A stretch of DNA of 64,000 nt, from contig JBLDXI010000055.1 in NCBI GenBank assembly GCA_047495785.1, forward strand, positions 248,001 to 312,000, in the 5' to 3' direction. The stretch is from Lepidodermella squamata. Taxonomy: Eukaryota > Animalia > Gastrotricha. How positions within the stretch are numbered: position 1 is the first letter of the stretch; every line of letters starts with the position of its first letter. The position numbers and the translations under genes were made by a program. Shown here piece by piece: positions 1 through 64,000 of this stretch. The notes under the pieces were generated by a model. That model was not told the DNA's origin and did not search any database. It saw nothing but the letters and a program-made list of their open reading frames with translations.

Positions 1-403
1 TCTGCCCTATGTGCAAGGCTGGAAAAGCAGAATAGACGAGAGTTTTTCCAAAATAACGCAAAATAATAGTGCTCAGATTTTTTCTATTTGTTTCTGGATG
101 CCATCATACTTTTAATGTTATATGGGACTTCTATATATAAGTGTTTCTTTGTTTTTCTTCATTATTTTCCATTCTACTTATCTTAACCAATCAATCATCT
201 GAATTGATCTGAAGAAAATGACCAAGGTGTACATTGTACAATCATGTCCATCCGAGTGATCCTATGTATGCAACTCTTTCAATTTAGGTCAGATTTGGGC
301 TGGCACCGTGGATAAAATCCCTACTCAGCACATTTTCGCTTGTTGGCACCAACTTCCGGCCCCTTGCGCGCTGTAATCTTGCTCAAATAAACGGTTTAAT
401 TTT

Positions 404-629
404 TTATCAAAAGTGCGCTTTTTGGCGAACGAAATGACCCGACGGTCCGCAGTGACGGCTACGATTTGATAAGATAATAACTCGTCAATTAGCTATTTCC
501 TGTTTCGATGGCCTGGCTGGCTGTGCCAATTTGCATGAATAATGACCGAACTCTGGCCGCTTATCTCTTCAAAAAACACGACTTGCCGGTGCTCAAGGCC
601 TTCTCGGGTAAAGTCCGCGGGTATAAAAG
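404..629 (+). promoter_or_regulatory. Cathepsin L promoter: four WGATAA sites plus TATA box
   Basis: TTATCA 404, TGATAA 467, AGATAA 472, TTATCT 561; TATAAAA at about 623, roughly 50 nt upstream of the ATG. Confidence 0.55.
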
Positions 630-675
630 CTCCCTGAATTTTCGACGAGCATAAGTTTTTCTTTTATCCTTAAAC

Positions 676-1730
676 ATGTTCAAGACCGCCTGCATTCTCG
701 CCGTAGCTCTCGCCCTCGCCTCGTGCAACCCTTTTGAAGAGGTTGACATGTGGCAGAGCTTCCGTCAGACCCACAACAAGGTCTACGAAAGCGAAGCCGA
801 AGCCCTGTTCCGCCAGCAAGTCTTCAACGAAAATCTCAGGTACATCGAGAACCACAACCGCGAAGCTGATGCTGGTCTGCACACCTATTACCTCGGCCTG
901 AACGAATACGCCGATATGACGAACGAAGAGTTCCAGGCCGTCATGCTCGCCACCAAGGTTGACTTGACCAAAAAGTTGCGCAACCCTGTCGACGAAAGCC
1001 TGAAGAACGTCCGCGACTTGCCAACTGAAGTCGACTGGCGCCCGAAGGGTTACGTCACTGGCATCAAGAACCAGGGTCAATGCGGCTCGTGCTGGTCTTT
1101 CTCAGCCACTGGTTCAGTCGAAGGCCAACACTTCAAGGCTACTGGCAAGTTGGTCTCGCTCTCTGAGCAGAACCTCGTCGACTGCTCGACTCCTCAGGGC
1201 AACGAAGGTTGCAACGGTGGATTGATGGACCAAGCCTTCCAATACATCATCAGCAACCAGGGTATTGACACCGAAGCCTCGTACCCGTACGAAGCTCGCG
1301 ATGGCAAATGCCGATTCAACAAGGCCAACGTCGCCGCCACCATTTCGTCCTTCAAGGACATCCCGACTGGCAACGAAACTGCGCTGGCTGCTGCCGTTGC
1401 CACCGTTGGCCCGATCTCAGTCGCCATTGATGCATCGAAATTGTCATTCCAGTTCTACCGCAAGGGTGTCTACAATAAGAAGCGCTGCTCGTCCACTGAG
1501 CTCGACCACGGCGTCCTCGCTGTCGGTTACGGAAGCGACAACGGTAATAACTACTGGCTCGTCAAGAACTCATGGGGAACTTCGTAAGTGATTTTGCATG
1601 AATACATTCATCATTCATTTCATGTTACTCTCTATTTTCCAGTTGGGGCCAACAGGGCTACATCTGGATGTCCAAGGACAAGAACAACCAATGCGGCATT
1701 GCCACCTCTGCCAGCTACCCGATCGTCTAA
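676..1730 (+). CDS. CTSL: Cathepsin L-like papain-family (C1A) cysteine protease precursor; exons 676-1583, 1643-1730
   Basis: Signal peptide, ERFNIN-type prodomain ([20 protein letters not shown]), catalytic [17 protein letters not shown] and YWLVKNSWG motifs. A 59-nt GT-AG intron completes the C-terminus ...[18 protein letters not shown] at about 1832. Confidence 0.95.
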
Positions 1731-2845
1731 TTAGCAGCAGATAATATCACCTATGATGAAAAGACTCCATTTTACCAAGCTCTGATAAGATAATTGTGTA
1801 CTTATATTCGCATCTACTCCTTAAAAATGCGAATAAAAATTATTTCAGCATACAAAAACTGGATTTTTTGTTTTTTGTATTAGATTCCTTTCATCAGGCT
1901 CGCGAGCACTAGCGGCACGCGCGACCATGAAAAATAATATGATGACCGCTTCATCATTCATAACAGCTTTAATTGGCGTCGAAAAATTGTGATCGCTGCT
2001 AAAAATGTTTGTCCGCAGCGCGCGTTATTCGTTCGTTTTGTGCGCGTCCGCGCGACAAACAATACTTCGAAAATATTGGGCACGCTTTGCCGGATCAACA
2101 TGTCGCGAAGAATAATTATTTTTTCTACTTTATTTGCCTTGGCCAGAGGGTGTTGCCACATGTGGCGGCCAAGATGGAGTCAAGATAGAGGGACTGCAAA
2201 CAAAGGCCACAACCCTTTTCGCCTATGCATGAATTGAAGAATTCCACTTCAAGATTAATTCTGTATTGACGTAAAAGTTCCAAATTTACAAATTACCCAA
2301 CATCCGTCTTGAGATGTTTTTAATGTTATTCTTGGCTGTTTTCTATTTCCTGTTTTTATTGGGACTTCAGTACTAGCTTATAGCGAAATTTTCAAAAACG
2401 TAATTGAAATGCTGACTCCACTTCCCGGAATCATCACCTTTCCATTCCAACTTTTTTATTTATCTCTATGGAGCCCATTCTCTGTGAAGCATCTGTACGC
2501 AGCGAAATGTTAGCGATTATCTCTCGTGAATAATTCTATACAACGCACGATCTTCCGCTAATACGCTATTTGCGACAGCTTGCTTTCGCATTATCATACA
2601 TGCAGACACTTGTGCCAAGAACCAGCCAGAATTAGAAATTAGAATAATATTCCTCTATAGGCGTATTCAGCTTTCCAATTTCCAATTACTCGAAATAAAC
2701 TGCCTCATTATCTCTGGAAACCTTTAGGAGGCGAATTTGAAGAGTCATGGCCATATCTTCGAGATTCGTTTTTTCGGCGACCTTAATTAAAAATTATGAT
2801 TAATAGAAAATAAAGTATGATTATTTGACGTTTTATTACGGCAGT

Positions 2846-3330
2846 ATGGCAAACCTTGCCATTTCAACCCGTTCCTTGTGTATTCGATTTGGGCTTACTT
2901 TGTTTTTCATCTTCCAATTACAAACTTTGAACAGCCAACCGCTTTCTTCGCCAGCTGTTTCAGGTTAATCATCCTTTGTTTTCATTTTTAATTTAATTTT
3001 AATTATTTGTCAATTATTTTCTAGATAACCCCAATGTCGACGCGACAGCACCTTCCTTCGCTGGGAGCGTTCTATTTCCAACGCAGACACTTCTGAACGA
3101 GAACAAGAGAGCAGCCTTTTCGGGATTCTTCGGGACTACAACTATGCCGGTTTACTTGAAGGTATAAAAATCATAAATCTATAACTTTGCTTAATTTAAA
3201 TCAATGCCCACAGAAAGGTTACAAAGATTTGGATTACCGCGAAAAGCTGTTGCGAAGCTTTGGTTATCCCCAAAAGCAGCCACTGAGTGTCGATTCTTTG
3301 TTTGACAGTTTCCTTCATTTTAAGTCATAG
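2846..3330 (+). CDS. Small secreted protein / putative peptide precursor, 123 aa; exons 2846-2963, 3025-3161, 3214-3330
   Basis: Two GT-AG introns (61 and 52 nt) join three open exons in phase. Hydrophobic N-terminus (RFGLTLFFIFQLQTLNS), dibasic KR and KK sites, AATAAA at 3403. Not on the ORF track. Confidence 0.7.
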
Positions 3331-3525
3331 TTTGATGATAATGCTATCGTTGATCAAGTTGTCTTACCTCTGTTTTGGTCTTTCAATTTCACATTTTCGA
3401 GCAATAAATATCCTTGGGAAGATGAAAAAATGCGCATTTTTGAAATTTAAAAATCCCCCTTAAAATGTGGCAGAAATTTTGTGTTTATTGCGTTTTCGAA
3501 ATGTTTTCCTACTTTTCTCAAAACA

Positions 3526-5233
3526 ATGAGGCGTTTCCTGTGGCTAGCGCTTCTATGGTACGTTTGCGCCTCCCAAGAGCTCACTTCATTGGAGACTGCG
3601 GCACCAACTTCAATTGTTCAAGCTAACGAGAGCTTCACTACCGCTAAGCCGCTGAATTTTCCAAAGGTTATTGGTGATCTAAATCTGGTTGATTGGAAAG
3701 CTTCCAATCACACGCAACTATCAGATTCAGCTGCAAACCATTCAAATCAAACGCTGCCGACATTTCGCTTTGCTTGCAACCATGATAGCAATGTGCATAT
3801 AAAGTTTCAGAACGTGTGTTTCTCGCTGATTCAATCAATTTTGTTTTTCTATTTATATGTTTTCTTTCTGCAGGCGTCAGAATTTTGTTTTGCTCCGCAG
3901 CCAAGCTTGTTTCTGGATCGTGTCTCAAGCGGGAACCAAGAATACTTCCACATTGCTGGCAATGTCGTCAGCGAGATCGGTTGTGGTAAAATTTAAATTC
4001 TCCAATCCATTCGGATCTTCGCTAATTTTATTAATTTATAGCAAGGGCTTCATGTAGCGTTCTGCCGCAAATTCATGTTCGATTCCATGAGCAAAACACC
4101 ACGTCAACAGTTCGCGACTTACCAAAAGCAGTGGTTCAGAATGGGTCCATCTATATCGAAATTAATAACGGTCGGATTATTTTCGAAGTTGTACCTGTGA
4201 AACATGAAAGCATTCAAGACTACACCGAAATCGAATTTTGTAAAGAAACTGATTTCAAGCTTGAGACGTCAACGGTTAGCAAGAGCCCAAGCTCTGGCGG
4301 TCGAACCTTGCGCAAAGTTGTCGGCAAAGCCCGCGCAGTTTCGAAGTTCATCGCTCTTCCAAAGAGAACAAAGCCCATGCGTTCGAAGAACAATACTGGA
4401 AGTCTCAACTCAACGAGTAATGGAAAGAATCATTCGCAGATTCAGGAACTGTCAAGCACCTCTAATTTAACAGATCTGATTGTTGATGCTGACGAGACCA
4501 ATGAAGACGTGAATAATACCATTGCGGAGAGTTTTTTGACGTCTGGTAGTAATGTTTCGGAAATCTCATCTCGATCCGCTGATATCGAAGTTGGAAGTTA
4601 CGAGTTTGACTTTACCACTGATTTGGCCGTCTTTCCGTATCCAATGAGGCTCATCAAACGAAGTCATCAACCTTCGTCAGAGGATCAACCCAAGCGCGAA
4701 ACAAAATCCTCGCAGGAACTGGTAAAATCTGCTGTCGTGTATGTAAGCTCTCGGCCAGTTGTGGAGTGCAATGTTGGATGCAGACCGAAAGGTTCGGCTG
4801 GACTCAATCAGTGCGGCTCTGACGGCTTTTTCGACATCGATATGAATGCTTGCGGTTAGTTTATAATAAGCCAATCTGATACATTTTCCTTGATACTTTT
4901 GTTTCAGAATGCACTTCTGAGCGAGATCATTACTTGATTATGACTATCATGTCCAAGGGAATCTCCAATTCGAAGCATAATTCGAAGATTGAAGTGGGTG
5001 GACCGCTGTACCAAGGCGGTCTTTCAAGCGGGGCAATCTGGGCACTTGGCCTCATCTACCTCGGCAGCTTCATAATTATCATTGCTATTCTGGGTTTGTG
5101 CCTTCTTCGTTTCCAGCAGCAGGTGGCCCAACCACAAGTCGTAGTGGTCTCGCTTAAGCGTCAAAATTCATCAGCTAATCAAATTCTTTCGGAAATGGAA
5201 CACTCAGAAGCTGAACTAGTTACTACTGTCTAA
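3526..5233 (+). CDS. Uncharacterised type I membrane glycoprotein (about 510 aa, 4 exons)
   Basis: Signal peptide MRRFLWLALLWYVCA. Introns 3814-3873, 3986-4041 and about 4855-4907 link ORFs 3481, 4131 and 4934 in frame. Many N-x-S/T sites, a Cys-rich juxtamembrane segment, TM helix AIWALGLIYLGSFIIIIAILGLCLL, AATAAA at about 5285. Confidence 0.75.
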
Positions 5234-5581
5234 TTAATCTTAACATCCGTCGAATTAATTGTTCCAGGTTCAAGTTCAAACAGCAATAAAATAAATTAAC
5301 CGGTCACAATTTTATTACCAAAATATCACTACCTGGGGTTGATTTTATCAAGAGTCAAGTTGAGAGAAACTAATTAAGAGAAACCTCACAATATGCACAT
5401 CGGAAAGCAACAAACTCCCGCTAACTTGGTTACAGACAAACAGACACCGAGATTTTAGTCATCGGTTAAATTTGTGCAACAAAAAATAGATCATTGGCAG
5501 CTTCAAATTAGATTACGAGCCAGACATATCGCTTAGATTAGTCTTCAGGAAGTACAAACGATTTTCATTCCGCCAACTTTA

Positions 5582-6917
5582 TCAATAACTCATGATTTGC
5601 TTCACAGCGTCGAAACAGCGCCATTTGTCAGGGACGTAGAACGGCTCGTAAACGTGAGGAAACGGTGTGTCCCAGCCACACACTCTTTGAACAGGTGCTT
5701 CCAAATGCAAGAAGCATTCCTTCTGTACAGTGGCGGCGATTTCAGCACCGAACCCTTGCGTGATAGGCGCTTCGTGAGCGATAATCAAGCGGCCAGTTTT
5801 CTTGACAGACTAAAAAAACTCAAGATGAAACTACTTCTTCTAGGGGATGAAAACTTACGTTGATAATCGTCTCCCGGTCCCAAGGTAGAATTGTTCGCAG
5901 ATCTATGACTTCGCATGAAACGTTCAGGTCTTTTTGTGCCATATCGGCGACTTCTCGAAGGATGTGAACCTGGGTGCCCCATCCTAGCAAAGTGACGTCT
6001 TTGCCACCACGGATAACTTCGGCGACTGAAAGAGGAAGGGTGTATGCTCCAACTGGGACGTTTTCAACGGCAGCACGATATAATATTTTAGGTTCGAAAA
6101 ACAGGCATGGATTTTTATCGCGGATACACGAGAGAAGGAGTCCCTTGGCCTGAATTGGGCCGCGAGGTATTACAACCTTCAAACCAGGCACATGAGCGTA
6201 GAATGCCTCCACTGACTGAGAGTGATATAAAGCACCGTGCCCAACAGCCATGCATGGAGCTCTGATGGTCAGACCCCCAACGTTAAACTGATTTCCCGAT
6301 CGATAACGAAATTTGGCAGCTTCGTTAACAATTTGATCGAATGCTGGATGGATATAATCAGCGAACTGGATTTCAGTTATCGAAGTTCCACCCATGGCAG
6401 CATAACCGATTCCGAACGCGGCAATGCCTTGTTCGCAAAGTGGCGTATTAAACACGCGATCAGCTCCTAATAAAGACACCCAACAGTCCAAATGCAATCA
6501 TTTTTAATAATGCATATTTGAACTCAGAAATAAACGGAACGCACCGTATTTTTTGCGCAGGCCGACGCTACAGCGGAAAACTCCGCCAAACGCAACATCC
6601 TCGCCAAAAACAACTACATTGGCACAATATTAAGATAAAACGTATCAACTTAATTGAACACTTACTAGCAGATGAGTCTGAAGCCATAGCGTTATCCATA
6701 GCACTTGTGATAGCTTCAAACAGGTTCATTTTAGCCGCCTCTCCTGAATATCACAAGTGAAATAGTTTAGAGAAATATAAAATAGGAACCGACCATGCTC
6801 TTTGGATGGATTTTCGGGAACATATGTAAAATATGCTGAACTGAATCTGGCGTGGACTCTCGGCAATTGTGACTGCAAAGGCTGCAAAAGCCGCGAAGCA
6901 AAGGAGATTAATGACAT
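5582..6917 (-). CDS. BCKDHB: Branched-chain keto acid dehydrogenase E1 beta subunit, mitochondrial
   Basis: Motifs [68 protein letters not shown]. Mitochondrial-type N-terminus; several short GT-AG introns. Confidence 0.95.
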
Positions 6918-8969
6918 GACGTAATCCCTAAATCAAAACATATAAACATATAAACATATAAACAGAAAACGGCGGATTTTCATACAATCCGCAATGGTAC
7001 CACGCCAAATTTTACAAAGTGTCATCGCCGTTACCCTTCCGTTACCCGGGTATCACCCGAACATGGATCATGGCAATGCTGATGGTGATAGCAACGAAGA
7101 TTTTTAGCACAATCCTGGCGACGCAGGATCGAATCAACGCCGCTGTTTCAACGCTGCTGAATGATTTCGGCGGACCCTGGTTTTGATTTAAATCCAGTTC
7201 TTCAGGCGTTGGCCTCCCTACTAGATATTGACAGAACGCAGTCAACACGTGTTGCTGATCTGGAAGGATGCAACTGCGCTTTAGAGTCAACAAACTGGAA
7301 CAACAAATTGAAATCAACTCCTACGATCTTCCCAGCGACTTTTTCTAAGTTTTTCTACTGCAGCTTACTACTAACAATGCATTTCATCCTTTCACCCTAT
7401 AGAGATCAGGCTATTCCCATTTTCTGCCTGCTGGCTATAGGATCTGGCGGAACATTTTTTGTTTTGGTGCGATGTCACTTGTCACCGATTCTCGTCGCTG
7501 CTAGAATGGAATCGGAGGATGGGACGGATGTCCCCGCACAAGGCGCTTACTGCGAATCTGGTCGTGTTTCGATCGTCACTTCAAGCTTTTAAGCGGCTAT
7601 AAATGAACAACCTTCCCGCGTTAAAAGAAAGCTCAAATTAACATTCTGAGGTAATAGTGATTAATTAGTTGTAAATAGTATATTTCCCCATCCCCGTGAT
7701 AAAATAACGTAACTGGATCTGTCTGAGGCGATACAAATAAAATTGCCCTCAATTCGGTGCTCAATGAAGTGGATCGTGCTGAGAAAGAACTGGGCAATAT
7801 TGGTCTGAAAAGACTCTTGAAACCAGAAATTAATCGGGTAATGGCGAAAATGGCTGTCAGGAACTGTCAGATATATGAAAAATACGGTTGCTCTGGAGTA
7901 GCTCGTAACGTACAACGTAGGTACAACAAAATGTTGTTCTAGGCAGAAAGCTAACGACAGCCAACACGTAAATGTAGGAGTAACCATAAAAGATTATCTA
8001 CGAATTCAAAAATGAAGGTGATCACCAAAACTGCAATGTTCCCAGTCAGATTCTTTGGTCAGTTGGAGAAGCGGCCGCGTTGCTGAAAGCTGACAGCCTA
8101 GAGAGCAGGGCGCAGAGGGCGAAAAACGAAAAAAACGACCGCAGAAAAAGCTCACTTGAAAAATTTCCCGCGCTTTAGAAATTTTAAATATATTAATCAT
8201 GATGCTTTACAACTTGCATTGAATTTTTAAATTATTTCAAATTTTAAGTGAAAATGGGCGCCTTCCATGCGCTTATTTTTGTTCGCGGAAAACTGATGAT
8301 TTGCGCTGGCGGCGCGTGCGGCGCTTTCAGCCTTCGTTTCTCGGTTGCTGATAGGTGCTTGCTGCTTGCCGAAGAAACGTGTTCGCTCACCTCTTACCTT
8401 GCTTACGCGCTGTTCGCTTTGTGCGAACCAGCTGCTTTAAGACGCAAGACGCGTTCTGATAGCGGATAGCGGTCCGCTAGCGCTTACTTTCAATTCGAGG
8501 TTTCAAATGGAAGACATCCTGAGTTTTCACTGTTGAAGTTTGAAGTGCTATATCGTGATCTTCATCGTAGATCGCAGTTTCTATATGTCGACTTTTCACT
8601 ATCTGGATCTTCTATGAAGCGATGTCATGTTCCATGTTCCACGCTCCATGCTTTCCTCGTTACGTTGTATTTTCGATGGGGCTTTTTAGAGCCATCATGA
8701 AACATATAGCGAGAAACGAGAAAGGTGTGGTCTTGCAATTTTGGTTAACCGGATATCCATTGTTGATTAGTGATAGGCGATAGGTCTTAAATCTTGTATA
8801 AAATATGTTAGTATTATAGATTATAGACTATCGACTATCAGAGATTTTATCTTTTACACTGAGAAGCAAACAGAAATGAGAAAACTATTGCTCTTCAATG
8901 CAACTGCTCTGCTCGTTTTAACTAACTTGCTTTATTTTTCTAGCTTTAATTGTTGTGTTTTGCTTTGAA

Positions 8970-10090
8970 ATGTCCGGAAGAGGTGGATTCGGTGGAGGTG
9001 GCCGTGGTGGTTTTGGAGGCGGCGGCCGTGGAGGTTTTGGGGGCGGAGACCGCGGGGGCAGGGGAGGTATAATGATTGTTTCTCATCAGTATTTTTCGCA
9101 TTGCTTTAATGATAATGATTGCAGGTTTTCGCGGCGGGCGCGGTGGATTTGATGGTGGCCGAGGAGGTATTTAGTTTAGAGTTATATTTGATTCATATGA
9201 CGTGATATACTATAGGTGGCCGAGGCCGTGGTGGACCACCAGGCAGAGGAGGAGGCCGCGGCCGTGGCGGTGCTCGTGGTGGTATGAGGGGTGGCAAGAA
9301 AGTCGTCATTGAGCCCCACAAGTTTGAAGGAATTTTCATTGTTCGTGGTAAAGAAGATGCTCTTGTCACTCGCAACATGGTTCCTGGTGAATCTGTGTAC
9401 GGCGAGAAGCGTGTCTCTGTTCCATTGTCCGACGCTAAGGCCATGTTGGGTGATCAAGCGGTTGTTGTTGGCCAAGAAAATCAGATGGATACCGATGCCA
9501 TGGATAGCGTTGCAGCCAAGATTGAATACCGTGTGTGGAATCCTTTCCGCTCCAAGTTGGCTGCCGCCGTTCTAGCCGGTATTGGTGATATCCACATCAA
9601 GCCCGGTTCACGCGTTCTTTATCTTGGCGGAGCTTCTGGCACTACGGTCAGTCACGTCTCCGACCTTGTTGGTCCTGAAGGTGTAGTATACGCTGTCGAG
9701 TTCTCTCACCGATCTGGCCGTGATTTGCTCAATGTTGCGAAGAAACGCCCCAATGTTGTGCCCATCATCGAAGATGCTCGCCATCCCCACAAGTATCGGA
9801 TGCTGGTCGGCGGCGTTGACACTGTATTCGCTGATGTTGCTCAACCTGATCAAGCGCGTATCGTCGCTATCAACGCTCATCACTTTTTGAAAAACGGCGG
9901 CTTTGTTGTTGTTTCAATTAAGGCGAACTGCATCGATTCGACAGCGAATGCTGAAGCTGTCTTCGCGGGCGAAGTGCAAAAATTGAAAAGCGAGAAGGTG
10001 AAGCCACTTGAGCAAATTACCCTTGAGCCATATGAGCACGACCACTGCTGCTTTGTCGGTCAGTATCGTCCTGCTCCGAAAGCTAAATAG
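8970..10090 (+). CDS. FBL: Fibrillarin (rRNA 2'-O-methyltransferase); exons 8970-9066, 9125-9166, 9216-10090
   Basis: RGG/GAR N-terminus, [51 protein letters not shown]. Confidence 0.96.
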
Positions 10091-10298
10091 ACCAGATTAG
10101 AAGATGAGTGGTGGACTTGTCTGGATTCCATTTGTGCTGATACAAAGATAAATCTTGTCTGATGAAAAATGATGTTTATATGCTCTTGGCTGTTTCGCTA
10201 GTAAATCATTTTATAAATATCTAACCCCTTTCTCTTCCAGCTATTGCGCATTATGTCAACTTTTTTAATTCAATTCTACTTTGTCGTTTAGGGTTTTA

Positions 10299-13200
10299 AT
10301 GGCATTAAGTGTCGAAGACAGGCAGCGGCTGTCCGATCAAATTCGAGATTGGAATGCCTGTCGTCTCGAATTGTTCGAGATATCGCAGCCGGACCCTAAT
10401 GGCGAATTTTTCGGCGTCATTCGCTTCTTCTTCCAGGAAGCCGGCGAGAAAGTTGCCACAAAATGCATTCGAATTTCTAACACAATGACTACCCGCGAGA
10501 TAATAAGCATTCTCGTGGAAAAGTTTCGCCCCGATATGCGTATGCTCACGACTGGAAGTTATGCACTTTACGAGGTTCATTTCAGTGAGGAAAGGAAACT
10601 AGCTGACGAGGAGATGCCGTTGTTGGTCCAACTTTCATGGAGTAAGGGTGACCGAGAGGGTCGATTTTTACTTAAGAACGAAAACGAAGTTCAGCAGCCG
10701 CCAAAGGAGGAGATGAAGCGCAGGCTGTCTAAGCGCGAGAAGAAGGAAGCGAAACGAATGCCTGTTCAGCCTATTGTTGCAGCGCCGACCGAGGGAAAAG
10801 AGAATAAGCCTCGCGTTGGCGAGAATTTGTACAAGGAAGTACCGGAGACTTCCTTCACTCGGTCAATATCTAACCCTGAAGCTGTCATGCGACGTCGCCG
10901 TCAGCAGAAGCTAGAGAAGCTGCAGCAAGTTCAGCGACAGGAGGGTGGTGCAAGAGGAAATATCATCAAGATTTTCGGAGAAATGATTGACCCATCAATT
11001 CCGTATAAAACTGTTCTTTTATCGCGGCAGGACACGGCTGCTAATGTAGTGAGAGATATGTTGGTGAAATACGGGCGTGAACACGAGAATCCCGCTCACT
11101 ACTGTTTGCTGCTTGTTCAGCTGCAGCCGACCTCCGCCGGTCAGGAACTGCAGCGAGTCGAGTGTATTCTACAAGATACTGACTCGCCTTTAGTTGTCGC
11201 ACAACAACTACAGCCTGAATATATCAGGTTCGAAATTTGCCCGCGAAATCGTTTACCGCCAGGGCCGAACAACCCACCTATTTCACCGCAGTCATACCCT
11301 CCGCCGATTCACCCACAGCAACAGCAACAACAACAACAGCAACACCTGCTGCAAATGCTACCGGCTCAAAACAACAACGGCACGTTACCCGGCCAGCAGC
11401 CCTTACAGCGCAGTCTATCGGCTGATTTACTATCGCGTCAAAACAATGCGATAGAAGCAGGGCGTTATCCGTATTTGAAGGAGCTCGGACCTGATGGCCG
11501 TGATATTATGAACGGCAACATTTTCGTGCTAGACGCCGAGGTTACCGACGTCGGCAGAATGCCCCGTTTAGCCAATAATAACAACATTCAGCTTGTCGCA
11601 GTCGGCGTTCAGCCCCAGCATTGCGTCCTTGCGAGAATGGACGGGATAGTAACTGTAACTCCGTTTTCCAACGAAGCTGATACCTATGTTGATAATAGAC
11701 GGATTCATGAAACAGCAATTTTGGAGCATGGGGCGGTGATTCGTTTCGGGCGCCAGGCAGTTTTTCGCTTCTTGGACCCGGCTTTTGAACTGCAGCAGCA
11801 AAAACAGGCTGGTCCAAAACCGCCGCCTGGTGCTATCCGAGTTTTGCCGCCGAACATTGTGGCCGAAATTCCTCAGCAGCGAGTGACCAGTCCGGTGCTG
11901 ATGGCCGGGCATGCGATGACCCAGTCAACGTCTGCGTCACAACTCCTGACCGGTTATCAGCAGGCCGCATCTGAGCGGCTTGATGAGTTACCTGCATCAC
12001 TCGTGCTCGGCGACAACAATGAAGACCGCTTCCTGGCCTATGTCGTGCTAGATTCGCAGTCGACTAATTCTCAGTTCAGGCTAGCACCTGCGTTCGTGCT
12101 TTACATGGCCGCTCGATTCCGTTTAACAAACCGCTATCAGCCACAACCACCTATTTACTGGCAAGACAAACCACAGAAAATCATGGTGTTCCTCGAAAAA
12201 GTTGCTACAACCATTCGCCGCGCGATCCACACGAAACCAGCTGATGTCGGCTACCTCGCGTTCTGGCTGGCGAATTCATCGGAATTGCTGAATTTCCTGC
12301 GCTGCGATCTCGATTTAGCGCCGCTTTCCGAATCTTCCCGAGCAATTCTCAGCGAAGCCGTGCAAATGTCGTTCCACTACCTGGTCAACGCTGTCCATCT
12401 GGAGCTGAACAAAGCCGTGCTACCGACGTTTTTCGCCGATAACGACGACGATCTTCGCATTGAGCAAGACGCAAGTCGTCGAAATGCGTCGACGTCTTCG
12501 CTTTCAAGCGGCGCCTCGGATGTCGTTCAGCTACTGACTGTCGTCATGTCGCTATCCCGCCGTTGCCGGATCAATGCTGGGTTGACCATTCAGTTATTTT
12601 CACACTGGTTTCATTTCATCAATCACCGTATTTTCAATACGTTGATTCAGTCGGCACCGCGTTACTGCACACGGGCGTGGGGTAGTCGGCTGTTAAGGCG
12701 GCTTAATGCCGTGCACGCTTGGGCGGAGAAAAATGGCCTCGAGCTGGCGGTTGATACACACTTGGAGCGCGCTCGTCAGGCCACGGTGTTGCTCGAGGCA
12801 GCGAAGGACAGCCCGGCCCAGGCCGGTAACTTGGCGGCTCGCATCTTCCGACTGAACTCAATCCAGGTCAAGGCACTACTAGACGGTTGCGCACGGGGTA
12901 AGTCGTTACTAATTGGCTTAACGCTCCGTTTAACTTGTGTTTTTCTATTATTATTATTATCTAGCGGTGGCTCAAGGACTGGACTCTGCGCACTTGTCAC
13001 GGCAGTTTGTTGAGACGCTGCTGACGGCTGCCCGTCAAACCGCAGATGAAGCGCTCCGTGCTGCCGGTTTCGATGTTGTACTCTACGAGCGCGAAGACCT
13101 CAATGCACGTTTCTTGATGCCGGATGATGGCTACGCATCCGAGTAAGTATCAATGATGAGGGGAATATTTGCACACTATAATATTGAGTGGTCACTTTTG

Positions 13201-16200
13201 GGCTAAGTAGCACAATCATCCGGGTGCATTTATCATACAGTCATACAGTCATAACACTTCATTTACGGCTATTATTGATAATTGATGATTGAGAATTCGG
13301 GAAAATCTGAAAGCCGTCGATCGCTCGTTGTTTCAGTCCATTTTCTCAAAAATGTTCGAAATAGTTTTTTATTTTTTCTTCCCTTTAATATAAAAATAAT
13401 GAAGAGTAAAATTTTATCATGCCCTTATTTTGCGTTTCAGTGTGACCAAAGAAATTCCGCCTGGCTTGCAAGACTTCCTGCAGCCGGTAATCAAGGACCA
13501 AATTTGTCAGCTGAACATTCAACAAGGCGCTACCGGATCATGGGTCGTTTATTTCACGAAAAAAGGAGCTTTTCTCGACCGACCGCCCAGCGACTTGCAG
13601 CAGCACGCCCCTGCGCCGCAGCAATTTATCCAGCCTCAACAGCAACAACAACAACACCAAATGCCGATTCAAACGGCTGCGATGAATGGCGCCTATCAGG
13701 CCACTCCGAATCGAATGTCACTAGCTATGGACCAACAGCACCCGCCCCATTCTCCGAGTTACCAGATTCCGGCAGAACCACCCCTGGTAACAGTCCAGTT
13801 GCAGAAACTAGGCAACAGTCTAGGTTTGAGTATCGTAGCCGCGAGGGGCGAAGTCAATAAACTGCGCGGAATTTACGTCAAATCAGTCGTGCCCAACGGA
13901 GCAGCATATTTGGACGGCCGTATCAAGGAGGGCGATCAGTTGGTCGAAGTCGATGGTAGGTCGCTTCAGGGTCTGTCTCAGGAAAGTGCGGCTGAAATGC
14001 TGGTATCAACTGGTCAAGTTGTGACGCTACTCGTCGCCAAACAGGCTGCGATGTATCATGGCGTTGCTATGTTACTCGGCCAGGCTAATTTGGCCAACCA
14101 GCCATTGCCTTACACGAACCAGGCTCCGATTTCGCCGCCAGTAGCCGCGGATCCTCAATACGCGAGGCCGGAATATGCAAGACCAAGGAGTCATAATGAA
14201 GATCTGAAGACTCCTATAACCCCCCAACAGCAATTGGCGAACGTGATGACTCAGTCTTATTCCGGGTCATTCCCTAGTCAGCCGCAACCTGCGATTCAAC
14301 GGATGCCTGTAGCGGTGCAGAATGAGCCACCATACGTCGCTCCGTCTTACGAAAACTGGAGCCAGGCTCAAGTTTCGCAGACTTCGGGCGTTTTCAATCA
14401 AGCTCAAATCGCGAAGACTGCCAGTTCCTCCGTGCCGAATTTGCTACAGCAAGCTCCCCCGCCTGTTCAGCAGCAATCGGTCAATAAAGCGCCAATCAAG
14501 GAATTATTGCCTGTTTCCATCGCAACTCGCATCACTGCGTCGGATTCTTCATCAATGCCGAAAATGGATGTAGAACCTGAGAGGTTACATCCTTACTTCT
14601 ACGCGAATACCATCCCTCTCCAGGAACAGCACCCTCATTTCGAGAGAATGTTCTCGCCCGAGGACTACGATGTTCCCCGCAGTGATATTGCACCATATCG
14701 GCCGCCGAACCCTGAGCGGAGAATGCTTGTCCCCCTACCGCAAATTCCTCTGGTCGAGGTCAAAGCCAAGGATGCCCAGCCTGAGTTTTTCAAGGCATTA
14801 CGACCAAACACTTCGCCCATTAGAAATCAGCCTCCACAACAGGATTCGAATTATATGCATCTGTCCGAGTTAGCATCTTCCAGCCAGCCGAATTTGAGTG
14901 GTAGTAGATCGAGGTTGAGCAGCGGGTCGAGCGGTCCTTTGTTACAGCAACCTACCAGGCAGAGTCAAACGTCTAGCACTAGTTTCTCCACAACAATTGG
15001 CGCCCGGCCCTACGAGTCACAGCCGCCTTCGATTTTGCAAGAACCGAAACGACTAGGCCTCAGCTCTTCGAAAGAATCGCTCCCACCTTCGGGCCCTCAG
15101 CCGATAATGACTTCGGCTAGAAAGAGCGAGCTGGCTGAACTGGAATCGCGCGCCATCCTAACGCAATCTGAGCTTGAACGTCTTCGTCAGTTGCGAATTG
15201 GTAACGGAACTGGCATCATTTCCGAGCCGTATCGTCTGGCTTCGCATAATGACGAAAGAACTGGACCGGCTGGCACTGAAGATCTGGAAAATCGCAGAAC
15301 ATCTCTTCAGGTAAGCATAGTAACCTTTTCTAGTAATCGAAATCCCTTATTTATTTGACAATGAATTAAACAATGACAGAGATGGATTGAGGTAGGCATT
15401 GTGATATACTTATATTTACTTAGATCGTTTTCTTTCAAAAAACGCTCGCACTTGTAGTCATCTGCTGCGCGCTTTGGATAATTTTTTCCGATGCTTAATT
15501 ATTTGTTTATTACGCACATCAAGTCTATTGTTGGCTCACATCATGGTCGGAAGGTACCTACGCTACCTCATGTCCTTATCGTCGATTTGTAAAAATCGCG
15601 GCTTTACTTATACAATGACATTAATAGCTACTAAATAGCGCGTATAAATGTTATTATCGCTTCGCCCGTTGTTGATATCGTGGCGTGTGTTGTCTCCGGA
15701 ACGCTTGCCGTCGTGATTATTCTGGCGTACCTTGATACATTAATTGAATTATTTCGTTATTAATGGCGCATGAAAAATTATTTCGCGGTAATTTGACCCT
15801 TGATTAATTTCGTTTTTTATTCGTTAAAATAGACCCAGAACCATCACCGCGATGCAGACGCCGAACGTCGGCGCGAAGAAGAGATCGAACAAATGCGAGT
15901 TCAAAAAGAAATGGTAATTGAATGATAAAAAAATAAGAAATTCTCATGAAAATCATCTTAATTTAGGAGCGGGTTAGTTTGAGAAAACAGCAGGGATTTC
16001 CCTCGTCCAGCCCGACACCACCCCCGCCTACAACTATGGCCAACGCACGTTTGGTCACGTCGACGTATTCCTCTGCCCCACCGCCTACCAGCGCCCTAGC
16101 TGGTGGAATTTTGACTGGCTCTTATACAGTATCTTCACCTGCTACTAGTCCCAAGCCAGCGCCGAAATTTAACGTAGTCGCGAAACCAGTCCCGCCTCCA

Positions 16201-16725
16201 GTCGCGCCGAAGCCCTTGACAGGCCCGAAGCCGTACCCGAAGCCTTCAGTAGCCCCGAAGCCGAATATGTCATCATCTCTACACATGCCATCGTCGCTAA
16301 CTTCGGCTCCTCCGCCGTGGCGCTCCGCTCAATCACCCTCGCCACCCCCTCCACCACTGCCTAGCAGTCCGCCCCCGTCAGATCTGCCGGACGAATTCGA
16401 TCGGCGTCAGGTCAGCCCTCCGAGTGGTGTGATTGGCAAGGGCGAAGTGTACCGTGATCCTCGAGATCGAATTCTTCAGGAACGTGCGTATTATGAGCAA
16501 CAAGACCTTGCCCCTCCTCAATCCGGATCGGCGCCATCCTCGGCCAGCCGTCTTACTTTTCACGATAAGGTGGGTGTACAATTAATTTCTCACTATGGAT
16601 GTTGAACTGTGGACTAATTTCAGATGCGACTATTTGCACACGAAGCGGGCGAAGTTACACCGAAAGATCGTGTGAAAGCCTCGAGAACTCAGTTGCAGCT
16701 CGAACATAAGCTTCAAACGCACTAG
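10299..16725 (+). CDS. AFDN: Afadin / canoe (RA-RA-FHA-DIL-PDZ, proline-rich tail)
   Basis: Two RA domains (GVIRFFFQE..VATKCIRIS; IPYKTVLLS), FHA-like region, DIL domain (LTIQLFSHWFHFIN), PDZ (LGLSIVAARG..GIYVKSVV) and a canoe-like C-terminus (LTFHDKMRLFA..TPKDRVKASR) after splicing 16571-16623. Confidence 0.92.
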
Positions 16726-18012
16726 AAGCCTTTCCTCTCTTTTCTCTCAGAAAACCACAAAAATAGTGAATCAATGCAAACGCCCCGTGCTGTTCTTTCC
16801 CAGTCTTCCTGCTCTGGTTGTTGAAAGCTATTCTTTCGAGTAAATGACCATCTAATTTTATGTTGCCGCCGCTCTTAGCCAATTTTTCGAATGATAATTT
16901 GCCTTTTCATTACTTTTCAACGCTCATGTTTTCCTTCTAAAATGCGTGCATCAGGTCTCGGATTTCAAATTTGTTGAGATATCACTCGCTTTTCCACTTT
17001 CTTTGTTTGTTTGATCAACTTGGTTGGGCTCTTGCTGGTGCTTTTCAACTTCGTCTGCATTATATGTTTGCGATTCTACTAACAGTTTTGGTGACCAAAA
17101 TGTCCCTAACAATGCCTTCTTTTCTCGTACTTCTCGAGCTGTGCTGCGTCTGCAAACTTCCTGTGAATTTTTGCGTTTTTTCTACTTTCATTCGTTCATC
17201 AAACCACTGTAACCAAGTCACTTCATTCTCAAATTTGTTATATTTAAGGTTGTTATTTATTCCATTATCCGCATTTTCTCAATTATATTACAATCTGTTC
17301 AACATGGAATAAGCAAGAATTCTAATTTATTGCACTTAATTTTATTACCGACTTGGATATCTTTTCTACCCGCTTTTTATGCGACGAATGATGTATTGCG
17401 TTGTAACTGTTTTGGTAGCCTTGGTCTATTCTGACTTGTACAAACATTCGTGTTGTGAATCGCGCGGTTCAAGTCTCTCACTTTTTCCATTCCATTTGAA
17501 TTATATATGTGTCTCAATATTATTGAAGAGGATGCAACAAACAACGACCACTACCTAGAAGGAAATGATAAAACGCGATATTCTTAATAACAATTATTCA
17601 ATTATTTCTAATGACCAACCTTTTCTGCTGTTGTCCATCATTTTAGCCAAACGATTGTCAATGCTTTTGCGAAAGACGCTTCTTGTAAATAAAAAACAGA
17701 CATGGAAAACCTGGCGAGTTGCCTTTTATTGGATTTTGGGCCACTATTTGTAAAATTGCTCCGCGTCGGTACTAGTGATGTCACTACCTTTGCGAGACAA
17801 ACAGCACGATACAGAATACCTTAAATTCGGGGGCGACTTCATTATTCAGTAATACGTAGTTTCACTCGACAAGGATTTCCCTGAAAACTCAACGACTAAA
17901 GTAGATTGCGGATGAGTAAAATTGAGGGGACACCTTGAACAAACACGTGGAAACATTATTTCTACCAATAGACAAAATGTGTGTGGGTGTACGGTAGCCA
18001 TTTTGACCCAGG

Positions 18013-18115
18013 GTGACTTCCCCCTCATTTTTTAACCTGGGCGTGGCGTCATACTGATAGTACTTTTATTTTTAATTCCTCCCTCCTACTCAAGCCAAAA
18101 TGAGGGAGAAATCAC
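18013..18115. repeat. Miniature inverted-repeat element (19-bp arms, 17/19 match)
   Basis: GTGACTTCCCCCTCATTTT (18013-18031) versus the reverse complement of AAAATGAGGGAGAAATCAC (18097-18115). Confidence 0.5.
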
Positions 18116-20370
18116 AGTATAAAAACGACCGAAATGAAGCAAACATTGCAGTCCACGTTGACTACAACGATATGGTCACCCTAGGTGATTTAACGGCAGA
18201 CTGTTTTCGTAAAATAAGAGCTGTCAAAGGCTGAATGACTTGAATTGGCTATCCGACGGTACCCCACATGGGGTCTTTACGTTGTCGGCTTCGATACTTG
18301 AGTGGTACAAAGTCCCCCCATCAGCATCTAACATGTGTTTCGGGTGACTTCGGGTGACCACCGTTAACTGTCCAGTACAATTCATGCTTGTACCTGATAG
18401 TTACTTTGACTGCACTATCTGTTTCTACTCGTTACTGGCTTTCCGGCGACATCCACACTGAGGGGGTTTGCATATCGATTTGCCAATATTTTATTGAATG
18501 AAATTCGATCGCAAAAGCCTATGCCAATGTCACCCCACTAACCAAAGTCACTCTAAATTACGGTACTTTTCCGGAGGGCGGTGGGATTATTTCGTCAATA
18601 AATGTGGGTTTAGAAAGAATATCTCAATCAAACATGAGCTGAACCATGCATCGAAACAAAGTTATACTTGCTTAAAATAGTCGGGTACATGGCGCATACA
18701 ACCCTGAGCTGCCATAATTTTGCCGAGCACGTGAACAATTAACAGGATCACTACTGCAGATTGCAGACGAATAATTCGATCATTCTTTCCAACCTCCGCT
18801 TTTTTCGAAGTCGAGGCTTCGCCAGCAGTGTCAATCACCGGTACATTTTTATACGCATGTTTAGGATCGATAGAAACAACGTTTTTCCGCTCGACGTATT
18901 ATTTAGCCGAGTTCATGTGGTGAAAATCTCACACCTCTGTGGTGACAATCTCGCTGCGGGTTTTAGCCCGACCAATCGGTCCAATAACTTCAAGGCGGAA
19001 TCTGTACGGAGTGATGAAACTGTTACCCATCGCTATTCAGAACCCATTAGTTTAAATAACTTCAAAACAAAGAAAATAATTTCCGAAACCACATTGTTTA
19101 CTGTTTAATGCTTCATTAAATTTCGAAAAACATAGCGACAAAAGTAGCACATTTTGGTACATATTTTTCAATTTTAACCGAACTAACAGTAGTCATAAAT
19201 AGTGTTGTATTAAACGAAAATAACGCAAAAGAGCTGCAATGGAATGCCATCTAAAACGAGGCAAACGAGCAATGAATGAAATGAAGCGGCCAAGTCACGA
19301 CATGAAACAGCCAGAAAATAGGTAACACGTAAATAACAGGAAGCCGAAATTGCACTGTATCTGAAATTAGTCATTTACCGACAAGAATGCAGCTGCCACT
19401 CACTTACAAGAATAAATCATAAAGAAGTCGGCAAAATTTCAAAGTAAAATAATTTGTAAATGTGCGCCGATAAATCGAAAATATGTTATCTATCATTGTT
19501 GACTTTTCGCAATTTACAATCGAACATTTGTACCGTGCACCGGTGGCAGAAACTGGCAACATTAATATAATATTTTATCATAAACGCAGGTAGGTAGCTA
19601 TGATCAAGCACATTCCGAATACTGCACTATTGAAGAATTAATAAACTAGACTTTCAACGGCAAATTTTTTGTTATAAGCAATAAAAAAAGCTCGACCAGC
19701 TCATTAACTTATGATTTAGTAAAATTGCGGTAGACAGAAATAAATAAGTAATTCGTATAAAGGGGATACATAAACATCGAAAAGAGACGACAGGCATTCT
19801 TCCCTCAGCTCTGTACAAAAAATTATCATTTTTGTAGGTAAACACAATTACACCGCTTTATAGACGAGAGAGACAGAGACACACAAAGGCTCATCAGATC
19901 AAGAAATAAAAACTAGATTGACTTTTTCAGACTCGAGACGTAAAATGAGATGCGTAATTTTCAGAAAAATGACTATTATGACAACAAACTGTTACACAAC
20001 GCGTTTATCACTTATCAGTCGCCCTAGCTTGTTGAATCCTTTCACTTTTTGGTTGTCGGTATAAAAAATAGTCTCCTCCTTAAAAGTTTCAAAGTTAGCA
20101 AATCACTCTGCTGCATTCTCTGATAGAGATATATCATCATCATGTAATAAAAATTTTGTCAAGGAAGTCGAATGTTCGGTGACACGTAAAGCACATGGTC
20201 CCACATAAGACAGACAAGCAAAAACAATAAGACATCATACTTTAACTACCAAGTAGTGATGAATTGTTGAATTTCAGAAGTCTAAATTAATAATCAATAA
20301 ATTGAAGACGAGCGAGAAACTTTGGTGGTATTTGGGTGGTATTTGAAGTCGTGGGCAGGCGAGCGGTTTT

Positions 20371-21186
<816 letters not shown>

Positions 21187-21559
21187 TCTAAAACCAGCTC
21201 GCTAAATCTGTCGCTTTTCTTAGTATTGTAGCTGATAACAAACAAATTACATAATAATTTGCCTAAAAACTGAAACATGCCATTAGGGATACGTCTTCCT
21301 TTCTTCATTTACAATAGCAAAGCATCGATTGAATATAATGAGAAAAATCAATAATATTCATTTCGTAATTATCATTTAAGAAGCACCCGCTGAAAGCACA
21401 AGCAAAATAACTGTATCCTGTTAATACTGATGCGCAAGTCAGCAGCTAGGTTATCAAAGATAGAATCACAGGAATCATTCCGTTGTTTGGCAATTCAAAA
21501 CAACTCAATTAGGAATATTAAAATAAAACATCGATGTAAATACATGCAATTTTGCGCCA

Positions 21560-23085
21560 TTAACTGCTGCAACCGCCATGAGTCAACTTGTCAACGATTT
21601 GCTGAATAGCAGTATAGGTGCCGATGAAAAATCCAGCAAAACCAACAATTAAAATTAGGATGTTCTTGACCAATAAAAAGACTAGTTTCCCTTTATCATG
21701 ATTCTGATGATGCACTGGAGCGAATGCAATGAGATCGATAAAGGCAGGAATTAAAATCGACAGCGCAGAACCTGAAAAACGCTTTCTCAGTCAAGTAAAA
21801 ACGCTAATAAACTGCAAATCATACCGGTGAAGGCCCCAACCAACGAGAAAATCTCATCAAGACAAGGGACGGCAGCTGCAAGTGCAAATGTTACCAAGCC
21901 TAACAGGCATCTAAAGGCAGTTTCGGCCCAGAACGCTTTTTTCGTCGACATTTTAAAATGAGCAGCAATAGGAGGGAACATGACAATGACAGCTACGTAC
22001 AGCTGCAGGCCGTAGGAAATGTAAATTTGAACAATGACCATCACAATACAGATGGCATAAAGCCAGCCGAGTGAATCGGTGGTGATCAAAGGGATGACAT
22101 AATCAGTTAACACGCCATTGAAATCCGCACCAACTTTCAGATAGCCAAAGAATCCCATGAATGCGTAAAGAACCGCCACAATGGTCATTCCGAGGATTAA
22201 CACGCCCGTCCAGCCATCGAACGCTTCGGGGTCTTTCATCTTGTTACGGAGCGGCATAACCAAATTGATTCCTTCAAAGGCAAAGATAATAGTACCGAAA
22301 GCCAACGGAATCGTAGAAAAATCGCCAAAAAGCGGCAAATTTTCGACAGCGATTGTCCTATCGCGAATGATGTATTGAAAAACGATTGATAAACAAATCA
22401 AAACGCAGAAGTTGGCAACGGTGGTGAAAATCGACAGCAACTGGAGGTATCGCACTTGAATGTAGGGCAGTAATGCAACCAAAGTTATGACCTCGTATAT
22501 TTGGATAGACATGGAAAACCCAGTGGTGGTGGAGACTAGCTGCTGAATGCTGGACGAAATGAATAGTAAGTATGCAGTACATCCCATCATCTGAGCAGTG
22601 ACAATGAACACATTGACAAGTCCACGAAATTTTTTAGAGTGATTGCGTATCCAGGACGGTCCCAGCTTTATAGCCTCTCCGCAGGTATCAGGGTAATTGA
22701 AATGTTTAATGCCTTCCGGATTCTTCTCCGCCAAGTAGGCGCTAACGTCAACCAATTGCTTCATGCAGTATGTGGCGACAAAGCCCAGAATTAGGATGCC
22801 AGCGGTTCCGCCCACCAATCCAGCGTTTGCGATCGCAGATGGCATAGCAAGAACACCAATGCCGACATTCCCTTTAATCAAATTCATCAAGGTACCAATG
22901 TTAGATGTCGGTTTTCCAGGATTGCTCAGGTCATGCGGGTCAGCGGACTCCTCTCGGTTGATCAAATCGGAACTCTCATTGTGATGAGAATGTGAAGAAA
23001 CCCCCACAGCAACGTGTGAGCCCTCCAGGCCGTCATAAGACGTATTGACCGAAGCTTTCTCTCGGTGAGGTGATCCAGATTCCAT
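21560..23085 (-). CDS. Proton-coupled amino acid transporter (SLC36/pathetic family)
   Basis: TLMNLIKGNVGIGVLAMP, FGTIIFAFEGINLVMPL, GFFGYLK and multiple TM helices. One short intron near 21772-21822 adds the final TM exon. Confidence 0.9.
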
Positions 23086-24212
23086 GTTATATCAACTAGA
23101 TCACCAGTCAATTATCATGCGATCCTAGACATATCAAGGTTAAATAGAAATGAACCTTTAGACAAGCATTAATCTCCACGGAGGACGGAGGCATTGGACA
23201 CAGTTGTTAGTTCAAAAGATCTCGTGCATTACACCCCGTCCTAAATAGAAAATTAGGAGATTTACATCCTGAGAAGGAAGAGGCAGGAAATATCCAAGAT
23301 ACATGAAAACATCTGAATAGGAATGGAAAAATGAGACTTCTGAATGAGACTGAATGAAACATGGCATCTGATCTCAGCTCTAGTGTCTAGCTCACACTTT
23401 TTGTCAAATAAAGATTGGTGTTGCGCGGCAATGAGCGTGCATAAGATGCAGCTGCATTATTTTGATTCTCAAAAAGGTTACGAGATACGAATCAATAGTA
23501 ACGTCTCAAATAAGCGACTGTGCCAGTATCGCAGACGCGGTGATGGCTGAGCGTACTTGGGATCTTAAAATGGCATATCAGATTCTGTTTATCATTTCAT
23601 ATGGGGACCCATATGCCCACATTGGAGGAAGTACTTATCTAAATGAGACACGGCCTTAAGCCATAAAATATGAAATGGTCATCATATCCTATCAACAATT
23701 ATCACCGGAAAGAATCACCACCTCCAATAATATGTACATCTCAACGATGTCGCACTTTGCAACCCAGCAAAGCGGAAAGTGATCTCTCAGAAACATACGG
23801 TCCTTTCTATTAAGAACCAAGAAGCATATTTCATATTGAAAGTTTAACGTGTTATATGAGTGATTCTGGTGAGCTGAAACCTAGAAACGGCGCTGAACGC
23901 TAACAATCAAGTGGCAGATTCCGATCCGAGCTGTTTCAAAAACCATCAAAAACCAAAAACCTAGGCGAAGAACAGCTGAAAAGTTGGTCCGCGCTGATGT
24001 CGATGCCGCGTTGAGGACTCACAAACACGCCCATGAAAAATGACCCATCGACGGTCAGCTACCCCACTGCAGTTAAAAACAATCGCGAATTTTCAGCAGA
24101 TACAAATTAGCTGATTCGAAGGCATTATTTTAAACATATCACATTCTTATATTTATTCCCAGGTTCAAAAATGTATGGAACATATCATGCCGGCACTTTC
24201 AAATCCTTGGGA

Positions 24213-24452
24213 TCCGCACTGAGTAATCCCTTCCGCGGGTGAACTCGGGAGCAAGTGAAGGAGCAACTCAAGAGCAACTGACCATACCACAACAGCAAGA
24301 GTGCCTCGATTGCCTGCTGCTCTAACATGGCGGCCGACTTGTCGTACACAATTTTTCCAGAGATTCAATTTCTAGAGGCACACGGCCATTGGACCAATCA
24401 TAGTTACAAAAGATACTGTTCGGTCGGTTTTACGACCGGGTTGAATTTATAG
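24213..24452 (+). pseudogene. Possible degenerate tyrosine-recombinase fragment (DIRS/Ngaro/Crypton-type relic)
   Basis: Frame with two internal TGA stops reads TREQVKEQLKSN*PYHNSKSASIA...EAHGHWTNHSYKRY, resembling the YR C-terminal HSxR...GxWxSxxxxxY boxes. Confidence 0.25.
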
Positions 24453-25042
24453 TCGTTGTCACGCAGTCCGAAGATAGCTGCTTTGGCTAGATCGTTTCAA
24501 CGTTCACGAAGGTTGTTGAAGAATTTAAGGCTCATCATTCTCGCTAAGTTTGGAATGTAAAATGAATTCATGGATAGGCAATTCAGACGGATTTTTTGCG
24601 ATATGCGATAGGATTAAAATTCGGCCCATGGTTGCTTTATGCTTCGAATGGAAAAATCGTATGTATTGTCTCAAACACTTGTAGAATAAAAAGCTCATTT
24701 AGCATGTCCAATTTTGTAATCCCTATCCAACAGCAACAAAGAAAAGAAACACCAATAGGCCGATTTCCAATTTTATCGCATATAACTAGTTCCTAGCCCT
24801 TTTGAGGTACTGTATACGCGATAATATTGATAATATTGATAATTTTTGCGAATATCGAGAGGGATAATAGACCTCGCGAAAATTTTCTAATCACAAGATG
24901 GCCCATCTCTCTCGTTAATATGCTATTGGTAACGTAATTCATGATGCTCTGCCCAAATTTAAAGATGCCTAGTTTGATCTTCTATTTGTTACTGATTTTT
25001 TCTTACATAGAAAATTCTTACAATCATTGAATAGTTTGAAGC

Positions 25043-27144
25043 ATGTTCCGATTGTTTCGGAATATCAATTTTCAATCGTGCTATCTTAATCAGAGACCTG
25101 GAAACTTCGTCAAAAATTTATCTTCTTTCCGCAGAATCACATGCGGAGAGTTGACAGGAGTTGATGCTAGCAGCTCGGATTCGCACGTTGTTTTGTCTGG
25201 ATGGTTACAGTATCAACGATTATCTGGAAAGTTTTTTACTCTTCGTGATAGCTATGGTTCAACTCAAATTCTCGTTCCTGACGAAAATGCGGAATTGGCG
25301 AAGCTAGTAGAATCGGCCCCTCTTGAATCAGTTTTAGAGGTTACCGGCACTGTCAAACGGCGACCTGCAGGCCTGCAAAATAAAAGCATGCCAACTGGAG
25401 AAATCGAGGTTCATGCGAAAGACGTGAAGATATTAAATAAGTGCGATCTAAATCCCCTACCTTTTCAAGTGAGAACTTCGAATGATATCAAAATTTGACC
25501 ATTTTCTCGATTGTTTTTAATTATGCAGGTGAGTCGCGCTGCAGCCGTAAACGAACTCGTTCGTTTGCAATATCGTTATATTGATCTAAGATCAAAGGAG
25601 ATGCAAGAAGCTATACGCATTCGATCTCAATTTCTTCATAAAATTCGATCGCACCTTATCGAGAAACATCGATTTGTCGAAGTTGAGACTCCGTTTTTAT
25701 TCAAGAAGACCCCTGCCGGCGCTCGTGAATTTATAGTCCCGACCCGTCTGAAAGAAAACTATTTCTGCTTGCCACAGTCTCCGCAACAATTCAAACAAGT
25801 TCTAATGGCCGCTGGCGTAGATCGCTACATGCAAGTGGCTAGGTGTTTTCGCGACGAATCTGCGCGTTCGGATCGCCAGCCCGAGTTCACTCAGCTTGAT
25901 ATGGAAGTCTCATTCGCCGACGAAGAGATTATTAGGTTGGATTGGAATTATTTTCAGTTATTGATGATGATGAAATGATTGTTCTTAGATCCATAATAGA
26001 AAGCTCAATAATTAATGCGTGGCCCTCTCTTGTCAACCTGCGAAACTGCCCAGCCCCATCACAACCGTTTAGGCGAATGAAGTATCGAGATGTCATGGCT
26101 AATTACGGGTCCGATAAGCCTGACTTACGCTTTCCCGACTGGACTATCAAGGAGTCTACATCTAAACGGCATCGATACATGCGATTCGATGGGATTTTTA
26201 GGCTCTTCTCGGGAGGGAGCGAGGGTAAAAAAGCGTTATTGGAACTGGAGCAAAGTGTCACCCAGAAATATCCTAGTGCGAAAATATTCATATGCAAGCA
26301 TAATTCTAAACTATCGAAATTGAAATCAGTGGGAACCACTTATCTCCCAAAGGATATAGCTTCAGAAATCGAAGTGGCCGAACGTGACGGATCTACATCT
26401 GAAGACGGTTTAATTATCATCGTACCAAGTGAAGTTCAGGGTGACAAATTGATTGATACTCGACTTTGGCTTGGTCATGCTCGGCATTTTGTTGGGGCTA
26501 TTTGCGAAAAGCACGGATGGCCCGCTTCTAAAGATTTCAAGAGTTCATTCGAATTCCTGTGGGTCGAAGAATTCCCAATGTTTGTTCCCGCTGCTACGGC
26601 TGAATCTGACACGAATCAAAGCAAAATTGGAGTAGAATGCGGTCATCATCCGTTCACTGGTAAGAAAATTGTTTGGTTTATCATCATTTCGCAATAGTCC
26701 TATTTATTTTGTCCAGCTCCGCACCCCGAGGATGCCATTTTGTTGACCGAAGCTCTACAAAACATCGCGTCAATTGACGTGGAAAAGCTATTGAAGGTTC
26801 GCTCTCGTCAGTACGATTTGGTGTTGAATGGTCGTGAAGTGGGTGGTGGTTCCGTTCGACTTCATGACGCTGCTCTACAGAGGAAGGTTCTAGTCGATGT
26901 ACTTGGACACAAAGCAGAAGATTTTGATTTCTTTCTGCAAGCTCTAAGCTCTGGTTGCCCACCGCATGCAGGTATCGCTTTGGGAGTTGAAAGGTTGCTA
27001 GCTACTTTGTTGCATCGGCCGAGCGTTCGCGACGTGATGGCTTTTCCAAAGAGCAGCGAAGGGCGAGACGTGATGACTGGCGCTCCTTGCAAATTACCCC
27101 GTGAAGATCTCGAGTTTTACGGCCAGTTTGTTCCAAAGAAATGA
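25043..27144 (+). CDS. DARS2: Aspartyl-tRNA synthetase, mitochondrial (4 exons)
   Basis: OB fold ([18 protein letters not shown]), [80 protein letters not shown]. Confidence 0.95.
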
Positions 27145-28916
27145 TAATTCTGTGGATTGATTCACTTTCAAAAATGTGCCACAATGGTCATAAATAGTAA
27201 TACTACCTAGAAATACTGATGAATAAAGTCTAGTTTCTATTTGATCTCTTGAAGTTTTTCAATTATCAAGTCCTTCTAGACAAGGCAAGGGGGCGAAACT
27301 GGATTAATAAACAATGCTTTTTAATCCGTGTCCAAGCACACAGAAGCGAGAAAAAGACATCGAAAAGTGTGTTTTACGAAAATGCAAAAACTGAAACTGA
27401 AAAAATCGCTCTGCATCCTCGCATGCAAAAGTACCGTAGAGGGCAACTCATCACCTGGACCTCCGATTTTCAATCTGAAAATATATTCGTACTCGTCTCA
27501 ACGAGTAGACCACGATATTTAGAAGTTATCCTGTATGTGAATCCTGCTTTTGGTGTCTGTCATATTGAGGTGTGGCAATAGAGGAATGGCATTAGGTAAA
27601 TTATTCCTTTGTAGATGACCATGCCATCTGCTTCGTCTCTACGTGGCTACGTCTCATGATCTTCTTGACTCACGCCCATTTTAGACTGCCGACGGAAAAT
27701 GCATGGCTTTTCCTATCTTCTGTCCTACAACCAAATGAATTTCAATAATTAGTCGAGGCAGATACAAAGAAACCTCCATTTCCGCGAGTCAAATCGATCG
27801 CGAGTCTTTATATGCTGCTAAATTACCCTTTCCCCTCTACCTCCTATACGGTAAATTTGTGTTTTTGTCAAAAAATCGCCCGAGTTTTAAATTCATAACT
27901 GGAAAATAAGTTATTGGGAGAGTCTAACTAATCAGATCCGTACCTTTTCCACAATTTGATGGAAAGGATGGACAAAAATGATCAAGACCTACAAAATCAT
28001 TTTCCGTGATTTTGATAAATAATTTTGATGATATAGCTCGAAATTTACATGGCAGGGTGGAGCTTATTGCGCTGAATCTGGAAATATATAATTCACCGAA
28101 ATCGCGATCAAAATGAGTCTGAAATGCGACAAAAACGTAATTTTGTCGACCATAGCAGGGCTAAGAAGAGAAAAATGGTGAGGGTTTAGGTAAAAGATGG
28201 AGAAAAGGCATGAAAATGATGCGTCTGTTAGGATGAAAATGTTGTTTGTGAGCTGCAGCTTCGTGGCAGCTTCGGCGATTTGTGCGCATCTGGAGCCATT
28301 TACGCCGTAAACAACGCGCTTGCGCCGGTAACACAAGTACTCCGCAGCACATTCTTTGCAATAATGTGGCTGATGAATCACGCGCACTTTATATAAGAGA
28401 AGTACTTCGGCGGAACTAATTAACGAAATTGTGTCGCGATTCGTGTGTTAGTTGACATTTGAAGCGATCTCGTCGATAGTGCTGTATAAAACAAGCCGAT
28501 ACCTGTTTTCCGCTCGAAAAAATGTTATTCCTAGCCCAAGTTATGCCTAAAATATTAGAATAAATAAAATGATTCCTGCTTTCCGTCAGATCCGCGAATA
28601 TGGGGCGCGCGGATCGCATTCCATTCCATAAAAAGATGCAGCAAAATTATGCGAGCTTCGTATATAATATTGTCATGGACAACTCATGGACAAAATATTC
28701 ATGATGTTACCCTAATTTAAAATTACCAAGGCCACTGACCCTTGACGATTTTCCGACAGAAATTTTTCGCGGCTTTTCGCGCTGAACTTTGAACTTACTC
28801 CTTGCTAGTAGTTTTTGGTAGCCAAAAGCTTCTGCGCGCAACCCACCGGTTTGTATGGTTCGTATATTTTGTATTTTTAGTTTCATTCTTTTTTAGCCTT
28901 CAAAGACACGCGGTAG

Positions 28917-29833
28917 CAAATTGTTTTGGTGACTTTGTTGATATTTTTCTTGATGACGATGATGACAGCGTGAGCAGATGATGTGGCAGCTAATAAACAA
29001 GCATTTTACTTGACTGTTCCAGATACACCCCAGTATTGTTGTGTCATGCTACGACGGTACACGAGAGCTGCGGCGTGTTTTCTCCAATGCTTAATGTGAC
29101 GTCAGCATTATGTATGACTTATCCCCTTTAGCTCCTTTTTCTTTCATTCTATGTTAACTGACAGATGGATTAATCGTATATTTGCGTTACCTGCAAGTGC
29201 AACAATATGTAAAACTGCTCAATCCTTCTCGTGTAAAATGCCTTAATTCTGCCGCCCTCGTCTTCGGGTGGATGGCTGCAGTCGGCGTGTCTATCGTGGC
29301 CTATCTCCAGGAGACATCGGTTCTTGAGGTGCACATGATCGGGGCTTGCATAGCATTTTTGTTAGCCGGCCTTTACATGGTGCTCGAAAGCGTCATCTCC
29401 TTCGCCACAGCTCCTCAATGCGTTTTAAAGCCAATTGCATATATTCGCAGCTTTCTCGCTGCTTTATATTTGGTGGCATTCATTTCAAGTATGTTGTTAC
29501 TTTTTATAATCGTCAAGTGACGAGCGAACTTTATTTTCAGCGCAAATCTTTGCTCTTCTCTCATTTTCATGCTTCAATGGAATCGATAAGAAGAAATGGC
29601 GTCCTCAGGATGGAGTAATATATTTTCTTTTCTTGGAATATCTGTTTTACGATATCTTTCAGGGCTGGAACTATCATTTGGTCAGTGCAAGTTCAGAATG
29701 GGCCATGAGCTTTTTCATTGTCTTATTTCTGGCGACTTACGGCTACGAACATCACCACACTTGCGTGCCTCCTCAAACAAGCTTCCTCGATGTTGCTTTC
29801 GGTCCTTTGACTGGCCAAGATGATCAAGTCTAG
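28917..29833 (+). CDS. DRAM/TMEM150 (Frag1/DRAM/Sfk1) family membrane protein with a damaged 5' end; possibly a pseudogene
   Basis: ESCGVFSPMLN, IVYLRYLQV, SIVAYLQETSVLEVHMIGA, KWRPQDGGWNYHLVSASSEW; four short GT-AG introns. In-frame TAG at 28914 just before TM1, and the PYISDTG motif is missing. Confidence 0.75.
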
Positions 29834-30145
29834 GTTGTCTTTCAGACGTCTTCAGCCTTCAGCTCAATCCTTTTTCAATTTTGCTATGAATTTACATGAA
29901 GAACTAGTATAAAAGGCTCAGTTCTTCACCTATCCGTTGGTTTTACGTTTGTAGGAAGTTGATTGAATTTACATTAATGAAATAAATTAATGATTGAATT
30001 GTAACGATGGACCTCACTCATCGGCCATATGCTGCAGGTTTAGCTTTTCGCAACGTGCGATGCTAAGAGAACATGTCCAAAAACGTTCAAAAAACATTTC
30101 TAGATGGAGTAAACGGTGTTTTCTGCCACGGTCTATTGAATTGCA

Positions 30146-30194
30146 TTGTAATAGTCTCTTGTAATAGTTAAGTACTGTAATAGTAATTGTAATA
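30146..30194. repeat. Four spaced copies of TGTAATAGT
   Basis: Read directly from the sequence. Confidence 0.6.
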
Positions 30195-30515
30195 GTAAAG
30201 TATGTTTAGGTGGGCCCTTCCGGTGCCGGAAAGTCAAGTCTTCTGGATTCCAAACTGAAGCTGCGGGAACAGTCGTTATATACGGTCGCTAACACCCGTT
30301 GTCTCATTGCTCAAAAATAATGTCAGTGGTAGCTAATTACATTCTGCAGGGTGAATTCTTTTTCCATAACTGACCGTAAGAAAATAGCTGAACTATGCCG
30401 CTTGGATAAGTTACCCCCAAATGTCAACTCGGTTAAAGAGCGAGAGCGAATGGCTAAATTACTGTTGAATCGTCTGAGTTTGAATGAAGTTGCCGACCGA
30501 AGAATCGGACGGTTA

Positions 30516-31213
30516 TAGTGTGTTCACAAACTGCTTCGGTGAGGCGTCCGAAGCTTTCGGCCACCGAAGTTTCGTAAGAGGCCTCCGAAGTTGCGTAATC
30601 GCTGCCCGAAGTTTGAGCGCGTCCGAAGTTATTACACACGCACGCAAACACGCGCGCGCGCACACAGCCACTTGACTACACTGTACCTTGCGCCTAAAAT
30701 TTGTCTTTCCGGTGATATTTTCATTGACAATGCGATCCGTTTCATTAGCCATTAAAAAATTACATAGCAATAGTGATAAGCATTTAGATACTGAGAAATC
30801 AATATTGCAAAAATGTCCGGTTTCTATGACGAATTTTTGAATCTAGCGCGGCTCGTATGGAAAAAGTGGCTTTGATGAGAATGCGCGACAATATTTTAGC
30901 AAATATTTTTTATAGCGAATCTGGTGAACTGAGCGCTGAAATTTAGCTTCTTTTTATCCTCATCAGAAGGCGCGTCTCATTATGCAAAAAATTCGGAGAA
31001 TTAAGGTAAAATGGAAAAAAACTGCATTGACCCTGAGTACCGTGCGTGGTGTGTGAGCTAGCGGCCAAACTTCGGCCGCGAACAATAGAAACTTCGGTCG
31101 GCACGCTGCGAAAATGTCACTGATAAGGCCGCCGAAGTTTTGCTATTTCTCTCAGAAGTTTCTACTTCGCTCTCCGAAGCGGTCGGTCTCCGAAGTAGTT
31201 TGTGAGCGCACTA
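30516..31213. mobile_element. MITE / non-autonomous DNA transposon (698 bp)
   Basis: TIRs TAGTGTGTTCACAAACTGCTTCGG and CCGAAGTAGTTTGTGAGCGCACTA (21/24 match); TTA on both flanks (30513-30515, 31214-31216); many subterminal CCGAAG/CTTCGG motifs; no transposase ORF. Confidence 0.8.
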
Positions 31214-31280
31214 TTATCTGGCGGCCAGCGAAAGCGTGTATCTACAGCGGTCGGGCTGATCAACTTTCCGCCAGTTTTCC

Positions 31281-31316
31281 TTGACTGACTTGACTGGACT
31301 TGACTGGACTTGACTT
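31281..31316. repeat. Imperfect (TTGAC/TGGAC)n pentamer microsatellite
   Basis: ttgactgacttgactggacttgactggacttgactt. Confidence 0.65.
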
Positions 31317-31364
31317 TGTTTCGAGTTACCGTCTTATTAAGCTGCTGACAAATATCGCTATGTC

Positions 31365-31903
31365 AAAACTAAACTAAACTAAACTAAACTTTATTGACGT
31401 GCAATTATCATATGCATGATTGCAGCACATAGTAAGGCATACTTATCATAGACACTCAAGTGTTAATCTAGTGGCTATTACTGGCCGAGGGCAGAGGATT
31501 TCGGGTTTGCTGCGCCGTATAGGGTGTGAACCAGAGGGTGTGATGTCGCAGACAACGGGTATTGCTGTCCGTGTCGGCGTCCATCTTTTGCACCATAGAA
31601 CTTTTGCACCGTGCGACACTGCAAGCTCCATTGGCACCATACCGTCCTAGACGAGTGTCGTGAGGCTTCGCTCGGCTATAGCTGACCGAGGTGATTAGTT
31701 CAGACGAGAAGGATCGGCGACCGAGGGTATTGCTGCCACTCAGCCGGAGCAGTAGGGGTAAAGTGCTCTGCTCAGTTACACACGCGCCGTGACTCGGAGA
31801 CGAACCACTGACCTTCAGAGAAAGCACAGCGGACGCTTAACCACTAAGCCACGTGCTCCCCTTGCTTAACCACTAAGCCACGTGCTCCCCCACTAAGCCA
31901 CGT
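31365..31903 (-). mobile_element. tRNA-derived SINE (about 500 bp) with reiterated 5' end
   Basis: Minus strand: GGGGAGCACG start, A box TGGCTTAGTGG (31841-31851), B box GGTTCGTCTCC (31796-31806), CORE-like segment GTGTGTAACTGAGCAGAGCACTTTACCCC, and 3' AATAAA followed by an (AGTTT)5 tail. Confidence 0.8.
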
Positions 31904-33424
31904 CAGGGTGTAATGTCATTTGCACGGTACATAAATTGATAAAAATTTGGCGGGTCCATTCAAATTTGGAAGCTCAAAAAATACCTCGAAGAATCGATGA
32001 AAACATCCTCAAAATCTGTACACACTTAACGAGAAAAACAGACTTCTTTGCTTTCTTTATACTGATTCTGTTGCGTTAATTCTGAGAACTTATTATGCTA
32101 GGAGCTATCAATAATTTTTCGTGTTTCATTATTGCATTAAAGGATGAGAGTTCGTTAAATTAGAATATTATGTTCCTTTGAAATCGATCAACATTTTTCA
32201 TTCGAATTTTGATCATCGGACGCCGTTTTGAATGTGAATTGAATGTGAATGTTTTCTATCAACTAGGCATGGTCTATAACAACGGATAACAAAAAATGGA
32301 GTCAATAACATAAGTGGAAGTATATTCTGCTGGAAAACTTCGGCTAACTTCAATGCAGTAAGTTGTTACGGATCGAAAAAGTTTAAAAAAAACATCATAC
32401 CATGCAACCAAGAAATATTTAGTTTAACATTTTTTCTCTCTTTATGCTTTCTAAATGTAACAAGAAATCAGTTAAGTATTGAGGAATTTATTATATGTGA
32501 AAGACATTTTAATGCGTTTTTTTGCTGTTCTTGCGACGATCTCTCCCCCTGATCGTGATGACTAAGCGAGTTAACCTAGTTCGATTCCGAATTCGCATAC
32601 AAGCGCGAATTTGAATATTTTATTACCTGATACGCTTGATCTTCCTTGCAACCATAACCTAGCACTCAATATCATTCATTGCGCCAGAATTGCGGTTACC
32701 GATTGCGGCGGCACGTTATCCGCAAGTTAGAAGTGTCGACATTCGGGGCTGCTTGCCGCTTGCGCTGGTGTTGACAGAGAAGATATTCAAAGAGGCGCTT
32801 TCTTTTCAGTCTGTCTGTCTGTCTCCGGTCTCCGACGCTGGTATCGATTTGTGGCGTAGATGTAGACATTGGAGATAAATTCAGGTTTCAGGTAGCTAGT
32901 GCACACTGCCCACTGCTCGACGAATTTGTCTTCTGTGATGAGTGTGTCTTCTTGATCTAATATCGAGACTCTCTTCTCGCAGTCAAGTATGCGTGATACT
33001 TGATAATCGAGATATCTCGGAGTTTGCAGTTATATATCCTGACCTGAAGTTAGGGTTTCTTCTACAACAAGCTTCATTCGATAAATGTCAGAGATGTTAG
33101 ATAGAATATCTGTTTAACCTAAGTAATAAGATTTGAAATTGTTTCTTTCCATTCGAAATTCTAAGTGTTCAGACCGCTTAGGAAGTCCGTACAAAGAATT
33201 CCTGGAATGCTAGCTCGCGATGGTCTTTCAGCGATCGCGTTAAAGTGAATTTCTTATAACATCGTTCCTCTTAATGAGCGATCAGATTTCGGAGCTGCAT
33301 AATACGTAACCATTCTTTATCTGAGCTTCGGCGTTTTTCAATTTATTCGGCGATAATTTTTCTAGCTTATATAAATATTCATATTTATTGGTCTTTAGGT
33401 TATATTGTATCCTTATTAACACAA

Positions 33425-34527
33425 ATGAATCGACCAACCGTCAATGCTGCTGACTCGGAATTTCAAGTCATTGAATTCCACATGCTTCAGAAATCAAAAT
33501 ACTTTCCATTAGCTCTAGCTTCGGGATTTGCGTTACGTTTTACGCTTTACCCGCTAACCTTGATCAAGACACGTATTCAACTTCAGCGGCACAACGAACT
33601 GTACTCAGGGACAATCGATGCGTTTAGAAAGATTTTCCGATCTGAGGGAATTCGAGGACTCTACCGTGGATTTGGCGTCAACTGTTTCCTGGTCATGCCA
33701 TCTCTGGCTTACATCGGAACTTATGAAGGCTCCCGCGGGTATTTGAAGAATATCTCAGAACTTAGCGGTCGCTACCGTGCTCTGCTCGCGGGGTGTGCTG
33801 CTTCATTGATGAGCCAAACATTCATCGTACCGATTGATATTATATCTCAATATTTGATGGTTCTCGGACCTCAGAAAACCGGTGTACAAGCATCGAAGCA
33901 CGCTACTCAACAAGCGTTGTATAACCCTCTCAACCTACCCCAAGAAGCGATGTCATCTCGGGCAAAAGCGACTTATCATGTAATTAATTCTATCTACCAA
34001 CAGTATGGAATATCTGGATTTTACCGCGGGTATTTCGTCTCCTTAATGACGTACGCTCCATCATCAGCGTTGTGGTGGTTCTTTTATGATAGTTATTGCT
34101 GTGAGTATTATTTTTCCAATCGAAACATTTTCAATATTTTTTTACGTTACAGCTTTCTTCCAGTCAACTTTAGTTTCTTTGGAGTTGCCTAGAATAGCTA
34201 TTCAATGTTTGAGCGGGCCAAGTTCATCGATCACTGTCTGTTTTCTAACGAATCCTTTAGATGTTTTGAGATCTCGGATTCAGGTAATTAATGATGACGG
34301 AATTTCTAGCTATATGCATGATTTTTGTTGAATTACAGTTACAAAGGCAGGATGTTTGGACAACATTTTCGCAATTGTGGAGCGAAGAGAGATTGCGGAT
34401 ATTCACCAAAAGCCTAACTGCCCGCCTGACCCAGAGTGTATGGCATTCCTTTTTCATCGTTCTGGGTTACGAGACGGTTAAACGCTTTGCGCTGCACGAC
34501 GAATATAAAAATTCTATAAATTGGTGA
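33425..34527 (+). CDS. SLC25A44: Mitochondrial carrier SLC25A44-like (3 exons)
   Basis: VIEFHMLQKSKYFPL, YPLTLIKTRIQLQ, EGIRGLYRGF, VPIDIISQYLMV, YAPSSALWW, NPLDVLRSRIQ, GYETVKR and a terminal W. Confidence 0.9.
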
Positions 34528-34881
34528 ACGACGCATCAGTATATGCATGTATGTACAAAGTAGTCACACCGGTCAGCAGCTTTTCCAGTACTAGCCACTT
34601 GAAACGAATCAAGCGATGAAAGGCATATTAGGTGCAGATGTACCATCAACTTTCAATGTCTTTTATCAATAATTTTTGCTGCAAACCCGAGTTAATGTTG
34701 TTTGAGTTATTTTTACACTCATTGGGTATGAAGAATATCTACCGCCTATAAGAGATGAAACGACTCTTCCTTTATTGTTTGATTTTTAAAGACGACAATA
34801 CGAAAAAAGAGAGAAGATAACGCCTATTTAATTCGTTAATTTGTTATTTTTCTTAGGGTATTATTTATTACTGAATTAAGC

Positions 34882-35828
34882 ATGGCTACTCCCATTGCCG
34901 AACCTCCAGCTTCGTTGAAGCCGATCAAGCCTTATCTTAAGGTAGCTAGCGATATCGAGTCTACTCAACCTGTTGTTTCATATTACATGCGCTTTTTCGC
35001 CTTGCAAAAAGCGTTGGATATTGACAAGAAGTCACCCGAAGCTCGCAATTTCATCGCAACTGTTATGGGAAATCTGGAAAGTTTCAAATCCCAGAGGACC
35101 GACGAAGGAATTAGGTCTGAAATGGTTGGCCAATCGATGGTCGAAAGTTATGCGTTGATGCTATTCAAACGAGCGGATGAAATGGATCGAGCGGCCCAAT
35201 TTTCGCCTAACCTGGTTAAACTGTTTTACACCGCTAGCTTAATATTCGAAGCATTAAACCAGTTCGGAGCCGTTTCCGATGATATCGATAAAGTTCGAAA
35301 ATACTCGAAATGGAAGGCGGCTTATTTAACTGCATGTTTCAAATCGGGCGAGACGCCTATAGCTGGCCCGCCCATGGACGACCCGCAATATGCGGATATC
35401 GCTGCGGCCTATACTAGTGGGTCCGCTGGGGGTGGCGCGAGCTCAGCTAACTATGACGAGTCCGTTGTTGCGCCCCCAGTGCCGAGCAATTCAGCTGCCG
35501 GAAACTTCGATCTTCCCGCAGTACCTCGTAAGCTTTTTAAATGAGCATTATTTCATTAATTGACATGATTTTCAATTGTTAAGGTGGACCTCCGGCTTCG
35601 TCGTATCAACCCACCCCGCCAGCTCCTGTGGTAACTCCCGCGCCTATTCCAACCCCGAGCTCTTCCTCATCCTCGTCAGCTGCTGCTAATCTTTCTCTCG
35701 ACATGTATGCTAAAGCCATGAAACATTGCAAGTTCGCGCAAAATGCGCTTCAATACGAAGATTCTGCAACAGCGATACTCTATTTGGAAAGAGCTCTCCG
35801 CCTCTTGCATACTGGGAAAGACGAATAA
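34882..35828 (+). CDS. VTA1: VTA1/LIP5 (Vps4 cofactor, ESCRT); 2 exons
   Basis: MIT-MIT N-terminus (LKPIKPYL..PVVSYY..KYSKWKAAYL..GETP) and C-terminal VSL domain (AMKHCKFAQNALQYEDSATAI). Confidence 0.93.
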
Positions 35829-36001
35829 TACTACTGTATTGACCTGGCTTATATTTTTGTTCATTCGAAGTAAAATTATTACGAGAAATTTGCAATTTGT
35901 TTTTACTATTAGTCAAGCTTGCTTTTGTCAAACTATTCCTGATGATATATGAAACTTTATAACATGCTTGTTTAAGGACCGCCTTGACGAAAGAATAAAA
36001 C

Positions 36002-36323
36002 GATAATTTGAAAGATTCCATGTTTTTTTTATCTCCTGAAAAGAGAAGTCACTCAACAGCGAGAGGAAACAATTTCCAGAGCTCATAGCAGCGCTTTCTT
36101 ATCTGCCGTTAATTTTCAGCAAACAGCGCCGAAATTTATATCACATCCAGCTCAGATGTGGCAAGTGTTGGCTTGTCTCTTCCCCGAGACAACGGCTTAT
36201 CGAGTCGGTGTTTCAGTGAGGGTGAACTGAAGCTGAAGCATTGTTATTCTCTTTTTTGTAGGTGTGCGAGAGATAAAAATAATGAGATAAAAAAGGACGA
36301 AACCGTTTCCAGAGAGAAGATAA
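36002..36323 (+). promoter_or_regulatory. GATA-site cluster upstream of ependymin/LolA-like gene 1
   Basis: TTATCT 36029 and 36099; AGATAA 36271, 36285 and 36318; plus two CGATAA-type sites. Confidence 0.5.
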
Positions 36324-36469
36324 AACTCCCGTCTCGGTTATACTGCGAATGTGCAGATTTGTCTCAATGCACGGGTTTATTTTTATTGCATTAGCTACTC
36401 CGCCTGTCGGTACGGCTTGTCTCATATATAACTGCTCTGTTTTGATTTTTTAGGGATATAGAGGAAAAA

Positions 36470-39400
36470 ATGCGGCCGTTAGTGATCGGATCGCTAATGG
36501 TCCTCGCCTTGGTGGCGAGCAGCTCAGCTGACCGCGTGGTCCAGTGCACACCTTGCAACCCAAGCGATTATTCCGCTAACGGTAACATACTGCTCAGTTT
36601 AAACATGAAAAGTTGATGAATTTTGCGATTTTCTCAAGTGAATATTCCGATTCCAATGAAGGGTGGATTTGAAATGGGTCTCGAAAGTGCGCAGTTGGTT
36701 GATGGAGTGAAAGAAGCCAGGTTCATCAGCTACTTCGGTGATACGAACAACATGCAAGGCACGTTTTACGTGTCGAGGGCGCATAAACTGACTACGGTCA
36801 AGTATGACATGAAAGCCATGACGTCGTACTTGATTGAGGATGACAGAAGTAAGATCACATTGCGCGTTAGAACTTCACCCAAAGTTTTGCTTTCACAGCT
36901 GCCGGATCATCGAGTTGCGATTTCTCAAATGTTGTCGCTGGAACATTCTCATACAATCACGGCAATAAACACATCGTCTTGCCTGATCGGTTTCTCGACA
37001 CAACCAAGCTGAAATTCCGCAGCTCTTCCCCAACGCGTAAAACAAAAGAACTTGAAATTATCGAATTGTTCTAAATTATTTTGAATATTCAGAGAACGTC
37101 TACCGCGGAATTGACGCCAAAATTTATGACGCTTGTGTCCAGGATTCCGTGACTCGATACACTTATGGCGTTACATACTACTACGCCGATGAGCAAGATT
37201 GGAAAATGGAAAGCGGTCTGAGCGGTCCGTCACCGATTGGCATGAAAATTTGCGCTCAGGCGCCCAATAACAACATCATCACCGCCGAGGTCACCGTTGT
37301 CAATTTCCACAACCACTTGAACGCACCCATTGGATCTTCAGCCTATCACGCTTTGTTCACGGTGAGAATTACTTTATTTAATTCGATTCTTGATGTTTCA
37401 CATTTTCATTCATTTCAGCCACCAAGCAGTAAGTTCTGCCCAACTGATGGCTCCGCTGCAAAGAAGCCGACGTTGACGCAGCGATATTCGTTCCGGGGTG
37501 AGTACTCCCATGACTACAACAAAACAGCCTCGCCAATTCTGGTCTCTTACGACTCGAAATACAACATGATCCGTTACGATTTCTTGCCTGCTATCAACGA
37601 ATTCGATGGCTCTCATGGCTTCCAGACCAGCTGGGTTCAGGACGGCATAACAAAAGTTAACTACAACATTGACCTTGTGACCGGCAAATGCGATGCCTAC
37701 AAATTTGACGATCCCAAGTCGCCCGTCGACTTCACAAAGGGTGCGTTGGCTCTAGTTGGCCCTTCTAGCCTTTCCGATACAGCTTTGGGGAAGCTCAGCT
37801 TTGTCGGAGTTGTAAGTTGGCTTCAAATTCTTCATACAATCATAAATAATTTTTTATAGAGCGGATGTCGCCGGTTGTCTTGCGATGTCTTCACGATGAA
37901 AGACGATAAAAAACAACTCCGCTATGAGTATTCATTCCTTTCTGACACTTGGGCCGAGCAAAACGCCGGTTCAGTCAATATTTCTAAGCACCAAGTCCTC
38001 GCTAGCGTTGCTCAAATCCCATTGGAGGGTACCGCCACCGCCTCAACTATTCAAACTGAAGGAGTAGAGGTTTTCGACTTTGCCAACGACAAATACAAGC
38101 TATGGCAGTTTGAGGTCGCTAACGCCTGCTACCTGAAAACGGGCATAGTGCCAGTTAAACTTGCACATCGCTACATCCGCCTCTACTTCGAAGGCGATCA
38201 TCGCACTCTTGAATCTGAACGCAACGCTTATCTCCGCTCAGCGCTGCTCGAAGCTGTGGCTGACGCGGCTGTCATCAGCCCCATGCGTGTGTCAGGCATC
38301 ACTTTCGATGTTTTCCGTGATCAGCTCAACGCTGAATTCATCATCTGGGAACCGCATCCAGTTACCCTTAGCACAAAGCCAGCCCCAACTTCCCTCAACA
38401 ACGCCGTCACCAACCTGAAAAACAAGGTCACCAAGGGCTTGTTCAAAGTCCAAGTCGTAAGTTATATTTTCGAATTTGAGACTTGTAACAGAAATGATCT
38501 TGTTCAAAAGGGCCACGAATCTGACCCTGCCTACGAGCTCACCGCTGTTTCGACAGTTTTCGATAACTGCGACTCTCAGTGTTCGAAGCTCATTAAAGGT
38601 TAGTTGAAATTTCGTGAAATGATTTTATGGATTTTTCAACTAAATTCAAATAACAGCCGAAGATACGAAACTGAAGTACACCGATGGTTTCTCTATGGGA
38701 ATGCAGATCGCCGTCGATATTCCGACGCTGCCTTCTCTTGTAACTGATTTGCTGCCATTCTTGCCGTCGAATTTCAACACCACCTACTTCATCGAAGCCT
38801 ATCACGGCATGGCTGATGGCGCGAAAGGCGGCCATGGCTCCCTCTATGTCTATGACAAGCACCGCAACTACATCATCCACTACAACGAGCACGCGATGGA
38901 GAGCATCCTGATCAAGGTTGAAGAAGGATCGTGCGATGTCACCAACATGACCGTTGACTACCAGCTGTTCCCATTCGGGTACATGCACAAAGGAGAAAAG
39001 GACAACATTCCTATTCCACTGCCTGAAATCATCACCGACATGACCCGATTCGTCCAGGGTGATTTGAAGGAGCGTGGATGTAAGTAAAAGGGTCCATTTA
39101 TTTATGCTATTTTGATATATCTTTTGCAGCAACCTGGGCTCATGGCTTCTTGACTAACGTTTTTGAGGCAACCATTGACGTTGGAGAACTGAATGGCATG
39201 ACCCTACCTTTTGGCATCAGAGTACCCCTTCTGATTCGTTGGAATTGGCTCGGTAAAACTTAACTCTGCACTTTATGGACTTCACGATATTTTTTCTTCA
39301 GATCGAAACTTCCAGAACGAAGACGGCAACTTTAAGAAAGTTGGGCCTATCCCTATTGCCATGAATCTTGAAGTGTCCATTCCCAGCATTCTTGGTTCCC

Positions 39401-41852
39401 CGGCTGGCGTCGCTACGGCATACATCTCGTTCGTCAACTACCACAACCACTACCCTGATACTGGCGCTACTTTCCACCATGCCGTTGATCCCGACCGTCA
39501 GCTCCTTGAAGTCCCGGCTGGAATCTATTGCACCCCGCGTATCCACGAGGATCCTGGAAAGATTCCGAAGTTGCCGAATTTGCCAACTCGCTACCGAATG
39601 AACACCGAAACAGTTGTCCGCAAGCCTTATCACTACGTCATCAATTCCCAGGTAACAACAGCTTAAATTATTCGGATAAATAGCTTCGAATTATTTTGTC
39701 TATTAGGATTTTATTGACAACAATCGAAGCTTGTACCGATTCGATGTTTCTGAGCATCATCCGACGAAACCAGGCAACATTGCCATTGTTCAGTACATCA
39801 TCGATCCTTTCAATGGTTAGTATAGCTTGAAGCTAGTAATTTTTGCAATTTTCAAAATTTGTCTTGGTAGATCGCTGGTACAAGATCGACAACGGCAAGC
39901 CTGGCACTGATAAATGTACATTTGGCAGAGTTTCTGAGGCCATCGTCCCTGGCGAAGTCCCGCCCCTTGAACATGCTCTTCTAGCGCCGTATGAAATTCT
40001 TAACTTCAATGGCCTTAACGAGGAGTACCAAGGAACTGTAAGTTCGGAAACATAAAGGTCCCATTTACAAATGATTATTTTTCCAGAAACCTTGCCGTGA
40101 TATGATTTGTCATTACTGGATCGGCAAGCGACCTTTTGATATGATGCCGGGCTACACTGGGACTTTCGAAATCTGGTCGTCAACTATCAGATGGGAGTCT
40201 GCTATTGACAAGCTTGACGACAGAGCTACGACCTTTGTCAAAGTTACTGCAACTTTCCGCAATGTGAGTTTCTCGCTTGAATGTCAGTGGATAATATTGA
40301 GAAATTGAAATATACAGGACAAAACTGGCGAAGTATGGCTGCGCGAGGAGATGGAAATTTACAACATGGAGCTGATGACTCCGAAGGACCTGGCTGAATT
40401 CACCCTGCCTGAGGCCAAGTTCTGCTTTGAGGATGACAAGATCCCCCAGAAGCCGGGAGTCGACAGCTCATACACGTATCGTGGGGAGTACGTTGCTTTC
40501 GACAAGCTGTTGGTGCAAACGTTCCGCGTGCTCAACGACGGTGACAACAACCTTTTCCGCTACGACGCCGCCCCCAGCCGTGCAACTGGAGAAGAGCCAG
40601 CGTTCCGTTCGACCGTCCTCATCGACCTCGACGCCAATCTGGTTTTCGACGCCAACCGCATCACCGGTGAATGCACGACCTTCGAAAACAACCTGAAGGA
40701 TCAAAGGGAGATTTGGGACCTGATCTACCCAGAAACATTGGCTCAAGCTGTCGGTGACTACGTCGGGCCACGTGCTTGCCGTTCCAAGTATTGCAACACT
40801 TTCTTGAAGGAAACAGACCGTAACGCTCAAGGCTGGTGGGATATTGAAACCTACTTCACCGGCGACAACTGGATAGAGCATAACTCAGATTACCCGCAAT
40901 ACAAACAAGGCAATGCTTTGACCCGTATTGCAACAAACGCCTTCGAAAAGGACGACTCAGTCATCTTGTCCACGGTAATTTCGCAATCTCGAAAGTAACA
41001 ATTTCTTCTAAATTACTTATATTTTAGCACAAATCGGTCGACGTATTCGGATACACCACCGACATTGCTCGCGAATATGAATTCCACTTTGTTGCCCAGT
41101 GTTTCAAGGATGTCAAGAAGCAGTACTATCGTATGTCGATCAAGGACGAGGACGGAGGTTCAGCGCAACTTCCCGAGGACAGTGAATACTTCAGAACTGG
41201 CTTGATCAAGGCCCTCGCCCAGACGATGAAGATCAAGCCTTACCGCCTCATCAACGCTGTCGTTCGTTTTTTTTCAGCATTTTCTTGTTTCTAATCTTTT
41301 ATTTTGAAAATTTCAGTTCAAGAAGTACAGCGACGAAATTCGTCTGACTGTCGGTGTTGCCGAGCGCCATCCCGATGACAAAGTTGGAGCGATGCTTGAC
41401 TCCGCTATTGCTGACTTGAACACCCTGTTGCGTCAGCCGATTGGCCTGCCAATCCCTGACCTGACTACCACCGACCCGATGCCGACGATCGTTCAACTCT
41501 GGAGCATTACTCCAATCGATTGCGATGGTGACAGCTGCGATATCGACGCTGATAGGCCGATTGTTTACGGTAGGTTTTAGTCTAGTTGTTTCATCCACGC
41601 CTCGGAATAAGAGTATCTGTTAAGGCTTGTATATTAATTGGCTTATAATTACTCCTAGAATTTGACGCTGCAACTGGTTTTGGAGTTTTCTTCGCTTGTT
41701 TCCTTGGCGGCGGTATCCTAACCCTTGTCGGTCTAGGATTCTGGTACAGCCGACGCCTGCGCGTTTCTTTCAAAGACGTTTATCTCATCAAATCGCCATC
41801 AGCTCCGTCAAACGTTGCTCCAGTCAGCTTGTCCGGCCTCAGCTATCCTTGA
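36470..41852 (+). CDS. Uncharacterised large type I membrane protein, paralogue 1: signal peptide, 2 ependymin/LolA-like repeats, SEA-like, 3 repeats, SEA-like, TM
   Basis: Signal peptide MRPLVIGSLMVLALVASSSA; about 17 short introns link ORFs 36623-41580. Repeated P-x3-FC/YC..P.LP..Y..R.E..YD...R.D and CRxxxCxxF/W motifs; TM FGVFFACFLGGGILTLVGLGFWY; stop at 41850-41852. Confidence 0.8.
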
Positions 41853-42387
41853 AGAATCGATATCTAACATGACTCATGATATGATAAGCACTAATATATT
41901 GGCCGAAAATGCCTTAATTGTTACAAATTGTGCAACGAGAAGGGAAAAATTATGATTTCAGGTGCGCTTTACTTCCAACTTCGATTACACAGACATGTTA
42001 AAATTGAATGCTATACTCATGTCTGTTTGTTGACAATAAAAACGCGAGAGAATTGAGCGGCATCAGGTGTTGCATTTGCCCATCTCAAATATCGCGATTA
42101 CGATATTTTGCTGCCCAGCCTCGCACGTGTAGCAGCCATCACGCATATGACGAAACTCGAAAGACTAAGCACACAGAAACAGGTCGCCCGGGCGATTGGC
42201 GCCACAGCTCCCGAGCAGCTGTCAAGTGGCCTCTTATAAAAGGCGCGTGCGAGTTTTCTTTCAACTCAACCTAGTATAGTTGCTCACTTTAGTGATTTGT
42301 GCCGTTTTCAGTATCGAGTTGGCGATTTAAACAGAAACCCAGCCTCGACTTTTACACTTGTTATTGTTTCATTGTTATAAAAAATTC

Positions 42388-43483
42388 ATGGAAACTGTCG
42401 GCTGGAACCCGCTGCTCGATGACCGTTCACACGCATCTACCTTAATGTTCCCTGGTTTTTCGCAGCCTATGGCTAATTCAAGAATCGTGGGCCACAATCA
42501 CTCGCGCCCGCCGCCGCAATCGGCGAATTACCCGAACCGAAATTCAGTTAAATTTTCGTTCAGCCTGTCTGAATTCGGTGATGAAGTTGACAGCTTGTTG
42601 CCTCTGCCCTCGCCAGCAATCAGCATCTCGCCCGGTGTTTTCTTCGATGATCCGTTCAGTTTCCCGCCCCACAACAGCCACAACGTCGATCAATACCAAC
42701 AACGCTCGCCATCTCTTGGTATCGGATCGTCGTTAGCTAACGAGATCATCGACGAAAACAATCATCGCCCGTCGTCGGTTGCGCATTTTTCGTTCCCGAG
42801 GTCCGGGTCGGAGTTGCCGTACGATGCGGCCAGGGCGAAATCAGCAGTACCGGCCTATCAACGACCTGGCTCGTCTGCTGACTGGCACGACGATGACTCG
42901 AATGAATCGCCGATCGACGAAGAAACAGGGTCGGAACACTGGACCGACTGGAACATCAGAACCGCTCCAGGGTGCCCTCGTAAGCTTATTTTCACCCACT
43001 TGAATTTCGAGTAAATTTTTTCTGAATTTAGCTCTTGATCAGCTATTCGAGAACAAGCGTCGCTGGCGTGAAAAGTTCAACCAATCTGTGCCTCCGCCTC
43101 TTCAGCGCCACTGCGTTTTTTGCAAGTCGATAAGCAAACCGCCGAGCGTCTACTTGTCGCATGCGATCCGCGACGCGAGGGGTGACATTACGTGCCCGGT
43201 GCTGAACGCGTACAGCTGTCCGAAATGCGGCAAGCGCGGTCATACAGTTCGCTACTGCGCGTTGAATCAATCATCGCAATCTACATCTTCATCGTCGAAT
43301 TCTTCGCACTCGCCCGTACCTGGCCAGCTGCCGATGATGGTCAACGCTGTCCTCGGCAACGCGACAATGAACAACCACAACCATCACTCGCTGTCTTCTC
43401 GGCTCGGAAGCGTTGGGTCTTTTTCGGACGCCATGGTGATGATGGGCGGCCGATCGACGAAGAGCTCGTTGGGTTTCTATTGA
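42388..43483 (+). CDS. nanos: Nanos (tandem CCHC zinc fingers); exons 42388-42979, 43032-43483
   Basis: CVFC-x12-H-x10-C-x7-CPKC-x4-H-TVRY-C, low-complexity N-terminus, TATAAAA at about 42235, T-rich 3' UTR with AATAAA at about 43892. Confidence 0.88.
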
Positions 43484-44694
43484 AAATGTGCGCACAAATC
43501 TCTTAGATGACTTTATTATATTCTCAAAATTATATTTCTGTTCTTGTTGCGTTTTCGTACTGCCGCAAAATGGCATATTTCTCACTAAAAACACATTAAA
43601 ATGATCAAAAATTACCTACCTCTTTCCGTACCTTTCGCTTTCATGGCAAATACAAATCGATATACATTTATTATTTGTGTTACGCGACGCACTTTTCTAC
43701 GCACTTCTTCTTTTTATGGTAACGCTGTCCTGCACCTAATCTTTTCTACTATTGTTGCTGATTCTCTAAATGCCAAATGCCACTGAATTGCTAATGCCTG
43801 ATATTATGTTATTATTGTGGCCTCGTGTTTTTTTTACTATATTATCCTATGACTGACATCGTGACTTGGAATTTTAAAAGAAATGAATCTGAATAAAGAC
43901 AGCAGGAAAAAATCGGTATTTTTTACTGGTCGATTGAATTTCCTATAATTCTAGTTTCCACCCCAGCCTAATGGTACAACAGAATCTAAGATGTAAACCA
44001 TGCGAAGGTTCAAAAAATTATTGTTCATGCTTACCAACTGCAGTAAACAAATAAATAGTTCGCGAATCAAAGCGCGTGCCTAAGAGTAAGGGATAAACCA
44101 CCCATGAGACAAACTTGTGAATTGTTTTAGTTCACATGTTGAAGAGCTTGAAGCGTCGAAAAAATAAATGTATAGTGATCAGTCACGCTCTAGCCCAATA
44201 TGTCGCCACCGGAAAGTAACGGCAAACGTGACATAACAGCTAAGCCACTAACGTCAACCGACGTAGCCGCAAAACGACAGAACAGCTCTTAAATACAATA
44301 CCTAACTTGCTGAACCAAAAAATCCTCCATTTTTCGCTGCTTATAGGGTTTCCTGTTTTGCTGGTGTGTGTAATGGCTGTCAGTCAAAATAACACGTGGG
44401 CAATGGGCAACCGATGCTTTTTCTGGTCAATGAGTTCGATAATGAGACATTCTTGTACTCTTGAAATACTTCGCTGATACTTCGCTGGTTCAAAAAATTT
44501 GAATTGAAATTGAAATTCGATTTTAAGCTCATTTCAAGTCATTTTAAGCTGGCGTCATCGAGTTTTTACTTTATTCACAAAATGTTTTCTTACAATAAGT
44601 GAAAAGTGATTGAGTTTAGATCTATTGTAAGATAAAAACTCCGACACTAATGAGACCAAACGTGATTTATAGTAATAACAGAAAACAAAGGATT

Positions 44695-46880
44695 TCAAGT
44701 TGACGCGCAAACATCGAGTTCGAGGTGAAGCAGGTGATCGATCAATTCGTCGGCTAAATCTTCCAATCTATCCAGTTCGATTGCCATAGTTGCATCGATA
44801 ACTTGATCAAAGATTCTAACAAAATATTTAAACTTAAATAAATTTTTACAGGAATAATCCATCCACATACCTATTTTGGACGATATCAACGATCCTGTCG
44901 AAGTAACTCAATTCAATGGTAGAACCAGCATCGTCGTCATGTTTTTCCGGAACACTTTTAAAGCTGACAGGGCTGGGCGCAGCTTCGGCCATCAGATGCG
45001 CCATCAAGCCTTCGCTTTCTTTCAATTTGGAAGGCCGGCTGTCCACTTCCCTGTGTATTTCTTTCACTGGCTCGTAGAAAGAAGGAGGTTTATATTCCGC
45101 GTACGATTTCGTAGATAACCATCTATTTCTAATGGCTGATGCCTCCATGTCCAGTTGATAAATTCGAGACCGTATCAAGGCCAAATCAGGCGAGGTTATT
45201 ATATCTGCGGCGTGGTAGCCCGAGCGGTGATGTTGAGTTGGAGCAGCTGAATACCGATTTGAATCAAGAGACATTCGCGACTGATATAGATTGCAAGGTG
45301 ACGATGATTCAGAAAATCGAGGAGAACCATTTGTGTCAATAGCGAGCCGATGATAAGGCGACTCTGCCGGAGAATAGCGCGTTTGCCTTTCAGGTGTATT
45401 TCGACCTGCCATCGAGCTTTCGGGATGTTTGTCTGCTTGAGGCTTGGATGATTTGGTTAATTCAGCTGGTAACTTTTTGGGAATGCGAATGTCCCTGACA
45501 GCGACAAATCGCGCTTCGTCTTCTTTGAGAGTCTGATTAACGCTCGATGCGTCGCCATTGTTCGAGTTTTCACCTTGAAATCTAACGACGCGAGTGGCCA
45601 CGGAATCTTCCCGGATACCATTCGACAATTTTCTACTCTTCTGGCCATTAGAGTGGAGGCTACTTTGATTGCTTCTGTTGCTAGCTTTAGACCGATCTGA
45701 TTCTCTTGATTTAGATCTGGGCACAGGAGACACAGCCTTAACAAGTGGGCCAGGTTTCAATTTTCGAATCGACTCAGCAAAATCGTGGTCAGCCGCGGAA
45801 CCTATATTTAGACAGATTTTTTAATTAAATAATATATTGCAGTCAGATCAATTTAACTGTATGTGTCGTAACATGATGAGAGTTTCTCTAGCAACGAACA
45901 AAGTTGAGAATACAACGCAGCACTAGGCATAATCGAAGCAGTAGGCAATGGTGAAATCGACCTTCGACCGTTGCTAGCTTTCTCTTCAGTTTCATGGGCA
46001 AGTTGATCTTGATGATGAACAAAGGAACTTAAACAACGAATAGCCGATTTGTGAATAGTGTTAAGCTGCTGGATTGACAAGTGTCGTTGAACGTTGCTGT
46101 TCAGTCCACGATGAATTGTTGGCTCAGATGGATTAGAGTACTGCTCAAGTTGATGTTGCAAAGAATAGAGGGTTCTAGAGACTTGGGCGTTCAGACATCT
46201 CTCATTTTGATTCGAAGAGATGTCAGGCTTTTGGCGAGAATCAGCTGATGGGACAAACAAATAAAATTAAATAATTAATAAGGCAACGGGCGACGCCCTG
46301 TCATACCTTTCAAAGCAATCAGTCTGTCAGTATATAATTTAATTGCCCTCCGCATTTGCTTTACCTCCTCCTTGTGATTATTTAGCTCGACGGTGTAGTT
46401 ATGCGGTAGATGGGATTTGTGTTCACAATCGTGCCGATGAGTTCCAACAGGAGCCACACGACTTATATGACGAGAAGACTGTTTATCATCAAAACCTCTA
46501 TCTTGCGTTTTCGAAGGAGGCCTCTCATCATTCAACTTTTGCTGCCGTCTGTGAGCACTCCGGGATGCATTGTTTTTCCGCTCACTCGCCTTTTTATCGT
46601 CGCATGGTGCAACCGGGGGTTGTTGGCCAAATAAGAATGGCGAACTGGAATAAGAAACTCCGTGCTTAGCCATTTCTCTCTCAAGAATCTGATGTTTTAG
46701 CCATCTTTGGGCGAGCTGCATAACAAAAATATGTTGTACAGAAAGAAACTAATCAAGTCGATTTACCTTTTGCGCGATTGAAAGATCATTTTGAGGCAAG
46801 TTAGCGCTATAATATAAGTTTTCGTGGCTATTTTGGGGCCTTGTAAGTTTTTCAAAACAAAAAGGCCCTTTTTGGGTCAT
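44695..46880 (-). CDS. Moonraker / KIAA0753-like centriolar protein (5 exons; 5' end uncertain)
   Basis: Collinear motifs recalled from moonraker: FEKL..LSIAQKLAQRWLK, SRTLYSLQHQL, IHKSAIRCLSSFV, AIRNRWLSTKSYAE and an acidic C-terminal helix (ELDRLEDLADELIDHL). All four introns splice in phase. Confidence 0.7.
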
Positions 46881-46942
46881 TCTTAGGCGGTAGGCGGTAT
46901 TCTGTCGAATTAGATGTCAAACAAGTGCATAGCAAGGAAAGC

Positions 46943-46956
46943 GTTTCCAAGGTAAA
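46943..46956 (-). promoter_or_regulatory. Candidate RFX X-box
   Basis: GTTTCCAAGGTAAA is an imperfect match to GTYNCC-NN-RGYAAC, about 65 nt upstream of the moonraker-like ATG. Confidence 0.35.
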
Positions 46957-48523
46957 AGAATGATGAGATTTCAAATTTCGCGCCAAAATGCTTTTTGGAG
47001 TATTTTATGTGTACAATAGTCACATGTCATAAAAAAATGTTCGTGATATTTTATATATTTTGTGTAGAGGTTAATTATATGCCGGTATTTGATTTTGCCG
47101 GGCTTTGATTTTCGAACTTCGAATTTTTTTCGAAATATCGACGTCACCTGTTTCGCCTTTGAAGTGTTAAGAGTTTGATTAGCCGCATCTGGGCTTTGGC
47201 ATGAAGCCATTGCTTTCCAGTCACTTGGGGGAACTAATTTCAAGCAACGCATGAACTGATCCGAGTCTTTCTGTTCACGGTTAGCTACCACTGACCACTG
47301 ATCACTGATGGCTTGCTTCAGTTTAGCTTAGAATTAGAATAAAATCGTGGTTTTTTCGCGATTCCCTTGGGGAAATTGCCAAGCAAGGAATCATTTGTGG
47401 AGCACCTTTTTACTTGTTAGTCTTTAGTCTTTGATATCTTGACGTGGTTAACGGATAGCGAAGCTTCATATAACCCACGAGGACAGAAGCCACTATCCTC
47501 CCTTGAAATTGAAATTATGATGAAATTTAGAATTAGATGATGAATCGGTTTAGAATTATTCAGGTCACGCCTTTTATTTCTTATTTCGAGGTTAATCTCT
47601 GCGGGCAAACCTGTTAATCAGTTCTATTGGTCTTAGATTGGCTACCGAGTATCCGTTAACTCGATTTCGTGGCCTATATCTCGATGAATATAGTTTACAA
47701 AAAATTAAGATGAACATTTTTCAAAGATTTTTTCTTACCAGGGTTTTGTGAAGTCTTCTTAACGCTTTGTTCGCTCTAGCTAATTAGTAGGACATAGTGA
47801 ATGCATTTATACCAACTTAGATATAGTTGGATTTCGAAAATATTTGAAACATCTCATTATGGCTAATACTTAACTGAATTACAAGTGGCTTACGACTTCA
47901 ACTTATTGACAAGATTCGATCTCAATGTTTTATGTTTTCTTAAATTTTAATGGAATTTCGAAAATAGTCGGTGACTTGCCAAAAAGCTGGGGAGTATCTT
48001 TTTAGACCAATTGAGCCTTCCGCGCTCGCGCAGCATTCGGCCGATATCCGAGATCGTAGCTTGTCGTTTATTTGTTCTTCGTTTTAATAGTGGTGAAATT
48101 TCACTGCTTTACTTCAGATTGATTAGCTGCCTGAGTGCTTGCAGGTTATTTGAATGTAGTTTCAATCTGCTCGCTTAAAATTCATTCAGTTATTACGTAT
48201 TTTTACTTCCATTTGCTTTTGATATGTTTACCGTTGAAAGCCTCCCAATGCCAGTAGTCTGTAAATATTTGGGACATTGTGGAAAGTGGTAGCTTTGCTT
48301 GCCAATAATTGGCACAAGACATATTTTGAAATACCCAATACCTTGTACCGGGCAATCAACTGATGAATACATGCCAAAAAAATAAATATGATATAATTGT
48401 CTTCTATTTTCTAATTTATATAGAATATTCTTTCCATTTTGTTATATTTGTATTATAGGATGTTATCGGCTTCGCTAAAATAGACGGCTTACAAAGTTTT
48501 GCGGAGATCCACCATTCGGCTTG

Positions 48524-51500
48524 ATGCAAGATCTCGAAGTTCCATATAACCACGGACAACAGATTGGACTTAATGGATCTCGATATCACTCGGAATCCGA
48601 GCTTGTTATTGAGCGCTATGAGCAGGTAAGCATTTCAGAAACTGTATTTATAGAATTTTAATGTGTGACCCGTATTGCATGCTCGCGATATCCTACGCTG
48701 ATGCAAGCGCTTCGTTTTAATCAATTGCAATTTTCCGTGATTGCTTCTCTAATATCAGGTCTCACACACTTTTCCCATGTCGATACACGAGTAGTATTTC
48801 TCCATATTCTTCCGTTGTTTATCATTGTTTGGAACGGTAAAACATCGCTTTTCTTACCTTCTCACTCTCTAACAGCTCACTGGTCGAAAGTTACCAAGTG
48901 GAGGCGCAAAGAACGTTGTGCACTTTTATTTATGCATTATTTGTGTGCACCGGAGCGGCTCGTCTCTTTAAGGCGCTTGATGATGGCGAAAATGATGATT
49001 GCCACATGTACAAATGGAGATTAAATATTTACTTGAGAATAGAATTATCACCCCGAAGCGTGTTTGCCTCTTTGTATTTGCGATGATTATCAGCGCAATT
49101 ATATTTTTTATTCACTAATAAAGTGCCTGGCCACCCTTCAGTTTCCTCTAAATCACACGTGCCCAGGTCCACTAAGCCAGCAACAAATTACTGGCGACTA
49201 ATACCCGTGGTTTTGAAAAATTAACGTGTCAAGGATTAGTTTTCATCGCCTGTAGGCCTGGCGGTATAAAAAGGCGGAAATTGAATTCATTTTTTACACT
49301 TTCTTATAGCGAATTATTTTCAGTGCATCGTATGCCTTTATTGTTGCTCACTCAATCGGCGGCACACAATAATATATTATTCAGTATTGACCGTCGTCGC
49401 ACTGCTATTATTATTGCTTTTTTCATCGTCGTTATGCTGCAGTCAACCGAGATTTTCAATTTTTCGACTCGTGGCGTCTATAGATCATGAAAAATGAATT
49501 TTCTATTCACCATCGAAGACGTGTTAACGTTACTTCAATGCTCTCTTGTCCTCATCTGCATCGTCGTTGTTCACCGATTAGTAGTTGCATCGACCGCAGC
49601 TAATTAGTGAACGGCTACCACAATGCCTAGCTGTGATAATACAGGCAATGAGTTGAACCTAGTTCTCGCTGAACTCGAGTCGCTTAGCGCTGATTTGAAA
49701 GCGTACCAAGTCGAATTTCGGCAGAAACAATGCCAACGGCCGAATCAGACGACCGTCAAAATGGTGTTACCCATGCCGTTGCCGCCTAACCCCGTGCCTC
49801 CCCTCGCTCATGGAAGCAACGAATCTCTGTACGATAACGTTGCAGATAGTAGCAGTTCGACTAAAACATTCAGAAACAAAGCGAGGGCTGTGAAAACTCG
49901 GATTTGCCTCAAGCCCGGTGATGAGTGCAGTCGAGTAATCGTCGCTGATAGCAATAAACCGGCGGAAGGCGAAGATTTAGTGGCGATTGACGAGGATTGC
50001 GATTATGCCCGCGGCTTCGACGAGAACATCGAGCAACTGAAGTGTTTAACTCTCGACGACCCGGCGCTGGGTGACGAACAGCTGTCTCCTGTCATGAAAC
50101 GCTTCAAAGTCAGCAGCGATGATCTGGGTCAGACATTCGAATTTTACGAGCAGGAAAAGCCGGCGCCGAGCCGAATTATATTCGTTTCGCCGTGCTACTT
50201 CAGCCCACCCGGCAGCGCTAATCAGGACCAGGTGTATCGGGGGACCCACGCGAGCTCTTCGCCGAATAGCGAAAGTCAGGCTACTACGATTATTAATAAT
50301 AATAATAACAACAACAGGAAAACTGTTACTTTTGCCGGTGAGCAAAACAACTGCGGAATGAAAGCCACTATTGAGTCGGAAATTATTCGCAAGTATGAAA
50401 GCCAAGGAGCCGACGAGGTAGGTCCTTCGCGAGTGTTTCTCATCATGCTAGGCAACAATTTGTTTGTGTGTGGTATTAATTAAATCAATTAGCATAATTT
50501 GATAGCTCGTAAGGCGTTTGTTTTGATTTAACTCTCAACAATTACTGCTTCAAGTTGCAACTCGTGATAAAAAGTAATAAATATGCGCATAATAATAATC
50601 GGCATCGCGCCTCTTCGTAGCCGCGCCCGCGCGCGCGCTCGAAATGATAATATTGATTTCTCGCTCAAATATTTATTTTCGATATGAATGCGTAATAAAA
50701 CAACAAAGTTACTGTGACAAAACGATTCGGAACGCGGCAGCGTCGATTTGTCACGTTCTGCCTTTTCATCAATCTCTACGATAATATGATAACATTTTCT
50801 TATTTGTTCGATCGATCGTTATTAATAATAATAATAACGAATTCGATCTACACAGAGTTTACTCTGTCACTTTTACAAATTTGCATTCTGCCAATTCTGT
50901 TTGTCCGTTTCCTCGTTTATAGCAGCCGCTCGCGCGCAAGCGCTCGATTTCGCGCGGGCCTCGCGCGCCGCATCCGTCGCGACGATAATACAATATCCTC
51001 TGCGTGTTAGTCGGAAAGCGTCGTCTTGGCCGTTTCCCCACATCTCTTCGCGAGCTCCAACACTACACTAGAGCTTTACAATTTGTCATCGCCGATGATG
51101 CTGATGATGATGATGAAGACTATGATTGTCGTTGTTTGCTGCAAACGTGCGAGAGCAGCAGATCGCCATGCATTCATTTAATGCCAATATTAATATTCAT
51201 ATAATCTACACTGCTGTAGTAGTAGTATTGCAGTAGTAGTGTATAAACCCGCCCTCTGAGCTCGTCGTCGTGTGGCCATAGGGCTGAAACTAATGCATTG
51301 GCTAATACACAATCCAATAGCATTCATCATTTGTTATGTAGTAGTGTGGATCGCTTGCTCTTCTCTATCGCGCGCTGTTGTTTAGGTCGCGTGGCCCGTG
51401 TTTCTAGCATTCATACGAGGCGCGCTACTCCGCAGCCGTTATACACACGCAGAAACATACATCTCGATATTTCATACTCGCATTATCTTAGACGGGCTCC

Positions 51501-54500
51501 CCTCGCTCTGCCTCCCAGCCCGCTCGGATCCGTCTTAATTTTGCGTTCGCTTATCGCCAATAAACATTGTTATTGTTCGGCCAATATAACTTGCAAGTAT
51601 CGCTGTTGTAGACACAACATGATGGTCTTTTTTCAGCAGCCTTAATCCATCACGTAGTTCTTCTGTTTTTGTGTTTAGACATATTCCATCGGGCCTGCTA
51701 ATATATATTCCGTAATAAGACGCGTAATATCTCTTATATATATATTATTCCCAAACCATTTGAACAACAGATCAAGTACACACGTTTTTATTGCATCATT
51801 GTTTCTATGAATTCCCGAACGTAATTATACACACACATATCAACATCATCATCATCGTTTCATCGACTGTCTATACTTACAACACGCTCATCGCTCGAGT
51901 TTTTGCCACAACACTACGAGAGGTAGTTACCGCGCTTGACTGCTTTGAAGTGTTGAAATTGTGTGTGCCTGTGTTTATGTGTGTTCTCATAGTAATACCT
52001 ACTAGTAATAACAACAGCGTTCGCGTTCAGAGCAGCATATGTTGATGATGCACTTTCAAACATTAGTTCAACCCTACAATAATAACATTTATTGTTATTT
52101 TTCCATTGCAATTATTAGTTTTTCTCCTCTTGAACAAACAACCCGACAAGTGTCTGTTTATTCTCATCGAAAACGACACTTGTGCAAGAAGCGCGTGCTA
52201 CGTTCAATAATACCGACTTTTCACAATAGAGAGAGACAACCGTGCGTCCGAATTCAAGCTTTCATTCTTATTGTGTTATCTAGCAATTTTAACGCAATTT
52301 AAGTCGCTTACCTGTCGCGGCTTTAATTATTATCATAATTTATTATTGAGATCGCGCACGACGTTATTTTAATACCTACGCTACTGTCTTGCACAGGGTC
52401 GTCCCAAAAACTGCCAACTCGGTACTGAGGAAGAACCGCCATGGTCTTTGACCTTCAAAACTGATCGATTCGGATTTTTACAGTAAGTTGAAATATTATA
52501 TCAAATAATTTAATTATATCAACTAGATTCATTTAAATTTCCCGAATAAGAACTCTGGGAACTCTCTAGATGTTCTCAGTTATTTGTCCTCGTCAATGCG
52601 AACTCTCAAGTTAATGAATTTAGATGATTAGAATGGACAGATTTCAGGAAACCTTATCGTATTAGGTGTCTGACTTCAGCAACAGACAGCTCGAATAATA
52701 TATTACTCGTGGTTTAGTCAAATGAATTTTTATTTATTTAAGTTGGCTTCATAAGGTTGGTAATGTGGGGTAGCAAAAATTAACTTTTTATTTTATTTAT
52801 AGATATAGAATATAGAATATAGATTCATTTACAGCACTATTAACCCGATAATTATGTGAAAGGTCCTTATAATACTCGAAATTATTAATACTTCACGCTA
52901 TTTATGGAGTATTTCGTGCCTAGATGTAATATTGATGATCGAATTTCAAAGTCAATTTGAGATCAAATGCTAAATTTAGTTCCAAGGCATATTAAATTGA
53001 GCAGCTTCAAAATCCAATTTGAAAACATTTATGTGAGCCGATTTCCCAACAGACCTAAAGAGAATTAGTAGCATTACATCGTTTTATTTTTGCTTGATTT
53101 AACAACATTTATTTTATCCATTTGTTTAGCGATATGAAATTGCCGGAAGATTATTCTGAAGAGGAACAGCGTCTAGTCAAGAAGCAAGCCGAGCGCGAGC
53201 GGAAATGGAAGAAAATGCTGACGAGATTCGACCGCGTGTCCAAGGACAAGCTGCGGTCTCGCGTCCACAAAGGCATTCCGGACTCGTGCCGCGGCGTCGC
53301 GTGGTCGAAACTGCTCAACGTCGAGCAAATGCGGCGGCGACACCCGGCCGGGTTGTACGCGACCATGCTCGACTATGGCCTAGCGCACTCGCGCCACATC
53401 CGCCAGATGGACATCGACATAAATCGAACGTTCCGCGACCATGTACTATTCCGCGAACGGTACTCGGTCAAACAGCGCCAGTTATTTCACGTGTTAGTCG
53501 CTTACTCGGTTTACAACGCCGAGGTCGGCTATTGCCAGGGCATGTCAACCCTCGCCGCTTTCTTGCTCATGTACTTCGTCGAGGAAGAGGACGCGTTCTG
53601 GGCGCTGGTCGTTCTTTTCAACGGATATCAAGTCGACGATCGCCATGTTGTTTCAAAGTACAAAATGCATGGCTTTTACACGGATGGCTTCCCGAAATTT
53701 CAGCGCTTCCGCGAGCACCACGCCGTTTTACTGAAACGATACATGCCTCGCCTTCAGAAACACCTCGACAAACTGCAGTTCAAACCTGAACTCTACCTAC
53801 TGAAATGGCTGCTTGATGTTTTCATCGGCGCTGTGCCCGTTTCTTTACTTCTCCGCGTTTGGGACGTGTATCTGCTGGAGGGCGAGAAAATTCTGGTGGC
53901 TTTTGCTTTCTGCATCGTGAAGATGCATGAAAAACGGCTGATGAAGTTGAAACAACTCGAGGACGTTCTCGCGTATTTTCAATCGTTATCTCAGTCGTTT
54001 GGTGCTAGCGACGACGTTGTAATCGCCTGTTTACAGACTACAATTGACGATTTAATCCGCGACAAAATGCTGCCACTGCCCCATGCGCCGCAAACTGAGT
54101 TGCCGAAATACCGGCTCGGGGTGATTCCACCGGAAAACGAGCAGCACGGTCAATTGATAATCGCAACTCAGCCTCAAAATCAAAACAGGCAACAACTGGT
54201 TTCAGAGGTGGTTGAAACCTACCACGAGCATCGAGAACAGCACACGCCGTCGATTGTTATGGAGGACTTGGTCATTGTCCAGACTAAGAAAACTGAACCA
54301 GAAGCGCCACCTCCCCACGTTCCACCGCCTTTTGTGGTCGAGCAGACGGTGGTAGTGAACAGAGAGCAACAGCAAACCCCGACAAAAACGTTGCATGTGA
54401 AAGAAAACATTGTAGTGACCTTCCAGGAACCAACGCTAGTTACAGAGCAGGTTAATCAAAATATGACTTACGATGTCAGCCAAAGTGTTTCACCCATGTC

Positions 54501-56314
54501 TGCCTCAATTGTCTCGTCGAAAACAGCGACCCCGACTACTACTGTTAAGGCGGCTCAAATTGCGAGCCCTCAAACTGCGTCATCATCTGGATCCTCGCCC
54601 GCTAAATCGCCCCAGGAGCCGCAACGGCCGCTTGAACAGCAGCAAATTACAGTTGCGTTTGCTGAAGAGAGAAAACAACAGCCGCAAATACAGCCTCAAT
54701 ATCAGCCGCAAGTTCAAGTTCAGTATCAACCTCCACCTCAACAACAACAACAGCAACAGCCGATTTTGTTCCAACAGCAGGAGGTGCAGCAAAATTCAAC
54801 GTGGAGCTCGCCGTACCGACAAGAGGCGACTCCATCTCCGTCTCAAGGCATTTCCTACAACTATTCATCGCCGTCTCCGAGTAGCCAGGCCCGTTACCCG
54901 AGTTTTACACCGCTGAAATCGGTCTCAGAAACGTTGAGCGAGTCGTCAGCTCACGCCTCTCCATCGCCGATGCATGGCAATAACGAATTTTCGTTGGCGT
55001 ATGCCCAGGCGAAAATGGAGCGGGATCTGCGGGAGGCCGAACAACGCCGGTTGCGGCATCAACAGGCGAGGGCTGAATTTTTCCGCGCGATGCTAGCCTC
55101 CGGGTCGCTTTACTCGACCGGGCGGTCAGTTGACTACCAGGTACGTTGGTTTTTTTTGAGTCATTTCAATTTTGTTTACCCTGATCCGTATAGTTCGATT
55201 CTTAGTTCTGCTTAGCCTTCCGACGCAGTGTAAGATCGGCGATGTAATCGAGTACTTATCATATTTTAGTTTTACCTAATTAGTTCTTTACCCATATTTG
55301 CACTAGAAAATCACGTAAAATCAAAATTTGCAACTAATACCGCATATTGTGATCACTGCTCAATTTTACAGCTTTCCGGTCATGCTATATGTATTTTTCA
55401 GTTGATGGGAACTGGGGTAGAACTATCCATTTTTTAGGAGGCTTATTTTATTATTTATCTGTCATGGACATTTCTTAGAATTCCAGCTAACCTAATCATA
55501 AAGGCGTCAAATTTGATCAATCCCTTTGATTGGATGAAAATTTGATTTGTTAGAAAATAATTCGACGCTGTACTAACTCGATATTTGATAATTGGTTCTT
55601 TTTTTTTTATAGGAAAATGGTGACCCGAAAATGTCGCAATCAGCGTACGCGTCTCCTAGCCACCAAATAGGCACAAATGGTCATTACTCGTCCGAAGTTT
55701 CTCACCGGCTCGATTCGTCGAGCGAAATTCCCGTGCAAATCGAACGGCGGCCGTCGTCGTCGGGCGCAGTTCGAACGAGCGGGTCTCGAAAGTCGTCGCT
55801 GGGCAACGGCGATCCTCCTCAAATCATGAGCCAGTCGATGCATTCGAAGCACAGCAGCCAGGGCGCGGCGGAAGACGTGATGCGCCAGTCGATCCACTCG
55901 CAACACTCATCGCGGCATAGCAACCACGAGCAGCAGCAACAAGCTGCCGGGTCTATGCGGCCGTCCCTCCACTCGTCGCACTCGCTTGCGTCGAAGCACA
56001 GTCGCGGCGAGGCGGCAGAGGCGGTTTTCGAAGGCGACTACGACAACGTGGATAAGTACCAACAGCAAACACCTGTCGCGAAAGAGGGCGACTACTACTG
56101 CTACGAGCGTGAAGAGCAGGTCGTGGTGTTGACGGCGGATGCAAGCGGCGGCATGAGGAGGAGCCGGACCAGCAGCAGCAATCGATCGACCCGGGAGGAG
56201 CGCGTCGAAATCGAAGCGGCCATGTCGAAGTCGATGTCGGTGCACTCGCAGGCGTCGTCGAACGGCGGGCGGAAGCAGCCGTCGCGGTCGACGAGCATGC
56301 ACTCGGACGTGTAA
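48524..56314 (+). CDS. USP6NL: USP6NL / RN-tre-like TBC-domain RabGAP; exons 48524-48625 (or alternative 49623-50417), 52397-52482, 53130-55140, 55613-56314
   Basis: VIERYEQ|GR, KTDRFGFLH, RSRVHKGIPDSCRGVAW, Arg finger QMDIDINRTFRDH, Gln finger VGYCQGMS, EEDAFW, LRVWDVYLLEGE; long Q/S-rich tail. Confidence 0.88.
49623..50417 (+). CDS. Alternative long first coding exon of the USP6NL-like gene
   Basis: 265 open codons ending ESEIIRKYESQGADE with a phase-0 donor GAG|GTAGGT compatible with the exon at 52397; own TATAAAA at about 49265. Confidence 0.7.
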
Positions 56315-56941
56315 ATGAGTACTAGTTGCGTTGTTTTGGTTTCATAGTTGGTATTTATATATAACACAACAATATTTTGTATCTTCGAGCTTAACATCAT
56401 CAACTTCATCTTCGTTATTGTATTATATAATATCATTCGCAGCCGTTCGAACAGAAAAAAATGTGCCACGTTATATTGCATACGTATGAGTGTTAACAAT
56501 AATGCCATTTTTGCCATCATAGTTTGGTATCTCGCCTCACAAATTTTAACGATGCTGTTCGATTTCGCTTTTCAAAAGTGTGCCGATTTCGGGGTTAGTA
56601 TTGATTTACAACCGCTTAGTATGAACGCTGTATAAATGGCTATTATATATGAGAGGAAAAAATCTCGCTCTGAATTTTACTGCAATCAGTTGCTATCTCT
56701 TTGTCAATCTCACTGCAGTATTATATCACGTCGGTAATAGCAGCTCCTTTTTAGCGCCTGTTAGTACGCTACTATAACGTGTATTACGGCATCTGAGAAC
56801 CATTTACTTTTTTCTTTTGTTTTTGACATGAAACGTTTTGGAAGGTCATCAGCAAGGATGCAATTTGAATAAAAATAAAAGCGATGAATTCACAGCCTCG
56901 TCTTTTTTCGACCCAGTCAGACGCTCATACATCAAAGAATG

Positions 56942-57153
56942 AGATAAAACAGTATAATTAAGGAAGCGAGACCTTTATCATCGCACCAGCCGCCCCGCGA
57001 AGTCAAAACAAAGGCGAGGTATTTTTGTCTCGAGAGATAAAAACCACGGCCTACCAAATTTTCTGGAACTGGATAAGCATTTAGGAAACGGGGTGTGATA
57101 ACAATCAAGAAATGAACTTGACAAATCATAATCGCTAGCACTTGAAGAGATAA
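56942..57153 (+). promoter_or_regulatory. GATA-site cluster upstream of paralogue 2
   Basis: AGATAA 56942, 57035 and 57148; TTATCA 56975; TGATAA 57096; GGATAA 57071. Confidence 0.5.
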
Positions 57154-57284
57154 CCTAAAGTCACACCGAGTTTTGACAAACACTGACTGCTTTATTATAA
57201 TTTATCCGGCTTTAAAATGTAATAGGTGCCAAGGCTTTTTAAGTTTCAAAAACTTGAAAAGCCCGATTTTATTATCGAGACACA

Positions 57285-60200
57285 ATGAGATTTGTGGCGC
57301 TTATAACAGCCTTAATAATTCCAATCATCTATGGCCAGAAAAATTATCCTCCTGCCTGCAATATCGAAGACCCAACTTTGAGCTATAACGCAAATGCACC
57401 TAAACTATTACAGTAAGTAATTTTTAACTGTCAGTAAGCCAAGCATTGATAACTTGAACGTCTTCCAGGACAAATGGTTTCGAGTTGTCGATGCAAATCC
57501 CATTTCGTGCGATAATAGATTATGACATTCCGAACCTCCCGCCAGTCTATGATCAAGAAATGACAGAAACTTTCTTTCTCAGATCCTATGGATATAACCA
57601 AACCAGTATGCCGAATTTGAACGACATTTTCCCCAAAATATACTCATGCTTTTTGTTCAAGGGGGTGTATCCTACGTTAGCTACAAACACAAAACAATCT
57701 CAGTTGCATACAACAAAAATAAAAATGAATCTATCGCCGTGAATTTTCAAACAGGTAAGCTCTTAGCTGATGTAATCTTGTTTCATTTATATTATGATTT
57801 TGATTCAGAGAAATGCGACGTCCAGCCAATGATTTATGACGATAAGTACTTCTTCGGTTACTGGCATGGCAACAAGTTTCAAAACGAAATTCATATTCCT
57901 TTCCCTGACGTTTTGACTGATTTGACTCGATTCAGGACTAAGAAATTGAAACCTTTAGGCTAGTTCAATTACTACATACAACCTCAATTTTTATTTCAAT
58001 TTCGTGAACAGGGCACTATCGAGGCTTTGCTAATGTTGATCGCTACGAGGGATGCATCGACCTTCGATCGCTGATTATAAGGATTTTATCCGAGCTGAAT
58101 TCTGGTGTATTTAGTGACCACATTATTCCTCAACTGGTTCTAGACAGCATTCCGGACCCTTCACCCGTTAAGGTGACGTGGTACTGGTCTGATCCAGCTT
58201 GGGAAATGGAGGATGGTATAATTGGCGATCCAGTACCCTTGGGGATTGATTTTGTCGGTGATTTTTCTTCGGAGACAACTTTTCCGAAGAAAATGTCACT
58301 TGACCTGAAATTTGCAATGTCAATGGTTGCTGTCAACTATCACTCGCATTACCCGGATTCCGATCACCTCGGCGATTTGTTGCAGTCCCCGCCTGGCATA
58401 AATTGCAAGGTGTCGCCAGAACCTTCGAATCCCCTTTTCCCGAAGCTGCCCGAGTTGTTCCACATTCGAGCAGAAAGTGTCATTCAAACGAAAGATGACG
58501 AGGGACATTTCCATAATGCACACATCGAAACTGAAGATTACTACGATTTCAGGAGGAAGCTTTTCCGATTTGACGTCTCGGTGCATAGTAACATTTTGCA
58601 AGGGCCTTCAATGCTTCAATTTTTTCAAGACCTCAACAAAAGTAAGTTTTTTTTACTGAAATTGATCTTATTTACGAGATGAATCTTCTCTTTTAGATGT
58701 CAGCTATGAAGTCAATCGAGATGAAGGTGATTGCATCAAACGAGATATAGATCAAATGGCTCCGGGTGAATTAGGATCTGGTATTATTTCACATTTAATG
58801 ATTCGTCCATACGACGTGTTGGCAATAAATGATTTGGAACCAAGTTACATCGGAAAGGTAGGAAAAGAATCGCTCGAGAATTTTCCATGCTATTCATAAA
58901 CATGTTTTCAGAAAAAATGCCGTGGAATGACTTGTGACTTCTGGGTAGCAGAAAAAGACCTAACTTTTGTTGTGGGTGGCAACCCAACCTACGGCGTTTA
59001 CAGCATTTGGAGTACAGTGGTATTTATAAATTGATGCCTATAATCTATAAAAAATTATACCGAAATTTCTATTAGGATACTTGGAGCGGCAATTACACGT
59101 ATGAAGATCGTTCCGCGAACGGCTTTATTGTCGAGGTAGCTGTTTCTATCAGGGACAAGGCAACGGTAAAATTTGAGGACATCGTACAATTGTATTGATT
59201 TACGGGATTCTTACAGGATGCAGTTGTTGGCCATGAAAGCTTGCAAATATATGACTATCGGGAGTTGACTACCAACAAGGATGTGTTCTACATGTTTCCA
59301 ACGGGCATGTTCTGCGGTGACGAAATGGGCGCGCCGATAAATCCGACCATGCCCAGGCGTTACCAGTATCGCGGCGAATTTTCAGACCACGCCAAGAATT
59401 ACTCCTATCCGATTTTTGTAAGTAAAAATCGCAAAGTAAATTAAAGTTTTCAATTTTCAATTTGATACAGTTGAGTTACGATGTTGACTGGAACGTCATT
59501 CGATTCGATTGGATTCCTTTGGATGTAAGAAAAATCTATCTTCCTGATTATACCTAAAATACCAATTTTTCAGTTGGAACATGAGGGCAAAGATCAAAAC
59601 TACGAGCAGACTTATGTCTATGACTTGCGATCAAGCGTTAACTACCGCGTCAATCGAGCCGATTTCAGCTGCGAAGCTTTTCCAATCGATACCGACTACG
59701 CTGGTGAGGACATCGATCCCCTGTCCATTTTATGGCCGCCGAGGGTGAAATTTTTTTTACCTCGAATGAAATAAAGTAAACTCTTCTTGCTTAGCTCTAT
59801 TACCACCTTACTCACTCGAATTTGCGTTACATCGGCGTTCACTTATGCCGGCGAATGGTAAGTCTATCTTTATTTCATTTAAATAAGACTAAGTATGTAT
59901 CTACCATTTACTCGTAGTTGTGTGATACTTTTGAAATAACCGAAAAAACATCTGGCAATGCGAAGGACATTTTTGAGATCCAGTTCACGACAGTAAGCTC
60001 TTCAAATCAGACAATACATTTTTCACGCTATTTTACGCAATAACAGAGTCAATTTACGGAAATTTCCGTTGACAATCCTTCCCATGCGGAGAAAAACGTA
60101 CTCACTCGAATCGCCAAGTTTGAAAGCGACACCGAAAAGTTACAACTCGGCCATATTGAAAGGTTGCAATCGGTCGATATCTTCGGCTACGTTGATCAGC

Positions 60201-60943
60201 GAAGCGTTTACTGGGAATACAACATTGCTGCCGCGTGTTTTCAAAACGTGCTATCAAAATGGGTTCGGCTGCATTTGCGTGGCGATACCGCTGATGTTTT
60301 GGACATGGTGAGCAATGGCTATTTCAAGTTGGCACTGATGGACGCTGTCAGGCAGAGCGCTGCGAACGTGACCCCGCTTCGGATCGCTGATTTCCACCTG
60401 CACAAAAAGAATGAAAAAGACCCATTGAGTTTCACTGCCGAATTCTTACTTCGCGACCGACATCCAGCTGAAAGCTTCGAAGGTCCATCTCTCGTGGACG
60501 CTCTTATCAGTTTGAGGTCTGTTGTTGCAAGCGGCAATTTCTCGGTTACAATCGTAAGTTTTCTTGAATTTTATAACAACTTTATCTATTGATACCACGT
60601 TATGAAGGAGGTACCGTCAACCAACATCCAAGACCCGGCTACGATCCACATTGTAACGGCGGAAACTAGCTTCGAAACTTGCGATAGAGAGTGCACTGTG
60701 AACGATATTCTTTCTACGCCAACTTTTGAACTCGATGCGAACGCTCTAGTTGGCACGATAATTGGCAGTGTGATAGCTGGCGGTCTAATCATTGCCCTGG
60801 CCATGACTGTCTTCATCAGCCGACGGCACCAGGTGCCACCAACCAGCCTCTACTTCGGGACAGTGCCCGGCACTGGCGTTTCAACCGATCTGCCCCCGGT
60901 AGCCATGTCTGACATGGCTGTTTCAAATGATGTTGCTATGTGA
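57285..60943 (+). CDS. Uncharacterised type I membrane protein, paralogue 2: signal peptide, 3 ependymin/LolA-like repeats, SEA-like, TM
   Basis: Signal peptide MRFVALITALIIPIIYG. Collinear with the C-terminal half of paralogue 1 (IPFPDVLTDLTRF, VNYHSHYPD, PPGINC, CRGMTCDFW, YQYRGE). TM ALVGTIIGSVIAGGLIIALAMTVFI; many 50-60 nt introns including one GC-AG. Confidence 0.8.
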
Positions 60944-61200
60944 TCAAATGCGTACTATGAAATTCGGCCTGTCATCAACTTTCATCCCAGTGGCATTGAG
61001 CTGATATGCAATGAACATATTATTATCCATGATTTCATTTTCTACCAAGTTTTTTTTTACAATTTCGTCGTTTACAGGATGGGGTAGAGGTATCACCAAT
61101 GATTTAATCTTGAGATACAAAAATAATTAACTTGATACCCCTGCCTCCATCCTTCCTCTTCAACCACCCGGGTATTAAAAAGTTGTACATAGAATCGTTT

Positions 61201-61508
61201 TTATCTGTATAATATATTACATCCCCACTTATAGCTGGGGATATCATGTCTTCAGAACACACGTTGGGTGCTTGCTTTATTTTATCTCCAGTTTATCACG
61301 TCGCCGAGCCGTTATTTGTGTTGCTTTTATTCTCGTTATAAAATAAAATACCTGAGAATATAAGAACGGGCTTTTTGTTTTGTTGCGCCTTTCGGGTATA
61401 TTATCGCCAGTGTCCTATCTCCCGATTCGCGAAACGGCAACGAGACTTCTTATCTCGCATGAGACAAGCCTCTCGCGGAGTTATCTATCAGGATTTTTAT
61501 GTCTATCA
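61201..61508 (+). promoter_or_regulatory. GATA-site cluster upstream of paralogue 3
   Basis: TTATCT 61201, 61282, 61450 and 61481; TTATCA 61293; additional CTATCW sites. Confidence 0.5.
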
Positions 61509-61601
61509 GTGTATTTTGTTACAGGCTGAAAAACTCGAGTTATACGCCAGTTTTGTCATTTTATAGTTCCATCTTTCTTCTTAGGTGTTTTTGTTCAAAA
61601 A

Positions 61602-64000
61602 ATGAGGCAAGCAGCGCTGATCGTGCTTGTTTTCGCCTCTATTGCGGCCCAAGTTCGAGGTCAGGTTCCTCCACCGGCTTGTAAATTGAATGACGGCTAT
61701 GAGTTCGACAAGAATGCTCCGAAGTTCAACGCGTAAATTTCAGAACTCCAAAAAACAGGCTGTTTGCTAATCTTTTTGTCGATTTTATTCAGTGAGAACG
61801 GGTATGAAGTTTTCCTACAGGTTCCGGTTTATGCCGATGTAGTGAAAAGCCTCGGCAACAACTTTAACGGAATCACGACTGAAACGTTCTTCGTCCGAGC
61901 CTTGCAAAACAGCGATGGACGTAAGAAGACTGCCAGCTAAAAATGAAAAATTATTCAATAATTTTTATTGCACGAAACAGGCGGCGTTGCATACATCTCT
62001 TTCCAACACAAGATGATCTCGCTGTCCTACGACAAGGTCGCTAATGAATCGATCCTCATCGACTACCAATTCCGAACATGCGATGTTCAGCGCATGTATA
62101 TGGAAGATGCGCATAGCAGTGGCTATTTCCACGGCACCGACCGGCCTATTTTCGTCCCATTCCCTGAAAATTTGGCCGATTTGACCCAATTTAAGATCAA
62201 GAAGCTGAACAATCGATGTAAGCTACCCGATATCATTATTTTTATTGCTGTATTGATGTTTGGTTATTTTCCAAAGCGCGCTACCGAGGATTCGGAAATG
62301 TTGACGTGTATGAAACCTGCTTCGATGTTCGTCCGATTGCTTTGCGTGTTCTGAAGGAGATCGCGAGCAACGCGAAACCGCCAATACCACCTGATGTACT
62401 GGAAGGTTTGCTGCCTAATCCTTCGCCAGTTCGTCTCCGCTGGATTCTGGCTGACCCCAACTGGGAAATGGAAGATGGCCGCGATACCAGCGCCAGCGTT
62501 CCTCTTGCCATTGAAGCCGAATTAGCTGTTGGCGTTCCGATCGTCTTCCCTCGCCTCGTTGTCAACGCTACAATCAACTTCGCCAACTTCCACAGCCACT
62601 ACCCAGAGGTCGACAGCCAGACGGAAGACTTGATGGAACCGCCACCAGGTGTGCACTGCCCGAATCGCTTCTATCGCGAAGGTGCTGAGCGTAAATTGCC
62701 GAAATGGCCGCGCAAGTTCCACATGAAGTCCGAGGCTGTTGTTGTCGAAGACGAGAAGAACGTCGTCTTTGATTCGTCCGATTACTACGACTATGACAGC
62801 AAACGCTTCCGTTTCGACATCCGCGTTCAACGCCCGAATAAACAAGGCTCAGAGGTCTACGAAATTCTCCACGACTACGTTAACAGTGAGTTGTTTGAAG
62901 CTTTAAATTGGTATTAAACATGATTTTTTTTCATTTAAAGATCTTGTCTACACCATCGACCGAACTGAACGCACCTGCAAGAAGAGGAACTTGGACGAAT
63001 ACAAGGGTGATTTCCAGTTTGACGACAAGCCAATCACTCATTTGCTCCTTCGTCCTTACGATTTGCTTCAAATCGAGGACATGGCTACGACCTACATTGG
63101 AAAGGTATCTAGAGAATCTTTGCTTTAGAATTTCATGAATTTGCATGATTTTACTTAGAAACCTTGCCGGGGTATGGGATGCCATTACTGGTCGGGGCAG
63201 AAAGATCTCGAAATCAAGACAAAGGATGGCAACCCAACATACGGTGTTTTCGGCATTTGGGCGACTCGTCGCAGCTGGAGCTCCAACTTAACGGTCGATG
63301 TACCTGAAGAAGAAGCTGTCTACCATATTGTCAAAATCGAAACTATCATCTATGAGAACCGAGGTGGCTGGAGTGTTGTAAGTTTTTCCTGATCATTTAA
63401 ATCATTTTCATCTTATGGCTGTTATAGGATAAGTACGTCGGTCGAACGAATCTGGAAATCTACGATTACCAAGAGCTGACCGCTAAGAAGGACATTTTCT
63501 TCCTGGTAATACGCCATAATTGTATTTGAGATAGTCCTTTAAATTTTTGATTAAAGGCACCAAATGAGGCATTCTGCGGCTACGAGCTCGACCCAGTAAG
63601 GAACCCTGATATTCCTGACCGCTTCCATTTCCGTGGCGAGTACAACTGGGATGCGCAAAACATGTCATTCCCAATCTACGTCAGTTGTTTTTACGAAATT
63701 TCTCAAGTTTCAATAAGTTATCATAAAATTTAATTTCAGATGAACTACGATGCTGAATGGAACGTCATCCGTTTCGACTATGTGCCGGCTACCCCCAATG
63801 ACAGTCCGACAAGCTTCAAGCAAAGCGTTGTTTTTGATCTCAGATCAAGTAAATTCATTGAAAATTCGAGTTTCTCCTTGCTTATTCCCAATATTTTCGT
63901 CCAGATACTATGTACACTGTCGATCGAGTTTTGGGAACATGTAAAGCTGATACTATTCCAGCTGGTTATGCTGGTGAAGACATTGATCCACTGCGACTTG
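61602..64000 (+). CDS. Paralogue 3 of the ependymin/LolA-like membrane family; tandem duplicate, runs off the window end
   Basis: Signal peptide MRQAALIVLVFASIAAQVRG. Shares PPAC, VPFPENLADLTQF, DPNWEMEDG, NFHSHYPE, PPGVHC, CRGMGCHYW and YAGEDIDPL with paralogue 2. Confidence 0.82.

Follow-up and report, generated by a model that had tools for sequence, protein, structure and literature searches.

Three intron-bearing paralogues lie on the forward strand of the window analysed here, a stretch of 64,000 nucleotides from the gastrotrich Lepidodermella squamata (contig JBLDXI010000055.1, hereafter C55, positions 248,001 to 312,000), at 36470-41852 (gene 1), 57285-60943 (gene 2) and from 61602 to past the window end (gene 3). 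The product of each begins with a signal peptide, continues with beta-rich domains of ~200-300 aa in tandem and an alpha/beta module next to the membrane, and ends in a single transmembrane (TM) helix with a short tail. The best explanation, to which a probability of roughly 55% was assigned, is that the products are type I membrane glycoproteins in which a chain of D1- and D2-type LolA-fold domains stands on a SEA-like stalk and would most likely hold hydrophobic ligands at the cell surface.

The start codons at 36470, 57285 and 61602 fit the sequence, with a signal-peptide-like N-terminus at each, the stops of genes 1 and 2 fall at 41852 and 60943, and gene 3 ends at C55:313017, 1017 bp beyond the window end. 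Splice sites are canonical, exon joins were inferred from the DNA sequence, and searches were run exon by exon or with natural ORFs of related contigs. Exon-by-exon BLASTP gave identities of 36-55% between genes 2 and 3 (lowest E 2e-35) and of 25-35% between gene 1 and the other two (E 1e-8 to 3e-14), and both the gene structure and the paralogy are regarded as established, as an earlier note on this DNA had claimed in describing three paralogues with signal peptides. That note had also claimed membrane anchoring, and direct reading agrees, giving all three proteins a type I topology with an N-terminal signal peptide, a lone C-terminal TM helix and a short cytosolic tail of 34-41 aa that is conserved between orthologues. 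The juxtamembrane module and TM helix, attributed in the note to the two complete genes, are present there, but gene 3 also has both, beyond the window end. The description as an expanded family did not hold up: across the 121-Mb genome, searches with single sequences and with profiles matched only within C55:285401-312984, which corresponds to these three genes, and the family is restricted to one three-gene cluster in this genome. Orthologues in a related species are intact ORFs of 441, 472 and 869 aa, 40-50% identical to and colinear with the window exons, and the order Mito_carr, Vta1, gene 1, nanos, gene 2 is kept there. Conserved synteny together with intact ORFs at this level of identity argues for function. 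The presence of nanos marks the source as an animal; a USP6NL-like RabGAP was equally close (~45% identity) to those of all bilaterians, and exact H2B matches came only from metagenome records.

The three genes encode 11 predicted LolA/ependymin-like domains, five in gene 1 (D1-D2-SEA-D1-D2-D2-SEA-TM) and three each in genes 2 and 3 (D1-D2-D2-SEA-TM). Gene 1 (36470..41852), whose introns are short, was assembled from open stretches, paralogy and local HMMs from distant relatives. Its signal peptide (36470..36529), a hydrophobic N-terminus read directly after the ATG, is followed by an intron-split first D1-type (A) domain (36530..37439; alignment A5 and the D1 HMM, which matches aa 11-70 of 37056-37856 at E 2e-6), a D2-type (C) LolA/ependymin-like domain (37413..38132; D2 HMM 3e-18 and 1e-6, alignment A4) and an internal SEA-like module of DUF7959 type (38115..38495; SEA/DUF7959 HMM E 5e-15, BLASTP to the gene 2 module E 2.6e-13). 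A GT..AG intron of ~57 bp, read from the sequence (38598..38654), joins the two gene halves in frame. The second half comprises a second D1-type (A') domain (38668..39531; D1 HMM E 6e-6, alignments A3 and A5), a D2-type (B') domain (39502..40305; BLASTP to the B domains of genes 2 and 3, D2 HMM), a further D2-type (C') domain (40399..41105; AlphaFold2 (AF2) model of the single exon 40309-40995, Foldseek and VIA), a juxtamembrane SEA-like module on two exons (41091..41538; SEA HMM E 4e-4 for the first exon, BLASTP to the orthologue E 7e-24 and 2e-18), a TM helix of 26 hydrophobic residues by direct reading (41670..41747) and a 34-aa tail to 41849. In the orthologue P0005, one 869-aa ORF covers the D2-SEA-D1-D2 portion of gene 1.

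Gene 2 (57285..60943), delineated by open stretches, BLASTP paralogy and local HMMs, reads signal peptide, D1, D2, D2, SEA-like module, TM helix and tail, and is 39-47% identical to its orthologue in L004/L007. Its D1-type (A) domain occupies 57336..58406 (alignment A5, D1 HMM), its first D2-type (B) domain 58377..59186 (D2 HMM 5e-7, alignment A4) and its second D2-type (C) domain 59295..60241, the last identified by BLASTP to the orthologue P0002, whose model matches EPDR1, VioE and LolA. The juxtamembrane SEA-like module (60227..60556; SEA HMM 9e-9) is 44% identical to residues 197-360 of P0002, in which residues 258-385 are the part that matches Trop2 and MUC16; the TM helix (60743..60817), read directly and corresponding to AF2 helix 401-431 of the orthologue, precedes a tail at 60818-60940. 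Gene 3, identified by BLASTP paralogy and local HMMs, begins in the same way (signal peptide, D1, D2, D2) at 61602..64000 and continues to C55:313017, the sequence beyond the window holding the remaining D2, SEA-like module, TM helix and tail.

The domains fall into two subtypes, D2 with seven copies and D1 with four, the latter being the first domain of each unit and having a different motif. A repeat motif had been proposed in the earlier note for the whole set; it is present, as P..C ... E ... YD-x7-R-x-D ... D ... C ... G..CR...C, in the seven D2 copies, and does not extend to the four first-of-unit copies, which form the second subtype with a motif of their own. These copies contain the [YND]D...R[FY]D motif, and columns P4, C9, E30, D47, R54, D56 and D76 of alignment A4 are invariant among D2 copies. 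In 7/7 D2 copies an invariant D and R stand 7 residues apart, which in terms of sequence spacing only is as in EPDR1 D70/R77 and VioE D38/R45, an Asp/Arg pair conserved between those two proteins (PMC6363788). The relationship of the subtypes was approached through profiles: a D1 HMM built from relatives matched A-type pieces (E 2e-6 and 6e-6) and a B-type piece (4.5e-9) in a small database, hhalign of the A-type against the D2-type alignment (A5 vs A4) aligned only their shared boundary, and an Atlas lead to ependymin at 0.91 was returned for the D1 (A-type) domain. Judged from these profiles, D1 shares ancestry with D2 and with the A-type domains, and HMM links of E ~1e-6 in a small database suggest a LolA-like fold for D1 as well.

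The D2-type domains are modelled as a curved antiparallel beta-sheet clam of ~11 strands of the LolA/EPDR superfamily (CATH 2.50.20), which is the fold put forward in the earlier note and now found for both a window repeat and an orthologue. The AF2 model of the orthologue (pLDDT 78) matched EPDR1 6e7o in Foldseek at E 1e-6 (probability 1.0), with further matches to 8i34, VioE, LolA, LolB and RseB, and VIA placed VioE at the top (Z 16.0), followed by 8i34 (Z 14.9), mouse EPDR (Z 14.6) and LolA (~12). The model of window exon 40309-40995 is of moderate confidence (pLDDT 63.5), its last strands being absent as they are encoded by the next exon; it matched EPDR1 (Foldseek E ~5e-4), 8i34, VioE and LolA, with VIA scores of Z 8.8-10.4 (VioE 10.4, 8i34 9.8). 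At the sequence level, Pfam scans of 20 exon translations returned nothing relevant, no window exon matched Pfam Ependymin (PF00811) even at E<=1, and PF00811 was found sub-threshold in 4/24 aligned sequences, all of them distant relatives (best 19.8 bits, E 9.5e-4, against a gathering threshold of 32.3 bits). A PF00811 genome search gave zero matches, but its control was equally silent and the search is hence uninformative. PDB sequence searches with single exons and with profiles A2, A3 and A4 matched no EPDR or LolA structure; weak PDB matches to APP C99 (TM region, E 0.12) and to an arabinanase (E 0.03) were judged to be chance.

Relative to EPDR1/MERP and the sponge protein EPD-BCP1, the window D2 domains share the beta-clam (orthologue model Z 14.6-14.9, window repeat Z 8.8-9.8), a D and an R at like sequence spacing, the N- and C-terminal cysteines and an extracellular glycoprotein context. 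However, EPDRs are single-domain, soluble, dimeric and secreted or lysosomal, whereas the window domains are arranged in tandem in one membrane-anchored chain, fall below the Pfam Ependymin threshold and have no detectable sequence match to solved EPDRs. The bacterial proteins LolA, LolB, LprG and RseB, and VioE, have the same fold (VioE Z 16.0 and LolA ~12 against the orthologue model) but are prokaryotic and periplasmic or cytosolic, have no disulfides, SEA module or TM helix, and gave no detected sequence similarity to the window proteins.

The juxtamembrane module, which the earlier note had likened to a SEA domain, is by modelling a SEA-like ferredoxin-type alpha/beta sandwich. Assessed as part of the longer orthologue model, residues 258-385 matched the Trop2 C-domain (Z 9.4, rmsd 2.9, 105 aligned), the MUC16 SEA domain (Z 7.3-7.4) and the Gpr126 SEA domain (Z 7.2). 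SEA and SEA-like domains, among them those of MUC16, MUC1 and Gpr126, the EpCAM/Trop2 C-domain and the Notch HD, likewise present this sandwich ahead of a TM helix and beside a structured domain, and the EpCAM C-domain has been handled as a SEA-type domain (PMC7349879). The window modules differ in that Pfam SEA gave no match in exon translations or aligned relatives, in that the autoproteolytic G/SVVV motif is not conserved, and in the extra copy that gene 1 has far from the membrane. By direct reading, the beta2-beta3 turn of genes 1-3 has no conserved Gly-Ser; a G-S at this turn was found only in the orthologue P0002.

The earlier note had put the family forward as its best candidate for an undescribed system, but it is not wholly so: the domains are already in newer Pfam as PF25898 (LolA_2nd_metazoa) and PF25899 (DUF7959), and molluscs and a crinoid have uncharacterised relatives. 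Precomputed matches to these models were found for the orthologues P0001, P0002, P0003 and P0005 and for the distant relative P0015. The distant relatives, of ~620-690 aa and all annotated "uncharacterized", are homologous by HMMER (E 7e-10 to 1e-3); profile A1 retrieved just 3 proteins in a word-index protein search. Local HMMs built from 14 distant relatives, among them P0015 with both PF25898 and PF25899, matched the window D2 domains (1e-7 to 5e-20) and SEA-like modules (4e-4 to 5e-15), and the window genes thus appear to belong to both Pfam families by proxy, through these local HMMs and the orthologue annotations. The relatives from Mercenaria (XP_053387920), Haliotis rubra (XP_046549636) and Anneissia (XP_033126557), which carry both families, have in common with the window genes a signal peptide, D1, D2, a DUF7959/SEA-like module with SP[LMV]R[IV], a single TM helix and a short tail. 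Their identity to the window genes is only 20-27%, and they have two LolA-like domains, in comparison to three in the window genes through duplication of D2, or five plus a second SEA-like module in gene 1; some bivalve relatives add PAN/apple domains, and relative P0020 adds SRCR. In the literature collection searched, no paper names PF25898, PF25899 or accessions of the family. The window genes are probably lineage-specific elaborations of a rare metazoan D1-D2-DUF7959-TM family that is catalogued but unstudied.

In the proposed mechanism, the ectodomain would be a chain of LolA/ependymin-fold beta-clam domains of subtypes D1 and D2, set on a SEA-like module lacking the autoproteolytic motif, after which come a single TM helix and a tail of 34-41 aa. 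D2 is duplicated in the window genes, and in gene 1 so is a whole ectodomain unit. At the cell surface, the domains would most likely hold lipids, sterols, carotenoids or lipid-modified proteins, a role suggested by analogy with every studied fold member (LolA/LolB, LprG, VioE, EPDR1 and sponge EPD-BCP1). The multi-pocket lipid capture proposed in the earlier note would likewise follow from the fold, and its placement in digestive or phagocytic cells found no support. Known ligands are fatty acids/ANS and anionic lipid membranes for EPDR1 (PMC6608618, PMC6363788) and carotenoids for EPD-BCP1 (PMC10470211); since the EPD-BCP1 ligands lie at the dimer interface rather than in the pocket, the LolA/EPDR fold leaves the binding mode unfixed, and adjacent domains of one chain might mimic the EPDR dimer. 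By analogy with EpCAM/Trop2/Notch-type receptors, the SEA-like stalk would probably act both as a rigid spacer and as the place where shedding is regulated.

A possible, although unlikely, alternative is that the proteins are adhesion or matrix receptors or signalling molecules, whose domains bind protein or glycan with no lipid ligand and whose EpCAM/Trop2/dystroglycan-like stalk serves cell-cell or cell-matrix contact and regulated proteolysis. That the Trop2 C-domain is the best match of the stalk is consistent with this, as are the PAN/apple or SRCR domains of bivalve and other relatives, which are typical of recognition and adhesion proteins, the match of the N-terminal part of an Entamoeba Gal/GalNAc lectin chain (9gjc_H) to the D2 model at Z 8.9, and the frequent role of SEA-like domains adjoining a structured domain as proteolytic switches (PMC6586460). 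However, all fold members examined biochemically bind a hydrophobic ligand (PMC6363788, PMC6608618, PMC10470211), and no adhesion motif or partner is known. Distinctly improbable is that the genes encode precursors of shed, soluble pigment- or lipid-carrying coat or mucus proteins, anchored only for delivery before release of the ectodomain: canonical EPDRs are secreted (PMC6280359, PMC10470211) and SEA/SEA-like receptors are commonly shed (PMC6586460), but the modules do not conserve the G/SVVV motif, and a tail motif conserved in gene 2, gene 3 and orthologues suggests that the anchored form matters. A more speculative version, to which little probability was given, is that of ligand-gated proteolytic-switch receptors, in which capture of a hydrophobic ligand (lipid, sterol, carotenoid or lipoprotein) by the LolA-like chain would alter the packing of the last domain on the SEA-like module and expose the latter to shedding and Notch-like intramembrane cleavage; if true, animal cells would have a hitherto unknown means of sensing lipids outside the cell. 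That the genes are decaying duplicates or chance, non-functional strings of ORFs is scarcely credible, for although every exon boundary was inferred from sequence, the exons are colinear with the intact related-species ORFs in a kept synteny, the splice sites are canonical and the motifs are conserved in all copies.

In the literature consulted, EPDRs are treated as single-domain soluble proteins, and in an evolutionary survey gene models with several ependymin domains were in some cases taken as model error (PMC6280359). The long uninterrupted multi-domain ORFs at this locus and in the orthologues show instead a genuine membrane-anchored, multi-domain LolA/EPDR branch in animals with a SEA-like stalk, which departs from that view. 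The 11 domains that the three genes provide, natural duplicates among them, are a tractable entry to the ligands of the eukaryotic LolA fold, and the family is suited to asking whether a SEA-like stalk links shedding to the capture of a ligand.

Genes 1, 2 and 3 (36470-41852, 57285-60943 and 61602 to past the window end) begin with signal-peptide-like N-termini at 36470, 57285 and 61602, and the first two end at stops at 41852 and 60943, so the boundaries proposed in the earlier note are accurate. Introns of approximately 45-60 bp break up the open reading frames (ORFs) of the window; searches were run exon by exon, with the natural ORFs of syntenic metagenome contigs as references. Exon-by-exon BLASTP gave 36-55% identity between genes 2 and 3 and 25-35% between gene 1 and the other two, which shows the three predicted genes to be paralogues. 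Gene 3 extends 1017 bp past the window end, where it has the same SEA-like module, transmembrane (TM) helix and tail as the others. A canonical GT..AG intron at 38598-38654 connects the two halves of gene 1 in frame, and the first-position domain that follows in the second half lacks a separate signal peptide, with the orthologue forming one read-through ORF there.

HMMs built from three regions of distant relatives were run against the three genes: the first-position domain (D1), the LolA/ependymin-like domain of the B and C positions (D2) and the SEA-like alpha/beta domain before the TM helix. The D1 HMM matched first-position, or A-type, domains (E 2e-6 and 6e-6) and also one B-type domain (E 4.5e-9), and D1 and D2 are therefore homologous; the D1 domains are accordingly putative LolA-like domains. 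The D2 HMM matched the scored B and C positions (E 1e-7 to 5e-20), and the SEA-like HMM recognised the two modules of gene 1 as well as the module of gene 2 and that of gene 3. The resulting architectures, from signal peptide (SP) to TM helix, are SP-D1-D2-SEA-D1-D2-D2-SEA-TM for gene 1 and SP-D1-D2-D2-SEA-TM for genes 2 and 3. Across the assembly (121 Mb, 151 contigs), whole-genome searches with three single proteins and the D2 profile gave matches confined to C55:285401-312984, the window itself being C55:248001-312000. The family is thus a three-gene cluster with 11 LolA-like domains and no genome-wide expansion, and its earlier description as expanded was an overstatement.

The sequence pattern first proposed for the repeats is real, with P4, C9, E30, D47, R54, D56 and D76 invariant and the CR...C pair conserved in the alignment of D2-type copies. 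Each of the seven D2 copies of the window, including that at 39707-39817, has the D-x7-R-x-D core, and the invariant D-x7-R has the same spacing as the Asp/Arg pairs D70/R77 of the ependymin-related protein EPDR1 and D38/R45 of VioE (PMC6363788). P0002, the orthologue of gene 2, was modelled from an alignment of its relatives (mean pLDDT 78; at least 90 for 222 of 472 residues). Its residues 45-257 matched human EPDR1 (6e7o; Foldseek E 1e-6, probability 1.0) as well as sponge EPD-BCP1, VioE, LolA, LolB and RseB, and VIA-align gave Z scores of 16.0 for VioE, 14.9 for 8i34, 14.6 for mouse EPDR and about 12 for LolA. The window repeat at 40309-40995, whose final strands fall in the next exon, was modelled at pLDDT 63.5 and matched the same families (E about 5e-4, Z 8.8-10.4). 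Matches of both models to EPDR1, VioE and LolA support, for D2, the LolA/ependymin fold suggested for the repeats.

A word search with the repeat at 40309-40995, a single exon, recovered one protein, P0001, 51% identical and derived from metagenome contigs. These contigs (L003-L005 and L007) are syntenic with the window in the order Mito_carr, Vta1, gene 1 orthologue, nanos, gene 2 orthologue, and their orthologous genes are nearly intronless. P0005 (869 aa) covers D2-SEA-D1-D2 of gene 1, L004:4895-6220 (441 aa) covers part of D1 together with D2, and P0002 (472 aa) covers D2-SEA-TM-tail of gene 2. Upstream of gene 1 lie a class II aminoacyl-tRNA synthetase of D/K/N type (25043-27141), Frag1/DRAM/Sfk1 (29182-29517), a mitochondrial carrier (Mito_carr, 33425-34189) and Vta1 (34882-35541), the order from Mito_carr to gene 1 matching L003 and L007. 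A nanos-type zinc-finger gene (43088-43480, + strand; Pfam zf-nanos E 2e-16) separates genes 1 and 2, and its position between two LolA-like genes is kept in L004 and L007. A USP6NL-like RabGAP-TBC protein (53122-55212, + strand; a single 697-aa ORF), approximately 45% identical to bilaterian homologues in all phyla alike, is absent from the L007 interval between nanos and gene 2. Several ORFs of 100-300 aa without a Pfam match, such as 44849-45760 (-) and 49623-50480 (+), occupy 44000-52000, an interval that may be a lineage-specific insertion because it is much shorter in syntenic L007. At a further locus, L015 (G000:C12:469900-472000), an H2A/H2B pair lies in divergent orientation. Exact matches to this H2B sequence were confined to ENA/JGI metagenome records, none being a named protein, so this animal or a near relative has been sampled in environmental data. 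At E<=1e-10 the histone fold was matched at least 74 times in the genome, a count of matches and not of gene copies.

With P0002 as query, a full HMMER search of 1.84 billion representatives turned up just 23 proteins at E<=1e-3. The distant relatives (approximately 620-690 aa, order SP-D1-D2-SEA-like-TM) come from Mercenaria, Haliotis and the crinoid Anneissia and are annotated as "uncharacterized". P0013, P0017 and P0020 are distant relatives with added PAN/apple or SRCR domains, four PAN/apple domains in the larger bivalve proteins (Saccostrea and Solemya, 1290-1376 aa) and an SRCR domain in P0020 (788 aa); the LolA-like/SEA-like cassette has therefore been combined with recognition-type domains. 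Pfam Ependymin matched no window exon, with sub-threshold matches in a few relatives, and no profile matched any solved EPDR or LolA sequence, which leaves the fold and one motif as the basis of the link to EPDRs. For orthologues and relatives there are precomputed matches to two newer models of Pfam, LolA_2nd_metazoa (PF25898) and DUF7959 (PF25899), and a literature search found no paper mentioning either. The family thus has a place in the catalogue but is uncharacterised, and "undescribed", the earlier note's term, is an overstatement.

Residues 258-385 of the P0002 model form an alpha/beta sandwich, best matched by the Trop2 C-terminal domain (VIA-align Z 9.4, rmsd 2.9 over 105 residues), then by the SEA domains of MUC16 (Z 7.3-7.4) and Gpr126 (Z 7.2). 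A published list of receptors that bear SEA or SEA-like domains includes Trop2 (PMC6586460), and the EpCAM C-domain is classed as SEA-type but not self-cleaving (PMC7349879). The window modules do not conserve the self-cleavage motif; in P0002, from L004, the beta2-beta3 turn at about 312-325 reads D-D-G-S-K-V-I-C, recalling the SEA site G/SVVV. The TM segment of the model is a helix at 401-431. Genes 2 and 3 and their orthologues have a common tail motif, S-[RK]-[RK]-H-x-V-[PS]-x-K-[SA]-L-Y-x-G-x-x-P-G, from which individual sequences depart slightly; it hints at a cytosolic partner. The relatives' juxtamembrane and TM region (profile A2, 579-627) is G-rich and GxxxG-like and resembles the APP C99 TM region at a non-significant E of 0.12, a mere lead for possible gamma-secretase-type cleavage.

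These results demonstrate type I topology, the folds of D2 and of the SEA-like module, and cross-species conservation. LolA and LolB transport lipoproteins, LprG has triacylglycerides as its ligands, and the substrate of VioE is hydrophobic. For EPDR1 the ligands are fatty acids, ANS and anionic lipid membranes (PMC6608618, PMC6363788), and sponge EPD-BCP1 binds carotenoids at its dimer interface (PMC10470211). By analogy with this ligand record, the most likely role of the LolA-like domains is to bind hydrophobic ligands at the surface of the cell. As EPDRs act as dimers, tandem domains of one chain may pair as pseudo-dimers with a covalent link. With a structured domain next to it, the SEA-like stalk is like that of receptors which undergo shedding or serve as proteolytic switches (PMC6586460). 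Placement in digestive or phagocytic cells, as first proposed, is without support. Compared with the catalogued metazoan family, what is new here is the presence of three to five domains and a doubled unit. Multi-ependymin-domain gene models were taken as errors in an evolutionary survey of EPDRs (PMC6280359); the uninterrupted multi-domain ORFs mean that such architectures are real in this sister family of EPDRs.
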